Of a DNA stretch of 64,000 nt, positions 1 through 64,000 are shown one piece after another (positions within the stretch are counted from its first letter, which is position 1; each line of letters starts with the position of its first letter). Source of the DNA: Terriglobia bacterium. Its GTDB lineage: Bacteria > Acidobacteriota > Terriglobia > 20CM-2-55-15. The translations under genes and the position numbers were made by a program. The notes below the pieces were generated by a model, which was not told where the DNA came from, did not search any database, and was given only the letters and a program-made list of their open reading frames with translations. Where the stretch lies: NCBI GenBank assembly GCA_965218585.1, contig CBDCLE010000024.1, positions 160,001 through 224,000 of the forward strand. The letters run 5' to 3'.

Positions 1-2
1 GA

Positions 3-614
3 ATCTCTCTTGCCGACCTGATCGTTCTCGGCGGTGCTACTGCCATTGAGCAAGCGGCTCGAAGTGCGGGTGTCGAGGTGGATGTGCCCTTTGTACCTCG
101 TCGCATGGACGCCTCCGAGGGGCAGACCGATGTGGACTCCTTTGCTCTGATTGAGCCGACCGCGGATGGGTTCCGCAACTACTTTGCGAGCGTTAACCCC
201 CGATCTCCGGTGGAAATGCTGGTGGAGAAGGCGGCTCTGCTGAACCTGACAATTCCTGAAATGGCGGCCCTTGTCGGCGGCATGCGAGCTATGGATGCCA
301 ATGCTGGAGGCTCGGCTCACGGCGTGTTCACAGACCGTCCCGGCACACTGAGCAACGACTTCTTTGTCAACCTGATCGACATGTCAACCGAGTGGACCGC
401 GTCATCCACCGAGGGCATTTTCGAAGGTCGTGATCGTGCCACGGGCGAGCCCAAGTGGACAGCTACTCCGGTAGACCTGATCTTTGGTTCTAACTCTGAG
501 CTGCGCGCTGTTGCTGAGTTCTATGCCGCGGACGACGCGCAGGAAGAGTTCGTGCACGACTTTGTTGAGGCATGGACGAAGGTGATGACCCTGGACCGCT
601 TCGATCTGGAGTAG
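3..614 (+). CDS. katG: Catalase-peroxidase, C-terminal part (5' end outside the window)
   Basis: Frame open from base 3: [11 protein letters not shown]...DGFRNY...[10 protein letters not shown]...[12 protein letters not shown]...[13 protein letters not shown], the typical KatG C-domain. Confidence 0.95.
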
Positions 615-727
615 TAGTGGCAAGGTCTTAGCGAAAGTAGGTGCTCCAGAGCCTCTGAAAGGCGGCTCACGTTGAGCGCCGGGTCAGGGGATGGCATGGA
701 TAACTTTTCCTGATCTAGAACAACAAT

Positions 728-758
728 AGACGGCGGTATTTACTATGCCGCCGTTTTT
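728..758 (+). terminator. Rho-independent terminator after katG
   Basis: AGACGGCGGTAT-TTACT-ATGCCGCCGTTT hairpin ending in a T run. Confidence 0.75.
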
Positions 759-856
759 GTGTGGGCTTCTCGCGCACGCCAGACTTCGCCCATCGAGCCC
801 TTGCCAAGGGCAGAAACGACGTCATAGTGTGCGAGTTTTGATCCGGGCTGAATCAC
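743..856 (-). pseudogene. Ser/Thr protein kinase N-terminal remnant
   Basis: Manual translation VIQPGSKLAHYDVVSALGKGSMGEVWRARE (Hanks kinase Gly-loop); similarity ends after RAR(E). Confidence 0.8.
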
Positions 857-944
857 GTCTAAATAAAACTGCAGAAGGGACTTCGCGTCAATCAGAAGGT
901 CACATGCCTGGGTTACCGCTTAACCGGACAAGTGGTACGTTCAA

Positions 945-986
945 ATTCTCAACGTCCGACAAGATGATTTAACAGGAGTTGAGAAT
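945..986. repeat. 42-bp 17-8-17 palindromic site, copy 1
   Basis: ATTCTCAACGTCCGACA-AGATGATT-TAACAGGAGTTGAGAAT; related copies at 9410, 47665, 50379, 53550, 53608. Confidence 0.85.
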
Positions 987-1049
987 CATTTTCATGGTCG
1001 TTTAGGGAACCGCCGAGTTATTGTCAAAAGTGGTGTTTTGCCGATTGAC

Positions 1050-2297
1050 TCAAGCGGCGGCCTGATCGACGTGGGTCACTTCGATTCCATCGTTGAATTT
1101 CACTCCAGTAATCACCTTGGGCAGATCATCGAATCCTCGTAATCGTCGCCAGTTCTTTTGAGCGCACTGTCCCAGTTTGAACATCATGTGCAGCATGCCA
1201 ACCCGCGTCAGGCAACCCCTGGATCGCTTGGTTCGGTGGCGAATGGTAGCAAAAGTCGACTCAATGGGATTGGTCGTTCGGATGCTCTGCCAGTGCTTGG
1301 CCGGGAAGTTGAAGAAGGCCAGCAGTTCTTCTTTGTCTTTCTGGAGGCAGCGAGTGGCTTTCGGATACTTCGGCTCATAGGTTTCAATGAACAGATCGAA
1401 TGCCTTCTCGGCGTCTGCCTGTGTCTGAGCCCGCCAGATCGCGTGCAAAGCCTGTTTCGCCTTCGCCTGGGCCGACTTCGGGAGCCCGTTCAGTACGTTC
1501 ATGGTCTTGTGCATCCAGCAACGTTGGTGACGTGTCTCGGGATAGATTTCCTCCAGTGCGGCCCAGAATCCCATCGCACCGTCTCCGATGGCCAACTTCG
1601 GGATATTCATCCCACGCGACTTCAGCTTTAACAAGACCTCGCGCCAACTCTGTGTCGATTCCCGGACACCGTCTTCGATTGCCAGAAAACGTTTCTCTCC
1701 GCGTTGATTCGCGCCGATCACCACCAGTGCGCACAACTTGGTTTCTTCGGCCCGCAGTCCGCTGTAGATACCGTCGGCCCAGACATAGACCCAGCGATCG
1801 GCATCCAATCGCTCCTCGCATCCCCGGCGGTACTGCTCGGCCCAGACCTGTTTCAACCGCGATACCGTGCTCGCCGACAGGCCCTGCGCCTGGGGTCCGA
1901 CAAGAACTTTTAGAGCGTCACCCATCTCGCCGCTGGAGACGCCTTTCAAATACAACCACGGCACCGCTGCTTCCAGCGATTTCGTTTTCCGAATGTAGGG
2001 AGGTACCAGGGCCGACCGGAACGTTACCGGGTCGCCAGTCTTCGCTCGGACTTTCGGGATCTGGACCGTTACCGGCCCCAAACCGGTCTGCAGTTCACGT
2101 TCAGGCAGATAACCGTTGCGCACCACCCCGGCGTTGCCCGTCTCGGTTCTCCGATCGCCGTGGTGGGATAGCAGTTCCGCCAATTCGGTTTCCACCGCGC
2201 GTTGGATCAGTTGCTGAGCTCCAACTCGTAGTAGCTCTGTTATCGGATCCTCAATCGTCTCTCGACCCTCCGGTCCATTCACGTTACTCTTGCTCAT
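1050..2297 (-). CDS. IS256-family (Mutator) transposase, type A
   Basis: RNGY, WADGIY, GDGAMG, QRCWMH, RTTNPIES motifs; probable start MSKSNV. Confidence 0.93.
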   Translation of the reverse strand: MSKSNVNGPEGRETIEDPITELLRVGAQQLIQRAVETELAELLSHHGDRRTETGNAGVVRNGYLPERELQTGLGPVTVQIPKVRAKTGDPVTFRSALVPPYIRKTKSLEAAVPWLYLKGVSSGEMGDALKVLVGPQAQGLSASTVSRLKQVWAEQYRRGCEERLDADRWVYVWADGIYSGLRAEETKLCALVVIGANQRGEKRFLAIEDGVRESTQSWREVLLKLKSRGMNIPKLAIGDGAMGFWAALEEIYPETRHQRCWMHKTMNVLNGLPKSAQAKAKQALHAIWRAQTQADAEKAFDLFIETYEPKYPKATRCLQKDKEELLAFFNFPAKHWQSIRTTNPIESTFATIRHRTKRSRGCLTRVGMLHMMFKLGQCAQKNWRRLRGFDDLPKVITGVKFNDGIEVTHVDQAAA

Positions 2298-2355
2298 AGT
2301 GGCGTATCTCCCTTGGTTGCTTTGAAGTCTGGTAAACAACAAATCAACCAGATAG

Positions 2356-3720
2356 GAGGTCATTACAAAAGGTGTGTAAAAGTCATCAGGCGGCGGCCTT
2401 CGATTTCATCACGACTCTGATGCCGTCAGCGAATTGCTGACCATCATAGACCTCTTGTAAGAGTTCGGATCCTTTTAAGTGTCGCCAAGCCTTCTCAGCG
2501 ACACGTAGTAGCTTCCAGATCATTGCCGTTGCATTCTCGACACGCTTGAATCGGCGAGCGGCGTTGGTGCGGAGGCGAACCATGTCGAAGGGCGATTCGA
2601 CGATGTTGGTTGTTCTCAGATGCACCCAGTGTTGTTTCGGGAACTCATAGAAAGTAATCATCCGGTCCCAGTCCCGCAACAGCGTCTCACCCGCTTTGGG
2701 ATAGTTCTTCTCATATCGGCGGACGAACTGATCCCGCTTTCGTTCGCAGGCCGCGCGGGAGTTCGCGAAGGCCATCCCATGAAGCAGCTGTCTGGCCGCG
2801 GGCTGCTCGGTCTTCGGCAGATGATCGACCACGTTGATCGACTTGTGGTTCCAGCAGCGTTGTTCCTGGCCCTGGGGCTGTTGCTCGGCCAGCGCGGACC
2901 AGATGCCCAGGTGACCGTCCGCGACAGTCAGCCGTCCCAGCTTCAGGCCCCGTCTCTGGAGATTGCGCAGAATGCGGCTCCAGGACTCCTTGCTTTCCCG
3001 CTGCCCGCTCTCACAGGCCAACAGCACTTTGCGCCCGTCTGACAAGGCTCCGATGATCACCAGCAATGCCGCTCGCTCTTTCGCGATCCCCGCTTTCACG
3101 TACAAGCCGTCTGCCCACTGGTACACGACCTCGAGGCCGGACAGGTCCTGCTGGACCCACTCGTCATACTCCAACTGCCAGATCGATTTCAGTCGTTGGA
3201 TCGATGCTCGCGACAACGGAGCGCCAGCGCCAAGCAGTCCGCGCATGGCCTGCTCGAAGTCCCCTGTGGCCAGGCCGTGGAGGTAGAGATCGGGAAGTAG
3301 CTCGCCCAGCTGTTTCGATTTCCGTCGAAAATACGGCAGGATCTGACTCTCGAACCGCTCGGCGGTGTTTCGAACCCGAGGTCGTCGAACCTCCATCGTA
3401 CCGTTCATCATTGCGAAGCGTCGCGGTTTCCCGTGACCGTTCCGGTATCCTCGTCGATTCGGACTCCGCTCCGACTTTTCCCGACCCAGAAATTGAGTGA
3501 CTTCGTCCTCGAGCAGCTCCTGTAGCCAGACTTGGACCCGGGATCGCGCCCAGTCCTCCAAACCTTCATACGCGTTCGTTGACGCCACTGATGCCGGTAT
3601 GTTCTTCTTCTTCATGGGTGGTGTACCTTTCTCCCGATTGCTGCCGGGATTGCTTACGGTTTCGAATTCACCGAAAGCGTACACCGCCTTCTCTTTTTAC
3701 ACACCGATTGGAACGACCTC
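2356..3720 (-). mobile_element. IS256-family element type B, copy 1, nested in type A
   Basis: IRs GAGGTCATTACAAAAGGTGTGTAAAA / TTTTACACACCGATTGGAACGACCTC; ACCAGATA duplicated at 2347-2354 and 3721-3728; the uninterrupted site is visible in type A copy 2. Confidence 0.93.
2386..3615 (-). CDS. IS256-family transposase, type B
   Basis: YRNG, WADGLY, ADGHLG, QRCWNH, RTTNIVES motifs; probable start MKKKNI after GAAAGG. Confidence 0.93.
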   Translation of the reverse strand: MKKKNIPASVASTNAYEGLEDWARSRVQVWLQELLEDEVTQFLGREKSERSPNRRGYRNGHGKPRRFAMMNGTMEVRRPRVRNTAERFESQILPYFRRKSKQLGELLPDLYLHGLATGDFEQAMRGLLGAGAPLSRASIQRLKSIWQLEYDEWVQQDLSGLEVVYQWADGLYVKAGIAKERAALLVIIGALSDGRKVLLACESGQRESKESWSRILRNLQRRGLKLGRLTVADGHLGIWSALAEQQPQGQEQRCWNHKSINVVDHLPKTEQPAARQLLHGMAFANSRAACERKRDQFVRRYEKNYPKAGETLLRDWDRMITFYEFPKQHWVHLRTTNIVESPFDMVRLRTNAARRFKRVENATAMIWKLLRVAEKAWRHLKGSELLQEVYDGQQFADGIRVVMKSKAAA

Positions 3721-3774
3721 ACCAGATACGCCGCTCTTCCTCAATCCCTCAAACACCAGATTCGGTTATAACTC

Positions 3775-3868
3775 GGAACCGCCACCCGTTCCGCACTAGC
3801 GGCCATCAGTATTTCTACGATGTCGGCGTGGCCTCGTTCTTCGGCCAAGCCCAGGGCCGTCACCCCCT
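3775..3868 (-). pseudogene. Ankyrin-repeat fragment joined to a kinase-like C-terminal tail (ERVAVP*, stop at 1002-1004 beyond the IS)
   Basis: Manual translation GVTALGLAEERGHADIVEILMAASAERVAVP; removing the IS restores the TAA. Confidence 0.55.
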
Positions 3869-6566
3869 GGTAACTAGTATTTCTTCCGGGATTCGATCTT
3901 CGCTAATTTAACAGCTCGTGGCAAACCTGTGCCCCGTTTGCATGCAGGAGTACGGTTGTCAGCCCACCCAGCGTCAATGGCTCCTACCGCCTCGGCGACA
4001 ATGTGACGTCACGCCTCTTCCGGCGTTCCGTTGAAGGCAACCAACGTCATACACCTCAAGCAGCACCCCTCGGGACATCTCGAAGAACCAACTCCTCAAG
4101 AAAAGATCTTAGAAACGATGGGTGTAAACCAACTTGGACGCAAGTTGGCGATCGAAAGTGCTGAGCCCGTCCAGGGGGTCGCTGAGCCAGTTGTGGTTGT
4201 ACACCAGATACAGGTCGTTGCCTGGATTCAGAATCCAGCGGAATCGGGCCTGCCATCCCAGGTTCCGGCTGTCGTTGTCGTACTGGATGATGTCGGCGAA
4301 CGAAATCCAGGGGCTGAACTGAGCGTTCACTTCCCCTCTTAAGGTACTGACCGAGAAGCTGCCCTGAGGCAGTTCGATACGGGTCCATTGGTTGTCCAGG
4401 CCGATGGAGAGCCCGCTGCGTGGCCGGATGGTCAAACGGGGCCCGAAATCGCGGCGCGTTCCGCTGAAGTAATCGCCCCATCTGAACCGTCCGCCGAAAG
4501 AGACGGGCCGCTGGCTACTCGTGTTCCAGAAGGCATCATAGCTGTTGTACCGGTACTGGGTTCCTGCCGGCAGGATCACAGAACCGTTCGGTCCCATCCT
4601 GAAGTCACTCTGAAGCCTCTCGAACTCCCGGAAGATACCGAAACCGAAGAAATCGCCGGTATGAAAGGTCATCTGGAACAGGTCGAAAACGAGCGACTGC
4701 GACAACATAACGTTTCGGCTGTCGTCGGTCTGGTTGAAGCCCACGCTCCATTGGAACTGTCGGATCAGGGGGTGGTTTTCCGGGCGGGGCGAGAGGCGAA
4801 GGAAACTATCGTATTGTTTGATACCCGTCCGGTTGACGAAACCCACGGCCGGATCGAAATTGGCCTGCGTCTCCGTGAAGCCGACCCGCCATCCCACGAG
4901 ATCGTTGTTGGAATTCACCGACGTCCCGTAGCGCGCGCTATTCCCGGTATCGTCCGGATTCGTCGTTGTTACGTAGTGCGAGGTGAGTGAGAGGTTCTTG
5001 TCACCCATGAAGCGCCGCGTGGTCAAGTTAACATCGAATCCCAGCGTCTGCAGTGCGGGTCCAATCGACGCCGGGTCCGCTATCTGGTCTTCACGCGTGC
5101 TTCGCCGTGTGTAGAGCATGCCAAAGTGGGATTCTGTTAGGATGCGGCGCGCACCTCTGAAAACCGTGAAATCCTCCCCAGGCCGAACGCCGTCTTCCCC
5201 AGTACGTACCTGCAGGATACCAATGTCCTGAGCACCGGCCTGCCCGGTCAGCTTGACCCCGTAGTCGACCCTCTGGGGTTGTCCCTCTGTCAGTCCGATC
5301 CGTCGGCTGAAGAACGCGTCACCGAAACCGGACATAGAAAAGAAGTTACTTCCCTCCAGGAAAAAGTTCCGCTTTTCAGGGAATCGAAGAGAAAATCGGG
5401 TCAGGTTGACCTGGCGGTCGTCCACCTCGGTTTCCGCAAAGTCTGTGTTGACCGTGAAGTTGGCCCTGAGGCTGGGCGTCACGTTGTAGATAAAATCGAC
5501 CCCACTGTCTCCTGTATAGGAGGCGTCTGTCCTGTTCCCCGGCGAGGATCGGGCTCGCCCCGTCGCGTAGGGTCTCACATCCAAACCGATGCCCTGACTG
5601 ATTTCCGACATGCCTACGATCAAGCCGGCATTGGACATCCTCCGCAGGCCTCCGCTGGTGCGCCCGAAACCGTTCCAAATGGTTTCCTCGTTCTTTCGCC
5701 GTACTGTTCGTTGGAAATTGATTCCCCACGCCTGCGCGTTCGGATCAAAGTTCAGCGTGCGGAACGGCATTTCGACTTCGATGACCCACCCGATCTCGCT
5801 CCGGCGAACCTCCGCGTCCCAGATTCCGTCCCAGGCGCCGCCTCCACCTCCGCCGAACCCGCCTCCACCTCCACCAGGGAAACCGCCACCTCCACCAGGG
5901 AATCCTCCGCCTCCGAAGAATCCTCCTCCACTGACGAGTTGGTCGCCCATGGCTCCGGAAGGATTCATCTCGAAGAAATACCCGGTCCGTTCGTCCAGGT
6001 AGGTGTCGAAGACCCACATGAATCGGTCGTCGGCGTCCAGGAAGGCATCCCGCTGCATGGTGTTTCCCATGAGCTGGTCGGGTTCGGAGTCGTAGAGGAT
6101 TACCCCCATGTACATATTGTTGTCATTGAAGAGGATGTACACCTCGGTGGGCTCGGTCGCCGCGGCTCCGTTGTCCGGGTCGATCTGGATGAACTCTGTC
6201 GCCGGTTCGGCCCGGCCCCACGAGATTTCATCCAGGCGGCCATCGAGGTTGATGCTTTCGCCCGGCTGGAGTCGCGAGGCGGCCATGACCCGGCGGTCTT
6301 CGAAGCCGTCGAGGCCTTCTTGCGCCTGGACCTGTGATGTTGTCTGTCCGAGAAACACAAGAGTCGCTTTGACAACGTAAAAAGAGCCCACCCCGATCGA
6401 GTAAAAAGGACCCACCCCCCGGGTTAATGGTTTGTAAGTAAATCCGCCGTCGGGGTTGCGGGAAGTGTGGAAGCCGAAAGCTTCCAAGCCGCGGTGGTAA
6501 CGCGCCGGCTTTGCAGCGGGTTTCCACGGTGGCGACACTTTCCACAGCCGCTCGCTCGCGTGTGTT

Positions 6567-7358
6567 TCACGCGGAACCTTGGGCGGACCGGGGTTTCTTC
6601 TTCCGCTTGCCCGCGGCACCGAGACTCTCGGTGAAGCGGATACTTTCCCAATCGAACTGATGAATCGCACAGTGATGGGTCAATCGGTCCAGCAGGGCCG
6701 CGGTCAGGGCGGCATCGCCGAACACGCTGGTCCACTGCGCAAACGGCAGGTTCGACGTCACGATGAGGGAACCCTTTTCGTACCGGTCCGAGAAGACCTG
6801 AAACAGCAACTGGGCGCCCTCGGCCGAGAACGGGATATAGCCGACCTCGTCGACGATGAGCAGCTCGAAGCGGGACAACTTCGCCAGTTGCCGCTTCAAC
6901 TGTCGCTCCTCACGGGACTCGATCAGCGTATTGACCCGCCCCGCGGCCGTGGTGAACCCGACGCGGTAGCCCCTCCGGCAGGCTTCCACGCCCAGCACCG
7001 TCGCGGCGTGGGTCTTGCCGGTGCCGTGCTTGCCCAACAGCACGACGTTCTCGCACCGGGTGATGGTGTCGCACTCGGCATAGTCGCGCACCTGGACCGC
7101 ATCCAGTGCCGGCCACTTGTTCAGGTCGGTCGTTTCCAGGGTTTTCAACCGTGGGAACCGGGCCGTGCGCAACCGGCGCTGGATCTGATTGGCTTGCCGC
7201 TGTTCCAACTCGCGACTGGCCAGAGCCAGCAGAAAGCCGGGGTACCCCTCGCCGGCTTCCTTGGCCTGCCGGCCGTATTCCCGCCAGGCACGGACCATGG
7301 CCGGCAACCGGAGCTGCCGCAATGCGTCGTCCAGGACCACCTCCTGTCCCGGAGTCAT
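6567..7358 (-). CDS. istB: IS21 helper ATPase IstB
   Basis: Walker A GKHGTGKT, LLIVDEVGY, TSNLPF..W, LLDRL; ATGA overlap with the istA stop. Confidence 0.93.
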   Translation of the reverse strand: MTPGQEVVLDDALRQLRLPAMVRAWREYGRQAKEAGEGYPGFLLALASRELEQRQANQIQRRLRTARFPRLKTLETTDLNKWPALDAVQVRDYAECDTITRCENVVLLGKHGTGKTHAATVLGVEACRRGYRVGFTTAAGRVNTLIESREERQLKRQLAKLSRFELLIVDEVGYIPFSAEGAQLLFQVFSDRYEKGSLIVTSNLPFAQWTSVFGDAALTAALLDRLTHHCAIHQFDWESIRFTESLGAAGKRKKKPRSAQGSA

Positions 7359-8884
7359 CGCACACCTCCAGCCAACAGGTCGTATCGATTCAGATCGGTT
7401 CCGGCAATCGCCCGGTCCGTGATCCCGGGCATCAGTCCGGACTCGAGCGGGGCATGGGATCGGGCGGGTGCGTCCTCCCGCATCAGAATGTGCCGCACCG
7501 CTTCCAGTTCGACGCAGTGGGCATCGAGCGCATCCTGGACGGCGGCCGACACCCGGCCCAGATCCCAGTTCTGGTGGAGTTGCAGGATGCTGATGAACTC
7601 CCGGGTGCCCCGGCTGTACCCATGCCGGTCCCGCAACCGCTCCAGCACCGTCTCGTAATGGGCCGGCCACTGGGGCCGCCACTGCCGGATCGGGCGGGCA
7701 CTCTCAAACGAGGCCACCTTCCGCCGGATCAACTCCAGGTAGTGCAACGGATCGGTCCGCCAGTCGCTATGACCGAAGGCGCGGGCATGTTCGGCCACCT
7801 TCTTCTGGTCCGCGTAAAAGCTCACCCGGTCACAGCCGATATGGGCCCAGAGCCGGCGTCCCACATACGCGGTCGGCACCGAGTAGCGGTTCGAATCCAC
7901 CTGGGCGGTCTGGTACCGGCTGATCCGCACGCCCACCACCTTCGTGTTTTCGAATGGCGTCTCGGGCAGCGCCAACAGGCGCTCTTTCTCGACCGCGTGC
8001 CGTTCCCCGATCGTGCGGGCGTCGGCCCGGCCGCCGATCCGGCGCTGCTCGTCGGTCGCGCAGCGTTCCAGCAGCTGCGCGTTCAGTTCCTCGAAGTCGG
8101 CCACCTCGGGAACCGGCACCAGGAAATTCCGGCGTGCGAAACCGACCAGACCCTCGACACCACCTTTCTCCTGGCCCCGGGCCGGATTACAGAACCGCGC
8201 TTCAAAGGTGTAGTGGGCTCGTAACGCCGTGAACCGGTCCTGCTCGATCCGGGCCTTCCCCCTCAGAATCCGCCTCACAGCTGTCTTCAGGTTATCGAAG
8301 ACCACGGCCGGGAATACGCCGCCGTACCAGCCGAACGCCCGGATGTGACCGTCCAGGAACATCGCCTGCCGTTCCCGCGGATACGCCCGCACGAACGACT
8401 TGCCCGAGTACCGGCTCCGCATGCAGAACAGTTTGACCTGAACGTCTTCACCCTTCATCCGGACCCAGCCCGTCCCCCAGTCCACTTCCGCTTCCCGCGC
8501 CTGTTCCGGATCCAGCGGCACCACCGCCCCCGGCCGGTGCCAGCCCAAACGCATCTTCCGCTCCCGTACCCATCGCCGCACCGTCGGCTCGGCTCCGGTG
8601 AACCCATGTTCATCGACCAGGCGCCGCCATACCCGGTGCGCCGTGTGCCGCTGCTTGACCGGCTGCTCCCGATCGGCCCGCAGCCAGCCCTCCACGATCC
8701 CGGCCACCGGGTCCATCACCGGACAGGCCGGCTCCTTCTCCCGCCGATACTTCGGCTCCTGGCCGGCCAATACTTTCCGGACCGTCCGTCTCGTGTGCCC
8801 GGTCTCCCGGGCGATCTGTCGAATGCTTTTCTTGTAAACTCGATGTGCGGTCCTGACCATCTCGTACTGATCCATCCCTAACAA
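7355..8884 (-). CDS. istA: IS21 transposase IstA
   Basis: N-terminal HTH, EAEVDWG, FDNLKTAV, EKGGVEGLVG, NRYSVP. Confidence 0.93.
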   Translation of the reverse strand: MLGMDQYEMVRTAHRVYKKSIRQIARETGHTRRTVRKVLAGQEPKYRREKEPACPVMDPVAGIVEGWLRADREQPVKQRHTAHRVWRRLVDEHGFTGAEPTVRRWVRERKMRLGWHRPGAVVPLDPEQAREAEVDWGTGWVRMKGEDVQVKLFCMRSRYSGKSFVRAYPRERQAMFLDGHIRAFGWYGGVFPAVVFDNLKTAVRRILRGKARIEQDRFTALRAHYTFEARFCNPARGQEKGGVEGLVGFARRNFLVPVPEVADFEELNAQLLERCATDEQRRIGGRADARTIGERHAVEKERLLALPETPFENTKVVGVRISRYQTAQVDSNRYSVPTAYVGRRLWAHIGCDRVSFYADQKKVAEHARAFGHSDWRTDPLHYLELIRRKVASFESARPIRQWRPQWPAHYETVLERLRDRHGYSRGTREFISILQLHQNWDLGRVSAAVQDALDAHCVELEAVRHILMREDAPARSHAPLESGLMPGITDRAIAGTDLNRYDLLAGGVR

Positions 8885-9231
8885 CTCCTTATCCTCCCTC
8901 CGCCATGCCGGTTCATCCAGGCACTCGCCGGGGGAGGCTATCAGGGTGGGTCCTTTTTCCTCGATCAGAACCCCGTTTGGTGGGTCCTTTTTACGTTATC
9001 GAAATCACAAGAGTAAGGAAGAACAGCAGCGGAGCTGTCGGTAGGATTCTTTTCATATCGAGCTAGTAGTCCTCTAAGTCAAACGGTTACCGGAGGCGTA
9101 ATCACATCCCGCGATTGGACGTTCCGGACTGATCGGGGTGAGCAACTCAATTTCTCGGGCGTCAAAGAAACCAGATCATCCTCATCTCAGGTTCGATTCG
9201 AAGAGCGTTCTAAGCTGACGGACGAAGACAC

Positions 9232-9335
9232 TCATTCGATGTTGGCTACTTCACGGGCACGCCTCACCTCTCCCATTCCACCTTTCCCATGCGGCTGAGA
9301 ATCTCGTAATGGCCGAGTTTGGTGCCAGATTCCAT
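9232..9335 (-). pseudogene. Ser/Thr protein kinase N-terminal remnant (frameshifted)
   Basis: MESGTKLGHYEILS / GKGGMGEVRRARE; similarity ends after RAR(E). Confidence 0.8.
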
Positions 9336-9409
9336 GTTCAAGTGTGTCGCTGAAAAAACCGAGAGAAACTCGGTAAAAGATACTAGAGGAGAGAGTTAGT
9401 TGGCATCCA

Positions 9410-9451
9410 ATTCTCAACGCTTGTTAAACGACATTGTCGGACGTTGAGAAT
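9410..9451. repeat. 42-bp palindromic site, copy 2
   Basis: ATTCTCAACGCTTGTTA-AACGACAT-TGTCGGACGTTGAGAAT. Confidence 0.85.
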
Positions 9452-9701
9452 CGCACGGCTCAATCCTGATGCCTTCAGTCCATGTTTTCTTACAGTTGGG
9501 CGCGAATTAGGGCAGGCGTGCATAACGACGTGTAAAATCCGGGCTCGGCTACGGCTAGAATGCACCTGTGACGTTATGCAATGACGTCGCAGAGAAAAGG
9601 AAGGCTCTTGAACCACAGGGGCTCGATTTTCTGAATGATTCTCAAGTCGCGGGTTCGAATCTCTCGCGCCACAATCGTTGATTACAAACGCACTTGACAC
9701 A

Positions 9702-10559
9702 ATGAACGTTACGCTCCGACCGGCGGTCCCCGCTGACGCGTCCTCCTGTGGCCGCATTTGCTACGACGCCTTCAAGTCCGTCTCTCGAACACACAACGCC
9801 CCCTCCGACTGGCCCTCGGCCGAAGACGCAACCTTCGCCATGCGGTCCGTCCTCGCCCACGCCGGGTTCTACGGGGTTGTCGCCGAGAGAGAAGGCCGGG
9901 TCGTCGGCAGTTGCTTCCTGGATGAGCGTTCGAGCGTCGTCGGTCTCGGCCCGATCACAGTCGACCCAGCCCATCAGGCTGACTCAATCGGGCGACGGCT
10001 GATGGAACACTCCCTCCAGCGGATCGATCAGCAGGACAAGCAGGGCGTGCGGCTCGTGCAAGCCGCCTACAACAATCAATCGCTGTCCTTATATACAAAA
10101 CTGGGCTTTGAGATCCGAGAACCCCTGGTCAACTTACAGGGCACGTCAATCAATCTTGAGCTAACCGGCTATACGATCCGCCCTATCCGGGAGGACGAAA
10201 TCGACGGTTGCGGCAGGATCTGTCGTCGTATTCATGGATACGATCGAACCCGGGAACTTCGGGAGAGCATCGGGGCCGGTACGGCCCGGTTAGTCGAGTC
10301 GGATCGTCGGGTATTGGGGTACGCGACTGCGATCGGCTTCCGAGGTCACGCCGTAGCCGAAACCAACGGCGCACTGACGGCACTGATCGCAGCTGCAGGG
10401 GAGTTCGCCGGCAGCGGCTTCCTCCTGCCAAGCCGAAATGGCGAAGTGTTCCACTGGTGCCTTTCTAAAGGCCTTCGAATCGTACAGCAGATGACGTACA
10501 TGAGCCGAGGCTTCTACAAGGAACCGGAGGGAGCCTTTCTGCCCTCCATACTCTCCTGA
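9702..10559 (+). CDS. GNAT family N-acetyltransferase
   Basis: GPITVDPAHQADSIGRRLM acetyl-CoA motif, LYTKLGF. Confidence 0.85.
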   Translation: MNVTLRPAVPADASSCGRICYDAFKSVSRTHNAPSDWPSAEDATFAMRSVLAHAGFYGVVAEREGRVVGSCFLDERSSVVGLGPITVDPAHQADSIGRRLMEHSLQRIDQQDKQGVRLVQAAYNNQSLSLYTKLGFEIREPLVNLQGTSINLELTGYTIRPIREDEIDGCGRICRRIHGYDRTRELRESIGAGTARLVESDRRVLGYATAIGFRGHAVAETNGALTALIAAAGEFAGSGFLLPSRNGEVFHWCLSKGLRIVQQMTYMSRGFYKEPEGAFLPSILS

Positions 10560-10592
10560 AATCAGCGGACAGGGGTCTCAGCCAAAAAACTA

Positions 10593-10669
10593 AAACGGCC
10601 CATCCGGACACGCGGGATACTACATCCGAATGGTTAGCCGGCCATGGCTACGCGTCGAATGGGCCGTTT
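10593..10669 (-). terminator. Long branched hairpin / terminator between convergent GNAT and glnK
   Basis: AAACGGCCCAT...ATGGGCCGTTT outer stem with a T run on the minus strand. Confidence 0.55.
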
Positions 10670-10674
10670 ACCCT

Positions 10675-11016
10675 TTATCCGATCGCTGCTGACCCGCGTT
10701 CGCCGGTCCGGATTCGGATACTGTCAGGCAAGTCCATAATAAAGATCTTCCCGTCACCGATGTTTCCCGTCCGGGCCCCCTTGATGATTGCTTCTACAGT
10801 GGGTTCGACGAAGTCGTCGTTGACGGCTATTTCGACCTTCACCTTCTTGAGGAGATTGATCGTATGAATGACACCACGATAAGCCTCCTGGTACCCCTTC
10901 TGTTCCCCTGCCCCGACAGCGTTTGACACCGTCATCTTGTGAATGTCGGCGTCAAACAGCGCCTGTTTCACATCGGTAAGCTTGTGGGGCTGGATCATGG
11001 CAACAACTAGTTTCAT
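10675..11016 (-). CDS. glnK: Nitrogen regulatory protein P-II
   Basis: YRG T-loop, [21 protein letters not shown]; adjacent to amtB. Confidence 0.93.
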
Positions 11017-11074
11017 TTCACACCTTCCATCGGAATAAAGCTTTGGTTCAAGTTCATGTCAGATACTGTCTCGA

Positions 11075-12394
11075 CTAATCGGTTACGAAGATCTGGAAGC
11101 CGGAATACGCTTCCATACCATGCTCCCCGATATCCAGTCCCTTCTGCTCCTCCTCCGCTGACACACGGAGGCCCATCACAGCCTTGATCACGCTGAAGAT
11201 CACAAGAGCAGCAACAAACGTCACAACACCGTACGCAGCAATACCTATGAGCTGCGTTACGACGCTATGGTCGGGACTGAAGATGCCGACGGCCAGGGTG
11301 CCCCACATGCCACATACAAGGTGAACCGAGATAGCACCGACGGGATCGTCTATCTTGAGCTTGGAATCGATCGTAATAACCGCGAGCACGACCAGCACAC
11401 CGGCAACCAATCCGATGATCACGGCCGACATCACCGAAACGGAATCGGCGCCCGCTGTGATGCCCACCAGACCGGCCAACGCGCCATTCAGAGCCATTGA
11501 AAGGTCTGGCTTCTTCTGGACGATATTAGATGTGAAATAAGCCGCTACAATACCTGAGGCCGCTGCGAGGCAGGTGGTCACCAGCGTGAAGGAGACAGGT
11601 CCGGGATCGGCCGAGAGTACTGAACCGCCGTTGAATCCGAACCAACCCATCCACAGGAGAAACACACCTACTGTCGCCAAAGGCATGTTGGATCCGGGTA
11701 TGGCACGAACTTCGTTTCCGTAGTACTTGCCGATCCTGGGTCCTAAGAGCAGAGCCCCTGCAAGGGCACCCCATCCCCCGACGGAGTGAACAAGCGTTGA
11801 ACCGGCGAAATCATAGAAACCCATCTGATCGAGCCAGCCGCCGCCCCACTTCCAACTGCCAACAAAGGGGTAGACCAGGCCCACGAACACGACGGTAAAC
11901 ACCAGGAAGCTGTTCAGCTTGATCCTGCCGGCCACTGCTCCGGAGACGATCGTCGCACCGGTCGCGGCAAACATCCCCTGGAAGAGAAAATCCGTCCAGT
12001 AAGAATAACCACCGCCCGCATAGTCGATCAGTCCCGCTGCGCCGTCAGGCGAGCTTATCCCGAAACCCGCGAAACCGAAGAATTCCCCAATTGAGAACTC
12101 ACCGGGATACATGAGGTTGAAACCGATGATGGCGTAAGTCAGAAGACCGATCGCCACGATCATAATGTTCTTGAACAGTATGTTTACGGTGTTCTTGGCC
12201 TGAACGAGGCCCGATTCCAGCGTCGCAAACCCCAGGTGCATGATGAACACCAGAAAAGTCGCCACCATCATCCAGGTGTTGTTCACCACGAACATCGCAT
12301 CGTCAGCGGTCGTCTGGGCCTCGGCCATCGAACTCATGCAAGCGACAACGGTCATCAACAATATCAATCTGCCGGTCCAACGTTTAACTAACAT
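11075..12394 (-). CDS. amtB: Ammonium transporter
   Basis: DFAGSTLVH, GWFGFNGGS, NGALAGLVGITAG, IDDPVGAISVH, GLDIGEHG. Confidence 0.96.
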   Translation of the reverse strand: MLVKRWTGRLILLMTVVACMSSMAEAQTTADDAMFVVNNTWMMVATFLVFIMHLGFATLESGLVQAKNTVNILFKNIMIVAIGLLTYAIIGFNLMYPGEFSIGEFFGFAGFGISSPDGAAGLIDYAGGGYSYWTDFLFQGMFAATGATIVSGAVAGRIKLNSFLVFTVVFVGLVYPFVGSWKWGGGWLDQMGFYDFAGSTLVHSVGGWGALAGALLLGPRIGKYYGNEVRAIPGSNMPLATVGVFLLWMGWFGFNGGSVLSADPGPVSFTLVTTCLAAASGIVAAYFTSNIVQKKPDLSMALNGALAGLVGITAGADSVSVMSAVIIGLVAGVLVVLAVITIDSKLKIDDPVGAISVHLVCGMWGTLAVGIFSPDHSVVTQLIGIAAYGVVTFVAALVIFSVIKAVMGLRVSAEEEQKGLDIGEHGMEAYSGFQIFVTD

Positions 12395-12503
12395 GTGCCT
12401 CCTTCTCGTCCCTGCGTCGGCTTGTCACGAGATGGACTATTTAGAAACTTCAACTACGTAAGTGGCCTCAGACCGGACTGCGGTCGGAGACCGAAAACTC
12501 TTT

Positions 12504-13322
12504 CTAGAAACTCAAGCTAAGACTGAAACCGCCCCAGACCGTAGTGCCATCATCTGGGCCTGTATACTGACTGGCCCGAATTTCGTCAGTGATTAATCCA
12601 CTGACGGTTAACCACGCGCCCGCGGACCAGTTGTCGGTGATGGTGATCGGAAGGCTTGCGGTCACACTCCCGTCGTGGACTCCGGCCTTGTCGAGCCCGC
12701 TGTAATAGAATTTTGTAAAACCCCCGTTTGCAAAGCCGAGTGAAGCCGACACGTCGAAACTGCTAACGACATCGTTGTCTATGGGAAAGGAGTGTCCCGC
12801 ACCTAACAGGAAATAAGCGCCCGTGTCACCGCCTCCTGCGCTGGTCTCGTCAACATCGATGTAGATGGTGGCATTCGGAGCCAGGGGGACCGTATCGAAG
12901 CTGACTGTCCCGTAGATTTCAGTGGTCGTCGCGAATCTCTCCGGAAACGTGTAAACGATCGCGCCGACTCCCACCGACACAGCGTCGAACGAATAGTCGT
13001 AGGAAAACGTATAGTCAATTTCCGTGAAGTGGCCTTTCAGGCCGCCGCTCGCACCTGCTCGTGGATCACCGGCATTAAAGTCGTTAAAGGAAGTCAGGTC
13101 TATAGTGCCCCACGCGTTGAAGGCAAATCCTTCGATACCCAAGGTCACCGAAGGCTGGAGGCTCGGATCGTCCGTCAATCTCTGGCCCCGCCAGACGTAA
13201 CTGCTGACCACGGCGACGTCGCCTGAAGCCGAGTAAATGGAATCTTGGGCGGCCGCAGTCCCAGCTACAAGGCCGCACAGCAGAAACAATCCCAGGGTCC
13301 GTGTCCAAATCTTAGTTCTCAT
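12504..13322 (-). CDS. Putative outer-membrane beta-barrel (TorF/TIGR02001-like porin) heading the amtB-glnK operon
   Basis: Signal peptide, SSYVWRGQ, LQPSV, EIDY motifs, C-terminal Phe. Confidence 0.7.
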   Translation of the reverse strand: MRTKIWTRTLGLFLLCGLVAGTAAAQDSIYSASGDVAVVSSYVWRGQRLTDDPSLQPSVTLGIEGFAFNAWGTIDLTSFNDFNAGDPRAGASGGLKGHFTEIDYTFSYDYSFDAVSVGVGAIVYTFPERFATTTEIYGTVSFDTVPLAPNATIYIDVDETSAGGGDTGAYFLLGAGHSFPIDNDVVSSFDVSASLGFANGGFTKFYYSGLDKAGVHDGSVTASLPITITDNWSAGAWLTVSGLITDEIRASQYTGPDDGTTVWGGFSLSLSF

Positions 13323-13392
13323 TAGATTTCCCTCAATTGACGGGTCACTAGCCCCGTACTAAAGTTCCGTGACAAAAACACTCGGTTGAAAC

Positions 13393-13536
13393 AAAAAACG
13401 CCCACCACGCCCGCAATTCCGGGTGCGAGTGGACGTCTTTGTCGGGTCGAGACCGCAGTGTCTCGGAAATAAAAAAGCCCTCGGGACACCTCTCCCGAAG
13501 ACTTCATCGTCTACACAAACGATACGCCGTTGTATC
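13393..13536 (-). promoter_or_regulatory. Two tandem ANTAR-type dual-hexaloop antiterminator/terminator modules
   Basis: Minus strand: gatac-AACGGC-gtatc and agac-GATGAA-gtct overlapping terminator 1; gagac-ACTGCG-gtctc and gac-AAAGAC-gtc overlapping terminator 2. Confidence 0.8.
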
Positions 13537-13549
13537 TTTGTCGAAATCT

Positions 13550-13577
13550 ATTATGCGGATGTGTGTATGAGAGTCAA
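13550..13577 (-). promoter_or_regulatory. Sigma70-type promoter of the nitrogen operon
   Basis: TTGACT-16 bp-CATAAT directly upstream of the first ANTAR hairpin. Confidence 0.6.
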
Positions 13578-13606
13578 CCTCAAAAATTCCGAAATTTTGG
13601 GGACAA

Positions 13607-13658
13607 TTAATTCGGGGACAGTGATCAAATTCGAATTTGCTCACTGTCCCCGAATTAA
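13607..13658. repeat. GGGGACAG-type REP-like palindrome
   Basis: TTAATTCGGGGACAGTGA...TCACTGTCCCCGAATTAA, near-perfect 52-bp inverted repeat. Confidence 0.7.
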
Positions 13659-13732
13659 AACGCCAAGCCCAATACGTAAACCCCGTTGTGATGCTCCCGG
13701 TGTAGTTACCGTATCGTCCACGACCTCCAACG

Positions 13733-14827
13733 TCATCTGAAGTTCTCGATCTGCACAGGCTCCCGACGACGGCCCCAGTCACCCGGTGAGGATTCGAACA
13801 TTCCCGCACAAGTGGTCTGGCAGCGTGAGCATCGACCTTCACGATCCAGATTCCAACTCCCCAGCTCGTACCAATCGCGTCCGATGAGTGTCTCTCCGCA
13901 GGCGTGGCAATAAGTCGTGTCCGATGGAGGGTCGTGGATGTTGCCCGTGTAGACATACCGCAACCCGTTTCCCATCGCAATTTCACGCGCACGCTTCAGA
14001 GTTTCCGGCGGTGTCGGGCCACGGTCGGTCAGCTTCCAGTCGGGATGGAAGGCCGAAAAGTGCATGGGTATGTCCGAACCCAGGTTATCCACAACCCAAC
14101 GTGTCATCTGGTCCAGTTCGTCTTCGGCATCGTTCTTGCCCGGAATCACCAGGTCGGTCAACTCTATCCACACATCGGTCTCCCGGCGAAGATATAGAAG
14201 GGTATCGAGTATCGGCTCCAGATGTGCGGCACACACCTTCGAATAGAAGTTCTCCGTAAAAGCCTTTAAATCGACGTTTGCAGCGTCTATGTGCTGGAAA
14301 AACTCCTTGCGTGGCTCCTCGGCGATGTAACCGGCGGTGACAGCAACGGTGCGAATATCCCGCTTCCGGCATTCGCGCGCGACATCGATCGCGTACTCCA
14401 TAAAGATGACCGGATCGTTATAAGTAAACGCTACGCTACGGCAACCCAACGATTCAGCGGCCCGGGCGATGGTTGCCGGGGAGGCCTGGGCTGTTAGCGT
14501 GTCGAACTCGCGAGACTTGCTGATATCCCAGTTCTGACAGAACTGGCACCCCAGATTGCATCCGGCTGTTCCGAAAGAAAGAACGGAGGTACCTGGCAAG
14601 AAGTGGTTCAGGGGTTTCTTTTCGATGGGATCTATACAGAAACCACTGGAACGTCCATACGTAGTGAGAACGACCTGATCTTCATGACGCGCGCGGACGA
14701 AACAGAAACCCCGTTGGCCCTCCTGCAGACGGCAAAATCGTGGACAAACGTCGCACTGGACGCGGCCATCATCGACGGCATGCCAGTACTTGGTGGCAAC
14801 TACACCTTCGTCCAGTTCACGCGTCAT
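13733..14827 (-). CDS. amrS: AmmeMemoRadiSam system radical SAM enzyme
   Basis: CDVCPRFC, DPIEKKPLNHFLPG, GCNLGCQFCQNWDIS, AFTYNDP, YVYTGN; start could be 14884. Confidence 0.9.
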   Translation of the reverse strand: MTRELDEGVVATKYWHAVDDGRVQCDVCPRFCRLQEGQRGFCFVRARHEDQVVLTTYGRSSGFCIDPIEKKPLNHFLPGTSVLSFGTAGCNLGCQFCQNWDISKSREFDTLTAQASPATIARAAESLGCRSVAFTYNDPVIFMEYAIDVARECRKRDIRTVAVTAGYIAEEPRKEFFQHIDAANVDLKAFTENFYSKVCAAHLEPILDTLLYLRRETDVWIELTDLVIPGKNDAEDELDQMTRWVVDNLGSDIPMHFSAFHPDWKLTDRGPTPPETLKRAREIAMGNGLRYVYTGNIHDPPSDTTYCHACGETLIGRDWYELGSWNLDREGRCSRCQTTCAGMFESSPGDWGRRREPVQIENFR

Positions 14828-15189
14828 GATTCCCTGGCCGTGGCCAGCATCCTCCGGCGGTTCGTAAAACAACAGAGACGCCATGATCGATCAGCAGCTT
14901 GCCGATCCACACCATGGACCCGTAGAAAGAATCGATATGAACCTCATCGTAACGTGCTTTTCCAGAATCCTTGCCGCCCGATCAAAATGCACGCGAAGAT
15001 AGTCCTCAATAGCTCTCAGTTCGACATCGGTCCCCGGTTCCCTCAGGCATGGTGGCCTTCTTTCATTTGGAGACACGCGCTACCTACCTTTGTGTGGAGG
15101 AATACTCCCCACAACATCCAACGATATCCGGCGATTGGTGGAGGTCAACCAACAAAAGATGGGTGGTACAGATCACTAGAATGCGAATC

Positions 15190-15218
15190 TTGACCTGGGT
15201 TCGGTCAATCCCTAGACT
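15190..15218 (+). promoter_or_regulatory. Sigma70 promoter of tRNA-Arg
   Basis: TTGACC-17 bp-TAGACT, 10 bp upstream of the tRNA. Confidence 0.7.
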
Positions 15219-15228
15219 GGGGCTGTCC

Positions 15229-15302
15229 GCGCCTGTAGCTCAGCTGGATAGAGCGCTGGTCTCCGGAACCAGAGGTCGGAGGTTCGAATCCTCTCGGGCG
15301 TA
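15229..15302 (+). tRNA. tRNA-Arg(CCG)
   Basis: Cloverleaf with anticodon arm CTGGT-CTCCGGA-ACCAG and T-loop GTTCGAATC; CCA not encoded. Confidence 0.96.
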
Positions 15303-15388
15303 CTTAGGGGCTGCTGCCAAGCGGCCCTTTTTGTTTGCCTTACGAGTTTCACGTCTGTCATCAAGGTTCCTGTTATTGTTCCCAATTC

Positions 15389-15580
15389 CTAGTTTTGGGG
15401 AACATTGGGAACAGATTTTCCCAAAACCGCTTCTTCAATGGCCATCGCCGCACCACGTTCATCCTCAGTCCACGTATGTGTGTACGTGTCTGCAGTCGTC
15501 GCGATATCAGCATGGCCTAAGAGCCGTTGAGCCAACTTGAGATTGCCAGTGTGTTTATTCACCAGGCTGGCAGCTGAGTG
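15389..15580 (-). pseudogene. Tyrosine integrase C-terminal remnant
   Basis: Manual translation HSAASLVNKHTGNLKLAQRLLGHADIATTADTYTH; cut by IS256, points toward the tRNA. Confidence 0.85.
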
Positions 15581-15581
15581 T

Positions 15582-16967
15582 GAGTTATTGTCAAAAGTGG
15601 TGTTTTGCCGATTGACTCAAGCGGCGGCCTGATCGACGTGGGTCACTTCGATTCCATCGTTGAATTTCACTCCAGTAATCACCTTGGGCAGATCATCGAA
15701 TCCTCGTAATCGTCGCCAGTTCTTCTGAGCGCACTGTCCCAGTTTGAACATCATGTGCAGCATGCCAACCCGCGTCAGGCAACCCCTGGATCGCTTGGTT
15801 CGGTGGCGAATGGTAGCAAAAGTCGACTCAATGGGATTGGTCGTTCGGATGCTCTGCCAGTGCTTGGCCGGGAAGTTGAAGAAGGCCAGCAGTTCTTCTT
15901 TGTCTTTCTGGAGGCAGCGAGTGGCTTTCGGATACTTCGGCTCATAGGTTTCAATGAACAGATCGAATGCCTTCTCGGCGTCTGCCTGTGTCTGAGCCCG
16001 CCAGATCGCGTGCAAAGCCTGTTTCGCCTTCGCCTGGGCCGACTTCGGGAGCCCGTTCAGTACGTTCATGGTCTTGTGCATCCAGCAACGTTGGTGACGT
16101 GTCTCGGGATAGATTTCCTCCAGTGCGGCCCAGAATCCCATCGCACCGTCTCCGATGGCCAACTTCGGGATATTCATCCCACGCGACTTCAGCTTTAACA
16201 AGACCTCGCGCCAACTCTGTGTCGATTCCCGGACACCGTCTTCGATTGCCAGAAAACGTTTCTCTCCGCGTTGATTCGCGCCGATCACCACCAGTGCGCA
16301 CAACTTGGTTTCTTCGGCCCGCAGTCCGCTGTAGATACCGTCGGCCCAGACATAGACCCAGCGATCGGCATCCAATCGCTCCTCGCATCCCCGGCGGTAC
16401 TGCTCGGCCCAGACCTGTTTCAACCGCGATACCGTGCTCGCCGACAGGCCCTGCGCCTGGGGTCCGACAAGAACTTTTAGAGCGTCACCCATCTCGCCGC
16501 TGGAGACGCCTTTCAAATACAACCACGGCACCGCTGCTTCCAGCGATTTCGTTTTCCGAATGTAGGGAGGTACCAGGGCCGACCGGAACGTTACCGGGTC
16601 GCCAGTCTTCGCTCGGACTTTCGGGATCTGGACCGTTACCGGCCCCAAACCGGTCTGCAGTTCACGTTCAGGCAGATAACCGTTGCGCACCACCCCGGCG
16701 TTGCCCGTCTCGGTTCTCCGATCGCCGTGGTGGGATAGCAGTTCCGCCAATTCGGTTTCCACCGCGCGTTGGATCAGTTGCTGAGCTCCAACTCGTAGTA
16801 GCTCTGTTATCGGATCCTCAATCGTCTCTCGACCCTCCGGTCCATTCACGTTACTCTTGCTCATAGTGGCGTATCTCCCTTGGTTGCTTTGAAGTCTGGT
16901 AAACAACAAATCAACCAGATACGCCGCTCTTCCTCAATCCCTTAAACACCAGATTCGGTTATAACTC
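15582..16967 (-). mobile_element. IS256-family element type A, copy 2 (no target duplication)
   Basis: Same IRs as copy 1, 1386 bp, near identical; flanks do not match each other. Confidence 0.93.
15617..16864 (-). CDS. IS256-family transposase, type A
   Basis: Protein matches 1050-2297. Confidence 0.93.
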   Translation of the reverse strand: MSKSNVNGPEGRETIEDPITELLRVGAQQLIQRAVETELAELLSHHGDRRTETGNAGVVRNGYLPERELQTGLGPVTVQIPKVRAKTGDPVTFRSALVPPYIRKTKSLEAAVPWLYLKGVSSGEMGDALKVLVGPQAQGLSASTVSRLKQVWAEQYRRGCEERLDADRWVYVWADGIYSGLRAEETKLCALVVIGANQRGEKRFLAIEDGVRESTQSWREVLLKLKSRGMNIPKLAIGDGAMGFWAALEEIYPETRHQRCWMHKTMNVLNGLPKSAQAKAKQALHAIWRAQTQADAEKAFDLFIETYEPKYPKATRCLQKDKEELLAFFNFPAKHWQSIRTTNPIESTFATIRHRTKRSRGCLTRVGMLHMMFKLGQCAQKNWRRLRGFDDLPKVITGVKFNDGIEVTHVDQAAA

Positions 16968-16968
16968 T

Positions 16969-17112
16969 CCGGCACTTCAAAAACACCTCAACGGCGTTAT
17001 TGCTCTGATGAAGTCCGTAGTACAAGCGAAAGGTGGGTGGGACGAGTTCAGGAGACGGCTTCAGCGCGTATTCCCGAAGATCAATACCAACATTGAGCTG
17101 CCTTTTGAGTAA
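16969..17112 (+). pseudogene. P63C-domain (phage) protein C-terminal remnant
   Basis: Manual translation PALQKHLNGVIALMKS...WDEFRRRLQRVFPK. Confidence 0.6.
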
Positions 17113-17304
17113 CCGCTCTAAAGGAAATCTGCTAGACTTGCGGAAGTGGGTCGAAGCCGCCAAGAGTTCAAGCACTTAGCGGCCTCTAAGCCAACTCGTC
17201 CTATGCAGGAGGAAGAGTCGGCCTACAAAGTATTCTACTTCACAAGCCTCTCTCTGTTCATCCTCCTGTGTAGGCCGGTTGGCGATCCGTCCAGGAGGTT
17301 CCAA

Positions 17305-17733
17305 ATGCACAGACTGTTTTTGATCGCGCTTTTGGTGCTGGCGTGCGCCTTGCCGATGCTCGGTCAGTCCGATACGATTTTTGATGGCCATCCCTATGTC
17401 AGAGTCATTACAGATGTGGACAGCGCCAATCGTGCTCTGCTGACTGCCGATGAAACACTGGAATTCCGCACTCGGATTGTCAAGAATGGCGACAACTATT
17501 TTTGGGAAAGTCGAGGCGGACGGCCACTGATATATATTCCTCCAAGAAACCCTCAGGCGATCTATCACTATTCCATCGAACCTAGCGGTGCTGGATATAT
17601 CGAGGTGGAAAAAATCGGGAGCCAAGCCTGTGTGTATTATGAAGAGATTTCACTTGGCATGACAGTCTACATATATCGGGGTTCTGCCGTTCACTGTCTT
17701 CTCCAGGGGGCAAGCGGTGGGTCCTTGAGGTAA
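17305..17733 (+). CDS. Hypothetical secreted protein
   Basis: AGGAGG RBS, signal peptide MHRLFLIALLVLACALPMLG. Confidence 0.65.
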   Translation: MHRLFLIALLVLACALPMLGQSDTIFDGHPYVRVITDVDSANRALLTADETLEFRTRIVKNGDNYFWESRGGRPLIYIPPRNPQAIYHYSIEPSGAGYIEVEKIGSQACVYYEEISLGMTVYIYRGSAVHCLLQGASGGSLR

Positions 17734-17763
17734 GATTGCTTCTTCTCTTGAAAGGAGAAAGCA

Positions 17764-18048
17764 ATGGCAACAACGGAAGAAAAGCTCACCGCATTGGAAG
17801 CATCGATTCAGACATTGAATGCGACCCTGAATGAAACCGCGAACAATATCTATGCGCTCTTGAGAGATATTCAGGGCAGGATGACAGGGGTCGAGAATCG
17901 CATGATCGCATTGGAGACCCGGATGGCTGGCGTCGAGGGCAGACTTACCGGAATAGAAACACGCTTGATTTCAGTCGAAACCAGGATCGCATCAATACCC
18001 GATTCAATCGCGGACAAGATCGGCTTTGCGCAGACCCAGCGCCCATAG
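17764..18048 (+). CDS. Heptad-repeat coiled-coil protein
   Basis: AAAGGAG RBS; five 7-aa repeats such as MTGVENR, MIALETR, MAGVEGR. Confidence 0.7.
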   Translation: MATTEEKLTALEASIQTLNATLNETANNIYALLRDIQGRMTGVENRMIALETRMAGVEGRLTGIETRLISVETRIASIPDSIADKIGFAQTQRP

Positions 18049-18139
18049 ATTCTCCTGCGGGCGTCTCAAAAAGCGCCTGTTCGAGACTAATCTTTTGCGG
18101 ATGATCGCCGCCCCGCCCCGCTGCCGAAAACGCTTCTTG

Positions 18140-18214
18140 GAAGTCTGGACCGGCACGCAAGCCGAATACGCTGCGCTGACGCCAGACCCCGATACACTCT
18201 ACCTGATCCCCTGA
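18140..18214 (+). pseudogene. Phage tail-fibre-like C-terminal motif remnant
   Basis: EVWTGTQAEYAALTPDPDTLYLIP resembles the W.GT.AEY.A...D..TLY.I phage motif. Confidence 0.55.
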
Positions 18215-18291
18215 GACAGGGGACCTTAAACTAGGAAATTCCGAAGCCGAGAACGCTGACCCTGGGCCCAATCAGTAGAGCTTGACGGTTT

Positions 18292-18876
18292 ATGGCTGTT
18301 AACTACAGTGATTTTCAGAGATTGCCCTGGTACTACCAGGCTGGGATCGTCGTGGGTGCCTCTGGAGTGGTTCTCGCCTTGTTCTGGTATCAGTTCCTGC
18401 GGCCGCTTGGAGCCGAGGTGGTGACTCTGAACGCTCAGCTGACCCAACTCAATCAGGACGTTGCGGCCGCTGTTCAAAGACAGCAGCAACTGGCTGAAAT
18501 CCGGGCGGAAGCTGAACAAATGCAGGTGCAGCTCGATGCCTTGAAGCCTATTCTGCCGCTGGAACGCGAAACCGATGAAATCCTCCGTCAAGTCCAGCAG
18601 GCAGCGACGGATTCTTCGTTAAGGCTCTTGAGGGTATCGCCCAGAGCGCCGGTGGATAGCGAGTTCTACTCGGAGTGGCCGATCGACATGCAGGTCGAGG
18701 CCACCTACCACAACATGGGTCTCTATCTGGATAGAATTCGCGAACTGGACAGGATTGTGAACATCACCGGTCTTCAGATAACTGCGACCGGAGACGGCAT
18801 CACGACATCGGTATCGGCTACCTATACGGCAACGACGTTTGTGTACATCGAAGAGGAGCCGGCACCGGGGAGCTGA
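18292..18876 (+). CDS. pilO: Type IV pilus assembly protein PilO
   Basis: N-terminal TM, coiled coil, LP.ERE..EIL, ATYHNMG..LDRI..L.RIVNI. Confidence 0.88.
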   Translation: MAVNYSDFQRLPWYYQAGIVVGASGVVLALFWYQFLRPLGAEVVTLNAQLTQLNQDVAAAVQRQQQLAEIRAEAEQMQVQLDALKPILPLERETDEILRQVQQAATDSSLRLLRVSPRAPVDSEFYSEWPIDMQVEATYHNMGLYLDRIRELDRIVNITGLQITATGDGITTSVSATYTATTFVYIEEEPAPGS

Positions 18877-18878
18877 CC

Positions 18879-19400
18879 ATGAGTTACAGACTCGCATTCA
18901 TATTGGGCTTCATACTGGTTCTTCTGCCGGCACCCTATGCGAACTCCGCCGTCCCGATGGCGCCTCCTCAGGAGGCGCCTGCAGTACAAGAGGAAGAAGA
19001 GCCCGCCCCACCGCCTTTGGCGATCCCTGCTGGGTTTCGCTACGACCCGAGCGGTCGCCGGGACCCTTTCGTGAATCCGGTGCCGCCGCCCCTAGTTCCG
19101 GTCGATCCGCTCTCACTGGTGCCGGCGGTTCGCCCCTTGGGACTCGGCGGCGTGCTGCTCAATGAAGTGCAATTCATTGGCATAGTGGCGTCAGAGGAGC
19201 CGTCGATGAATGTCGTGGTTGTCGTGGCCCCCGGTAATCGAACTTTCTTTGCCCGGGCAGGCGATGAACTGCTCGACGCGGTAGTCAAGGAGATCAGCCC
19301 CAACGCAATCGTATTCGAAGTAAAACCTCTCGAGGGTCAACCTGATCCCGAACAACGAGAGGAAGTTGTGCGAACGTTAAGTGCAACGCCAGGAGAATAA
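18879..19400 (+). CDS. pilP: PilP-like pilus assembly protein
   Basis: YDPSGRRDPF motif; lies between pilO and pilQ. Confidence 0.75.
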   Translation: MSYRLAFILGFILVLLPAPYANSAVPMAPPQEAPAVQEEEEPAPPPLAIPAGFRYDPSGRRDPFVNPVPPPLVPVDPLSLVPAVRPLGLGGVLLNEVQFIGIVASEEPSMNVVVVVAPGNRTFFARAGDELLDAVVKEISPNAIVFEVKPLEGQPDPEQREEVVRTLSATPGE

Positions 19401-21903
19401 GTGATGACCGTCTTCACTAAAACAATTACTGCAGTGAGTATCCTCTTACTGTTGTCAACCGTGGCCGTAGGCCAGATTTCAGACGATCCCATAAAGGTGG
19501 AAACACTTGTGGTGACGCCGGCAGAAGATGCCGTCGAATTTACCGTCAACTCGACCGAGTGGGTTCGATACACGTACTTCGAACTGGAAGGGCCGCGTCT
19601 GGTCGTGGACTTTCACAATGCGGAGAGCGAGCTGGGATTCTGGAGAAGGGAAGTGGACCATGCCGGGGTGACCCAGGTCCGGTCGTCTTTCTTCACAGAC
19701 GACAACCGGGAAGCCACACGACTAGTCTTTGACCTGGAAAAGGAAGTTCCCTACGAGATCATTGATGAGGGCGAGGGGAAGGTTCGTGTCCGCTTCGGCG
19801 CCGAAGACGCTTCCCGACTGCTCACAGATGTGACCGGACAAGCTGCGGCTGACTGGTTTGATGGTGATGGGTTGGAGAATCTGGAGCTTCTTTCGGGTCC
19901 CCTCGAAGCTACACTTTTGGACCAGGACGAGATCAAGGCGACTTTGCTCTCCGATTTGGGGCAAACCTGAGAGGAAGCCATCGTTTCGTTATTCGATGAC
20001 GTAGAGACGGTGGAAGCAGAAATTGAAATAGAAGAAATCCCCGAAGACCTTGTCGAGAAGCCGGAAGCGATCGAATTGGACAACGAGACCAACGAGACTG
20101 AAATCATTCTCGCCCGATCATCCGATGAAAGCCAAGAAAGCGACCAGATCCTGGCCGCTTTTGAGACGAAAGAAACCGAGAGGGTTTTAGAAGCCACGCC
20201 GACGGCGGAAATCGCAGAGGTCCTTGAGGCTGAACAGCTCGAAGCAGCCGAAGCGTCCGAAGATTTCGAAAGCGATCTGCTGGGCCGGATGGCGAATCCC
20301 ATTTTCACCTCGGAAGAGGAGACCGCGGCCACGGGACAGAGTTTCCTGACACTGGCGTCTGCCGAACCGACTGTGGTGCTCCCCACTCCCGGGACCTTAC
20401 CGCCGATCGTCGTAGAGGAGTTGGAATCCGAGGAGTCGGCCGAAGTCGACCCTCTGAGAGCACTGGCACAGCCTGAAACGACGGTTATGTCTCCAGTTTC
20501 GATTGCCGAGACGGTCGCCGAAACGGTGCCCCCAACCGGGGCCATAGCCCCCGCCCCGCCCTCAGCCTTTTTGGTGCAGGCCCCCGTCCAGGCTCTCGAG
20601 ACACCGCAGTACACGGGTGAGATCGTTACGTTTGATTTCAGAGATCTGGATCTCCAGGACTTCTTCCGCCTGATTGGAAACATCAGTGGTTTGAACGTGT
20701 GGTCCTGGATCCTGCGGTCAACGGCACGGTGACTCTGCTGTTACGCGACGTACCTTGGGATCAGGCTCTGGACTTGGTGCTCAGGAACAACAACCTGGGA
20801 TATGAGTTGCAGGGAAATATTCTGAGGGTCGCCACGCAGGGAACTCTGCAGGCGGAAGAGAACGCGGCGCGCGACCTGCGCGAAGCGCAGGAACTGAATG
20901 CAGAGCTTGTGACACAGACCTTCATATTGAGCTACACGCAATCGGATACGGTGTTGGGCGTCATCCAGGGTCTGTTGTCGGCGCGCGGTACTATCATTAC
21001 CGACGCACGCCGAAACGCCCTGATTGTCACCGATATCCCAAGCCAGTTTGGGCGTGTGGAATCCCTGGTTTCGTTCCTCGACACGCCTGCGCAGCAGGTG
21101 GAAATCGAGGCCCGTTTGCTTTCAGCAAGCAAATCGTTCTCCAGAGATCTTGGTGCCCAGATCGGTCTTCTGATTGGCAACAGCCCACCGGAAGTAGCCT
21201 TACCGGTCTCCCGGGTTCTGGAAGTCCGTTTAGCCGAACTCCGGCGCCCAACGTCAACGTCGGTGGTGCGGTTCCGTTGATCTCGGATTTCCCGGCCGGC
21301 GGTACGTCAGGGTTGTCATTCCTTCTCGGTGCGGGGGGGGACATCCTGCTGGATACGATTATTCAGGCTGCCGAGGCGACGGGTACTGCGAAGCTGTTGT
21401 CCCGACCGAGAGTAACGACGCAGAACAATCAGGCTGCCACCGTTTCCCAGGGCACACAGATTCCCGTTCAGACGAACGTCAACAACACCATCTCGGTTAC
21501 TTTCGTGGACTTCTCGCTCAGTTTGACCGTGACGCCGCAGATAACAGAAGCCGGGACAATATTGCTGACGACAGCGATTGAGAACAGTAGCCCTGAATTC
21601 GGACGCTCCGTCAACGGGATACCGTCGGTTTCCTCGCAGCAGGCAACGACGCAGGTCCTTATTTCGGACGGCGGAACCGCCGTGATCGGGGAGATTTTGC
21701 TCGACAACGATTCGATCAACATCAGCCAGGTTCCGGGCCTGGGTAACATTCCGGTCTTGGGGAATCTTTTCAAGAGTACGCAGGTGATCAAGAGCACGAG
21801 CGAGCTGTTGTTCTTTATTACAGCGCGCATCAAGCCTGCGAACCCGTTAGAGTTTCTGTCGGAAACAGCTGCGGAGGAATCCTCCCAGCTCTTTGCTCAG
21901 TAA
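19401..21903 (+). pseudogene. pilQ: Type IV pilus secretin PilQ with AMIN domain, disrupted (in-frame TGA plus two frameshifts)
   Basis: AMIN domain (RLVVDF), YTGE..TFDFRD, DVPWDQAL, QVEIEAR, LLSRPRVTTQNN, VPGLGNIPVLGNLFK spread over four ORFs. Confidence 0.85.
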
Positions 21904-21997
21904 TCGGTAACAAACGATACTTCTCATATCCGGGTGAGGGTCCTCCGCTACCGAGCGGAGAGCCCTCACCCGGAACAGGTTTAAGCAGGTCGGCCAC

Positions 21998-22375
21998 GTG
22001 ACGCGTTCCCTTTTCCACGAAGTGTTCGAAAAAGTGCGGAATGAGCTGGGAGGCATTCGCGCTATGGCTCTGGTGAGTCTGGACGGCACGATCGTCGAGG
22101 AGGTGATCACCGATCCCGCCCTCGATCAGGATACACTGTCGGAATTTGCTACGTTGCTGCGTATCGCGCAGCACACGTCCGAGGACACGGCCGCGGGCCA
22201 GCTTACGGAGACATCGTGGACCGCGGACCGGTCTCTGGTCCTGGCGCGACGCGCGTCGGGGGAGAATTTTCTGATCCTTGTGGGTGAGCCGGGTCTTCGG
22301 ATCGGGTTTGCCCGGTACCTGCTGCGTAGAGCCGCGTGGGAACTTCGGCCGCAATTTGAGAAAACTCAGCCCTAG
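21998..22375 (+). CDS. Roadblock/LC7-like protein
   Basis: [10 protein letters not shown] and LILV...[10 protein letters not shown] pattern. Confidence 0.6.
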
Positions 22376-22446
22376 CAGATGGTGGCAGAAGTCTGCGGGG
22401 CCAGGCTACAAGCGCGATCGCGCTAGATGCTATACTTCCGACGGCC

Positions 22447-22893
22447 ATGAACTTTAAAGAGCTTAAAGAACTCATAGAAATCGTTTCGACGACCGAGGGC
22501 ATCGAAGAACTCGAGGTTGAGCGTGCCGGGGTGCGTTTGAGAGTTCGGAAGGCGGGGAGTAGCCCGAATCTTGCCCAGATGATCGCTTCGGCCCCCCAGC
22601 AGACGACGGTTGCGACTCCCACCGATACAGCCGCGCTGGTTGAGGCGGCGGGAGTATTTTTCGTAACCTCGCCGATGGTAGGGACGTTTTATCGCGCTCC
22701 CAACCCGGATGCGGACCCGTTCGTCAAGGTCGGAGATTTCGTCGAAAAAGGAAGTGTCGTCTGCATAATCGAAGCGATGAAGCTGATGAACGAAATCGAA
22801 TCCGAGGTTGCTGGCGAGATCGTCAGCATCCCGATCGAGAATGGCCAACCTGTTGAATTCGGCGAACGACTGTTCGCCATCCGCCCACGCTGA
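22447..22893 (+). CDS. accB: Biotin carboxyl carrier protein
   Basis: [17 protein letters not shown]. Confidence 0.96.
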
Positions 22894-22919
22894 TTGTCTG
22901 ACCCGAGGCCTCCAATTCC

Positions 22920-24290
22920 ATGTTCAGGAAAGTACTGATCGCCAACAGAGGAGAGATTGCACTCCGGGTCCTGTTTGCATGTAAGGAACTCGGTCTTCGG
23001 ACCGTTGCCGTCTATTCGGAGGCGGACCGGCATGCGCTTCATGTTCGGTTTGCGGATGAAGCCATATGTATCGGACCGGCCCGCAGTTCGGAGAGTTACC
23101 TGGATATTCCCAGCGTTATCAGCGCCGCGGAGATTACCAATGCAGATGCCATACATCCCGGTTACGGGTTCCTTGCCGAGAGCGCCCACTTTGCCGAGGT
23201 GTGTGAGGAGTGCGGGATCAAGTTCATCGGTCCCTCTCCGTCCAGCATTCGGATGATGGGTGACAAGGTGCGCGCGCGGTCGGCGATGTCTCGTGTCGGA
23301 TTGGAAATCCTTCCGGGAAGCTCCGATCCAGTCCAGGATACTGACGAAGCTTTGGCTGTAGCTAAAGAGATCGGCTATCCGGTCATCATCAAGGCGACCG
23401 CCGGCGGCGGTGGCCGCGGGATGCGCATCGTGAGGGATTCCTCCGAATTGGCCCGGGCCCTGGGGACTGCCCAGGCCGAAGCGCAGGCAGCTTTCGGTTC
23501 GGCAGAGTGCTACATGGAAAAGTTTGTCGAAAAGGCCCGCCACATAGAGTTTCAGATTCTGGCTGACGATTTCGGCAATGCCATCCACCTCGGTGAGCGG
23601 GAATGTTCGATCCAGCGCCGGCACCAGAAACTCCTCGAAGAAGCGCCGTCCGTAATGATGGACGATGTGCTTCGCGACAAGATGGGAGCCCGCGTCGTGT
23701 CGGCGGTTCAGAGCCTCGGCTATACGAACGTCGGCACGATGGAATTTCTTGTCGATAGGAACAGGAATTTCTATTTCATGGAGATGAACACGCGGATTCA
23801 GGTGGAACATGGCGTGACGGAGATCGTTACCGGCATCGATCTGATCCGTGACCAGATCCTGGCTGCGGCCGGTGAGACCCTGCCTCACCGGCAGGAGGAC
23901 GTCCGTTTTAAGGGGCATGCCATCGAATGTCGAGTGAACGCAGAGGATCCGTTCACACAACGGCCTTCCCCGGGGAAGATAACCTCCTGGCATCCCCCTG
24001 GCGGACCCGGCGTGCGTGTCGATACGGCCGCTTACGCAGAGTACGTCGTGCCTCCCTACTACGACTCACTGATCGCCAAGGTGATCGCTCTTGGAGCCAG
24101 CCGCGGGGAAGCTCTTCGACGGATGGACCGGGCGTTGAGCACGTTTATTGTGGAGGGTGTCCGGACAACCATACCTCTTCACCTGAAGATCCTGGCTGAC
24201 AAAGATTTCCAATCCGGCGACATGTCTACTGACTTCCTGGAGCAGTCCAGTGTTCTTGGTAAAGCTGCGGGCGTAGCCGAATCTGCATGA
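22920..24290 (+). CDS. accC: Biotin carboxylase
   Basis: [35 protein letters not shown]. Confidence 0.97.
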
Positions 24291-24910
24291 AGCGGCTACC
24301 GGCGCTGTATGCCATCGCCGATGCCAGCTTCGGCGATCCGGTCGATATTTCCCGACGTCTTTTCAACGGCGGTGCCAGGCTCGTGCAGGTTCGGAATAAG
24401 ACGGCTTCGTCCGGCGAACTCCTGGATCAGGTAGTCCGGATTATTGATAAAGCTCCGCCGGATGCCCGTCTCATCGTCAATGATCGAGCCGACATTGCGA
24501 AGATCGTAAGGGCTGCGGGCGTCCATCTGGGTCAGGAGGATCTTTCCCCGTCTGCAGCGCGGCGCATCCTCGATGACGATAGTATCGTCGGCGTTTCCAC
24601 CCACGACGTGTCCCAGGCCCTGGACACAGCTGATGAACCGGTCGACTACGTCGCCGTCGGCCCCGTTTTCGAAAGCTCTACTAAAAAGAACCACGCCCCG
24701 GTACTCGGACTGGACGGTCTCGCTGCCATCTGCGGCCAGTTGGAGCGGCCGGTTGTTGCCATTGGAGGCATTCGGCTGGAACATCTGGAAGAGGTATTGG
24801 CCGCCGGTGCAAGCTCGGTGGCGGTGATCTCGGATCTTGTCGGTCATCCGGCTATTGAGGAACGGACTGGAAAATTTCTGGACAGGCTGGCTGAAATCGA
24901 GAGGGCTTAA
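24287..24910 (+). CDS. thiE: Thiamine-phosphate synthase
   Basis: [24 protein letters not shown]. Confidence 0.93.
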
Positions 24911-24963
24911 TGCCGAAAGGTAAATACAATCGTCTACTACTTAAGTGCTGGCGTCTTTCGACT

Positions 24964-26328
24964 GAGGTCGTTCCAATCGGTGTGTAAAAAGAGAAGGCGG
25001 TGTACGCTTTCGGTGAATTCGAAACCCTAAGCAATCCCGGCAGCAACCGGGAGAAAGGTACACCACCCATGAAGAAGAAGAACATACCGGCATCAGTGGC
25101 GTCAACGAACGCGTATGAAGGTTTGGAGGACTGGGCGCGATCCCGGGTCCAAGTCTGGCTACAGGAGCTGCTCGAGGACGAAGTCACTCAATTTCTGGGT
25201 CGGGAAAAGTCGGAGCGGAGTCCGAATCGACGAGGATACCGGAACGGTCACGGGAAGCCGCGACGCTTCGCAATGATGAACGGTACGATGGAGGTTCGAC
25301 GACCTCGGGTTCGAAACACCGCCGAGCGGTTCGAGAGTCAGATCCTGCCGTATTTTCGACGGAAATCGAAACAGCTGGGCGAGCTACTTCCCGATCTCTA
25401 CCTCCACGGCCTGGCCACAGGGGACTTCGAGCAGGCCATGCGCGGACTGCTTGGCGCTGGCGCTCCGTTGTCGCGAGCATCGATCCAACGACTGAAATCG
25501 ACCTGGCAGTTGGAGTATGACGAGTGGGTCCAGCAGGACCTGTCCGGCCTCGAGGTCGTGTACCAGTGGGCAGACGGCTTGTACGTGAAAGCGGGGATCG
25601 CGAAAGAGCGAGCGGCATTGCTGGTGATCATCGGAGCCTTGTCAGACGGGCGCAAAGTGGTGTTGGCCTGTGAGAGCGGGCAGCGGGAAAGCAAGGAGTC
25701 CTGGAGCCGCATTCTGCGCAATCTCCAGAGACGGGGCCTGAAGCTGGGACGACTGACTGTCGCGGACGGTCACCTGGGCATCTGGTCCGCGCTGGCCGAG
25801 CAACAGCCCCAGGGCCAGGAACAACGCTGCTGGAACCACAAGTCGATCAACGTGGTCGATCATCTGCCGAAGACCGAGCAGCCCGCGGCCAGACAGCTGC
25901 TCCATGGGATGGCCTTCGCGAACTCCCGCGCGGCCTGCGAACGAAAGCGGGATCAGTTCGTCCGCCGATATGAGAAGAACTATCCCAAAGCGGGTGAGAC
26001 GCTGTTGCGGGACTGGGACCGGATGATTACTTTCTATGAGTTCCCGAAACAACACTGGGTGCATCTGAGAACGACCAACATCGTCGAATCGCCCTTCGAC
26101 ATGGTTCGCCTCCGCACCAACGCCGCTCGCCGATTCAAGCGTGTCGAGAATGCAACGGCAATGATCTGGAAGCTACTACGTGTCGCTGAGAAGGCTTGGC
26201 GACACTTAAAAGGATCCGAACTCTTACAAGAGGTCTATGATGGTCAGCAATTCGCTGACGGCATCAGAGTCGTGATGAAATCGAAGGCCGCCGCCTGATG
26301 ACTTTTACACACCTTTTGTAATGACCTC
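24964..26328 (+). mobile_element. IS256-family element type B, copy 2
   Basis: Same IRs; 8-bp duplication TTTCGACT at 24956-24963 and 26329-26336. Confidence 0.94.
25069..26298 (+). CDS. IS256-family transposase, type B
   Basis: Near identical to 2386-3615. Confidence 0.93.
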   Translation: MKKKNIPASVASTNAYEGLEDWARSRVQVWLQELLEDEVTQFLGREKSERSPNRRGYRNGHGKPRRFAMMNGTMEVRRPRVRNTAERFESQILPYFRRKSKQLGELLPDLYLHGLATGDFEQAMRGLLGAGAPLSRASIQRLKSTWQLEYDEWVQQDLSGLEVVYQWADGLYVKAGIAKERAALLVIIGALSDGRKVVLACESGQRESKESWSRILRNLQRRGLKLGRLTVADGHLGIWSALAEQQPQGQEQRCWNHKSINVVDHLPKTEQPAARQLLHGMAFANSRAACERKRDQFVRRYEKNYPKAGETLLRDWDRMITFYEFPKQHWVHLRTTNIVESPFDMVRLRTNAARRFKRVENATAMIWKLLRVAEKAWRHLKGSELLQEVYDGQQFADGIRVVMKSKAAA

Positions 26329-26335
26329 TTTCGAC

Positions 26336-26385
26336 TGTAGGTGCGGTCTATGACCGCACATGTGCGCTCATAGACCGCACCTACA
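26336..26385. repeat. GTAG-family REP doublet
   Basis: TGTAGGTGCGGTCTATGA...TCATAGACCGCACCTACA, inverted pair each with an internal palindrome. Confidence 0.75.
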
Positions 26386-26480
26386 ATGTATACAGTGGTT
26401 CAAGAGCTCGGATTTGCGTAAACTGAAGAGTTGAGCAACGAACGTTAGTCCCGACCGTGGCAAAAGGATAGGATCAGAAG

Positions 26481-27194
26481 GTGGCAAAGGACGCACTATT
26501 AGAGGTTCCAGATCAGAGCGAGGGTTGGAGTGCGCCTGTGGCCACTGAGATCTGGCCCGATGTTGCGTTATATATGATTCGAACTCGACGGTATCGGCCC
26601 ACGCTATTCCTGCCAAAGAGTTCTCTCCGCCTGTGCGCTGCGACAGATGGCGATCGATTCCTCCGGTTCATACGCCGGATGATGCGAAACCGAAACCCTG
26701 TCATCCGTTGGGTCGGCCGGGTAACGCGCGTCGGCCATCGTTACTATCAGAAACTTGAGGATCGGATCGATCCGCAGGAACGGATGATCAAAGCGCTGAA
26801 CTGCCCGCGCTCCCTGAAGGTCCTTCACGCGCCAAGTTCCGATCCGGAAAGTGAGTTTCGGGATCTTCTACGTGGCCAGGTTGTCAAACACGGTGCGTGG
26901 CTCGTTGTGGATGGGATACTCACGGCCCTGACCGTGATGTTTTTCTGGGTTCTGGTGCCCATTCCCGGTCCGAACGTCTTTTTCTACTACCCGGCATTAA
27001 GACTTGCCAGTCATTACAGAGCCATGACGGGAGCCAGACGCGGACTGAATGGGATTGAAATCGCGTTCGAGCCTATGGCGGGGCTGGCTCATGTCGAAGA
27101 AGAACTCCGAAACCCGACAGGTGCAGACGGTGCCGAAGACAGTGTGTCGGCCCGAATCGAAGGATTGGAAGTTTTTCTCCGCCGGTTGACTTAG
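26481..27194 (+). CDS. Conserved hypothetical membrane protein (similar to the mitochondrial K+/H+ exchange-related family)
   Basis: LVPIPGPNVFFYYPALRLASHYRA motif after a hydrophobic stretch; start uncertain. Confidence 0.55.
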   Translation: MAKDALLEVPDQSEGWSAPVATEIWPDVALYMIRTRRYRPTLFLPKSSLRLCAATDGDRFLRFIRRMMRNRNPVIRWVGRVTRVGHRYYQKLEDRIDPQERMIKALNCPRSLKVLHAPSSDPESEFRDLLRGQVVKHGAWLVVDGILTALTVMFFWVLVPIPGPNVFFYYPALRLASHYRAMTGARRGLNGIEIAFEPMAGLAHVEEELRNPTGADGAEDSVSARIEGLEVFLRRLT

Positions 27195-27239
27195 ATTCCA
27201 GCAATCAAGGCTGCTCAATCCAAGGCACATAGATACCAG

Positions 27240-28772
27240 ATGCGCGTTCCGCTCGAAGCCTTACCCTCAATGTCGAAGCTTTTCCTCGACTACATTCAGG
27301 GTTCCGATAGTGCCTGCCAGTTCTATCCGCACCGCCCTTCACTGGATGCTGTCGAAGAATTCGCTCGCGGGTGTCCTTCAATCGATGATGCGCATCGGAA
27401 CCGACTGGCCGACGCACTGGAATCGCAACACGAGGGATGGAACGTGGACACCACTTCGATCAAGAAGCTGCGTTCTGGTGCTGTGGCGGTCGTGACAGGA
27501 CAGCAGGCCGGACTCTTGACCGGACCGATGTATTCTATTCTGAAGGCCCTCACGGCGGTCAAGATTGCCAGGCAGCTGGACGAGCGTGGTGTCGCTGCAG
27601 TGCCGGTGTTCTGGATTGCCGCCGAAGATCACGATCACGAAGAGATCGAATGGGCTGGAATTCTAAGCCAGGATTCAACGCTGGAGAAGGTTACGTCTCC
27701 GCTACCGAATCCTGACCGTGCGCCTGTCGGATGGCTTCGCTTCGGTTCGTCCCTCCCCGATGCGATAGAGGAGTGTTTCCGTCTTCTCCCGCCTTCGGAG
27801 TTTGCCGCCGAGGTGCGGACCCTTATCGAAGGCGCTTACAGTCCGGAGGTTTCTCCCGTCGAGGCCTTCGCCCGGATGATGGGCGGGTTGTTTGAAGGTT
27901 CCGGCTTGATACTCGCCGATCCGCTCTCTCCCCCTCTGCGGTCGATAGAAAAAGATGCCATTGCCGGTGTGGCGAGGCGGGCGGAGGATGTTCGTTCTGC
28001 ACTCGCCGCACGCACCCAGATGATCATCCGGGCGGGATATTCCGAGCAAGTGCGGGTGGGTCGAAACTTTACCGGATTCTTCGCCTATCGAGAGGGATCT
28101 CGGGTGTCGCTCGAACCGGAAAAGGATCTTGCCGGACTGGATTTGAGTCCCAACGTTCTATTGCGCCCCGTGGTGCAGGATTCCATGTTCCCCACTGTGG
28201 CTTTTGTCGGGGGGCCTGCCGAGGTCGCCTATATGGCGCAGGCGGGTTCAGCTTACGAGTGTCTGGGAAAACCTGTGCCGCCTGTGTTTCCGAGGATCAC
28301 AGCAACGTTGGTGGAACCGCCTGTCGCCCGTGTCATGAAGAAATACGATCTGGGTATCGAAGACGTGTTCGAGGGTATGGATCAACTCAGAACCAGAGCT
28401 GTCGGATTAACGTCCGGAGTCGAGGTTTTCGACGACGTCCGCCGGCGTGTGTCGGACCAGATCCAGCGTCTCGGTCCGGTCATGGAAGAGGTGGATCCTA
28501 CACTCGGCGGGGCTTTGGACAATGCTGTTCAAAAGATAATGCATCAGGTGGATACCCTTCGTTCGCGTTTCGTAAGGGGTGAATCGCGGCGCAACGAAGT
28601 TCTGGAACGGCACCTGAATACGTTGAGCACACGTCTGTTCCCGGAGCGCAAGCTGCAGGAACGCGTCGTCAACGTCACCTCGTTTCTTGCTCGATATGGT
28701 TTGAATCTGATTCCGATGATGGATCGGAAACTGGAACTCGACCCTTCGGTGCACCAGGTTATTGAACTCTAG
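27240..28772 (+). CDS. bshC: Bacillithiol biosynthesis cysteine-adding enzyme
   Basis: VVTGQQAGLLTGP, PVFWIAAEDHD, SPNVLLRP, GGPAEVAY, LQER. Confidence 0.93.
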   Translation: MRVPLEALPSMSKLFLDYIQGSDSACQFYPHRPSLDAVEEFARGCPSIDDAHRNRLADALESQHEGWNVDTTSIKKLRSGAVAVVTGQQAGLLTGPMYSILKALTAVKIARQLDERGVAAVPVFWIAAEDHDHEEIEWAGILSQDSTLEKVTSPLPNPDRAPVGWLRFGSSLPDAIEECFRLLPPSEFAAEVRTLIEGAYSPEVSPVEAFARMMGGLFEGSGLILADPLSPPLRSIEKDAIAGVARRAEDVRSALAARTQMIIRAGYSEQVRVGRNFTGFFAYREGSRVSLEPEKDLAGLDLSPNVLLRPVVQDSMFPTVAFVGGPAEVAYMAQAGSAYECLGKPVPPVFPRITATLVEPPVARVMKKYDLGIEDVFEGMDQLRTRAVGLTSGVEVFDDVRRRVSDQIQRLGPVMEEVDPTLGGALDNAVQKIMHQVDTLRSRFVRGESRRNEVLERHLNTLSTRLFPERKLQERVVNVTSFLARYGLNLIPMMDRKLELDPSVHQVIEL

Positions 28773-28838
28773 GAGGAAATTGGGGACTGACAACTCATTC
28801 CCGTCTTCAACGAGAGGCGTCTGTCCCCGAAGTCTCGT

Positions 28839-29963
28839 ATGAAAATCGGTATCACCTGCTATCCGACCTACGGCGGAAGTGGAGTCGTGGCTACAGAGTT
28901 GGGCAAGGAACTCGCGGCTATCGGTCACGAAGTTCACTTCATAAGTTATTCGCTTCCGATTCGCCTCAAGATGAACGATCGAATCCATTTCCATGAAGTG
29001 GAGGTTCTTTCGTACCCGTTGTTTGAGTATCCACCCTACGATCTTGTTCTGGCTACGAAGATGGCGGAAGTAGTGAATCGGTCCGAGCTGGACATCCTGC
29101 ACGTTCACTACGCCATTCCACATTCGATAAGTGCTTTTCTTGCGAAGAAGATGTCCGCAGATAGAGAGATTCCGTTTGTAACCACACTCCATGGGACCGA
29201 TATCACGCTTGTGGGAAACGATCGATCCTATCTACCGATCACACGTTTTGGAATCGAGGAAAGTGACGCCGTCACTGCTGTCTCCGAGTACCTGAAGGAG
29301 AGAACGATCAAAGAGTTCGATACTCAGCACGAGATCGAGGTCATACCCAACTTTGTAAATTGCGACGTCTTTAGAAAGTCTTCCGATTCGAAGTATCGTG
29401 CCAGGTTTGCCGCCGAAGACGAGGGACTGTTGATCCACATTTCAAACTTCCGGCCGCTGAAACGCACGAGCGACGTGATTGAATTATTCAGTCGTCTGAG
29501 AAAGACGCATAAGGCGAAGCTTCTGATGGTGGGAGATGGTCCGGACCGACCTAATGCGGAGTGGCTGGCCGCGGTGAGGGGCGTTTCCGATGACGTACTT
29601 TTCCTGGGCAAGAGTTCCGAGATGGAGCGCCTGCTGTCGGTGTCAGACATACTTCTGCTGCCCAGCGAACTCGAGTCCTTCGGGTTAGTAGCTCTTGAAG
29701 CGATGGCTTCAGAAGTCCCCGTAATAGCGACGCGCGTGGGCGGTCTCTCCGAAGTCGTCGAAGATGGCGTCGACGGCTATCTTTTAGAGGTAGGGGACAC
29801 GGAGTCGATGGCTGCGGCCGCGGCCTCGCTTCTGGGCGACACCGAACTCCACCAGCGCATGGGACAGGCGGGCCGAGAGCATGCCCAACGTGATTTCTGC
29901 CACGAGAAAGTCGTCCAGCGATACGTGGAACTCTACGAGAAAACCGTTTCCAGCGCCTCCTGA
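28839..29963 (+). CDS. bshA: N-acetyl-alpha-D-glucosaminyl L-malate synthase
   Basis: MKIGITCYPTYGGSGVVATELG, HVHYAIPH, TTLHGTDITLVG. Confidence 0.96.
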   Translation: MKIGITCYPTYGGSGVVATELGKELAAIGHEVHFISYSLPIRLKMNDRIHFHEVEVLSYPLFEYPPYDLVLATKMAEVVNRSELDILHVHYAIPHSISAFLAKKMSADREIPFVTTLHGTDITLVGNDRSYLPITRFGIEESDAVTAVSEYLKERTIKEFDTQHEIEVIPNFVNCDVFRKSSDSKYRARFAAEDEGLLIHISNFRPLKRTSDVIELFSRLRKTHKAKLLMVGDGPDRPNAEWLAAVRGVSDDVLFLGKSSEMERLLSVSDILLLPSELESFGLVALEAMASEVPVIATRVGGLSEVVEDGVDGYLLEVGDTESMAAAAASLLGDTELHQRMGQAGREHAQRDFCHEKVVQRYVELYEKTVSSAS

Positions 29964-30083
29964 CGATTCCGAAAACGCTTATCGACCGTATTCCTATAAT
30001 AACTATGCCGACCGGCCTTCATCGGATGAGTCGCGCAAAATGTGCGCGGTGCCCCTCATTGAGTCTAAGTTATTGAAAGGAAA

Positions 30084-30156
30084 AGCCAACGAGCGGAGTC
30101 GAACCGCTGACCTGCTGATTACGAATCAGCTGCTCTACCAGCTGAGCTACGTTGGC
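30084..30156 (-). tRNA. tRNA-Thr(CGT)
   Basis: Minus strand GCCAACGTAGCTCAG...CTGAT-TCGTAA-TCAG...GGTTCGACTCC...GTTGGCT. Confidence 0.95.
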
Positions 30157-30337
30157 AAAAAAATGCTCACCCAGAGGGTGAGCAAGAGTTGTAAAGAGAA
30201 AAAGGATCTGCCCCCAGTCAGGGGCAGAAAGCTCCAATGCATTCATAATTTAATTAAGGGGGTTGGGCCTTGTCAACAAGAATTCTTGCTAATGACCGAA
30301 GGCGTTGGCTTTATTCGGGTTGCGCGTTTTCAACTGC

Positions 30338-31417
30338 TCAGGGATTGAGCTCTCTGGTTGTAATTGGTTGATCTAACTTGAGTTGTATTAATTCGAGTTC
30401 TTCTTCACTACCGAAAACAAGACCGGGATAGCGGGTCTTCATGTAGATGCGGAAGCCACCGAAGACAAGGCCGACGACGAGAGTGAAAGCCAGCGCGATG
30501 CCTATGAACGTGAAGATGGTCAGGATCATTTGAGGCAGTGTGAGTGGGTCGGGAAGTGTCTCGGTCCAGGTTACCTCTGACTGATAACTCAACGCTGACA
30601 TGATCGACTCGCTCAACTCATCACTGTCGCTTTCCAGCAGTATCGCAAACAACGAAACAGATCTTCCGCTGGGCAAGTCGCCCTCAAAACTTTCAATCCA
30701 GGTTTCAGAATGCAGCCGTGCCAGCTGTTGGGTCGGGTAGAGCAGCAACGCAAGTCTTCCCGAGTTAGAAGCTTGTGTGTACTCGGCAACGGCAATCTCC
30801 ACGCTGTTCTCGAAACCGAGTTCGGCAGGGTCCAGGCCGGAGATCGTTTGAAAGGCTGCGGGTGTGAGGATGTATTTCTCAGACTCACGTATCAGACCTT
30901 CGGCTGGGAGAAGCAGCGAGACCGGAGCCTTTCTTGATCGACCAAGTATGTTGTCTGCGATCAGTTCACCCAGGGCTCTGGTCGCCTCCCTCGGACCCTC
31001 CAGTTCAACAACGTATTTGGATTGCCAGAACACGAGCCTGTCGCCGTTTTGATAGCTCTCGATTCCGACGACAGCCAGTTCAAAGTCGGGACTCCTCCAG
31101 TTACGCTTCAACGCGAAGAGGCCATATGAGGCAGTGGAATCGATCATCTCGTAGAGCGCTACTTCCACGCTTCCATCCGTCGATTCAAGTGTTACCAGGG
31201 TAGCCCCGATAAAGCCGTATTCGAGAACGCTCGGGGTGTTGTCCCCAACCAGCGTTTCGATATCAAAGTCCGTATACTCAATCGGTTCCGACCCAAGGCT
31301 CCAGGCGGGATCCTCCAGCATCCATTCGACAAGAGTTTCCCTGGTTTGTGCTGCGAGCGGCGTGGCGAATAGAAGAACGGTCGCAACGATCCTTATAAAA
31401 GTCATTATTTCCTGCAC
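30338..31417 (-). CDS. Hypothetical exported protein with C-terminal TM (DUF6599-like)
   Basis: Signal peptide, YEM.D.TASYGLF, FWQSKYVV, C-terminal TM. Confidence 0.6.
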   Translation of the reverse strand: MQEIMTFIRIVATVLLFATPLAAQTRETLVEWMLEDPAWSLGSEPIEYTDFDIETLVGDNTPSVLEYGFIGATLVTLESTDGSVEVALYEMIDSTASYGLFALKRNWRSPDFELAVVGIESYQNGDRLVFWQSKYVVELEGPREATRALGELIADNILGRSRKAPVSLLLPAEGLIRESEKYILTPAAFQTISGLDPAELGFENSVEIAVAEYTQASNSGRLALLLYPTQQLARLHSETWIESFEGDLPSGRSVSLFAILLESDSDELSESIMSALSYQSEVTWTETLPDPLTLPQMILTIFTFIGIALAFTLVVGLVFGGFRIYMKTRYPGLVFGSEEELELIQLKLDQPITTRELNP

Positions 31418-31435
31418 TCAACAGGCTGTTGGGAT

Positions 31436-33136
31436 TCAGTCCCGAGCTTCGGCTGTTTCGAAGCCGCTCAGGGTCTCTGAGTAGGATCTTACACCGTCCA
31501 AGAGAGACTCGGCAATTTGATCGCGCCGGTCTCCTTCCTTGAGCAGGCGTTCGTCGTCAGGATTGCTGATGAAGGAGACTTCAGCAAGGATGGAAGGCAT
31601 GTTGGCACCGATCAAAACCACGAACGGAGCCTGCTTGACTCCCCGGTTTCTTCCGAAATCGGGTGTGGTCGCCAGGGCCCTTTGAATGTGTGAGGCAAAT
31701 TCCCGCGATTCATCCACTTTGTCTCGAAGCAGAATCTTGCTGACAAGATCCTGAAGTTCCGAGATCGATTGAGCCGATGCGGCGTTTTCGCGGGCCGCAA
31801 TTTCTGAACCTTCGCTGGAGGTGGCGAAGTTGAGGAAGTAGGTTTCGAATCCTCGGATCGACCGGCTGCTACTCGAGTTCGCGTGTATTGACAGAAACAG
31901 GTCCGCTTCAGCCTGATTGGCCATTGCCGTACGCGTTTCCAGGGGAACGAAGGCGTCGTCGTTACGGGTCAGGACGACTTCGGCACCCAGTTCCAATTCG
32001 ATCTTTTCTTTGAGGCGACGTGCGATGTCGAGAACAAGAGCCTTCTCAGTGAGCCCGCTGGGACCGATCGTTCCTGTATCTCGCCCTCCATGTCCCGGAT
32101 CGATGACGACACGCGCAACTTTCAGGCCGAGGCTGCGAATCAGGGAGTGGTCTCCGTTTTCTGTCGGCTGTGCGGGTGAGAGGACGCTGGCTTCGGCACC
32201 GTCGGCATCGGTGACATCGGAGGCTTCTGACTCCGGTTCGGGCCGAGGCGCTGTTCGAGTGGCAACCTTCCTCACTTCCGGATCGGGGTCCGATGCGGGC
32301 GCCCCAGGTTCGGGTGTCCTGTTCACTGGTTCTGAGGCGCCGAGAACGTCGATAACGAGCCGATCGGGATCACGCAGCGTAAAGGTCGTTACGTTGCTGA
32401 GCCCGACCAGATCGAGTACGACACGGACCGTGTCCTGGTCATACTGTCCCACCCGGATGTTTTCCAGCATGACCGATTCGACGGGCAGAGCACGTTCCCG
32501 AAGAGATGCCCCAACCCGTGAGTTTGCGATGTCGACGAAGACCCGCGGCGGGTCCTGAACCTCGCCTCTGGTGAAGGCCGGTTCGCCTGCCATGTCGACA
32601 ACCACTCGCACGGATCTGGAGGATTCCCAGTAGCGAACGTTCTCTATCGAAACCACTGACGATGGCCGAGCAGTTCGGGCGCGGATCTCCTCGTCGGGTT
32701 GAACGTCTTCGACCTTCTCTCGAACCGGTCGATTCATGCTTGCGATATCGGCAATCGCAGTGGGCAGGAACCGTGAAGCAGGATATTCCCGGATCAGGAA
32801 CTGAAGTGTTGTGATGGCGTCCTTTGGATCGCCGATCTCTCTGTAGAGCGCCGCGATGTTGATAAGAGCGTCGTCCGCGTATCCGGTGTGGGGCGTGATG
32901 AGGTAAACCCGCTCGTAAAGGCGGATCACCCTCAGGTATTCGGCCCGAGACCGATCTGCAGTCGGCTTTTCTTTGAGAGAGATCTCCTCTCTCTGTGCCA
33001 CCTGATAAGCGGTGCCCGCCTGGTCTCTGAGCGGAGTCTGTGCAAGAGCCGCCGTCGTTGACCCCAGCACCAGTAGCAGCACAGGGATGACCCTTGCCCC
33101 TCGAATCCGTTTCAGTTGTTGTTTGGGTATATGCAC
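31436..33136 (-). CDS. N-acetylmuramoyl-L-alanine amidase (TPR + AMIN + Amidase_3)
   Basis: VVIDPGHGG, EK..VLD, LFLSIHAN, PSILAEVSFISN. Confidence 0.93.
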   Translation of the reverse strand: MHIPKQQLKRIRGARVIPVLLLVLGSTTAALAQTPLRDQAGTAYQVAQREEISLKEKPTADRSRAEYLRVIRLYERVYLITPHTGYADDALINIAALYREIGDPKDAITTLQFLIREYPASRFLPTAIADIASMNRPVREKVEDVQPDEEIRARTARPSSVVSIENVRYWESSRSVRVVVDMAGEPAFTRGEVQDPPRVFVDIANSRVGASLRERALPVESVMLENIRVGQYDQDTVRVVLDLVGLSNVTTFTLRDPDRLVIDVLGASEPVNRTPEPGAPASDPDPEVRKVATRTAPRPEPESEASDVTDADGAEASVLSPAQPTENGDHSLIRSLGLKVARVVIDPGHGGRDTGTIGPSGLTEKALVLDIARRLKEKIELELGAEVVLTRNDDAFVPLETRTAMANQAEADLFLSIHANSSSSRSIRGFETYFLNFATSSEGSEIAARENAASAQSISELQDLVSKILLRDKVDESREFASHIQRALATTPDFGRNRGVKQAPFVVLIGANMPSILAEVSFISNPDDERLLKEGDRRDQIAESLLDGVRSYSETLSGFETAEARD

Positions 33137-33148
33137 AGAGAAGAGTCG

Positions 33149-33925
33149 CTACTCGACGTTCGAGAAACGCAATACTCCTCGCTCATCCACCGTGCTCGAA
33201 ATCGCCCGGGTGGCCGGCGCCACAACCGCTGCTGTTTGAGGCGGTGGAACGGGGAGTTGAGGAGTCGTCCGTGCCGGTGGAGCGGCGGAGGCAACCGGCT
33301 GGACTGTCGGTGCTTGGCCGCCACGACGGTTATACGCAGATCGTACCAGTCGGACGTAGTTTTGCGTTTCCGGTATAGCCGGTATTCGACCCAGGCGTGC
33401 TACGCGATTTTCTCCCGAGTTGTACGCGGCCAGTGACAAATCGAGGTTCCCCTCGAACATCTCCAATAGGAATCTTAAGTAGCGGACACCGCCGTCTATG
33501 TTTTGAGCCGGATCGAAGAAGTCACGCACGCCAAATCTTGCCCCGGTTTCCGGAATCAGTTGCATCAGTCCCATCGCACCCATCGGGGATACGGCCCGGC
33601 GGTTGAAATTGGATTCAACTTCTATGACGGAACGAACCAGCGCTCGGTCCACGCCATGCCTGGCGGAGATGCTGTCGATCAGGGGATCGAGCGCGTTTGC
33701 CGGATCGAGGGATGCCACTCCCACAGGTGCTGTTGTCGGGTTTGAAACAACTGGAATTGGCTCGGCTGCGGGTTGGCTGTATGTGGCCAGATTGGTGAAC
33801 ACGATCTTGCCGTCGTCTTCGACGAATGCCGAAATGCGATCCTGTCCCCAACTCTCCTGGGAGATGCCCAGGGCAGCAACGGTCAGACCGATCGCGAAAA
33901 GCCATCGTATGTTCATCATAACCAC
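33149..33925 (-). CDS. Lytic transglycosylase (SLT domain)
   Basis: VESNFN, GAMGLMQL, LAAYNSG, ETQNYV. Confidence 0.92.
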   Translation of the reverse strand: MVMMNIRWLFAIGLTVAALGISQESWGQDRISAFVEDDGKIVFTNLATYSQPAAEPIPVVSNPTTAPVGVASLDPANALDPLIDSISARHGVDRALVRSVIEVESNFNRRAVSPMGAMGLMQLIPETGARFGVRDFFDPAQNIDGGVRYLRFLLEMFEGNLDLSLAAYNSGENRVARLGRIPAIPETQNYVRLVRSAYNRRGGQAPTVQPVASAAPPARTTPQLPVPPPQTAAVVAPATRAISSTVDERGVLRFSNVE

Positions 33926-33937
33926 TACAGACGGTGG

Positions 33938-36573
<2,636 letters not shown>

Positions 36574-36577
<4 letters not shown>

Positions 36578-36998
36578 AGGAACTCTTCCAACTCACGGAG
36601 AATTTCCTCCGCATCATATCCAAGACGCTCTACAGATCTATAAAGACGAGCCACATCTTTCTTCGGAAGAGGCGGCCGAAGCCTCAAACTCTTCATTTTA
36701 GCCCTCACGATTTCTCCAGTAGAAGGCCAATCCTCGTTTTCGATGACCTCACGGACGATGTCGGGGGCTACGCCGTGGTGTCTCAGGTCGATTTCCAACT
36801 GCAGCCGGCCTTTGCGTGTCCGGCTCCTGACGAAGTTCTCTGCAAAGCGACGGTCGTTGAGGAATCTTTCGGACCTCAATCGCTCGATGACATCTTGCGG
36901 CACGTTTTCGAAACGTTGTTCGAGCTTGAGGCGCAGCCGATGGGGCTGTAGTCGCGGGCTCGGAGCAGCTTCAGGGCGTAGGCGTATATTTCGTTCAT
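36574..36998 (-). CDS. recX: Regulatory protein RecX (one-base frameshift near 36943, probably sequencing error)
   Basis: MNEIYAYALKLLRARDYSP in one frame, LNDRRFAENFV in the next; one extra C in a C4 run joins them. Confidence 0.8.
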
Positions 36999-37040
36999 GG
37001 AGCCGAAATCGGTGAGTCGGGAGACGCGTTTCGGGCGCGA

Positions 37041-37958
37041 TCAATCTACCCGAGTCAGCCAGCCCTCAGGCGCTGCGGCCTCTCCACTGACAATGCTGAA
37101 AAATCGGGATTGGATCTTTTCGGTGATCGGCCCTCTCTGTCCGGCACCCACGTTGATGCGATCGACCGATCGGATGGGCGTGATCTCCGCTGCCGTTCCC
37201 GTGAAGAACAACTCGTCGGCGATGTAGAGCCATTCCCGAGGAATGGCCTGTTCGGAAACCTTCAATCCAGACTCTTCGCAGATGGCGAGGACCGAGTCGC
37301 GTGTAACTCCGGCCAGGACAGACTGGTCGACGGCGGGTGTGTAAATCATCCCATCACGGACCAGGAAAATGTTTTCGCCGCTCCCTTCGCTCACGTAGCC
37401 ATCGGTGTCGAGCGCGATACCCTCGGCGTATCCGTTCGTAACGGCTTCAATCTTGACCAGTTGCGAATTCAGGTAGTGGCCCGCTGCCTTAGCCGTTGCC
37501 GGCGACGTATTTGGAGCCGGCCGCGCCCAGGTGGACACGCAGACATCCACGCCTGTTTCCAAGGCTTCCTGTCCGAGGTAGGTGCCCCATTCCCACACTG
37601 CGATATAGGTGTCGATCGGGATTCCGGCCGGGTCGATCCCAAGATGGCCGTAGCCGCGCAGGACGATAGGCCGGATGTAGCAGGCCTCAAGTCGATTGGC
37701 GCGAATCGTTTCCAAAACGGCCTTTTCGAGAGCCGCTTCGTCGTAAGGCATCTCCAGTCTGTAGATCTTTGCCGAGTTGGCCAGCCTTCGAAGATGGGAG
37801 TCCAGCCGGAACACCATCGAACCCGATTGAGTCTTGTAACAGCGTATACCCTCAAAGCAGGCTGACCCATAGTGAACGACATGGGAGAGCACATGGATTT
37901 GAGCGCTGTCCCAGTCGATGAGTTCGCCATTGCGCCAGATTTTTTCCGATCGAGTCAT
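37041..37958 (-). CDS. ilvE: Branched-chain amino acid aminotransferase
   Basis: [33 protein letters not shown]. Confidence 0.96.
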
Positions 37959-38012
37959 AGGCTATGAACAGGCATAATGTGCCCTTAACCAACATGTTAC
38001 ACTGAGCCGGCC

Positions 38013-38543
38013 ATGCTTAAGGTGAAATTCGGCACCACAGTCGTGCTCCTGTTATTGGTCGGTTCGCTCGCAGGATGCGGCTATCGGCTGGCTGGAGATC
38101 GCATCGATTCGGGTGAGGGACAGACGTTGGGCGTCCCTGTTTTTAGAAGCCTTACGACGGACTTCAGAATCGAACAACAGCTGACCGAGTCCGTGCGCCG
38201 CGAACTCATTCGGCGAACGCGTTATCGGGTCATACCCTCCCGGGATGGCGATGTTGTCGTTACAGGAGAAGTTCTCAGCATGACTTCGATTCCGATCATT
38301 TTTACCAATCAGGGACGGGGCACGGCTTACACCGTCGCTGTTGATGTGAGTGTTCGCGTCATCGATACGTCCGACGGCAGCGTCCTGTTCCAGAACGACA
38401 GGTGGACGTTCAGCGAAGTGTTTGAGCTCTCCAACAACTCGGAAGAATTCGTTCCTGAAGACTCGGCAGCGATCGATCGACTGGCGGGCCAATTCGCGTC
38501 CTCTCTGGTCGCGTCTCTCACGTTTGCGAATACAAGTCCGTGA
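38013..38543 (+). CDS. lptE: LPS assembly lipoprotein LptE
   Basis: Lipobox LAGC followed by GYRL; upstream of holA. Confidence 0.8.
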   Translation: MLKVKFGTTVVLLLLVGSLAGCGYRLAGDRIDSGEGQTLGVPVFRSLTTDFRIEQQLTESVRRELIRRTRYRVIPSRDGDVVVTGEVLSMTSIPIIFTNQGRGTAYTVAVDVSVRVIDTSDGSVLFQNDRWTFSEVFELSNNSEEFVPEDSAAIDRLAGQFASSLVASLTFANTSP

Positions 38544-39493
38544 AATTTTCTGAATTTCGAAGACACACGCCGAAGTCGTCAAGCCACGCTTACGTGTTCG
38601 TGTGTGAAGATGCGTTTCTGGTCGAGGAATCGAAGGCCGTATGGGCGGGCATTTTCGGTGGGGACTGGGGATTCGAGAAACTCACCGTAAAAGAATTCGA
38701 ATCTATCGATGCATCGGAGTTGATGGAGTCGGCAATGAGTTCTCCGCTGTTCGGTCCCTCCCGCGCGCTCCTGGTAACCAACGCCGGCAAGGTCACCAAG
38801 AAGAGGTTGGCTGACATCGAACACATCCTCGAGCTGGGGCAGTCTTCGCTGAAGATCGTTCTGGTCGTGGAGTCACGACGGTCGAAAATTGGTGGAAAGA
38901 CCCGGATTCCGGTCATCGAAATCGACCCTCTTCGCCCTGCGGATACGGCCCGTTGGGTTCGTGACAAGTACGGCGTTGCTCCTGAAGTGGCCCGTTACAT
39001 CGTCGACAACGTTGGGACTGAACTGCAGGTTCTCCATGGGGAAATGGAGAAATTGGAAATCTACCTCCGGGGGGCCCGGCCGGCGGAAACTACCGATGTC
39101 GACCAGTTGATTCTGCGATCGGAACAGTTTGGCCCATTTGAACTGGACGACGCTTTTCTGGACGGTGACTATCCTCGCTCGGTCCGTGTGGTAGGCGCGA
39201 TGATCGAGGAAGGTGTGGAGCCGATTCTCATCCTGTCCCGGATCGTTCGGGTTTGGCGCCAGATATTTGTCGGAAATGTTTTGGAGGGTCGGGCCTCGCC
39301 CGACGACGTCGCCCGGGCGGCTTCAGTCCCTCATTGGAAGGCAGCCACTTTCGTCAACGCGTGCAGGCGATTCGGATACGAGCGCGTCGTTGAAGGTTTT
39401 GGGGAACTGGTTCGTGCAGACCGGGCCTTGAAGACGTCGTCTCCCAATCCAGAATTCTATTTTGATGTGATGCTGTGGAAACTGATGAGGTAA
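38540..39493 (+). CDS. holA: DNA polymerase III subunit delta
   Basis: EDAFLV, PLFG, EMEKL, DRALKTS; lptE-holA-rpsT synteny. Confidence 0.85.
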   Translation: MKFSEFRRHTPKSSSHAYVFVCEDAFLVEESKAVWAGIFGGDWGFEKLTVKEFESIDASELMESAMSSPLFGPSRALLVTNAGKVTKKRLADIEHILELGQSSLKIVLVVESRRSKIGGKTRIPVIEIDPLRPADTARWVRDKYGVAPEVARYIVDNVGTELQVLHGEMEKLEIYLRGARPAETTDVDQLILRSEQFGPFELDDAFLDGDYPRSVRVVGAMIEEGVEPILILSRIVRVWRQIFVGNVLEGRASPDDVARAASVPHWKAATFVNACRRFGYERVVEGFGELVRADRALKTSSPNPEFYFDVMLWKLMR

Positions 39494-39583
39494 TAAAAAG
39501 GGGACAGACATCCTTTTTTCTGCGTAAGCGAAGTGTTTTCTTGTTGATAGGTAAAAAAGGTGTCTGTCCCCTTTTTATTACCT
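39488..39583. repeat. GGGGACAG-type long inverted repeat between convergent holA and rpsT (probable bidirectional terminator)
   Basis: GGTAATAAAAAGGGGACAGACA...TGTCTGTCCCCTTTTTATTACC. Confidence 0.75.
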
Positions 39584-39848
39584 ACGCGGGGACGGCGTTG
39601 ACACGGCGGTTGATTCTGGATTTGTAGCGCCGGGCCGCGTTGGCTTTGATCACGCCTTTCTGAACGGACCTGTCGATTACGCTGAAGGTTTTCGAAAGCA
39701 CTGCCTCGGCCTCATCACTCTTACCTTCCGAGATCGCAGCTTTCAGTTTCTTGAGCTGGGTTTTAAGCTTCTGGCGATTCATCTGGTTGATGAGCCGGCG
39801 TTGCTGATTCTGCCTGTTCCGCTTTAGTGCGGATGCATGGTTTGCCAT
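39582..39848 (-). CDS. rpsT: 30S ribosomal protein S20
   Basis: MANHASALKR...KGVIKANAARRYKSR. Confidence 0.97.
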   Translation of the reverse strand: MANHASALKRNRQNQQRRLINQMNRQKLKTQLKKLKAAISEGKSDEAEAVLSKTFSVIDRSVQKGVIKANAARRYKSRINRRVNAVPA

Positions 39849-39973
39849 CTATAAGTACCTCGAACCGAAAATGATAGCAGCAGGGCCCGTTTCCAGTCAA
39901 TGAGGGCCGGCTGAACAGGTCTACTGTCTCTAACCACATGATATAATTCGTCCCCAGTATAAAACTGCCAAGA

Positions 39974-40978
39974 ATGAAAAAGACCATCCCCATCGGCGAA
40001 GGTGTCGCCGACCTGTTCGGTACTTACGACAGCAACATCAAGTATCTGGAATCTGCTCTCAGGGTCGAGGTGCATATCGCGGAGCAGAATCTGACCGTAG
40101 AAGGCGAGGACAGGGACGTCACACTGGTCGACCGACTCATTCAGGATTACGCGAGCCTCCGCGGGGAAGGTGTGAAGCTTTCCGACGAGGACCTGAAGTC
40201 GGTCATTCGGATAGTTTCCGAGGACAACTCCATCACCTTGCGCCAGGTGGTCACCGAACCCCGTAAGTTTCAGGTCGGGAAACGGAACGTTTCCCCGAAA
40301 ACGCTGAATCAGAAAATCTATATGGACGCCATCGACCGTCACGACATGGTCTTTGGAATCGGTCCGGCCGGAACCGGTAAGACCTACCTCGCGGTTAGCA
40401 TGGCTGTGCGGGAGCTTCTGGCAAAGCGCGTCAGCCGCATCGTCCTGACACGCCCTGCCGTGGAAGCCGGTGAGCGACTGGGATTCCTTCCGGGAACACT
40501 GGAAGAAAAAGTGGATCCGTATCTACGCCCTCTCTATGACGCGCTGTACGAAATGCTCGATGCCGAGCGCGTTGAACGGTACCTGGAGCGCCGCGTAATC
40601 GAAATAGCCCCGATTGCTTTCATGCGGGGACGGACCCTCAACGATGCGTTCGTCATCCTCGATGAAGCTCAGAACACGACGTCCGAGCAGATGAAGATGT
40701 TCTTGACCCGGATCGGCTACTCCTCCAAGGCCGTGATCAACGGAGACGTGACCCAGGTGGATCTCCCTTTCGGGAAGCGGTCCGGTTTAATAAACGCGCG
40801 TAATGTGCTCGATGGAATCGACGGCATCGTCTTCGTATCGTTCAACGAACGGGACGTCGTCCGCCATCGCCTGGTGGCAGACATCGTACGGGCTTACGAG
40901 GCCTTTGATTCTGAGAACGGCGCCGGTCAGGGTTCGCTCGAATTCCGGTCACCGGAAGCCGAAGCTGAGGCCGGCTGA
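39974..40978 (+). CDS. phoH: PhoH family ATPase
   Basis: GPAGTGKT, RPAVEAGE.LGFLPG, MRGRTL, DEAQN. Confidence 0.95.
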   Translation: MKKTIPIGEGVADLFGTYDSNIKYLESALRVEVHIAEQNLTVEGEDRDVTLVDRLIQDYASLRGEGVKLSDEDLKSVIRIVSEDNSITLRQVVTEPRKFQVGKRNVSPKTLNQKIYMDAIDRHDMVFGIGPAGTGKTYLAVSMAVRELLAKRVSRIVLTRPAVEAGERLGFLPGTLEEKVDPYLRPLYDALYEMLDAERVERYLERRVIEIAPIAFMRGRTLNDAFVILDEAQNTTSEQMKMFLTRIGYSSKAVINGDVTQVDLPFGKRSGLINARNVLDGIDGIVFVSFNERDVVRHRLVADIVRAYEAFDSENGAGQGSLEFRSPEAEAEAG

Positions 40979-41442
40979 TGGCGTCGGGCATAGATACCGC
41001 CGACGTTTCAGGAGAGTTATCCGAACCGGCCGAGCCCGAGCCCTTTCTCCTCATCAACCGACAGCGAAAACATCGGATTGACCGCGGGCCGATCCTGGAC
41101 TTTCTGACCCGGCTGGTCGAGTACGTGTCGGCGGATGCTCCCTTTTCCGTGGTCCTCGTCAGTGACCGAACGATCCACCGCTACAACCGGGAATACCGAG
41201 GTCAGGACAAGGCCACCGACGTCCTTTCCTTTCCCTCAGACGAGCCGTACCTGGGCGACATTCTCATCTCTGTTGAGACAGCTTACGAGCAGGCCCGCAG
41301 GTCGAAGGTGTTAACGCTGGAACGTAACATCAGGCGGCTGGCCCTGCACGGCCTGTTGCACTTGATGGGTTATGACCACGAGACCGACGATGGCGATATG
41401 AGATCGGTAGAAATTCGCCTGCGTCGAAGGTTCCAATGTTGA
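40978..41442 (+). CDS. ybeY: rRNA maturation RNase YbeY
   Basis: TDVLSF, HGLLHLMGYDH. Confidence 0.95.
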   Translation: MASGIDTADVSGELSEPAEPEPFLLINRQRKHRIDRGPILDFLTRLVEYVSADAPFSVVLVSDRTIHRYNREYRGQDKATDVLSFPSDEPYLGDILISVETAYEQARRSKVLTLERNIRRLALHGLLHLMGYDHETDDGDMRSVEIRLRRRFQC

Positions 41443-42704
41443 TTCAATTACAGCTGTTAATAGCCGCGATCCTGGCCCTGGGGCTTCTTGTGATGTCCGT
41501 CCTCGACTTCGCACTTGAAGCGGTAAACAAGATCGCATTGCGTCGCATCACCGACAACGGAGAGGGAAGGCGGAGTCGCTTGATGGAATCGTTGTCGGAG
41601 GCCCGGGCGGAAGTCCTGATGGTCGTCCACATGACGATTCAGACTCTGCTTGTCGTCCTGGCCGTTCTTTTGACCGGAACCTTTCTCAGTTTTCCGTTGC
41701 CACTCCTTGCGGCCCTGCCTCTGGCCGGGGCAACAACGCTGATCATCGTCCTGGTTTTCAGACAACTGATTCCCCGGGCGATCGCGCTCCGGAGTCCCGA
41801 CGAGGTGCTCGAGCGCCTCATTCCCGTACTTGCGATTCCGTATTTCATTCTTTATCCCTTGGCCCGCTTCATCACTATGATCCTGATCCGCTTCCACCAA
41901 TGGGACGGTATCGAGACCGAGGAAGAAGAGGAGGCATCTGAGGAGGAAATCCAGGCCTTTATCGATGCGGGTCAGGAGGAGGGGATTCTCGAACAGGATG
42001 AAGGCGTGATGATTCAGTCCATCGTCCAGTTCGGGGACAAGGTAACTCTCGAAGTCATGACGCCGAGAACGCAAATCATTGCTGTCGATGTCGCCTGGGA
42101 TTTTGACAAGATCGTGAATCAGGTTCTGTCGAGCAAACATTCGCGGATGCCGGTGTATCGCGATGAACTGGACAACATCGAAGGGTTTGTTCATGAAAGG
42201 GATCTCCTGCGCCTGAACAGACGGGGCGATGCGCCTGACAACCTGCGTCCCTTCCTTCAGCCCGTCCACTTCGTTCCTGAGACCAAGCCGATCGACGATC
42301 TGCTTGAAGAGATGAAAGGCCGTGGCCAGCAGTTGGTCCTGGTTGTCGATGAATATGGAGGCGTCTCCGGGCTCATCACGATCGAAGACCTGATCGAGGA
42401 GATCGTCGGCGAGATCAGTGACAGCCCCGGTTCGGAGACGGCTAAGCTCCTGGACGAGGGAAGAGGCAGCTATTTGATGCCGGGTACCACAGAGCTGGAT
42501 GTGCTGGACGCGCGCCTGGGTCTCACTGCCTTTCCCGAGACAGAGTGCACGACCGTCAGCGGCGCTGTTGTCGAACTATTCGGAAGGCTTCCGTTGCCCG
42601 GTGAGCGGATCAGACACGAAGCGCTTGCGATCGAAGTTGTGGATGCCGACCGACGAAAGGTCAGGAGTCTGAGAATCAGAACGCTTGGTTCCAAGTCAAG
42701 TTGA
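41436..42704 (+). CDS. Hemolysin family / CNNM-CBS-CorC protein
   Basis: TM domain, [30 protein letters not shown]. Confidence 0.9.
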
Positions 42705-43588
42705 TGGACGAAGGCTTGAAATCGGGTTTTGTGTCTATCGTCGGACGCCCCAACTCCGGAAAGTCCACGCTCCTGAATCGGCTGGTCGGCCAGAAGATCT
42801 CCATCGTTACGCCGCACCCCCAGACCACGCGGAACGTCGTTCGCGGCATCGTAACCGATGCAGAAGGCCAGATCGTTTTTCTCGACACTCCCGGAATTCA
42901 CAAGCCGCTCCACAAGCTCAACGAGCGCATGATGCGGTTCATGCTCGATTCGCTGAAGCACATCGACATCGTCATGTTGATCGTGGACGCTTCGACCAGC
43001 CATGGACGGGGAGATGAGTACGCACTCGACCTCATCCGGAAAGTCGGGACCCGGCGGTTTCTTCTGCTGAACAAGGTCGACAAGGTTGCCAAGCGTGAAT
43101 TATTGCCACTGATCCAACGCTACAGCGAAGCCGTCGACTTTGACCAGATCGTTCCCATATCGGCGAAGACCGGAGACGGGGTCGATGGGCTGAAAAGCGA
43201 AATCTATAAATGCCTCCCCGAAGGCCCGATGTACTACCCGGAAGAACAACCCACCGACCAACAGGAACGGTTCCTTGCAAGCGAAATCATCCGGGAAAAA
43301 CTGATTCTCAAGACCCGTCAGGAACTGCCGCATGCTACCGCAATAGCTATCGAACGTTTCGAGGAGGAGAGTGACAGGCTTCAGATCTTCGCGTCAATCT
43401 ATGTCGAAAGGGATTCCCAGAAGAAGATCGTCATAGGCCAAGGAGGGCAGGTCATCAAGGAGGTCGGCATCGCCGCCCGCAAAGAACTCGAATCCCTCCT
43501 CGACAGCAGAGTTCATCTTGAGCTTCACGTCAAAGTCAGAAAGAAGTGGAGGGATGACGAGCAGATCCTGAAGTCGTTGGGGATCTAG
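42704..43588 (+). CDS. era: GTPase Era
   Basis: GRPNSGKST, PQTTR, DTPG, NKVD, KH domain. Confidence 0.97.
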   Translation: MDEGLKSGFVSIVGRPNSGKSTLLNRLVGQKISIVTPHPQTTRNVVRGIVTDAEGQIVFLDTPGIHKPLHKLNERMMRFMLDSLKHIDIVMLIVDASTSHGRGDEYALDLIRKVGTRRFLLLNKVDKVAKRELLPLIQRYSEAVDFDQIVPISAKTGDGVDGLKSEIYKCLPEGPMYYPEEQPTDQQERFLASEIIREKLILKTRQELPHATAIAIERFEEESDRLQIFASIYVERDSQKKIVIGQGGQVIKEVGIAARKELESLLDSRVHLELHVKVRKKWRDDEQILKSLGI

Positions 43589-43739
43589 CACTCAGCCGTC
43601 GGCTTTCGGCTATTAGCCCAACTGCGGGTTCGGGGATAGAGACCGAGTCCAACCGTCATCGGATATCGAAACAGAATGCTGCCTGGAAGCAACGGTATCC
43701 GTCCGCGAATTTCGCCGATTTGGTAGAATTAAACTCGGC

Positions 43740-43885
43740 ATGTCGGACGAAATCATATTCGCCGTTCAGGAGTCTCCGGAAGGGGGCTACGAAGCCAGGG
43801 CTTTGTCTGCACCCGTCTTTACTGAGGCTGACAGCGTAGAGACGCGGTCGAGTGTCATTTCGAAGAGGGAGAGCGCCCGTGTAGT
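43740..43885 (+). pseudogene. HicB-like antitoxin, internally deleted
   Basis: MSDEIIFAVQESPEGGYEARAL..VFTEAD then DAVECHFEEGERP out of frame. Confidence 0.65.
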
Positions 43886-44130
43886 ATGAAGCTTCCCCGC
43901 GACCTCAGTGGGGAAAATCTTGCGGTAAGCTCGGCAGACTCGGCTACACACGGACGCGCCAGACAGGGAGCCACATCCGGCTGACTCACGAGACGCCCGA
44001 AGGACGCCATCACGTAACGATTCCTAGGCACAAAGCCTTGCGCGTTGGCACTCTCAACGCCATTCTCACCGAAATAGCCCAACACCTTTCGATTGAACGG
44101 ACAGATCTACTTGAGCGTATTGAGCAGTGA
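43886..44130 (+). pseudogene. HicA-family toxin, frameshifted
   Basis: MKLPRDLSG / LGY...RQTGSHIRL...HHVTIP.H..LRVGTLNAIL; 245 bp span. Confidence 0.75.
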
Positions 44131-44155
44131 TACGCGGCAACGTCCAAAACGTGGT

Positions 44156-44316
44156 ATGAAGATAGCGGTTTCCATACCCGACGAAGTGTTTAAAGAAGCT
44201 GATCGTCTGGCCAAACGTCTGCATATGTCGAGGAACGAAGTCTACAGCCGCGCGTTGGCCGAGTACATCGTTCGTCACGGAATCAATCACGCTACGGAGT
44301 CGATGGATAAGGCCCT
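44156..44316 (+). pseudogene. RHH antitoxin (ChpI/MazE6-like), truncated by IS21
   Basis: MKIAVSIPDEVFKEADRLAKRLHMSRNEVYSRALAEY. Confidence 0.75.
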
Positions 44317-44416
44317 CCTCGGCGGTCACCCAAAACCGGCCAATGGTGGTCACCTGAAAACCGGCCAACGATAGAGGCCCGGGACATTGACAGCAGGCGG
44401 AGTAATCTCCGTCGGC

Positions 44417-46033
44417 ATGAGCAATGTCTTGAGCACAGAAAAGAGAGAACAAGTTGTTGCATTGGGGCGGCTTGGATGGCCGCTGCGTCGGATTGAACAG
44501 ACCACTGGCGTTCGCCGTGAGACGGCCAGTGGGTATCTGAGAGCGGCCGGAATCCCCGTACGGCCGCCCGGTAGCTGGGGCCGGCGACCGGCAAAACCGG
44601 CCAACGAGGTGACCACCGACCCGGACGGCGTAAGTGGTGTCGTTGAAAGGGTTGGCGATTCCGATATTTCAAAACCGGCCAACGAAGTGACCACCGACTC
44701 GGAGGCCGAGAATCCGGTCCCGGCAGAGTCGTCGAGCCCACCGTCGAGCAGTTCCTGCGAGCCGTACCGGGAGACGATCGAACAGGCGCTGGAGCGTGGC
44801 CGCAACGCGATGGCGATCTGGCAGGACCTGGTTACGGATCATGGCTTTGCCAGCAGCTACGAAGCGGTCAAGCGGTTCGTTCGCAAACTCCGGGGCGTGC
44901 GGTCTCCCGTAGCGGTCGGCATCATCCAAACCGACCCTGGAGAAGAAGCCCAGGTCGACTACGGAACCGGACCCATGGTTCGGGATCCGAAGACCGGCAA
45001 GTACCGGCGGACCCGGCTGTTCGTGATGACGCTGGGCTACAGCCGCAAATCCGTGCGGTTGCTGAGCTTCAAATCCAGTTCCCTTATCTGGGCCCAGCTG
45101 CACGAGACCGCGTTCCGGCGCCTGGGTGGCAGTCCCCGTCTCATGATCCTGGACAACCTGCGCGAGGGTGTGATCGACCCGGAGTATTACGACCCCACGC
45201 TGAATCCGCTGTTCCGGGATGTGCTGGCTCACTACGGCGTGGTGGCCCTGCCATGCCGGGTGCGCGACCCAGACCGCAAAGGGAAAGTGGAGTCCGGGGT
45301 GGGACACGCCCAGAAGACCCCACTGAAGGGACAGCGCTTCGAGAGCCTCGAGGAGGCTCAGGCGTATCTGGACCGGTGGGCCGACACCCGCATCCACGGC
45401 ACGACCAAGCGGCAGGTGGGGGCCATGTTCGCTGAAGAGAAGCCGTCGCTAAAGCGGCTGCCGATCGAACCCTTCCGCTACTACAAGTACGGGCAGCGTG
45501 TCGTCCATCTCGACGGTTGTGTGGAAGTCGAAGCGGCCTATTACGGTTTACCGCCCGGTTGGATCGGACGAACGGTCAAAGTGCAGTGGGACACTCTCCA
45601 CGTCCGGATCCTCGACCCGAACACCTATCAACTCCTGCGGGAGCATGTCCGTCAAAAACGCGGTGGATATCGTGTCCGCCCCGAAGACAATCCCAAAAAG
45701 ACGCCCCTAACTACCGTGCAACTGCTCGCCCGCGCCCGCCGCGCCGGAACCCATATCGGCACGCTATGTGAGGGGATTCATCGCCGACAGGGGAAGGCTG
45801 CGGTCCGCCGCATCCTGGGTGTACTCTCCCTGGCCAAGAGGTACGGTGTGTCCGCCGTCGAGGATGCTTCGGCTGTGGCACTGGAACTCCACGTCTACGA
45901 GTATCGTTTCCTCCGCCGCTATCTGGAGCGGCGACCTCCACTCGCACTCCGTCAGGTCGATCCTCTCATTCGTGAACTGACCCAGTATCGCGATCTCATC
46001 AACCTCAAGATCCAGGAGCAGGAACAATCATGA
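44417..46033 (+). CDS. istA: IS21 transposase IstA
   Basis: PGEEAQVDYG, DNLREGV, KGKVESGV, RIHGTT. Confidence 0.93.
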   Translation: MSNVLSTEKREQVVALGRLGWPLRRIEQTTGVRRETASGYLRAAGIPVRPPGSWGRRPAKPANEVTTDPDGVSGVVERVGDSDISKPANEVTTDSEAENPVPAESSSPPSSSSCEPYRETIEQALERGRNAMAIWQDLVTDHGFASSYEAVKRFVRKLRGVRSPVAVGIIQTDPGEEAQVDYGTGPMVRDPKTGKYRRTRLFVMTLGYSRKSVRLLSFKSSSLIWAQLHETAFRRLGGSPRLMILDNLREGVIDPEYYDPTLNPLFRDVLAHYGVVALPCRVRDPDRKGKVESGVGHAQKTPLKGQRFESLEEAQAYLDRWADTRIHGTTKRQVGAMFAEEKPSLKRLPIEPFRYYKYGQRVVHLDGCVEVEAAYYGLPPGWIGRTVKVQWDTLHVRILDPNTYQLLREHVRQKRGGYRVRPEDNPKKTPLTTVQLLARARRAGTHIGTLCEGIHRRQGKAAVRRILGVLSLAKRYGVSAVEDASAVALELHVYEYRFLRRYLERRPPLALRQVDPLIRELTQYRDLINLKIQEQEQS

Positions 46034-46785
46034 ATCTCATTGAACTCCAGCGGGCTCTCCGACAACTCCGTCTCGGCGGCATCGCCGAGGTCCTGGAAAC
46101 ACGACTCCACCAGGCCCAGACCGAACCCATGGCGCCGATCGATCTGGTCTCCCGCCTAGTCTCCGACGAACTGGACCGTCGCAGCATCCGACTGCTGGAA
46201 CGCCGGCGGAAGCAAGCCCGGTTCCGCGATCCCCACAAGACGCTGGACAGCTTCGACTTCACTTTCAACAAGAAGATGAATCGCAGTCTGGTCTTCGATC
46301 TGGCCACGGCCGCATTCATCTCCAGACACGAAGACGCCTTGTTTCTCGGTCCACCCGGCACCGGCAAGAGTCATCTGGCTCAGGCCATCGGTCTGGCCGC
46401 CATCGAGCAAGGCTATCGGGTCGTCTACCGTGAAACCCATGCCCTTCTCGACGACATCGCCGAAGCCACCATCGACGGGACCCGTAAGGAGTTTATGGAG
46501 GCTCTGGCCACGGTCCCGTTGCTGATCATCGACGACCTGGGGATACGGAAGCTCCCCCCGACTGCAGCAGAGGAACTTCTCGAGATCGTTATGCGACGGT
46601 ATGAACGAACCAGCACGTTACTGACATCGAATCGGCCCGTCGAAGACTGGGGCAAACTACTCGGCGACAGCGCGGCTGTGACTGCGATGCTGGATCGGTT
46701 GCTCCATCACGGCCACATCCTCAAGTGCGGGCCTCGGAGTTGGCGCACCAAAACGGGCTTGCCGACTCCCCCACGAAAGGGGTAG
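46030..46785 (+). CDS. istB: IS21 helper ATPase IstB
   Basis: GPPGTGKS, LLIIDDLG, TSNRP..DW, LDRLLH. Confidence 0.94.
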   Translation: MNLIELQRALRQLRLGGIAEVLETRLHQAQTEPMAPIDLVSRLVSDELDRRSIRLLERRRKQARFRDPHKTLDSFDFTFNKKMNRSLVFDLATAAFISRHEDALFLGPPGTGKSHLAQAIGLAAIEQGYRVVYRETHALLDDIAEATIDGTRKEFMEALATVPLLIIDDLGIRKLPPTAAEELLEIVMRRYERTSTLLTSNRPVEDWGKLLGDSAAVTAMLDRLLHHGHILKCGPRSWRTKTGLPTPPRKG

Positions 46786-46839
46786 AACTACACCGTCCCG
46801 GGCCATGCCCGTTGGCCGGTTTTGAAGTGACCACTGAGG

Positions 46840-47486
46840 ACTGGGAAGCGGCAGGAGAGGCAATGGAACGGACGCTTACGCTGCGTCCCAATTTCGCAGA
46901 GGCCCGCGCCTACTATTCGCATTTCCTCGTGATCGTGAACCGACCGCAGGACGCGGTTCTTCAGATGGAGCTCGCTATCGAGTTGGATCCATACAATGAA
47001 CTGATTCGATCGCTTTACGGTATGGTGCTGGCCGCGGCAGGGTACTCTGACCGAGCGATAGCGGACCTTCAGATTGCCTAACGCACTTCCCCTGGCAATC
47101 CGGTGATAAGGCGGGGGCTGTTTTTTGCGTTCTGCGCGAAAGGTATGTTTGCCGATGCGCTCGCTGCTCTGAGGACTGGCTATGCTGCGCTCGGCGACGA
47201 TGAGGTTGTTGCGGCTCTGGAACCGGGCACGGGCTATGCCGATGCGTTATGCCGGACGGCAGAGATGCTCGCTGACCGAGCGCGCTTGCGATATTCTTCC
47301 CCCTCCGATATTGCCTGGCTTTACGTCGCTGCTGGGGAAACGCAAGAAGCGCTCGAATGGTTCGAAGTCGGCTTTGAGCAGCGCGACCCCGACATCCCCT
47401 ACATTCGTGTTTGGTTCAATGAGTCGCTCCGCGATGAGCCACGATACCAGGCCATCGTGCGTCGTCTGAACTTCCCCTCCGAGTAA
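46840..47486 (+). pseudogene. TPR-containing C-terminal remnant of a kinase/cyclase-type signalling protein
   Basis: LRPNFAEARAYYS, AIELDP, EALEWFE.GFEQRDP, SLRDEPRYQAIVRRLNFP; in-frame stop at 47079-47081; 5' part missing. Confidence 0.75.
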
Positions 47487-47599
47487 ACCTTCCAAACCCG
47501 TCGCCCGTCAAAAGGGAACGAGAAGCCATACGACGTGTCAGCGGCGCACAGTGCTCGACTGACTGAACGAATCGCTATAACGGTCAGACCAGGCTTGGA

Positions 47600-47629
47600 G
47601 AACTGAAGGAGCGGGTGCCCGTGCCGTAA
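47600..47629 (+). pseudogene. Kinase C-terminal remnant
   Basis: ELKERVPVP*. Confidence 0.7.
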
Positions 47630-47664
47630 AGTAGGTCGTCCATCCCTGCCTAGCGATGAAATCC

Positions 47665-47706
47665 ATGCTCGAGTGCTGTTAAATCATCTTGTTGGACGTT
47701 GAGAAT
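47665..47706. repeat. 42-bp palindromic site, copy 3
   Basis: ATGCTCGAGTGCTGTTA-AATCATCT-TGTTGGACGTTGAGAAT. Confidence 0.85.
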
Positions 47707-47754
47707 TGGCCTAGATACGGGCGCCAACCTTCTGATTGCTTTACAAATTCCTCT

Positions 47755-49120
47755 GAGGTCGTTCCAATCGGTGTGTAAAAAGAGAAGGCGGTGTACGCTT
47801 TCGGTGAATTCGGAACCGTAAGCAATCCCGGCAGCAATCGGGAGAAAGGTACACCACCCATGAAGAAGAAGAACATACCGGCATCAGTGGCGTCAACGAA
47901 CGCGTATGAAGGTTTGGAGGACTGGGCGCGATCCCGGGTCCAAGTCTGGCTACAGGAGCTGCTCGAGGACGAAGTCACTCAATTTCTGGGTCGGGAAAAG
48001 TCGGAGCGGAGTCCGAATCGACGAGGATACCGGAACGGTCACGGGAAGCCGCGACGCTTCGCAATGATGAACGGTACGATGGAGGTTCGACGACCTCGGG
48101 TTCGAAACACCGCCGAGCGGTTCGAGAGTCAGATCCTGCCGTATTTTCGACGGAAATCGAAACAGCTGGGCGAGCTACTTCCCGATCTCTACCTCCACGG
48201 TCTGGCCACAGGGGACTTCGAGCAGGCCATGCGCGGACTGCTTGGCGCTGGCGCTCCGTTGTCGCGAGCATCGATCCAACGACTGAAATCGGCCTGGCAG
48301 TTGGAGTATGACGAGTGGGTCCAGCAGGACCTGTCCGGCCTCGAGGTCGTGTACCAGTGGGCAGACGGCTTGTACGTGAAAGCCGGGGATCGCGAAAGAG
48401 CGAGCGGCATTGCTGGTGATCATCGGAGCCTTGTCAGACGGGCGCAAAGTGGTGTTGGCCTGTGAGAGCGGGCAGCGGGAAAGCAAGGAGTCCTGGAGCC
48501 GCATTCTGCGCAATCTCCAGAGACGGGGCCTGAAGCTGGGACGGCTGACTGTCGCGGACGGTCACCTGGGCATCTGGTCCGCGCTGGCCGAGCAACAGCC
48601 CCAGGGCCAGGAACAACGCTGCTGGAACCACAAGTCGATCAACGTGGTCGATCATCTGCCGAAGACCGAGCAGCCCGCGGCCAGACAGCTGCTTCATGGG
48701 ATGGCCTTCGCGAACTCCCGCGCGGCCTGCGAACGAAAGCGGGATCAGTTCGTCCGCCGATATGAGAAGAACTATCCCAAAGCGGGTGAGACGCTGTTGC
48801 GGGACTGGGACCGGATGATTACTTTCTATGAGTTCCCGAAACAACACTGGGTGCATCTGAGAACAACCAACATCGTCGAATCGCCCTTCGACATGGTTCG
48901 CCTCCGCACCAACGCCGCTCGCCGATTCAAGCGTGTCGAGAATGCAACGGCAATGATCTGGAAGCTACTACGTGTCGCTGAGAAGGCTTGGCGACACTTA
49001 AAAGGATCCGAACTCTTACAAGAGGTCTATGATGGTCAGCAATTCGCTGACGGCATCAGAGTCGTGATGAAATCGAAGGCCGCCGCCTGATGACTTTTAC
49101 ACACCTTTTGTAATGACCTC
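47755..49120 (+). mobile_element. IS256-family element type B, copy 3
   Basis: Same IRs; 8-bp duplication ATTCCTCT at 47747-47754 and 49121-49128; 1 bp longer than the other copies. Confidence 0.94.
47860..49090 (+). pseudogene. IS256 type B transposase with a +1 frameshift near 48383
   Basis: AAGCCGGGGATC here versus AAGCGGGGATC in the other two copies. Confidence 0.8.
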
Positions 49121-49187
49121 ATTCCTCTCTTAGTATTCCTTACCGAGTCTTGCGCGGTTTTCGCGACACTCCATAACCCTGTCAAGA

Positions 49188-50222
49188 TCAATCGGTTAGG
49201 AAATGATACATTCCGAGAACGTTCAGGCCCACCCACTCGAAACCGGCCCAGTGACTGTACTCCTCCATCTTGATATCTTGCTGCATCTCCTCCAAAGACT
49301 GACCTGCGGTGATTCCGGCCCCAACCTGGTCTCGCAGCTTCTCCATGTATTCCCGCCACGCTCTGACGTCTTCCCGGGTACCGACCGGCCCGTGGCCTGG
49401 CGCAACGAAATCAAAGTCTGTTGCCAGCTGCTCCGCTTCTATGATTGCTGCCATCCACTCTTGGAACATCCCATCCTCGTAGTCCATTTCCCTGAACGGA
49501 AGCCGCCCGAACGTGACGTAGTCGACGACGAACATCACGTCGTCGTCAGGAAAAGTGATCATGCTTGAATCCATTGAGTGATTCATCTCGCCAACCCAGC
49601 TCATGTTCACCCGTTTGCCGCCCAAGCGGATCTGAATCTCGTCTTCATAGGTGATGTCCGGGGGGCGCACGAAGCTCACGGGTCCGCGCACAACTTCCGC
49701 GCCACTGAGCACGCCGTCCTTGTTCGCATCGAATCTAGCAAACTGATTTACATCCCCCACCTCGCTCTCCTCTACGGTGCCGTTACCATTGCTATCCAAC
49801 GCCGCCACCGGTGCATACTGCCCGACCACTTGGGACAGAGTGGTAAGAGCCGGTGGCATCGCCAGGTGTGACAGCATGTTGGTATGACCTACAAACCGGG
49901 CGGTATCTTGAAAGACGTCCCCGCCGGAGGCGTGGTCCCAGTGGTAGTGGCTGTAGATTACGTATCTGACGGGGACCCCGAAGCGGTCGCTGAATTCCTG
50001 CTTCAGCCACATCGCGAAATCGGTATTGATCGGGTCTGCCAGGACAATGCCCTCCGGCGTGACCAAGAAAACGGTGCCGTGGTTGTTGTTCATGGCCCTG
50101 TAGACGCCACCGGAAATGTGGCTAATAGACCGATTCGGTGCCGATTGGCCAACGCCCTCGGACGCAAGTACCACCGTTAGGACCAAGCCCACGAAAACCA
50201 TTCTTATCGTACTGATACGCAT
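49188..50222 (-). CDS. Secreted MBL-fold metallo-hydrolase with an EF-hand insertion
   Basis: Signal peptide, SHYHWDH, PGHG; DSNGNGTVEESE and DANKDGVLSGAE loops. Confidence 0.85.
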   Translation of the reverse strand: MRISTIRMVFVGLVLTVVLASEGVGQSAPNRSISHISGGVYRAMNNNHGTVFLVTPEGIVLADPINTDFAMWLKQEFSDRFGVPVRYVIYSHYHWDHASGGDVFQDTARFVGHTNMLSHLAMPPALTTLSQVVGQYAPVAALDSNGNGTVEESEVGDVNQFARFDANKDGVLSGAEVVRGPVSFVRPPDITYEDEIQIRLGGKRVNMSWVGEMNHSMDSSMITFPDDDVMFVVDYVTFGRLPFREMDYEDGMFQEWMAAIIEAEQLATDFDFVAPGHGPVGTREDVRAWREYMEKLRDQVGAGITAGQSLEEMQQDIKMEEYSHWAGFEWVGLNVLGMYHFLTD

Positions 50223-50300
50223 CTGGGTCTCCTCGTTCAACAGCAAGACCGCGCTGTGCTGTACTTTCTAGTTACTTGAACATGGGCACGGCTGATTCGA

Positions 50301-50318
50301 CGGGTGCCGGTACCGTAA
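50301..50318 (+). pseudogene. Kinase C-terminal remnant (very short)
   Basis: CGGGTGCCGGTACCGTAA = RVPVP*, 60 bp before palindrome copy 4. Confidence 0.55.
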
Positions 50319-50378
50319 TTCTTTAAGGCTAACTCCCGATCATCTTCGCTGACACTAAAAACCCCATCTTTTAGCCCT

Positions 50379-50420
50379 TTTTTCACTGTCCGAGAAGATC
50401 GTTTGCGAGGACTTGAGAAT
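50379..50420. repeat. 42-bp palindromic site, copy 4 (diverged)
   Basis: TTTTTCACTGTCCGAGA-AGATCGTT-TGCGAGGACTTGAGAAT. Confidence 0.75.
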
Positions 50421-50677
50421 TGCGTGCCGTTAACTCAGGACAATTCTCGATGTTAGACGCCCGATGAATTAGGGGAGGTTTTCAGAACTCCAACTCTTGA
50501 AATGCGCGGCTTAGCGCCTCGGTGATAGCCACGTCGAATGGCCCATCCGCCACGTTATCGCGCGATCAACTGGGGCGAGTTTTTTAGAAAGCGCGCGGCC
50601 GGCGACTACGCGGATTACGGCGACGAGATTCAGATCAGCCACCACTACGCATAGCGCCAACGGCAAAGGGGGACTCG

Positions 50678-52132
50678 TCAGTCCCCTCTTGTCACCTGAC
50701 CGATGAAGTCGACGATTACCGTCGAAACGCTCTCATCGGCCGTGCCGAGCGCGAGCAACTGTGACGAATGATTGTGTCCCAGGCTCTGCGCATAGCGCGG
50801 CATGACGCCATGCTCAACGACGAGCTCGTGCAACAGAATGGCCAATGAGCGCGTGTAGCGCGGCGCATCCCATTCCGCCGTCGTAAACAACACCGGAATA
50901 TCGGTGCTGCTGACATTGCCGGGGACGACGCGCTCGGCATACGCCGACGCATCCTCGCCAAAATACGCGCGCTCACCGGGCGTCGGATTGTCGAAATCGA
51001 ACGTATACGGGCCCGACATGAGGATCGCGCCGGCCGCGCGGATCGTGCCGGGCGGCATGAGCTCGGGCCTGAACACGTAAGTCGCCGAATGAAAGGAGCC
51101 CGTCGAGAGGCCCATGACGAATATCTGCTCCGGATCGCCGCCGTATTCATCGGCATGCTCGCTGAGCCAAGCCACGGCCGCGCCGACGTCTTGCGCGCCG
51201 GCAGGCCAAGGATGAGTTCCGGCGAGACGATAGTTCGACTTGACGCCGACTAGTCCTAAGCTTGCGAAATAGTTCGCAGCGGCCGCCGTTGATTCTTTGC
51301 TGCCGCCGATCAAGCCGCCGCCGTGAAAGACGACAATGACGGGCACGGGATCGTTCGAGTTGCGCGCCGTCGCCGTGTGAATGTCGAGTTGCTGGCGCTC
51401 GTGCGAGCCATAGGCGAGCCCTTCCACGACTTCGATCTCAGCCGCTTCGTAGAGGGTTGGTACGGGCGCCACGATCTGAGCCGTCTCGCCCGCGATCGGT
51501 CCATCGAACACGCGCCCGAAAGCTGCGAGGCGCTCCGCGACATCGGCCGGCAGGCCTTCGCGCGCGACATCGGCCGTGCTTAAGCCTCGTTCATCGGGCG
51601 GCGAGAAGCGCAATGTCTGGAGGGCCTTGTACGCGTCATCGCAGCGCTCCAAGCTCACCGACCTGCTGTGATACACGGGCGTGATCAATACGGGCGTTCC
51701 CGCTACCGCTCCGGCGCCGCCGGCAAGCGACACGCACAGATCCGGTCGCGATTCGGGGCTCAGCCGCCCCCACTCGAAGCGCCACTGCTGCGTAGCGCTG
51801 TCGGTGCACTCGCTCGCGTGTAGCGTGGCGCCGGGCTCGAGCGCCGTGGCGGCCAGGCAGCGATCGTATTCGGGCAAGGTTATCGCGCGCGTCCCGTCGG
51901 TGCGTGCAAAGATCTGATCCCCGAGCTCCGCGCCATATTTGCACGTATGCACCTGCAGCGGTTCGTCGACTCTCGCGTTTTCTCCGAAACCCCGGATATC
52001 GAGGCAATAACCACGGGCTTCATCGAGCGCGTAGGTCGTACGCAATAATCCGACGTCATCGGCCCAAGCGATCTGTGTGCCGATCGCGATGAGGAACAAC
52101 GCGGCGCCGCAACGGTAACTCTTGTTCAACAT
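50678..52132 (-). CDS. Secreted ricin-type lectin domain + alpha/beta hydrolase fusion
   Basis: CLD..G, QxW/QxF repeats with Cys pairs; HGGG oxyanion motif, GLSTG nucleophile. Confidence 0.85.
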   Translation of the reverse strand: MLNKSYRCGAALFLIAIGTQIAWADDVGLLRTTYALDEARGYCLDIRGFGENARVDEPLQVHTCKYGAELGDQIFARTDGTRAITLPEYDRCLAATALEPGATLHASECTDSATQQWRFEWGRLSPESRPDLCVSLAGGAGAVAGTPVLITPVYHSRSVSLERCDDAYKALQTLRFSPPDERGLSTADVAREGLPADVAERLAAFGRVFDGPIAGETAQIVAPVPTLYEAAEIEVVEGLAYGSHERQQLDIHTATARNSNDPVPVIVVFHGGGLIGGSKESTAAAANYFASLGLVGVKSNYRLAGTHPWPAGAQDVGAAVAWLSEHADEYGGDPEQIFVMGLSTGSFHSATYVFRPELMPPGTIRAAGAILMSGPYTFDFDNPTPGERAYFGEDASAYAERVVPGNVSSTDIPVLFTTAEWDAPRYTRSLAILLHELVVEHGVMPRYAQSLGHNHSSQLLALGTADESVSTVIVDFIGQVTRGD

Positions 52133-52285
52133 GACCTTCCCCCTGGCTGCCTATTTGAACTGTGGGGCAGTTCACCTAACCGGCGTCACGCCAAGCTGTC
52201 GCATCCCGCCCCCAGCTTTCTATGTTCATATACCATAGCAACAAGCTGTCAGTTCGTTGCTAGAAAATCGAGGTCGGTGGACAAT

Positions 52286-52492
52286 ATGAAACGGGGACTC
52301 CTTATATCGTTGGTCTTCGTCTAGGCGCCGGCCGCCGCCCAGCAAAACGTGCCGTTTGCGAACGGCATCCCCGTCGCATCGGAGCTCAAGGTGTCGCCCG
52401 TGCCCAAGACCTGCGAGACCGCCGAAGGGCAGGATATCCGCGTCGCGGTCGTCGCGCGCGACCTCGCGAATTCCTACAGCTTCGCGTTCTGA
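52286..52492 (+). pseudogene. N-terminal remnant of a secreted protein, probably PQQ-dependent sugar dehydrogenase type
   Basis: Signal peptide with an internal stop, then QQNVPFANGIPVA...TAEGQDIRVAVVARDLAN..S.AF. Confidence 0.55.
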
Positions 52493-52797
52493 TCGTCAAC
52501 ATGGAAACGATCAATCAAGATCGTGTGCGGCTGCTCGATTCACCGGCTTACCCGAATGTCAGTGAGGCTTACGCTGAGACCTTCGACAGGCAAAAGAGAC
52601 TGGCAGGAACCTTCGATGTCTGGGTTTCATCACATGCCGGTCATTTCGGACTTCACGATAAATTCGAGCCTGGAGACTCTTACGATCCGGAGCGCTTCGT
52701 CGGGATCGACGAATATTTGGAACGCATTCAGCAGTACGAGCAGATCTATCAAGATAAGCTCAAACAAGAACGGCAAGATCGATTGACCAAAGAATGA
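52486..52797 (+). pseudogene. Subclass B3 metallo-beta-lactamase C-terminal remnant
   Basis: VLIVNM..IN, P.YP....Y..TF, DVWVSSHAGHFGLHDK..PGD.YDP.RFV; HxHxDH region absent. Confidence 0.7.
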
Positions 52798-52818
52798 GGT
52801 CAAGTCCTGAGAAATCAT

Positions 52819-52917
52819 GCCAGCTCAACCGGTCGCTGCAACACATGCATTAAATGTCTCTGCCGGAGTTGCGAACTCCAGAGTCTTGCGTGGCCGTTGG
52901 TTGAGCCTTCTTGCAAT
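52819..52917 (-). mobile_element. IS30-family remnant (transposase C-terminus and right end)
   Basis: Manual translation IARRLNQRPRKTLEFATPAETFNACVAATG*. Confidence 0.8.
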
Positions 52918-53017
52918 GAAACTAAGACTTGCCTTAGGTTCGCACCGGCTGATCCTTGACTTCAGGGCTGAGTGTGAAAACATGCTGGTCAAACAACATG
53001 TCAAAGGAGCCTGACCG

Positions 53018-53290
53018 ATGAGTGCGAAACGAAAGGTCGAGATTTTCAGTGCCGGTTGTCAGCCGTGTGCGGCCGCTGTCAAGCTTGTTCACAGCCTAGC
53101 AGGTGATGCCGACGAAGTAATCATCTTGGATATGCATGACCCCGACACTGCCGTCCGAGCCAAAGAATACAGAATCGAAAGGCTCCCTGCTGTGTTCGTA
53201 AATGGTCATCCTGCCGATTGTTGCGCAGGCGTCGGCGATGGAGTGAGTGAACAAGCTCTCAGGAATGCGGGTGTCGGCAAAGCGCTCTGA
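53018..53290 (+). CDS. Small thioredoxin/glutaredoxin-fold protein
   Basis: VEIFSAGCQPC, PAVFVNG, C-terminal CC; AAGGAG RBS. Confidence 0.85.
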   Translation: MSAKRKVEIFSAGCQPCAAAVKLVHSLAGDADEVIILDMHDPDTAVRAKEYRIERLPAVFVNGHPADCCAGVGDGVSEQALRNAGVGKAL

Positions 53291-53513
53291 AGTCGAGGAT
53301 CGACGTAGCGGCCCGGATAACTGCTGCCATTAGAGGAAAACATCCCATGAGCGAAGAACTTCGAGACAGACAGATTTCGGAAATCATCAAGCTCCTCCAA
53401 AGAATCGCTGAAGCACTTGAAAGAACAGCTGAAATAGAACACTTAGAACACACTGACACTTGAAAAATGGCGAAATCGACGGAAGCTGCCGTTATTGGGA
53501 CTAAGGAGCACAG

Positions 53514-53543
53514 AACTGATTCGAGGAACTGAAGGAACGGGTG
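53514..53543 (+). pseudogene. Kinase C-terminal remnant
   Basis: N*FEELKERV directly before palindrome copy 5. Confidence 0.7.
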
Positions 53544-53549
53544 ATTGTG

Positions 53550-53648
53550 GAGGTCAAGTCCTGAGAAATCATCTTGTCGGACGTTGAGCATTGGCGAATT
53601 ACTGAGGTTTTTCAACGTCCGGAAAGTCGTTTGTCAGGACTTGAGAGT
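53550..53648. repeat. Inverted pair of palindromic sites (copies 5 and 6)
   Basis: GAGGTCAAGTCCTGAGA-AATCATCT-TGTCGGACGTTGAGCAT (53550-53591) and TTTTTCAACGTCCGGAA-AGTCGTT-TGTCAGGACTTGAGAGT (53608-53648). Confidence 0.8.
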
Positions 53649-53720
53649 TTTCTTGCGTATAAATCCCATCTGTAGTCAGATTTACGCACCTTACGGTCCG
53701 CTTCGACATACACTAAAAGA

Positions 53721-54737
53721 ATGTACCGGCGTCAGTTTCTTAAGGCATCAGCATTGATAGGCGGTGGCCTCGTAGGCACTCCTGTATTCAACACCAACGC
53801 TCAGCAATCCGGTCAAACTGGTACCAGCGAGCAACCCATTCGCATCACCCTGGGTGGGTATGGCCCATCAACGTCAAGTTTCAGCCAGGGATTGAAGCAA
53901 ATCGGCGATCGCCTCGGCGCCAGATTTGGCGACGATGTCGAGATCGAATATCTCTACAATATTCTAGATCTTGGTTATGAGGAAGCAGGCGATCTGACAC
54001 GGCTAGTTGATAATGGTGTGCTCTCGCTCGCGTACTTAACCATGTTCGACGAGATTCCCGCGTTGGAAGTCGCCGCGCTTCCATTTCTGTTTGCAAACAG
54101 CGCCGCAGCAAGGGTTGCGATGGATGGAGCGCTAGGACAGTCAGCAATAGATACTATCGAGGCTGATACGAACTTTCGCGTTTTGGGATTTTTCGAAAAT
54201 GGCTTTCGCCATGTATCCAACAGTGTCAGGCCGGTTCACAGTCCGGTCGACTTGAAAGGCCTCTCAGTTCGCGTTCTTGGTGTGCAAGCCAGAACATTTG
54301 AATTGCTTGGAGCCAACCCGAAGGTCATGCCTCTATCAGCGGTATTCGATGGCCTTCAGTCTGGCGAATTGGATGGTCAGGAAAACCCTTTTGAAAACGT
54401 TGTCAGCTACAACCTCTACCACTCACAGCGTTATTACACTGAGACTTATCATTCGTACTTGTCTCGACCAATTTTCGTTCACCGACCTTCATTTGAAGTC
54501 TGGCCTGATGCACTGCAAATGGAGATGCGCACGGCCGTCAAAGAAGCGGTAACCCTTCAGCGGCAGCTGCATGATCAGGCAGAAATCGATTCTGCCGAGA
54601 TTATTCGTGAGGCTGGTGGGGAAATTGTTACGCTCACGCCGCAGCAACGCCAGGCATTTGTCGATGCCGTTGCGCCTATTTACGCAGACGCTCAGAATCA
54701 ATACGATCGGGTACTGCTGAATCTGGTAGGTCTATAA
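53721..54737 (+). CDS. TRAP transporter substrate-binding protein (DctP family), Tat signal
   Basis: RRQFLK, LPFLF, ENGFRH, DLKGL.VR, DGQENP. Confidence 0.92.
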   Translation: MYRRQFLKASALIGGGLVGTPVFNTNAQQSGQTGTSEQPIRITLGGYGPSTSSFSQGLKQIGDRLGARFGDDVEIEYLYNILDLGYEEAGDLTRLVDNGVLSLAYLTMFDEIPALEVAALPFLFANSAAARVAMDGALGQSAIDTIEADTNFRVLGFFENGFRHVSNSVRPVHSPVDLKGLSVRVLGVQARTFELLGANPKVMPLSAVFDGLQSGELDGQENPFENVVSYNLYHSQRYYTETYHSYLSRPIFVHRPSFEVWPDALQMEMRTAVKEAVTLQRQLHDQAEIDSAEIIREAGGEIVTLTPQQRQAFVDAVAPIYADAQNQYDRVLLNLVGL

Positions 54738-54869
54738 TCACCAATTGTCAGTGACTGATCAGCTCTTAAAAGACGTTCGTCCCAAAGACTTCCTGTCATC
54801 ATGTTCAATACGAACTGTGGACCAGAACTGACCTCGGCGGATCTGTTGCGGAGGCAACCGAGTGACTCC

Positions 54870-54928
54870 GAGATTGTCGTTGTCTTGAACTGGCTCGAAG
54901 AACTGAAGGAACGGTGACTGTGCCGTAG
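54870..54928 (+). pseudogene. Kinase C-terminal remnant (frameshifted)
   Basis: EIVVVLNWLEELKER / VTVP*. Confidence 0.8.
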
Positions 54929-55084
54929 AGTCGGTTGTAGCCCTTCCCGCCCTCAACCTCTCAAAAGCCAATCTCAAGTCTTGGTGTCCGGGTGCTGGAC
55001 GGTCAGGAAAAAACTCGCCGCGACGGGCACTACATTAGTGTTAACACGCCCTAGAGAAGCATTGGGGAGTTTGGGAGGACGACT

Positions 55085-55726
55085 ATGCGCCTGAGTCCAG
55101 TCATCGCGGCAACGTTAAGTCTGTTTATTTCGTGCCCATCCTTCGCGCAAGGCTGGATCGAGTATGCCAGTCAGGAGGATTTCTTCACCGTCAATCTCCC
55201 GGGTGAACCTGAGGTGCAAGACATCACCTACGACACGGAATATTTCATCACCTTGCCGGGGCGTGTCTATAGCCACGAGGATGGCCTGAACCGCTATTCG
55301 GTCACTGTGGTCGATTACACGGACGCCGCAAAAAGACACGCAGAGCGAGTGGTGAGCTGCCGAGCTGCCTTGAGAGATGGGGACAGTTGCCGCGATTACA
55401 CGGCGACTGATCTTCGGGCAGCGATCGACTATGCGACGTGGAATTTCCTTCAAAGAGAGGCTGAGCTGACGCATTTTGTGTACTATATCGCGGACTTGGT
55501 TGAAGGACGTTCTTTGCACCTCACCAACCCCGATGGATCCCGCACCTTCTCCGCAATCAATATGCACGAAAACCGTCTCTATATCCTGGAGGGAACCGTG
55601 CCCGCGGATTCACCACCGCCGTTAGTGTTCCAGCAATCCTTGGGATTCCTCGACCAGGAGGGCAAAAGAATTCGCTATGAGTCGGCCTACTCCAACGGAT
55701 TTCCAGCACCTCCCCGTACCCGATGA
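55085..55726 (+). CDS. Hypothetical secreted protein
   Basis: GGAGG RBS, signal peptide, W.EY.S.ED.F.VN.PG motif. Confidence 0.75.
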   Translation: MRLSPVIAATLSLFISCPSFAQGWIEYASQEDFFTVNLPGEPEVQDITYDTEYFITLPGRVYSHEDGLNRYSVTVVDYTDAAKRHAERVVSCRAALRDGDSCRDYTATDLRAAIDYATWNFLQREAELTHFVYYIADLVEGRSLHLTNPDGSRTFSAINMHENRLYILEGTVPADSPPPLVFQQSLGFLDQEGKRIRYESAYSNGFPAPPRTR

Positions 55727-55794
55727 CGGTCGGCCGAGCGACTCGACGAGAGCGATACTACTGAAACAGTTTCTGTGATGTATGGGAGGTAAGG

Positions 55795-56223
55795 ATGCAG
55801 TTTAAAGTGTTGAGCCTTGCGGCTATTTGTGCGGTTGCCTTAGCCGTGCCGGCTTTGGCGCACCATTCCCACGGCAACTACGACGCATCGACGTGGACGC
55901 TTTATGAGGGGACGGTCAAGGAAGTGCACTTGATCAACCCGCATTCTTGGGTCTATCTCGAAATCACGGACGAAGAAGGTCAGGCCGCAGTGTGGGCTTT
56001 AGAAGCCACCGGTCCCGGCGGTCTCCTACGCAACGAAATCAAGCCCGAAGACGTCAGACCGGGCGACACCATCAGAGTGCGGTGTCATCGGCTCAGGGAC
56101 GGCTCCAACGGCTGTCTTCTGGGGTTTGTGACACCCTTACACGGTGATCTGGCACGCGGCCACGGAATCGAGAAGGAAATGGGACTAGCTAGGCAGACGA
56201 ACGCATTGACGAGGACGCCTTGA
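55795..56223 (+). CDS. DUF6152 family protein (true end may be EWD* at 56188)
   Basis: Signal peptide then HHS, NPH.W, W.LE motifs. Confidence 0.75.
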   Translation: MQFKVLSLAAICAVALAVPALAHHSHGNYDASTWTLYEGTVKEVHLINPHSWVYLEITDEEGQAAVWALEATGPGGLLRNEIKPEDVRPGDTIRVRCHRLRDGSNGCLLGFVTPLHGDLARGHGIEKEMGLARQTNALTRTP

Positions 56224-56255
56224 TGCAGATTGGCAGTTGGTGATCGGGGTGGGGA

Positions 56256-56400
56256 GTGGGGGAGACGGGAATGCTGGAAATAGGCAAGGAAGCCGATATC
56301 TCCATCCTGGATAGAAACCCATTGTTAGACATCAGCCATGTGGGGACTGTGTCCGCTGTGATGACAAATGGAAATTATTATGAAGCGAACCTCTTTGGCG
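56256..56400 (+). pseudogene. Amidohydrolase C-terminal remnant
   Basis: G.LEIGKEADISILDRNPLLDIS....V.AVM.NG. Confidence 0.7.
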
Positions 56401-56562
56401 CGCTGCTGACTTTGGGTCCGGCAATTAGTGATCCGGGGCCGGTTTCGAGATCGTGGCGAAATAGGCGAAATAGTTGTTGAAAGCGTACCGCCAGCACTAA
56501 ACGATTACGAAAGACTGAACGCCGCCCGCGCCCACGCTGCCCCACCTTCGCAAGCGAAGAGC

Positions 56563-57222
56563 TTAGACCGCCTCTTTCTTAGTGCCCTGCTGCTTCTTGG
56601 CCCAGTAATCGGGCGCCGCTTTCGATTTCTCGAGCGCCTCGGGGCTTTCGAAGCCAGGAGCCATCGAAGCCGACGAAATGCCAGCCATGACCTGGTGGTG
56701 GTCGATGTTCAGCAACCGTAACCAACTCTGCTGGCCGTACGTGAGACCAATGGCGCAACCCAGCTCCACCATCTCCGGTTCGCTGAAGTGCTTGTACATT
56801 CTTTCCCAGAAAGCATCGCCGGTGTCGATGCGCCAGACAATCGCCTCGGCATAGGCGAGCGCAGCCTTCTGACGGTCGGTGTATTTGGCCGACCTCTCGA
56901 AGTTCATCAAGTCGTCGATCTGACGTTCGTTCACACCTGCCTTCTGGCCTTTGATCGAACGCTGATTGCCGCAAAACTCGCAGACGACGGAACGGGAGAC
57001 ATAGACGCGGCACAATTCCTTAACTGCATGATCGAGAATGCCGTTGCGAAAAATGTTGTGCCAGGAGTCGGCGAAGAACCAGAAACAATCCGGCACATGG
57101 GCCCGAACTGCGCTGCTTTCGGGGCGAGGGGTACCTTCTCTCACACAGCGATCCATTTCCTCGCGCATCTTTGCAGTCATGTCCTCGAGCGCGACATAGC
57201 TGATCCTTTGTTTGTCTGCCAT
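56563..57222 (-). CDS. Carboxymuconolactone decarboxylase / AhpD-like protein
   Basis: KEL.R..VS....CEFC, AALAYAEA, HFSEPEMVEL; GGAGG RBS. Confidence 0.85.
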   Translation of the reverse strand: MADKQRISYVALEDMTAKMREEMDRCVREGTPRPESSAVRAHVPDCFWFFADSWHNIFRNGILDHAVKELCRVYVSRSVVCEFCGNQRSIKGQKAGVNERQIDDLMNFERSAKYTDRQKAALAYAEAIVWRIDTGDAFWERMYKHFSEPEMVELGCAIGLTYGQQSWLRLLNIDHHQVMAGISSASMAPGFESPEALEKSKAAPDYWAKKQQGTKKEAV

Positions 57223-57368
57223 TGGTGTCCCTCCTACCGTCACGTCGGTTTGTCTGTTCGAACCTGTGCGGATCACCCAGAACCGCCCTGGGAAGAATAG
57301 CCGAGATTATGAGCGTTGTGCAGGTATTTGGTAATCGGTGGGACCGTTGGCCTCATAAAGCCGGGCGT

Positions 57369-58055
57369 TCAGGCCACCGGAGTCAATCCCAATACGATGT
57401 CAAATCGCGCTTCCAGTTCGCCGATCTGCGACTCCGGGATCGGAGCAAAATCGACGATTATGGTTTTGCGTGCCTCCGGATCGGTGACTCGGGCCAAAAG
57501 GTTGTCGCGTTCATTCTGCGGCGCCCCCTTGACGTAACACTGCGTCGTCCACTGTTCGTGGCCTTTCATCTTGACCGCAAAATGGATGTGCGGCGTTCGG
57601 TTTCCATAAGACACCGGCTTGATCGTGCGGAAATAGTATTCGCCCGCGGAACCTGTCAGAAAGCGTCCAAACCCCTGGAAGTTCTGGTCGCGCTCCCCGT
57701 TGGCGTCGCTGTCGCTATGCAGGTAGACTCCGTTGTGATCCACTTGCCAAATTTCAACGACAGCGTTCCTCAACGGGCCACCTGAAGCGTCCAGCAGTCT
57801 CCCTGTCAGGTGGGTCACTTCACCGATCGCAGGTGTGATGCCATCGTTCACCGTCAGCAGGTCATTGTCGGTGTCCAGTGGAAGGCGGTCCGGATAAAAC
57901 GGCCCCTCTCCCTGGGGTGCTGTAAGTGTGAGTTGCTCGGCGAACAGGCCGGGAACGTTGAAGAGGCTGTGCACACTGAGCCCGGCAACTCCGCACGCCA
58001 TGCCTCGAAGAAAAACGCGCCGACTGTCGAGCAGTTTCGATTCATGCATCGTCAT
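57369..58055 (-). CDS. Intradiol ring-cleavage dioxygenase-like protein with a Tat-like signal
   Basis: SRRVFL, EGPFY, VEIWQ....GVY, FRTIKP..Y..RTPHIHF. Confidence 0.9.
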   Translation of the reverse strand: MTMHESKLLDSRRVFLRGMACGVAGLSVHSLFNVPGLFAEQLTLTAPQGEGPFYPDRLPLDTDNDLLTVNDGITPAIGEVTHLTGRLLDASGGPLRNAVVEIWQVDHNGVYLHSDSDANGERDQNFQGFGRFLTGSAGEYYFRTIKPVSYGNRTPHIHFAVKMKGHEQWTTQCYVKGAPQNERDNLLARVTDPEARKTIIVDFAPIPESQIGELEARFDIVLGLTPVA

Positions 58056-58255
58056 GCTCCTTGGAGCGTAGAGACGCCCGTTTTGATCAGAACTAAATGT
58101 AAGAAAGCTGGTGAAAGTCTATCGACGAATGGAATTGGAAGCAACGAATTCTCGACTTCCAACGTAGGGGATCCAAGCACCGGACCCGGCCATTACCTAA
58201 TCCGCGACATGAATTGAATTAGAATGCACGTGACAAACATCAAGAGGGGGAGCAA

Positions 58256-58684
58256 ATGAAGAGATTCTTGACCAGCTTTTGGACTGCCCGCGTCCTGGTG
58301 ATCCTCGGTTTCCTGCTCGGTTGGAACAGCTTAAGTGCAACAGCGAGGCACATCGGGAACCCTCAGACCTTGCTCGTCGGGGGACTAGAGACGCACAGCT
58401 GGCACCATTTCTTTAGGGAACTTGGGGGCGATTTCGGTGCAATGATTGCCATCCTGGTGATCTTGTTCGCGGCCCAGGGTGTCCGAACGCCGGTCAGCTG
58501 GTGGGTAGTGCTCGTTCTCATGATCGGATTCTACGCGCCCTTCTGGGTCGGCACGCCATTCATGCCCGAACTGGGCGCACCCAGTATGGGAGCCGAAGTG
58601 AATCACCTGATGATGGCCATACCCGCTTTGCTCGGCTGTTTCTTGGCGAAAAGACACTTTCGAGGGGACGCAGCAGGGGTGTAG
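58256..58684 (+). CDS. Hypothetical membrane protein
   Basis: Four hydrophobic segments, conserved-looking His residues, RBS. Confidence 0.7.
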   Translation: MKRFLTSFWTARVLVILGFLLGWNSLSATARHIGNPQTLLVGGLETHSWHHFFRELGGDFGAMIAILVILFAAQGVRTPVSWWVVLVLMIGFYAPFWVGTPFMPELGAPSMGAEVNHLMMAIPALLGCFLAKRHFRGDAAGV

Positions 58685-58880
58685 CTGGTCAGATCCGGGT
58701 GGCGGAGCCAGGTGCTGGGGCAACAGCGACCGTGTTGCGACTCGCCTTCCCAACGCTTATCGGTTGGTCGCTCGTCTTGAGAGGTTGTCATTTATGATTG
58801 CGTTGATGTTTCGAATTCCGACGACTATGTTTATTGGCGCGAACCAATTTGATGCCGGCTTCGCTCGCTCCCAGTCGAGC

Positions 58881-58931
58881 ATTGTCCTGAACTGGTTCGA
58901 GGATCTGAAGGAACGGTTGCCGGTGCCGTAA
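58881..58931 (+). pseudogene. Kinase C-terminal remnant overlapping the next start codon
   Basis: IVLNWFEDLKERLPVP* with TAATG overlap. Confidence 0.8.
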
Positions 58932-59914
58932 TGGGCAACTACGTTGTCGATCTGAATGACGTTCGTCGAGCAGCGGCTCGCATTGCCCCTCACGTTCACC
59001 GTACTCCAGTTATCACGAGTAAGACTTTAGACGACCTGGCGGGCCGAAGCTTGTTCTTCAAATGCGAGAACCTGCAACGTTGCGGTGCCTTCAAGGCCCG
59101 GGGCGCGGTGAACGCCGTGCTGTCCCTCGGTGACGATCAAGCCGCACGGGGTGTCGCTGCGGACAGTAGCGGCAATCACGGCCAGGCGCTGGCGTATGCT
59201 GCCAGAATTCGCGGCATTGCGGCACACATAGCGATGCCCAGTAATGCCCCGATCGTCAAGCAACACGCTGTCAGGGGCTATGGCGGACGGGTGTATCTGA
59301 GCGAACCGACCCTCGAAGGACGCGAAGCGACTCTTGCCACAGTACTTGAACAGACCCACGCCACACGCGTTTCCGCCTTCAACGACCCAGCCATCATTGC
59401 CGGGCAGGGAACCGTCGCGCTAGAGCTGTTGGATCAGGTGGACAACCTGGACGCGCTGGTGGTTCCTGTTGGAGGTGGTGGTCTGATTTCGGGGGTTGCG
59501 CTCGCAGCCCGGGGATTGAACCCTCGAGTCCGCATCTTCGCAGCCGAGCCCCACGGCGCGGACGACGCATATCGCTCCAAAGCCGAAGATCGCTACGTTC
59601 CGTCGCTCGATCCACAAACAGTTGCCGACGGACTGTTGGTCAGCCTGGGAGACTTTACCTGGCCGGTGTTACGCGACTTGGTCGAAGCCGTGATCCGTGT
59701 AAGGGATGATGAAATCCTGCGCGCCATGCGGCTACTGTGGGAACGCATGAAACTGGTAGTTGAGCCAAGCGGGGCGACGTCGGTAGCCGCAACTCTATCT
59801 CGGGAGTTCGCCGAGCTCACAGGTCTTGGCCGAGTCGGCGTAGTGCTCAGTGGCGGCAACGTGGACCTCGACAACCTGCCGTTTTCTGATACAACCACGA
59901 ACGATTCCGAATAG
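58931..59914 (+). CDS. PLP-dependent threonine/serine dehydratase or serine racemase
   Basis: KCENLQ..GAFKARG, SSGNH, VGGGGL, EPSGA, LSGGN. Confidence 0.92.
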   Translation: MGNYVVDLNDVRRAAARIAPHVHRTPVITSKTLDDLAGRSLFFKCENLQRCGAFKARGAVNAVLSLGDDQAARGVAADSSGNHGQALAYAARIRGIAAHIAMPSNAPIVKQHAVRGYGGRVYLSEPTLEGREATLATVLEQTHATRVSAFNDPAIIAGQGTVALELLDQVDNLDALVVPVGGGGLISGVALAARGLNPRVRIFAAEPHGADDAYRSKAEDRYVPSLDPQTVADGLLVSLGDFTWPVLRDLVEAVIRVRDDEILRAMRLLWERMKLVVEPSGATSVAATLSREFAELTGLGRVGVVLSGGNVDLDNLPFSDTTTNDSE

Positions 59915-59973
59915 TTGTCTCGTTGGTAGGGAACTGCCTGTCCAGGCCTCGCACTCGGATCGACATCTCCCTT

Positions 59974-60084
59974 GAACGAATTGTCGGAAGTTGAGGATTG
60001 GTAAATTACCTGCGGTTTTCAACCGCCGGCAAACCCGTTTATCTTCACCCGAGAAGCTGCTTGCGTATAAATCTCATCTGTAGT
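59974..60084. repeat. Diverged copy of the 53570-53676 non-coding block
   Basis: TGTCGGAAGTTGAGGAT...TTTTCAACCGCCGG...CTTGCGTATAAATCTCATCTGTAGT. Confidence 0.75.
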
Positions 60085-60130
60085 TGAATTCACAAAGATT
60101 TTTGAAGCTCACTTCCGCACGTTAATTACG

Positions 60131-61603
60131 ATGCACGTGATGAAGGAGAAAAACACTTTTTCAGGAATGAAACGGCGGGCAAGAATGAGATTATCCGTCG
60201 CTCTCGGCCGAGCACTTTTGTTGCTTGTGATGTCGACGGGCCTGGGCAACGCCGCCCCGACTCAGAATGCAGGTGAAGCACGGAACGTCGAGTTCGTCGG
60301 GCATCATGACCTTCAGGGTCGTGATTCGCTACAGGTGACGGCCAAAGGGGATGACGCGAACGGCGATTGGGTGTACGTAGGGCATTCGGATAACACCTGG
60401 GACCAGACCGAGGGCTTCAATCCCATCACCAACCAACTGGAATGGAACGGGACTTCGATACTGAACGTCTCCGATCCAGCCAATCCGGAATTGATCTGGC
60501 ACATACCGAATACCGTCAGCGCCAACTCCCGCTCGACTTCAGTCGTGTATGACTACATTTTTGATTCCGATCCGACGGGGAGAGACTATCTGATACGAAA
60601 CTCTCAGGGAGAGGGGTTTGCGAAGTTTCAGATCTTCGATATCACTTCCAGGGACACGAATCCGTCCGAGATTCGCTTGGTTGGGGAGATCACCCGGACA
60701 CCGGAAGATTCCTGCGGGCCGGGGTGCGGCGGTTTGCTAACGGCCGTGCACAAAGGCTGGTGGTCGCCCGAGACCGGCCTGTACTACAGCGCAGCCAACG
60801 AGCCGGGTTTTCGCGACGGAAACCACCTGGTGATTTTCGATCTCGCGGACCCAGCAAACCCGCAGTTCGTCGGAAGGGCCTGGTTGCCGGGGCAGCGAAC
60901 GAGCGAACCCGAGACTTCGAACGGGAACAACTGGCACCATCCGATCGTGGATGAAGAAAACGGCCGGGTCTACGGAGCCTATCTGGGTGGAGGAGATGTG
61001 GTTTCCTTTGACATCGAGGACCCGTCCAATCCGGAGCTGGTCTGGCGTATCGATACCGAGCCACCGGGAAGAGGAACCCACACCGTCGCACCCGTATTCT
61101 ATGATGACGTCCCCAACTTCGGGCCCGATTCCTTGCCGAGGACGTATGCCCTGGTTGCGGATGAAGCCACTGGTCCTGACATAGGGTGTGCCGATCCGGT
61201 TAGAACGAAAGTCTACATGTTCGACATGACTGCCGCCGACGAAACCGGCGTCCCCTACCCGGTGGATACATGGCAGGTTCCGGATGCCGATTTCTGTGAG
61301 AAGGGCGGCCGTTTCGGCCCTCATCAATTTGCTGAGACGATCAATGGAGTGCTTAACAGATTCGAAGACAAGATCGCTTACATTCCCTATTTCAATGCGG
61401 GATTGAGGATCGTCGATGTTTCGGATCCTTACAACATGATCGAAGTCGGCTATTACGTTCCCAGCCCGAATGAGAACTCTCACCCTATCCAACCCGGTCA
61501 GCCGACCGTCATCCAGATCAACGACGTGGCTATCGATCGTCTGGGGTTGCTCTATGCGTCCGATAGGGTAGGTGCAGGTCTCTTTGTTCTGAGGCGAGAG
61601 TAG
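60131..61603 (+). CDS. Secreted LVIVD-repeat protein
   Basis: Repeated (I/L).(N/D)(V/L/I).DP.NP units, GRFGPH, YFNAGLRIVDVSDP; start uncertain. Confidence 0.85.
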   Translation: MHVMKEKNTFSGMKRRARMRLSVALGRALLLLVMSTGLGNAAPTQNAGEARNVEFVGHHDLQGRDSLQVTAKGDDANGDWVYVGHSDNTWDQTEGFNPITNQLEWNGTSILNVSDPANPELIWHIPNTVSANSRSTSVVYDYIFDSDPTGRDYLIRNSQGEGFAKFQIFDITSRDTNPSEIRLVGEITRTPEDSCGPGCGGLLTAVHKGWWSPETGLYYSAANEPGFRDGNHLVIFDLADPANPQFVGRAWLPGQRTSEPETSNGNNWHHPIVDEENGRVYGAYLGGGDVVSFDIEDPSNPELVWRIDTEPPGRGTHTVAPVFYDDVPNFGPDSLPRTYALVADEATGPDIGCADPVRTKVYMFDMTAADETGVPYPVDTWQVPDADFCEKGGRFGPHQFAETINGVLNRFEDKIAYIPYFNAGLRIVDVSDPYNMIEVGYYVPSPNENSHPIQPGQPTVIQINDVAIDRLGLLYASDRVGAGLFVLRRE

Positions 61604-61658
61604 TGCGACACCTCTGCGTCTCTCTAAAATGACGACAAGGTGTGGCCGAAGTTCGTTC

Positions 61659-62702
61659 TCACTGTTGTCTCATCACTTCGACACGCAACGGCGACCACGC
61701 CATGCCATCCGGGCTCTCATGAGCACTCGCCAGAACCCCTGGCTCTGACTCTCCAAGAGAATCCAGATCGAACATGCGGATGGTGCCCTGTCCGGGATCG
61801 CTCACGAAGGCTACGCCATTGTGGATCAACACTCCGAAGTTACCGTCCTGAGGTGTGCCGTCGCGCAATTCCACCTCGGCCAGCATCACGCGTGACGCCA
61901 CGTCGAAGAGGCGTAAGTATTGGGGAACAGGGGGCCCCCCACCGCCGCCGTTGGGCACGATCGCGCGTCCGCCAGGACCGATGTCGACGCGTCCCGCGGA
62001 GCGTCGCGAAGCGACTGTCGCCACAACCTTGAACGACCCAGTGTCGATGACGGAGATAGTCTCCTCCCCTCGGTTCGCAACCCACACTTCTCCGCCGTCG
62101 GGAGTGACGGATATGCCCTCGGCCCCCGTCCCTGTGGGAATTACCAAGGGGGAGCGATCCTCCTCCAAAAAGATGACCGACAGCGTTCCTTCCCCGCCGC
62201 GACTGGTCACATACGCGTGGAGCCCGTCAGGGCTCAGCCGTAACATGTGACCTTCCCGACCCCCGGTCGGATAGGTTCGCACGACTTCCATTCGGTTCAG
62301 GTCTATCAAAGCGATTTCGTCGGAATCCTGCATCGTCGCTAACGCGTGCTGTCCGTCCGGGTGGAAAACGGCCGTGTGAGGGCGCGAGTTCGGACCGAGG
62401 TCGATGCGGCCCATGATGCGTGCGTCCGGTATATCGATCAGAATCACGTGCCTGCCTGGGTTGTTGTTGGGTCCGTACTCGGCGGTCATGGCTAGACGTC
62501 CGTCCGGGGACACCGCCACCTCGTGGGGGATGAGGGGGCCTACCGGTAGACGCGCAGCCTCAACACGGGTTTCAAGATCGATGAGAGAGACGCTTCCGCC
62601 GCTACGGTTGGCCACGACGAGTGTGCCTTCCTGGGCGAGGGCGACGACACACGGTAAGAATAGAATCGCGGAAGCCAGGACCAGGCAGGCTATCGATCGC
62701 AT
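61659..62702 (-). CDS. Secreted YncE/YVTN-type beta-propeller protein
   Basis: PHEVAVSPDG, AEGISVTPDG.EVWVAN, ISVID repeats. Confidence 0.85.
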   Translation of the reverse strand: MRSIACLVLASAILFLPCVVALAQEGTLVVANRSGGSVSLIDLETRVEAARLPVGPLIPHEVAVSPDGRLAMTAEYGPNNNPGRHVILIDIPDARIMGRIDLGPNSRPHTAVFHPDGQHALATMQDSDEIALIDLNRMEVVRTYPTGGREGHMLRLSPDGLHAYVTSRGGEGTLSVIFLEEDRSPLVIPTGTGAEGISVTPDGGEVWVANRGEETISVIDTGSFKVVATVASRRSAGRVDIGPGGRAIVPNGGGGGPPVPQYLRLFDVASRVMLAEVELRDGTPQDGNFGVLIHNGVAFVSDPGQGTIRMFDLDSLGESEPGVLASAHESPDGMAWSPLRVEVMRQQ

Positions 62703-62961
62703 CAATGCGTTCCGAGCTATGCGATGAACCGAGGCAGAGGTGAGGTATGCCGTCCGACAACATTGAGCGGACCGCCCTTTATCTGTCAAAGGGGCTCGAC
62801 TAGGATTGTCCCAAAGGCTGACAACATCGAGAGAATTTGTTACGAATCGGCCTGGCTTTCTTGTCATCGGTGGTCGCCCCTATGATCAACTCGCGTTGAT
62901 ATTACTCCCTCACACCTCCTTCTGTCCAAGTGTGTGATTCGATGCCTGACCATGACTTTCC

Positions 62962-63000
62962 GAGGTCAACTCCCGACAAATCCTGTGGGAAGTTTATAGG
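62962..63000. repeat. Degenerate palindromic site
   Basis: GAGGTCAACTCCCGACA-AATCC-TGTGGGAAGTTTATAGG. Confidence 0.5.
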
Positions 63001-63071
63001 GTTGAACGCCGATGTCGGTATATGCGAGCATTTTCCGATGCTCATCCAACGTGACCAAAAGCGGTGCCGCC

Positions 63072-63704
63072 ATGCCCTCTGACCACGATCACTCACACGA
63101 TCAACCCCATGGCTCCGAATTGTCGGATATGCAGATCAGGGTTCGTTCCCTGGAGACGGTTCTCTCGGAGAAGGGCTATATCGATCCGGCGGCGCTGGAT
63201 GCCATCGTCGAAGCTTTCGAAACTCGTATCGGGCCGCACAATGGCGCGCAGGTCGTCGCGCGCGCCTGGAACGATCCCAGGTTCAGGAGCGAACTCCTTG
63301 AGGATGCGACGCGGGCGGTCAATGCTATGGGCAATGTCAGCCCCGTTGGCAGCCATCTCATTGCCATCGAGAACACCGAGAGGACGCACAATATGGTCGT
63401 GTGCACGCTCTGCTCCTGCTATCCATGGGAAGTGCTGGGGCTGCCCCCTGTCTGGTACAAATCGGCGCCGTATCGCTCTCGTGTGGTGGTCGAGCCGAGA
63501 AAAGTCCTGTCGGAATTCGGCGTGACCCTGCCCGTGGAAACAGAAATCCGGGTGTGGGATTCGACCGCTGAAACAAGATTCCTGGTAGTGCCCATGCGAC
63601 CCGCCCGAACCCAAGGCTGGAGTGAGGAACAACTCGCCACCCTTGTCACACGCGACAGCATGGTCGGCACAGGTCTGGCGAAGAACCCGGGCGAGGAATC
63701 GTGA
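63072..63704 (+). CDS. nthA: Nitrile hydratase alpha subunit, cobalt type
   Basis: VCTLCSCYPW metal-binding motif (Thr/Tyr = Co type), LGLPP.WYKS..YR. Confidence 0.96.
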   Translation: MPSDHDHSHDQPHGSELSDMQIRVRSLETVLSEKGYIDPAALDAIVEAFETRIGPHNGAQVVARAWNDPRFRSELLEDATRAVNAMGNVSPVGSHLIAIENTERTHNMVVCTLCSCYPWEVLGLPPVWYKSAPYRSRVVVEPRKVLSEFGVTLPVETEIRVWDSTAETRFLVVPMRPARTQGWSEEQLATLVTRDSMVGTGLAKNPGEES

Positions 63705-64000
63705 CCAATTCGATCCACGACATGGGCGGCATGCACGGTTTCGGCAGGGTGCGGCCGGAAGTCGATGAGCCGGTATTCCACGAACCTTGGGAAGGCCGCG
63801 TTGATGCCATGCATCGGGCCATGGGGGGGCTCGGCCTGTGGACGATCGATATGGCGCGCGCATCGATGGAGACGCTGAGGCCGACTCTTTATGTCAGTGC
63901 GTCCTACTATCAACGTTGGCTGCTTGGCCTCGAGCGCCGCGTTGTCGAGCACGATCTCGCCTCCGCCGACGAGCTTCGAGCGGGACAGTCGCTAAGGACG
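63701..64000 (+). CDS. nthB: Nitrile hydratase beta subunit (runs off the window)
   Basis: GTG overlaps the nthA stop; NSIHDMGGMHGFG, FHEPWEGR, SYYQRW. Confidence 0.92.
   Translation, partial: MTNSIHDMGGMHGFGRVRPEVDEPVFHEPWEGRVDAMHRAMGGLGLWTIDMARASMETLRPTLYVSASYYQRWLLGLERRVVEHDLASADELRAGQSLRT

Follow-up and report, generated by a model that had tools for sequence, protein, structure and literature searches.

Integron attC sites are described as imperfect hairpins in which R boxes (RYYYAAC paired with GTTRRRY) hold conserved AAC/GTT triplets, and the same description gives them a length of 57-141 bp, a central unpaired spacer of 5-6 nt and, on one arm, 2-3 extrahelical bases spaced by a 6-bp stem (PMC5027507). 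Minimal mobile elements are described as being exchanged through conserved flanks (PMC3787668), and homology-facilitated illegitimate recombination as proceeding through joins at 3-10 bp (PMC6382021).

Decayed arrays of a PD40-type Ser/Thr kinase family underlie the flanks of the window analysed here (the whole stretch of 64,000 nucleotides), which are accessory islands. The module between the genes of this family consists of a conserved 3' coding tail (NWFEELKERVPVP and a stop), a hairpin of 40-47 nt (doubled in places as an inverted pair), a promoter-like leader and a conserved 5' head (MESGTKLGHYEI..GKGGMGEVWRARD), and it is found in many copies that are similar across species. As in integron arrays and CALINs (groups of two or more attC sites on one strand without an integrase, whereas a complete integron has its array next to intI), unrelated genes stand co-oriented with a conserved imperfect palindrome behind every one, gene and palindrome being mobile together; as with integron cassettes, cargo identity between species exceeds that of the core, and three congeners have an array-less intI ('In0'). 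In contrast to integrons and CALINs, no array lies beside any intI (34 kb searched around each), the source genome has no IntI, the extrahelical-base pattern is absent, and many sites are accompanied by a promoter-like leader and by remnants of the coding sequence of a single gene family; a fixed crossover at G|TT in the 3' R box, where attC sites recombine, was likewise not found. The hairpin also resembles REP, BIME and REPIN sequences, which are likewise short imperfect palindromes 3' of genes, some of them in inverted pairs, lineage-restricted, present in tens to hundreds of copies and favoured as targets by IS110-family and other insertion sequences; unlike these, it is restricted to a few accessory islands, has no RAYT association and shows kinase-end flanking homology in about half of its copies. 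The exchange of variable genes between relatives via conserved flanks recalls the minimal mobile elements of Neisseria, and one homologous anchor with a microhomology join opposite recalls homology-facilitated illegitimate recombination. However, the anchors here are a dispersed repeat family, not unique housekeeping flanks, and therefore any slot can in principle take any cassette. Acinetobacter pdif (Xer) modules are similar in that short sites delimit discrete gene modules, each site having a pair of inverted arms, one of them better conserved, and a 6-nt centre, but here the orientation is direct rather than alternating and the arms differ from the predicted dif of the genome. The hairpin, whose usual place is between adjacent kinase genes, has multiplied in the accessory islands of this bacterium. 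It and the broken kinase ends mark the seams of swaps of unrelated genes, most likely made by ordinary repeat recombination rather than by a dedicated machine.

Anatomy of the window

An earlier note on this DNA had described a recurring junction of kinase tail, palindrome and kinase head, and such units were recovered (Table 1) as one complete copy and as partial copies at 9251-9461, 47590-47719, 50297-50423, 53513-53729, 54867-54926 and 58867-60115. In the complete unit, read on the minus strand with the insertion removed, an ERVAVP-stop tail remnant is followed by the hairpin (941-987), a leader of ~85 nt and the head, which reads VIQPGSKLAHYDVV...GKGSMGEVWRARE and is ended by a stop near 762. 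The single IS256 that the note saw in this unit proved to be two nested IS256-family elements. The outer one interrupts the tail remnant in its final codons (tail pieces at 996-1014 and 3775-3795) and, as read from the sequence, has the 9-nt duplication GGCGGTTCC on both sides.

Table 1. Module remnants, insertion sequences and cargo genes in the window
Feature	Position	Strand	Evidence
Truncated kinase head and leader	762..902	-	Sequence; nhmmer leader match C24:160768-160902; tblastn residues 1-30
Hairpin repeat, TCTCAAC 5' arm type	935..991 (hairpin 941-987)	-	nhmmer E 1.6e-14
Outer IS256-family element with nested second (2356-3721)	1015..3774	-	Repeats D1, D8, I1; Pfam Transposase_mut x2
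Frameshifted kinase head (MESGTKLGHYEILSRMGK, frame lost) and leader	9251..9418	-	nhmmer leader model positions 2-171; sequence; 23-aa ORF
Hairpin, inverted orientation abutting leaders, loop ACGACA/TGTCGT type	9405..9461	+	nhmmer E 6.9e-13
ELKERVPVP-stop tail remnant, then hairpin 47660-47719	47590..47719	+	Sequence; nhmmer
IS256-family copy, frameshifted transposase, inserted in leader	47748..49181	+	Repeats D2, D3, I2, I3; Pfam; BLAST
Short tail remnant and weak inverted-type hairpin (50383-50423)	50297..50423	+	Sequence; nhmmer E 0.0037
Half hairpin (5' arm and part of loop) closing esterase block	52797..52820	+	Sequence comparison with G001
Tail remnant, hairpin 53546-53604, second inverted hairpin 53611-53647, leader	53513..53729	+	nhmmer
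DctP solute-binding protein cargo	53721..54737	+	Pfam DctP 2.6e-54; boundary alignments in five genomes
Frameshifted tail remnant, no hairpin behind	54867..54926	+	nhmmer E 1e-11; sequence
Full-length tail, stop overlapping ATG of PALP gene	58867..58932	+	Sequence; nhmmer; Pfam
PALP (threonine/serine dehydratase-like) gene	58931-59914	+	Pfam
Degenerate hairpin pair and leader, upstream of LVIVD gene	59980..60115	+	nhmmer hairpin E 0.06, leader 8e-6; alignments with G001, G003
LVIVD cargo gene	60131-61603	+	Alignments with G001, G003

The hairpin of the complete unit scores 69.8 bits with covariance model R1 and has a predicted DNA fold of -7.2 kcal/mol (z -2.3); that at 9405..9461 is predicted to fold at -10.7 kcal/mol (z -2.75), and the pair at 53547-53655 to form one long stem (-23.7 kcal/mol, z -5.9; 0/200 shuffles as good). 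In the right flank, the remainder of the leader interrupted by the IS256-family copy is at 49122-49181 (leader model positions 26-88), and the half hairpin behind the esterase block has a whole counterpart in the congener G001, interrupted by an IS110-family element. The DctP start codon occupies the position of the leader's kinase ATG, and the tail and PALP unit is common to the source genome, G001 and G003.

The kinase content of the window is limited to heads of at most 30 aa and tails. As the note had observed, no intact kinase is present: no Pkinase match falls in the window, and the closest of the 14 in the source genome is at C24:39009. The 10.6-43.6 kb core, which the note had found free of these signals, gave zero nhmmer matches to hairpin, tail or leader/head; its genes are of the housekeeping type (amtB, glnB, pilO/Q, accBC, thiE, bshC, alaS, recX, holA, rpsT, phoH, ybeY and era).

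The module and the kinase family across genomes

The source genome (G000; assembly 95% complete) was searched as a whole with nhmmer, and compared with four congeners (G001-G004). It holds 79 hairpins, 41 kinase 3' tails and 66 promoter-leader/5' heads, with E-values down to 1e-14; the hairpin count is 66-79, being 79 by nhmmer and 66 in the cross-genome comparison. The motifs are confined to accessory islands: 16 clusters, 160 kb together, hold 128/186 motifs, and 76/79 hairpins are within 6 kb of another motif, 3/79 being more than 6 kb from any. The motif is far beyond chance: when the window was shuffled 100 times, the 38-nt hairpin pattern matched 0 times. The repeat is modular, with the discrete hairpin as its chief element. 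The junction of tail, hairpin and head exists as claimed, but its full form is a minority, since both tail and leader accompany 7 of the 79 hairpins; 11 have a tail only, 27 a leader only and 34 neither, and in 34/79 the homology to other copies is limited to ~40 nt.

The hairpin is a discrete unit with sharp limits, an imperfect palindrome positioned just 3' of stop codons, whose 16-nt arms have single-base bulges on opposite arms, 2-4 bp apart. Type-i copies have the arms TCTCAAC...GTTGAGA (YYAAC...GTTRR), and type-ii copies have GGTCAAG, with no AAC on the 5' arm. The nearly invariant loop AAATCATCTT is its best conserved portion, and the 3' arm and loop are kept as a linear motif even without the 5' arm. 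Stem covariation is weak (82.5% of cells paired vs 81.5% in shuffles, a value reached by 46/500 shuffles). Inverted pairs number about 5 in the source genome, and an array at C4:186-202 kb has one hairpin per 1-3 genes, with 12/14 ORFs co-oriented. Two junctions scanned for consensus sequences contained no sigma-70-type promoter, and the hairpin itself gave no terminator in such scans. The hairpin is a discrete REP-like repeat that probably acts in cis on the kinase genes, either at their 3' end or as an operator.

The hairpin is present in two genera of the family, and three species have copy numbers of 66, at least 146 and 116. The order of tail, hairpin and leader is identical in the sister genus, and the module is therefore old and conserved. 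Hairpin and kinase numbers are uncoupled, G002 and G004 having 28-34 kinase matches but only 12 and 4 hairpins.

The longest kinase copy of the source genome matches Pkinase (PF00069, 1.7e-49) and then PD40 (PF07676, 1e-9), and its longest kinase ORF, of 848 aa, ends 153 nt before the tail. None of its 22 heads with a recognisable start opens an ORF that runs from head to tail; G003 has an intact kinase copy (883 aa, C-terminal end ..NVVLNW..EE and a stop). A head-to-tail fusion of 27 aa is present at C15:69549, head truncation points are evenly scattered (model positions 47-219), and head-only pieces are far commoner than pieces of the remaining kinase domain. Two IS256-type elements account for 76 + 22 = 98 BLAST rows in the source genome. 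Other insertion sequences were seen at or near hairpins: three loci of G001 have an IS110-family element in the middle of the hairpin, an IS91-like element lies 20-35 nt from a hairpin in 5/6 copies, and a DDE_5 IS is 27 nt from a hairpin.

Cargo exchange between species

Identity in the syntenic core between the source genome and the four congeners is 71-80%, and most cargo is more alike: 95% for the esterase, 89-94% for DctP, 92-95% for DUF3024, 94% for the amidohydrolase, 90% for the cyclase, 84-90% for LVIVD and 82-88% for PALP. The outer-membrane barrel cargo, at 76-80% to its relatives, is core-like. Cargo stands in place of kinase bodies, in agreement with the earlier note: DctP begins at the kinase ATG after the kinase leader in the source genome and G001 (its upstream context is different in G002 and G004), the LVIVD gene is placed between leader and tail, the cyclase lies 3' of a head remnant, and the amidohydrolase lies 5' of a tail.

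The cyclase block switches at its 5' end within the kinase head, where the upstream head subfamily differs per genome, and at its 3' end in the hairpin. The amidohydrolase block switches 3' at the start of the tail and has an illegitimate 5' end; the DUF3024 block has hairpins at both ends in three genomes, with unrelated outer flanks; and the DctP and LVIVD joins are at short common strings, AAAC(G)ATG and TTTTCGAGG. For DUF3024, the cyclase and the amidohydrolase alike, the hairpin downstream of the gene moves together with it. In our tally 11/16 block ends lie within anchor motifs and 5/16 in no motif, no more than a modest excess over what gene boundaries would give, because anchors fill much of the island intergenic DNA. 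The proposal that breakpoints fall at the motifs stands for head, tail and hairpin as regions, but not for any single fixed nucleotide.

Crossover bounds within the hairpin conflict. Pairs sharing the upstream flank place the crossover at or left of -3 and +9, as those with only this flank in common already differ at -3/-2 or +9, and pairs sharing the downstream flank place it at or right of +16, several of those with only that flank in common having their last mismatch at +16 and being identical from +17 (TTGAGA). These bounds speak against a single cleavage point; sites -3, -2, 9, 10 and 16 vary even where flanks are 100% identical, and many recent pairs are IS copies. In G003 the same motifs are borne on a 35-kb island with a P4-type integrase adjoining a tRNA, an ordinary integrase-borne tRNA island.

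Explanations for the exchange

We favour repeat-driven passive exchange and decay, by homologous and homology-facilitated illegitimate recombination within mobile islands, with a probability of roughly one half. The kinase-end and hairpin repeats would act as portable homology: DNA of relatives would arrive on mobile islands and be integrated by RecA-type recombination inside head, tail or hairpin, frequently with one side anchored and the other joined illegitimately at a few shared bases. Inter-repeat deletions and IS insertions would afterwards erase the kinase bodies, and a cargo ORF fused behind the kinase leader may be retained because it is expressed; a dedicated recombinase would be unnecessary. 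The earlier note had suggested that kinase ends and palindrome serve as recombination anchors, by homologous or site-specific recombination; the homologous half fits, and the site-specific half would be the less likely one. Its idea of a dedicated exchange system is opposed by the lack of a linked recombinase in the searches described below, the even spread of head truncations, the uncoupled hairpin and kinase numbers, the conflicting crossover bounds, a kinase family wholly broken in an IS-rich genome and the integrase-borne island of the relative.

Several observations count against passive recombination. The ~40 nt common to 34/79 hairpins is short for efficient RecA recombination, arrays of the C4:186-202 kb type look like integron cassette arrays, and genes co-travel with their own downstream hairpin. 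A best-conserved loop would be out of the ordinary in a hairpin of purely structural function and is what recombinase crossover regions typically show; the rise of the hairpin in three species without more kinases is unexplained by passive recombination alone; and the core-like identity of the outer-membrane barrel cargo and the block ends outside motifs also weigh against it.

It seems unlikely that the hairpin is a REP/REPIN-like repeat that came from the kinase intergenic region and multiplied itself (by HUH or other activity), with kinase decay unrelated and no role in cargo exchange. It has the character of a REP, being short (40-47 nt), extragenic, imperfectly palindromic, placed directly behind stop codons and present in many copies (66-79 in the source genome), and its inverted pairs fold as one long stem in the manner given in published REPIN descriptions. 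Its limitation to two genera, its big copy-number swings, the 34/79 copies without tail or leader and the IS110-family, IS91-like and DDE_5 elements at or near hairpins agree with this origin. Against it stand the extreme clustering, with none in the 33-kb core, and the weak stem covariation. A REPIN-RAYT pair, with dispersed repeats flanking a single-copy Y1 transposase, did not match: 76/79 hairpins are clustered, the two Y1_Tnp genes of the source genome have no hairpin within 900 nt, and Y1_Tnp numbers do not track hairpin numbers (12 and 12 in G002; 2 and at least 146 in G001).

We consider it slightly more doubtful that the hairpin is recombined site-specifically as part of a cassette system, whether by IntI that works in trans on CALIN-like arrays or by another tyrosine recombinase that cuts the invariant centre of a double-strand core site; hairpin-bounded genes would be excised and inserted, and kinase remnants would be scars of ORF replacement in kinase cassettes. 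The sharp ~45-nt unit, the co-oriented arrays with 1-3 genes per hairpin, the genes that move with their own hairpin and its nearly invariant loop, and the downstream-only pairs with a last mismatch just 5' of TTGAGA all suggest such a site. Type-i arms have the YYAAC/GTTRR core of the R boxes described in PMC5027507, with first and last positions off, but at 40-47 nt the hairpin is shorter than attC (57-141 bp), and its bulges are on opposite arms, not on one arm 6 bp apart. True IntI is encoded in 3/4 congeners (G001, G002 and G003; 440-458 bits vs a cut-off of 265), yet none was found in the source genome, the 34 kb searched around every one of these intI genes gave no hairpin, tail or leader match at E <=1, no repeated hairpins were found next to them, and hairpin counts do not track IntI (G002, 12 with IntI; the source genome, 66 without). 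The co-occurring recombinase that the note had called for was looked for, and none linked to the motifs was found. Furthermore, the crossover bounds fit no one point, and block ends occur in heads and tails too. An 11-6-11 layout like that of 28-bp Xer/dif sites can be drawn on the hairpin (AGTCCTGATAA-ATCATC-TTGTCGGACGT), but a search with a short degenerate motif gave a single canonical dif-like site, the predicted chromosomal dif at C10:37495, and its arms agree with the hairpin core at only ~12/22 positions.

A new integron-like system without a linked integrase, in which a recombinase acting at or near AAATCATCTT would excise hairpin-bounded genes and insert them across dispersed arrays, and cassettes would be born by swapping the ORF of an abundant and dispensable kinase cassette, with promoter, head and tail as scars, appears slightly less probable again. 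Least credible is that hairpin and leader are solely cis-regulatory kinase parts (3' end/terminator, operator, promoter), with random decay leaving the remnants and ordinary island flux the cargo: the module order in the sister genus, the linear conservation of 3' arm and loop without the 5' arm and truncation points that look random fit it, but hairpins far exceed kinases and adjoin unrelated genes in three species, G002 and G004 keep their kinase matches with few hairpins, the consensus scans gave neither promoter nor terminator where they were applied, and head-only fragments greatly exceed rest-of-domain fragments.

If passive exchange through repeats is correct, this would be a clear natural case of dispersed repeats as universal docking homology, in which gene-family ends and a hairpin spread accessory genes among related species behind a ready-made promoter, and the 'minimal mobile element' idea would extend from unique to repeated flanks. 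If, instead, the hairpin is a true recombination site, it would represent a new cassette system in Acidobacteriota-like bacteria, bearing on the unsolved origin of integron cassettes, and cassettes moved without a linked integrase would offer a direct view of gene-cassette origination. In both cases, the hairpin can serve in practice to mark the accessory islands of this genus, and it is a natural target of IS110-family elements.

Clustered kinase-end motifs around a conserved core

Profile scans of the source genome (G000) recovered the motifs on which the earlier note had built its case and found them strongly clustered. Using nhmmer models seeded from the window and one locus, with a threshold of E up to 1e-3, we counted in G000 79 hairpins (imperfect palindromes of 40-47 nt, normally located between kinase genes), 41 tails (kinase 3' coding ends) and 66 leaders/heads (a promoter-like leader with the kinase 5' coding end). 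Of these 186 motifs, 128 fall into 16 clusters that occupy 160 kb (3.5% of the genome), many of them at contig ends, and 3/79 hairpins lie more than 6 kb from any other motif. All junction units listed by the earlier note for the window were found by sequence reading and nhmmer, and a 38-nt hairpin pattern had no match in 100 shuffles of the window. Its complete minus-strand unit (3795-762) does read, with the insertion removed, as ..ERVAVP-stop, a hairpin, a leader of ~85 nt and a 30-residue kinase head followed by a stop; the insertion, however, is not a single IS256 but two nested IS256-family elements with a 9-nt duplication on both sides.

The G000 assembly comprises 26 contigs (4.55 Mb, G+C 0.57), with the window on contig C24 (160001-224000). 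The alanyl-tRNA synthetase reaches no more than 54% identity with those of named genomes, the best being from Acidobacteriota (such as Terriglobia and Bryobacteraceae), which places the lineage in or close to this phylum. The window core (10.6-43.6 kb) carries housekeeping genes (amtB, glnB, pilO/Q, accBC, thiE, bshC, alaS, recX, holA, rpsT, phoH, ybeY and era) and is collinear with four congeners (G001-G004) at 71-80% nucleotide identity. Both window flanks are accessory DNA, in which five IS256-family copies and two IS21-type elements were found. Window position 43588, right after era, is the exact point where synteny with all four congeners is lost; beyond it the congeners remain mutually collinear for 17-20 kb more, a stretch with no motif matches (80 kb), and the G000 counterpart of this downstream core must lie elsewhere in the genome. 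Rfam scanning of the whole window returned two tRNAs alone at the gathering score, and the sole match at the hairpin junction, to a miRNA, was below threshold (21.5 bits versus 90).

As the earlier note stated, the window holds no intact kinase: none of the 14 Pkinase matches in G000 lies there. The longest G000 copy is of 848 aa (Pkinase and PD40 domains), and an intact copy in G003 is of 883 aa, with the end ..NVVLNW..EE-stop. Of 33 leader hits extending into the head, 22 had a recognisable start, the start rule failing for the other 11, and 0/22 of these heads yield an ORF ending in a tail; ORF lengths span 9-848 aa, and the longest ORF ends 153 nt before the next tail. In tblastn with the 848-aa kinase, residues 1-25 were covered twenty times in G000 and residues 300-600 only 3-5 times, with the limit that kinase bodies are ~30-40% identical between paralogues, so that short body relics escape tblastn. 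Head-only kinase fragments dominate in G000, and in the four congeners many fragments cover nothing beyond the first 60-130 kinase-domain positions.

Features of the window and of the compared genomes (C, contig; L, extracted stretch of G000, G001 or G003)
Feature	Location	Remark
IS21-type element	window 44387-46785	adjoins the synteny break
IS256-family elements	window 1015-3774, 15582-16967, 24957-26328, 47748-49120	1015-3774 is the outer nested element; inner, 2356-3721
DUF6152 genes	window 55795-56223; L114:5890-6330; L115:232-1248, 16101-16517, 17466-17864; L117:739-1134	
Ankyrin-repeat genes/remnants	L114:15744-16604 (G000 C4); window 3795-3900 (minus strand)	
Inverted hairpin pair	window 53547-53655	-23.7 kcal/mol, z -5.9
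Near-perfect palindromes	window 26336-26385, 13607-13658, 39488-39583	the first recurs beside leaders at C17:118566 and C4:47123
dif-like site	G000 C10:37495-37522 (minus strand)	
intI genes	G001:C9:714608-715549; G003:C2:3040327-3041268; G002:C41:5422451-5423395	
Island beside tRNA	G003:C1:1581000-1617500 (L134/L135, L134:865-2166)	position matches window ~30.1 kb (tRNA 30084-30156)
IS110-family insertions in hairpin	L011:9878-11350; L009:8250-9712; L143 near 3909	G001
IS110-family match beside hairpin 3' half	G000 C10:1640-2658	possible further case
IS91-like element	L105:1380-3870	five more G001 loci (L106, L108-L111)

Cargo genes and their seams

Arrays such as that on G000 contig C4 (186-202 kb) hold one to three genes per hairpin, and 12/14 ORFs there (at least 80 aa, greedy choice, counted from the first to the last hairpin) point the same way as the hairpins. 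Genes of this type of array encode amidohydrolases, a cupin, DUF3024 and DUF6152 proteins, a cytochrome c, an outer-membrane barrel, a cyclase, an esterase and an ankyrin protein. DUF6152 genes are recurrent cargo, with six copies in four annotated stretches. Ankyrin-repeat genes or their remnants also occur among the cargo; ankyrin-repeat proteins are eukaryote-like and often seen in symbionts.

Most cargo exceeds the core in interspecies identity (esterase-lectin, 95%; DctP, 89-94%; DUF3024, 92-95%; amidohydrolase, 94%; cyclase, 90%; LVIVD, 84-90%; PALP, 82-88%), the outer-membrane barrel (76-80%) being the exception, and the location of each cargo differs from relative to relative. The DctP start codon is the exact join to a kinase leader in G000 and G001, while in G002 and G004 another upstream region, common to both, is found. 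LVIVD has a leader upstream in G000 and G001 and the stop of a tail directly upstream in G003, the joins lying at a common TTTTCGAGG-like string; downstream, a tail remnant follows in G001 and G003. For DUF3024, in three genomes, likeness starts within the upstream hairpin, in its loop or 3' arm, the 5' arms there being unrelated. It stops within the loop of the hairpin belonging to the gene itself, of which the 5' arm is identical in 3/3 genomes and the 3' arms differ. The cyclase switches at its 5' side within the kinase head, the upstream head subfamily differing in each genome, and at its 3' side in the hairpin. High identity of the amidohydrolase ends at the start of a tail, and its 5' end is illegitimate. 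We count 11/16 block ends inside one of the motifs (head, tail, leader or hairpin), which is a modest enrichment over the gene-boundary expectation only, because the motifs fill much of the island intergenic DNA.

A flank-linkage test covered 207 distinct forward-type hairpins (52 from the whole of G000, 103 and 52 from parts of G001 and G003). In the 13 pairs alike only upstream, the mismatch fraction was 0.06 in the 5' arm, 0.12 in the 3' arm and 0.69 just past the hairpin, where it equals the background and is thus not linked; in the 34 pairs alike only downstream it was 0.30 in the 5' arm, 0.16 and 0.07 in the inner and outer halves of the 3' arm, and 0.20, hence linked, just past the hairpin (background: 0.32, 0.15-0.19 and 0.69). 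These fractions place a switch of linkage within the hairpin. The crossover bounds conflict, pairs sharing the upstream side placing them no further right than -3 and +9 and pairs sharing the downstream side no further left than +16; they speak neither for nor against a fixed cleavage point. Sites -3, -2, 9, 10 and 16 vary even among copies with 100% identical flanks, and no crossover map can be drawn because sites within the hairpin vary faster than the flanks. Upstream flanks are 100% identical in 7 pairs, at least three being copies of one IS110-family element. Of the proposal of the earlier note, that kinase ends and hairpin are anchors for homologous or site-specific recombination, the homologous part fits and the site-specific part is not supported.

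Best supported, with a probability of about one half, is a passive account in which kinase-module repeats serve as homology for island-borne DNA. The kinase family, expanded and dispensable, would through its repeated module offer homology for recombination with island-borne DNA from relatives; often one end alone would be anchored, the opposite end being joined at microhomology, and subsequent deletion and IS activity would leave heads and tails behind. Homology-facilitated illegitimate recombination is a mechanism documented for such anchored and microhomology joins, as outlined in PMC6382021, and the outcome would be similar to that of minimal mobile elements as sketched in PMC3787668. G003 has a 35-kb island beside a tRNA, at a position where G000 has none; it starts with a P4-type integrase and contains tails, hairpins, leaders, insertion sequences and a group II intron reverse transcriptase, indicating that motif arrays travel on classical islands.

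The hairpin as a repeat and the search for a recombinase

The passive account leaves unexplained the bare hairpin at more than 100 copies and the loop as its best-kept part, and three rivals are therefore retained. A covariance model of 42 hairpin copies, run against 35 genomes from the family, had 66 matches in G000, at least 146 in G001, 116 in G003, 12 in G002, 4 in G004, 0-7 in five sister-genus genomes and 0 in the 25 genomes from nine other genera. In G001 to G004 the kinase matches were 24, 28, 32 and 34, respectively, and hairpin number is uncoupled from kinase number. The sister genus keeps tail, hairpin and leader in the same order, so the module predates the copy-number burst. The exact hairpin pattern occurred in one metagenome contig and no viral contigs of wider collections. 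In an all-versus-all comparison of 69 copies, most pairs are alike over only ~35-45 nt centred on the hairpin, the longest likeness extending 20-40 nt from the loop to the left in 20/69 copies and to the right in 32/69. That the hairpin is a REP-like repeat is unlikely. No RAYT link was found, Y1 transposase genes having no flanking hairpin and their numbers being uncoupled from those of hairpins. A search for IS91-type transposases gave 0 matches in G000, but none in the control genomes either, so that G000 may still carry one.

The loop AAATCATCTT and 3' arm ..CGGACGTTGAGAA hardly vary between copies; for the 5' arm there are at least two types (ATTCTCAACGCC and GAGGTCAAGTCC), and some copies lack it. 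Indels distinguish subtypes. Lone copies fold weakly (z +1.7 to -2.75), whereas a forward and a reversed copy form a strongly folding inverted pair. Stem covariation is weak, with pairing in 82.5% of cells versus 81.5% in shuffles (reached by 46/500) and a covariation score equalled by 28/500. Three more near-perfect palindromes stand in the window, and the one with a GTGCGGTCTATGACCGCAC core, found beside leaders at two other loci as well, may belong to another small family of repeats.

An integron-like or other site-specific system appears quite improbable. The co-oriented arrays resemble cassettes, and true IntI genes are present in G001, G002 and G003 (440-458 bits each, above the curated cut-off), with broken integrase copies besides the full one in G003. 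G000 has no integron integrase, its best matches being two Xer-like genes (84 and 71 bits versus a cut-off of 265), and the 34 kb inspected around each of the three intI genes contained no hairpin, tail or leader match, with E values of up to 1 allowed. No repeated hairpins were found adjoining the intI genes, and the congeners' integrons are In0-like, a recognisable cassette array being absent nearby; two improvised attC scans, one around the intI genes and one over the window, were uninformative, and the second missed even known hairpins. Compared with attC as described in PMC5027507, the hairpin is too short and has its bulges on opposite arms. No linked recombinase, which the earlier note suggested looking for, was found in these searches. 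As to Xer/dif, the only canonical dif-like site that a short degenerate motif picked out in G000, ATGTCGCATAA-TGAGTA-TTATGTCAAGT, is unlike the hairpin core and, as the single such site, is likely the chromosome dimer resolution site (the main text of Kono et al., 2011, contains no Acidobacteria dif sequence). Contigs of four sequencing runs over window 49150-64000 show joints (e.g. 50421 to 53622), which are not taken as evidence of excision, their shorter sides of 21-53 nt lying within repeated motifs at a unique depth of 2-4x.

There is little chance that the hairpin is a purely regulatory element. Its reversed form adjoins leaders. The tail-hairpin-leader unit is modular, the companions of the 79 hairpins being tail and leader in 7, a tail only in 11, a leader only in 27 and neither in 34.

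A literature search, supplements excluded, found no description of kinase-end or hairpin cassettes or arrays. The arrays are akin to known kinds, namely REP-like repeats and repeat-anchored cassette exchange.

Insertion sequences at the hairpin and genome erosion

The hairpin is a target for insertion sequences of three types. An IS110-family element (380 aa, DEDD_Tnp_IS110 and Transposase_20) sits in the hairpin centre at the same point at three G001 loci, separating the 5' arm from the loop and 3' arm; such a hairpin-specific IS110 target is of interest for bridge-RNA targeting. An IS110-family match in G000 also adjoins a hairpin match of the 3' half only. In 5/6 G001 copies of a 2.5-kb IS91-like element, which encodes a 293-aa tyrosine recombinase and a 394-aa IS91-type Y2 transposase, a hairpin stands 20-35 nt away from the left end, in either orientation, and in G000 a DDE_5 element lies 27 nt past an isolated hairpin.

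Two IS256-type elements account for 76 and 22 BLAST rows in G000 (full and partial), mostly 99-100% identical; 6/76 rows have a motif no more than 15 nt away, and most of these interrupt a leader. G000 is heavily eroded, and the IS256-family expansion together with the broken kinases suggests recent genome erosion, which by analogy may be like that of host-restricted bacteria.

Follow-up and report, generated by a model that had tools for sequence, protein, structure and literature searches.

A polar 42-nucleotide palindrome with two inversely paired subtypes, possibly the unit of a BIME/REPIN-like mosaic repeat

Introduction

What kind of element is an imperfect 42-base palindrome that recurs within a single 64-kb stretch of a Terriglobia genome (the whole analysed stretch is hereafter the window)? 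A sequence-only reading of this DNA had favoured a recombination site comparable to loxP or FRT, with a dimeric-regulator operator or abutted element ends as alternatives. Here, we report an analysis of its copies, their flanks and their surroundings.

Results

Full copies and their polarity

The palindrome is a genuine repeat, and its six full copies were confirmed where they had been placed earlier. A profile built from these copies recovers just the same six in the window (E 2.9e-13 to 1.6e-10, with none expected in shuffles), the next match being 52799-52818 at E 0.0065. The covariance model scores them at 52.1-67.9 bits, and its next matches are the same sites reversed (21.7 and 15.2 bits). 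With up to three mismatches allowed, a 32-nt degenerate pattern occurs at 2 sites against 0.00 expected, and the 15-nt left arm at 8 sites against 2.52 expected (none of 100 shuffles had as many); the 14-nt right arm occurs at 11 sites against 4.91 expected (one of 100 shuffles had as many). Five of the six window copies are 42 nt long; the sixth has 41 nt.

Conserved asymmetry, which had also been claimed, is evident as a clear polarity in every full copy. We call one strand of the palindrome F and use it to set this polarity; its orientation is + - - + - + for the copies beginning at 945, 9410, 47665, 50379, 53550 and 53608. The offset single-base bulges proposed between the arms are present as well, a CAAC-G-TCC arm standing opposite a GGAC-TTG or GGA-GTTG arm. 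Thirteen of the 16 invariant columns fall in the left arm or centre and three in the right arm.

Two subtypes and an inverted pair

Two centre classes define the subtypes: GATGATTT is found in four of four alpha copies and TCGTTT in four of four beta copies. Alpha copies in the window are at 945..986 (F form on the + strand, centre GATGATTT; E 2.9e-13, 67.9 bits), 47665..47706 (- strand; E 3.1e-11, 60 bits) and 53550..53591 (- strand; E 4.5e-12, 63.3 bits). Beta copies are at 9410..9451 (F form on the - strand, centre GTCGTTT; E 1e-11, 57.5 bits), 50379..50420 (+ strand; E 3.7e-11, 53.8 bits; the most diverged of the six) and 53608..53648 (+ strand, the 41-nt copy; E 1.6e-10, 52.1 bits). The 945..986 copy scores 46.7 bits with the alpha profile against 34.2 with the beta profile, and the 9410..9451 copy 41.3 bits with beta against 19.3 with alpha. 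Each subtype keeps its own conserved flank: a tail block lies F-downstream of alpha in all four copies, and a leader lies F-downstream of beta, clear at 9410, at locus L002 and at 53608, with a remnant at 50379.

Alpha and beta occur in inverted orientation, 12-16 nt apart, and thus together make up an almost perfect palindrome about 100 nt long. One such pair is intact, at 53550-53648, with the alpha copy as its left half, the beta copy as its right half and 16 nt between them. As single-stranded DNA this pair (53546-53652) reaches a folding energy of -23.7 kcal/mol (z -6.19; none of 200 shuffles was as good), and in the fold the arms meet exact complements and the bulges vanish. The outer arms of the 53550 copy have no mutual complementarity; this copy is a join of two arm variants. 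Decayed pairs are found at 50331/50379 and 59964/60016. Across the array from 47.6 to 63 kb, all seven alpha copies and relics share one polarity, and the three beta copies are likewise uniform.

Single copies fold poorly as single-stranded DNA, with z below -2 on both strands in two of the six, and the 47665..47706 copy alone does not fold (0 kcal/mol). Covariation analysis, suggested earlier as a means of separating hairpin from duplex recognition, gave thin support for pairing: 82.3% of cells are paired, compared with a shuffle value of 79.1% that 38 of 500 shuffles raise to the observed level, and covariation is 0.131 versus 0.063 (12 of 500 as high). Sequence conservation of the element exceeds its structure conservation.

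Partial and decayed copies

Among five partial copies proposed from the sequence, those at 52796-52818, 59982-59998 and 62962-63000 are real and decayed, whereas the other two are at chance level: about 26% of shuffles are as good as 54970-54983, and 58148-58164 on its own is not above chance. The alpha half copy at 52796..52818 (- strand) is 100% identical to the left 23 nt of the 53550 copy (alpha profile E 0.0008); it begins where a B3 metallo-beta-lactamase-like gene fragment has its stop codon and terminates in the palindrome centre. The segment 59982-59998 is the right arm of a decayed alpha copy at 59964..59998 (- strand; score 30, about 1 in 300 shuffles; covariance model 10.8 bits, E 2.2), which is also identified by flank homology, the 105-nt block around this arm having 78% identity to 53574-53676. 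Its partner, a decayed beta copy at 60016..60043 (+ strand; beta profile E 0.27), is in register with 53608-53648 within the same block. Another decayed alpha copy, at 62963..62994 (- strand; alpha profile E 0.0028; score 41, none of 300 shuffles), carries a GGTCAAC arm variant common to locus L003. Local alignment to the alpha copies places a further decayed alpha, with a 4-nt deletion, at 50331..50353 (- strand), directly left of the beta copy at 50379 (score 27, where shuffles average 15.3 and about 1 in 300 does as well). A tentative alpha-like copy lies at 52839..52870 (- strand; score 25, equalled by about 1% of shuffles). Neither of these two was recovered by the alpha and beta profiles.

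Junction modules

The palindromes belong to a larger module, in the order short tail block reading as the last codons of a gene, alpha, linker, beta and conserved leader. These modules divide unrelated gene blocks of 1-4 kb over 47.6-63 kb, where one intact pair remains among about six module positions and most sites are decayed. The alpha-side tail block (25-50 nt) lies on the + strand at 47600..47629 (ELKERVPVP-stop, 35 nt before the alpha copy). Further tail blocks on that strand are at 50300..50320 (RRVPVP-stop, with 58 nt between it and the beta copy at 50379), 53514..53549 (N*FEELKERVIV, running directly into the alpha copy), 54888..54917 (NWLEELKER-stop, 150 nt past the DctP stop codon) and 58890..58931 (NWFEDLKERLPVP-stop, palindrome-free downstream). 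The last of these ends an ORF of 45 aa whose stop overlaps the start of a PALP (cysteine-synthase-like) gene.

Two conserved leaders are found on the beta side. Motif 2 lies F-downstream of the beta copy at 9336..9388 (- strand), with a 59-point local alignment to locus L002, and again at 49128..49172 (+ strand), where, with IS-B disregarded, it follows on the right of the 47665 alpha copy. The other leader contains a 25-mer, CTTGCGTATAAATCYCATCTGTAGT, that has two matches without mismatches against 0.00 expected; it follows beta at 53652..53685 (+ strand), 36 nt before the DctP start codon, and recurs at 60060..60093 (+ strand) before an LVIVD-repeat gene.

Breakpoints, insertion sequences and searches

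Homology between copies stops at the palindrome centre or at its outer edge; that between 53574-53676 and 59981-60084 begins at the inner end of the right arm. IS256-family copies lie close to two alpha copies, IS-A being inserted 28 nt to the right of 945..986 and IS-B 47 nt to the right of 47665..47706. None of the 73 scanned ORFs of the window encodes a tyrosine, serine or HUH recombinase, a RAYT or an integrase. True matches to the element elsewhere number two among 185,579 species genomes.

Discussion

A BIME/REPIN-like repeat as the best explanation

Several known systems resemble parts of this anatomy. The REPs of E. coli are described as types y, z1 and z2, paired inversely across linkers with set flanking motifs, and their stem mismatch as needed by TnpA-REP, which recombines REPs in vitro. 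Like REP/BIME units, the 42-mer is a short imperfect extragenic palindrome whose subtypes are paired inversely across a short linker with set flank motifs, and in both a stem irregularity gives direction to each unit. It differs in length (42 nt versus 30-40 nt for REP), in its sequence-conserved 17-nt centre and in flanks that resemble a gene end and a gene start. The REP super-families described are defined by a GTAG or CGTC foot tag, and no conserved tag of either kind is found at the foot of the hairpin here, nor a RAYT gene in the window. In accounts of Pseudomonas, the doublet (REPIN) is regarded as the replicative unit and singlets as its remnants, and REPINs reportedly have a random distribution in extragenic space. 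The inverted doublet with a short spacer that forms one long hairpin is shared with the REPINs described from P. fluorescens, and lone units here may likewise be doublet remnants; however, lone 42-mers are as well kept as paired ones, and their flanks are related rather than random.

We tentatively read the 42-mer, at less than even confidence, as the unit from which a BIME/REPIN-like mosaic repeat of intergenic DNA is built, and as a recombination-prone structure. What the analysis establishes is how the element is built and oriented, that it comes in two subtypes with flanks of their own, that the pair folds strongly and single copies weakly, and that many copies have decayed. The two subtypes and their flanks, the pair fold, the uniform polarity of the array, the breakpoints, the nearby IS copies and the narrow distribution count in favour of this reading. 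Against it stand the missing foot tag and the lack of a RAYT or HUH gene in the window, the poor folding of single copies with its thin pairing support, and a copy number of six full copies and about six relics in 64 kb. Lone copies conserved to the same degree as paired ones (all six at 52-68 bits) are unlike REPIN singlets, and the 17-nt centre is conserved in sequence where a plain hairpin loop need not be. Moreover, the flanks of all eight good copies are related, which leaves independent insertion at unrelated sites unsupported.

Alternative explanations

The idea of a recombination site gains from the polarity, the better-kept arm and centre, the two centre classes, the homology breaks and the separation of unrelated blocks. 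Its simple loxP/FRT-type form fits less well. Inverted arms about an asymmetric 8-nt centre are indeed shared, but loxP and FRT each occur as a single site beside a recombinase gene, whereas the 42-mer is a decaying multi-copy family inside a larger module, half of an inverted pair with fixed flanks and in related contexts.

A more elaborate form, which we hold to be unlikely though deserving of real weight, makes the alpha/beta module a genuine target of site-specific recombination and the limit of mobile gene blocks, like pdif or a folded attC. A recombinase from elsewhere would swap strands in the asymmetric centre, and cassettes of 1-4 kb would be gained or lost between modules. Between 47.6 and 63 kb, unrelated blocks do meet at modules of one polarity, and two more modules lie on the other strand around 0.9-9.5 kb; the tail blocks are direct repeats, as expected of a duplicated target-gene end. 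The half copy that ends in the centre and the copy with chimeric arms also fit, and sequence is kept where folding is not, which favours recognition as duplex DNA. Acinetobacter plasmid pdif/dif modules (XerC/XerD) are likewise described as bounded by polar imperfect palindromes with one better-kept arm, and as flanked by inverted sites; the better-kept arm and centre here match the conservation described for the XerD and XerC halves of dif sites. Yet dif sites are 28 nt long (11-6-11), whereas the unit here is 42 nt (17-8-17), paired and chromosomal. In integron attC sites, as in the folded pair, two boxes are paired, the middle is partly unpaired and the end forms a loop, and the single unit shares their one-base bulge; the sites here, too, recur with one polarity between gene blocks. 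However, some copies do not match the attC core motifs, each half is itself palindromic, the blocks are larger with genes on both strands, and the window has no integron integrase. The mostly decayed array and the lack of any integrase or recombinase among the 73 scanned ORFs are further difficulties.

We consider it quite unlikely that a recently duplicated gene family carries the palindromes as its cis-regulatory elements, with beta as an operator upstream of a promoter and alpha as a 3' hairpin past a stop codon; the dispersed look would then arise because genes were copied with their flanks and later mostly deleted. Consistent with this are the related flanks at every good copy and an alpha-side block that reads as a C-terminal-like peptide plus stop in six loci, the stop being TAA or TAG throughout. 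At 9335 motif 2 leads into a start codon with its stub ORF (MESGTKLGHYEILS..., 9267-9335), and L002 has a decayed equivalent. In seven of eight copies the hairpin is slightly stabler on the module's sense strand, and six of seven G-T wobbles fall there. But the tail blocks come after complete unrelated genes: DctP, an AhpC-like gene in L003 and a TPR ORF that has its own stop at 47486 upstream of the 47600..47629 block. They vary at 7, 6 and 10 sites in first, second and third codon positions, a weak bias; the stub, of putative kinase-like appearance, has no match in Pfam or PDB, and searches did not find the gene family, of which the window holds no intact member. At 60060-60093 the leader is well preserved beside decayed palindromes. 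No promoter-like or terminator-like site overlaps any copy, and two copies lie between convergent genes when IS insertions are set aside, which also weakens the earlier suggestion of a dimeric-regulator operator.

That the 42-mer is two abutted IS ends, or a MITE moved by a DDE transposase, is very improbable. Its inverted-repeat arms, the TGT...ACA inner ends of some copies and the IS-rich window point that way, but for the four IS types compared (IS-A, IS-B and both IS21 copies) abutted ends were rejected, with end similarities of 5-8 at or below shuffle means of 6.6-7.0. No copy has a flanking target-site duplication, and blastn gave no match to the element among plasmids and a single chance match (E 0.6) among phages. 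A structured RNA (small RNA, riboswitch or leader) is scarcely probable either: a hairpin with a conserved loop and a slight sense-strand bias would suit it, but the folds are weak, orientation relative to the nearest real genes is not fixed, and the Rfam match sought earlier was absent over every copy at the gathering score or E up to 5.

Possible mode of action

Under the preferred reading of a BIME/REPIN-like repeat, the functional unit would be the pair rather than the 42-mer, and lone copies would be leftovers after partner decay or deletion between similar arms. When the DNA is single-stranded or supercoiled, the pair may extrude into a hairpin or cruciform, which an enzyme from another part of the genome would bind and cut in trans; by analogy the candidate is a RAYT-like HUH enzyme, with a tyrosine recombinase as another possibility. 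The centre and edges of the element would be points of DNA breakage and rejoining, which would account for the build-up of unrelated gene blocks, gene fragments and IS copies between modules. In mRNA, the element may plausibly have a side role as a 3' hairpin, or as a barrier to read-through from one gene into its neighbour. As hairpin-forming, REP/BIME-like structures between unrelated gene blocks, the alpha/beta modules may mark sites of DNA rearrangement.

Six Full Copies of a Directional Palindrome

The six full copies of the imperfect 17-8-17 palindrome (945, 9410, 47665, 50379, 53550, and 53608, named by start) lie exactly where the sequence-only reading had placed them. When a profile built from these copies is used to search the window on both strands, it recovers the six and no others (E 2.9e-13 to 1.6e-10), and the next-best match, at 52799-52818, has an E of 0.0065. 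With a covariance model the six copies score 52.1-67.9 bits. The best remaining matches are two of the six sites read on the opposite strand (21.7 and 15.2 bits), and therefore the 42-mer has a direction. The directional center claimed in the earlier reading is thus recovered with both models. We define the F form as the strand reading ATTCTCAACGTCCGACAAGATGATTTAACAGGACTTGAGAAT, which is the + strand at 945, 50379, and 53608 and the - strand at 9410, 47665, and 53550. A 32-nt pattern matches twice in the window (0.00 expected from shuffles), and a left-arm 15-mer matches eight times versus 2.52 expected, a count reached in none of 100 shuffles. All six copies are intergenic relative to real genes; the only ORFs that overlap them have no Pfam match.

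Two Subtypes With Their Own Flanks

We aligned eight good copies, which comprise the six window copies and one copy at each of two loci in other genomes, L002 and L003. Four have the center GATGATTT (945, 47665, 53550, and L003; alpha), and four have the center TCGTTT (9410, 50379, 53608, and L002; beta). With four copies in each class the sample is small, and because the profiles for alpha and beta were built from the very copies that they score, they are not an independent test of the subtypes.

Flank type tracks subtype. Every alpha copy has on its F-downstream side, 0-35 nt away, a 25-50-nt block, one frame of which gives ...NW(F/L)E(E/D)LKER(V/L)PVP and then a stop, like the last codons of a gene. 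These tail blocks lie at 47600-47629, at 53514-53549, at 937-978 in L003, and beside the 945 copy, where the block is split by the IS256-family element IS-A. Further tail blocks are found at 50300-50320, 54888-54917, and 58890-58931. They come after genes that have their own complete ends (a TPR ORF that ends at 47486, DctP, and an AhpC-like gene in L003), and thus are not simply the ends of those genes. Their coding signal is weak: codon positions 1, 2, and 3 vary at 7, 6, and 10 sites, respectively. Word-index searches for longer proteins that could represent the parent family gave no match at E up to 10, and there was no match in Pfam or NCBIfam. With HMMER against 1.84 billion representatives, the only matches were the 45-aa ORF of the window itself (58797-58931), which ends in a tail block and corresponds to predicted protein P0002 in a public protein library, and a 2728-aa coiled-coil protein that is unrelated and repeats a look-alike motif nine times.

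Beta copies have conserved leaders on their F-downstream side. One of these, motif 2, occurs in L002 and at 9336-9388, and the 50379 copy is followed by a remnant of it; motif 2 is also found at 49128-49172, beyond the alpha copy 47665 when IS-B, the second IS256-family type, is set aside. A second leader (53652-53685 and 60060-60093) contains a 25-mer for which the same pattern matched at both sites with 0 mismatches, versus 0.00 expected. At 9267-9335 (- strand), motif 2 is followed by a start codon and a stub ORF that reads MESGTKLGHYEILS... and slips frame after ~18 codons; L002 has the equivalent at ~830-900 without the start codon. We take the stub to be reminiscent of a Hanks-type kinase start; it has no match in Pfam or PDB.

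The Alpha/Beta Pair

An alpha and a beta copy face each other head to head at 53550-53648, across a 16-nt linker. Taken jointly, the two copies have every arm opposite its exact complement (TCAAGTCCTGA with TCAGGACTTGA, and CGGACGTTGA with TCAACGTCCG). The offset bulges that had been described between the arms are present within a single 42-mer, but vanish when the pair is read as one. As single-stranded DNA, the 107-nt pair stretch folds at -23.7 kcal/mol (z -6.19), and none of 200 shuffles folds as well. With 70 nt of flank on each side, folds are near random at five of the eight loci (z -1.5 to +1.2), and those that stand out are only the loci that include the pair, and L003.

Two decayed pairs were identified. 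In the first, an alpha relic with a 4-nt deletion (50331-50353) precedes the beta copy 50379; in the second, 59964-59998 precedes 60016-60043 within a block of 105 nt that shares 78% identity with the intact pair plus leader. Beside the beta copies 9410 and L002 no decayed alpha copy is demonstrable (14% and 99% of shuffles are as good, respectively). Five partial copies had been proposed, and three of them hold. The half copy 52796-52818 matches the left 23 nt of the 53550 copy without a difference, and 59982-59998 forms the right arm of the decayed copy 59964-59998. A decayed copy is present at 62962-63000, with an E of 0.0028 for the alpha profile and no equally good match among 300 shuffles. 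Taken alone, the remaining two (54970-54983 and 58148-58164) do not rise above chance, and no decayed alpha copy is demonstrable at 54960-55015, where 26% of shuffles are as good.

Polarity is uniform by subtype across 47.6-63 kb: the seven alpha copies or relics (47665, 50331, 52796, tentatively 52839, 53550, 59964, and 62963) all point one way and the three beta copies (50379, 53608, and 60016) the other. The module of tail block, alpha, linker, beta, and leader is reversed at the other side of the window, where the order along the - strand is beta 9410, leader, alpha 945. Cumulative GC skew is lowest at ~16-18 kb. Most genes lie on the - strand before this point and on the + strand after it, and the repeat modules follow this switch.

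Sequence and Structure of the Single Unit

Single copies fold poorly. As single-stranded DNA, only 945 and 9410 fold better than their shuffles on each of the two strands, with z of -2.6 to -4.0; 47665 has no fold at all, and the remaining copies have z of -2.0 to 0.0. Across the eight copies the arms pair at 82.3% of positions versus 79.1% in shuffles (38 of 500 as high). Two arm pairs are changed on both sides, and the covariation score is 0.131 versus 0.063 in shuffles (12 of 500 as high). Covariation had been suggested as a way to separate hairpin from duplex recognition; it gives thin support for pairing, and the sequence is what is kept. The 16 invariant columns are distributed with 13 in the left arm and center and 3 in the right arm. 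The hairpin is more stable on the module-sense strand in seven of eight copies, and six of seven G-T wobbles are on that strand; neither bias is significant. Such conservation is consistent with recognition of an irregular stem together with a specific sequence, and does not fit a plain structural hairpin.

Distribution Beyond the Window

We scanned 185,579 species genomes, a set that does not include the source genome, with a strict 22-nt degenerate core that matches four of the six window copies, and found three loci. L002 is a full copy (47.2 bits) on a 2.8-kb contig binned as Dehalococcoidia, and L003 is a copy on a Terriglobia MAG chromosome (32.4 bits) in which the outer arms are altered and still complementary. 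The third, a partial match in Novipirellula, was taken as chance. L003 also encodes an IS91-family (Y2 HUH) transposase (1486-2022), the end of which is 464 nt from the palindrome copy; no IS91-family transposase gene is found near the window copies. The 186-nt pair region had no blastn match in plasmids, and its one match in phages (E 0.6) was taken as chance. A search of a protein collection for further copies via spurious ORFs gave no candidate with enough shared words. In the literature searched we found no description of a REP/BIME-type repeat family for Acidobacteria, for which the available portion of a survey reports only RAYT-like genes with other inverted repeats.

Gene Blocks, Insertion Sequences, and Signs of Breakage

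The window has a G+C content of ~57% and encodes housekeeping genes, including AlaRS, RecX, Era, YbeY, AccBC, PilO, a PilQ-like secretin, LptE, a BshC-like protein (bacillithiol), and ribosomal protein S20. This gene content, together with the related Terriglobia MAG chromosome that carries L003, suggests that the source is an acidobacterium. The secretin (19401-21903) is spread over several ORFs with AMIN, STN/Secretin_N, and Secretin domains and may be frameshifted. The 64 kb hold seven insertion sequence copies, which belong to two IS256-family types, one nested in the other, and to the IS21 family. IS-A is present at 1015-3774, with a 9-nt target duplication, and at 15582-16967; IS-B is nested in the first of these at 2356-3721 and recurs at 24963-26328 and 47754-49120; the two IS21-family elements are at ~6395-8994 and 44346-46834. 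In the third IS-B copy a 1-nt indel splits the transposase into ORFs 47791-48465 and 48410-49090.

The blocks between modules are mutually unrelated, and some have genes on both strands while others hold fragments only. They comprise (i) an MBL-fold gene and IS-B, (ii) an esterase, the last ~80 codons of a B3 metallo-beta-lactamase-like gene, and a thioredoxin-like gene, (iii) a TRAP-transporter DctP gene, (iv) a DUF6152 gene, a CMD gene, and a dioxygenase gene, (v) a PALP enzyme, (vi) an LVIVD-repeat protein and a beta-propeller, and (vii) nitrile hydratase alpha and beta. The nitrile hydratase alpha subunit and the start of the beta subunit (63012-64000) directly follow the last decayed palindrome. 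The B3-like ORF (52501-52797) matches only the C-terminal ~80 residues of subclass B3 models (64 versus a 560-bit cut-off) and is a gene fragment, the stop codon of which adjoins the half palindrome.

Several junctions fall at the 42-mer itself. The half copy 52796-52818 begins exactly at the outer edge of the palindrome and ends in its center, and homology between the 53.5-kb and 60-kb modules starts at the inner end of the alpha right arm. The left arm of 53550 is of the GGTCAAG kind, as at 62963 and in L003, and the right arm is of the other kind; the outer arms of this copy therefore do not pair. The same cores occur with different flanks: the left flank is either a tail block or the end of the B3-like gene, and the right flank is either motif 2 or the other leader. 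Two alpha copies have an IS256-family insertion close by, at distances of 28 and 47 nt. These signs of breakage are few, and all point the same way.

Comparison With Known Systems

For REP/BIME, REPIN, dif, and RAYT-like elements we relied on a joint set of sources (PMC3733652, PMC3116915, PMC3333891, and PMC6449649). There, REPs are defined by an unpaired conserved GTAG (or CGTC) tetranucleotide at one hairpin foot. The E. coli REPs y, z1, and z2 pair inversely across linkers with set flanking motifs, and the REP-associated Y1 enzyme, which cuts REPs and recombines them as single strands, requires a mismatch in the stem. In Pseudomonas, the inverted REPIN doublet is considered the replicative unit and singlets are considered remnants.

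E. coli REP/BIME is the closest described anatomy and Pseudomonas REPIN the next closest. Like these, the 42-mer is a short imperfect palindrome repeated outside genes, with units paired inversely across a 16-nt linker into one hairpin and two more pairs decayed. For this reason we tentatively lean toward a BIME/REPIN-like mosaic repeat whose working unit would be the alpha/beta pair and which may act as a recombination-prone structure; we regard this as possible rather than probable. The 42-mer differs in that no tetranucleotide is common to either end of the eight copies (CGTC occurs inside the left arm, across the bulge) and in that all eight have related, not random, flanks, which counts against REP/BIME/REPIN membership. 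Thus, with the foot tag missing and the flanks related, we do not count it as a member of the REP family. Among the 73 window ORFs no RAYT (Y1 HUH) gene was found.

Other palindromes are also present in the window. The one at 26336-26385 spans 50 nt and is near-perfect; its two inverted units each start with GTAG, followed by a short hairpin, which gives it the look of a classical tagged REP doublet. It is the sole such pair in the window and lies 7 nt from the right end of the second IS-B copy. The palindromes at 13607-13658 and 39488-39583 carry GGGGACAG, which fits the GGGGWSAS motif reported in the same sources from inverted repeats around RAYT-like "TIRYT" genes, Acidobacteria included. 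The second of these lies between the convergent genes for DNA polymerase III delta and ribosomal protein S20 and may be a mere terminator, given the A and T runs alongside.

A site-specific recombination site bounding cassettes is nearest to the original idea of a recombination site, and we consider it unlikely. Such a site would account for the direct repeats of tail block plus alpha, for the two center classes, and for the conserved sequence. The likeness to loxP and FRT stands as far as two inverted arms around a short asymmetric spacer and a directional center are concerned; against it, no integrase or recombinase domain was found among the 73 window ORFs, and the Pfam scan of these ORFs revealed no tyrosine or serine recombinase and no Y1 or Y2 HUH domain. 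Xer dif sites measure 28 nt, with two 11-nt arms and a 6-nt center (same sources). The 42-nt unit departs from dif and pdif in that its conserved core TCAACGTCCGACAAG plus center is longer than a dif half site.

Quite unlikely, in our view, is that the copies are regulatory flanks of a duplicated gene family. The copies do not qualify as intrinsic terminators (a G+C-rich stem and then a T run): 47-64 kb holds 11 terminator-like sites, and no copy coincides with any of them. An operator of a dimeric regulator would be expected at a fixed place relative to the promoters of its regulon; the copies occupy convergent, tandem, and divergent gene gaps, and no sigma-70-like site was found near them. 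A by-eye search found no target-site duplications, conserved foot tetranucleotide, sigma-54-type promoter, or any of several regulator boxes.

A bolder reading, and a long shot, is that 47.6-63 kb would be a decayed chromosomal gene-capture array of an undescribed kind, an acidobacterial counterpart of integrons and dif modules. Cassettes of 1-4 kb with their own leaders would lie between ~100-nt alpha/beta sites that carry the last codons of a target gene and are acted on by a recombinase encoded elsewhere. Integron attC sites have two 7-nt end core motifs, span ~55-140 nt, and share one polarity in an array next to the integron integrase gene. The single unit here is 42 nt, its end motifs are not constant (the first base of the right arm is G in three of the eight copies and C in five), and the window ORFs include no integrase; only the polarity of the alpha copies matches.

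Insertion sequence or MITE ends, proposed earlier as abutted TGT-type ends, are very improbable, as the copies have no similarity to the eight IS ends of the window and no target-site duplications at their borders. An RNA gene is likewise very improbable, as the Rfam comparison that had been suggested gave no family over any copy, at gathering score or at E up to 5.

If the BIME/REPIN-like reading is right, the 42-mer family would carry the REP/BIME pattern of typed units, inverted pairs, and set flanks to a new phylum, without the usual tag. Should an enzyme act on the 42-mer, its polarity, bulge, and two center classes would allow direct binding and cutting tests. The family marks the seams of a very mosaic region rich in gene fragments and insertion sequence copies, and thus offers a handle on how such soil genomes gain and lose blocks of genes.
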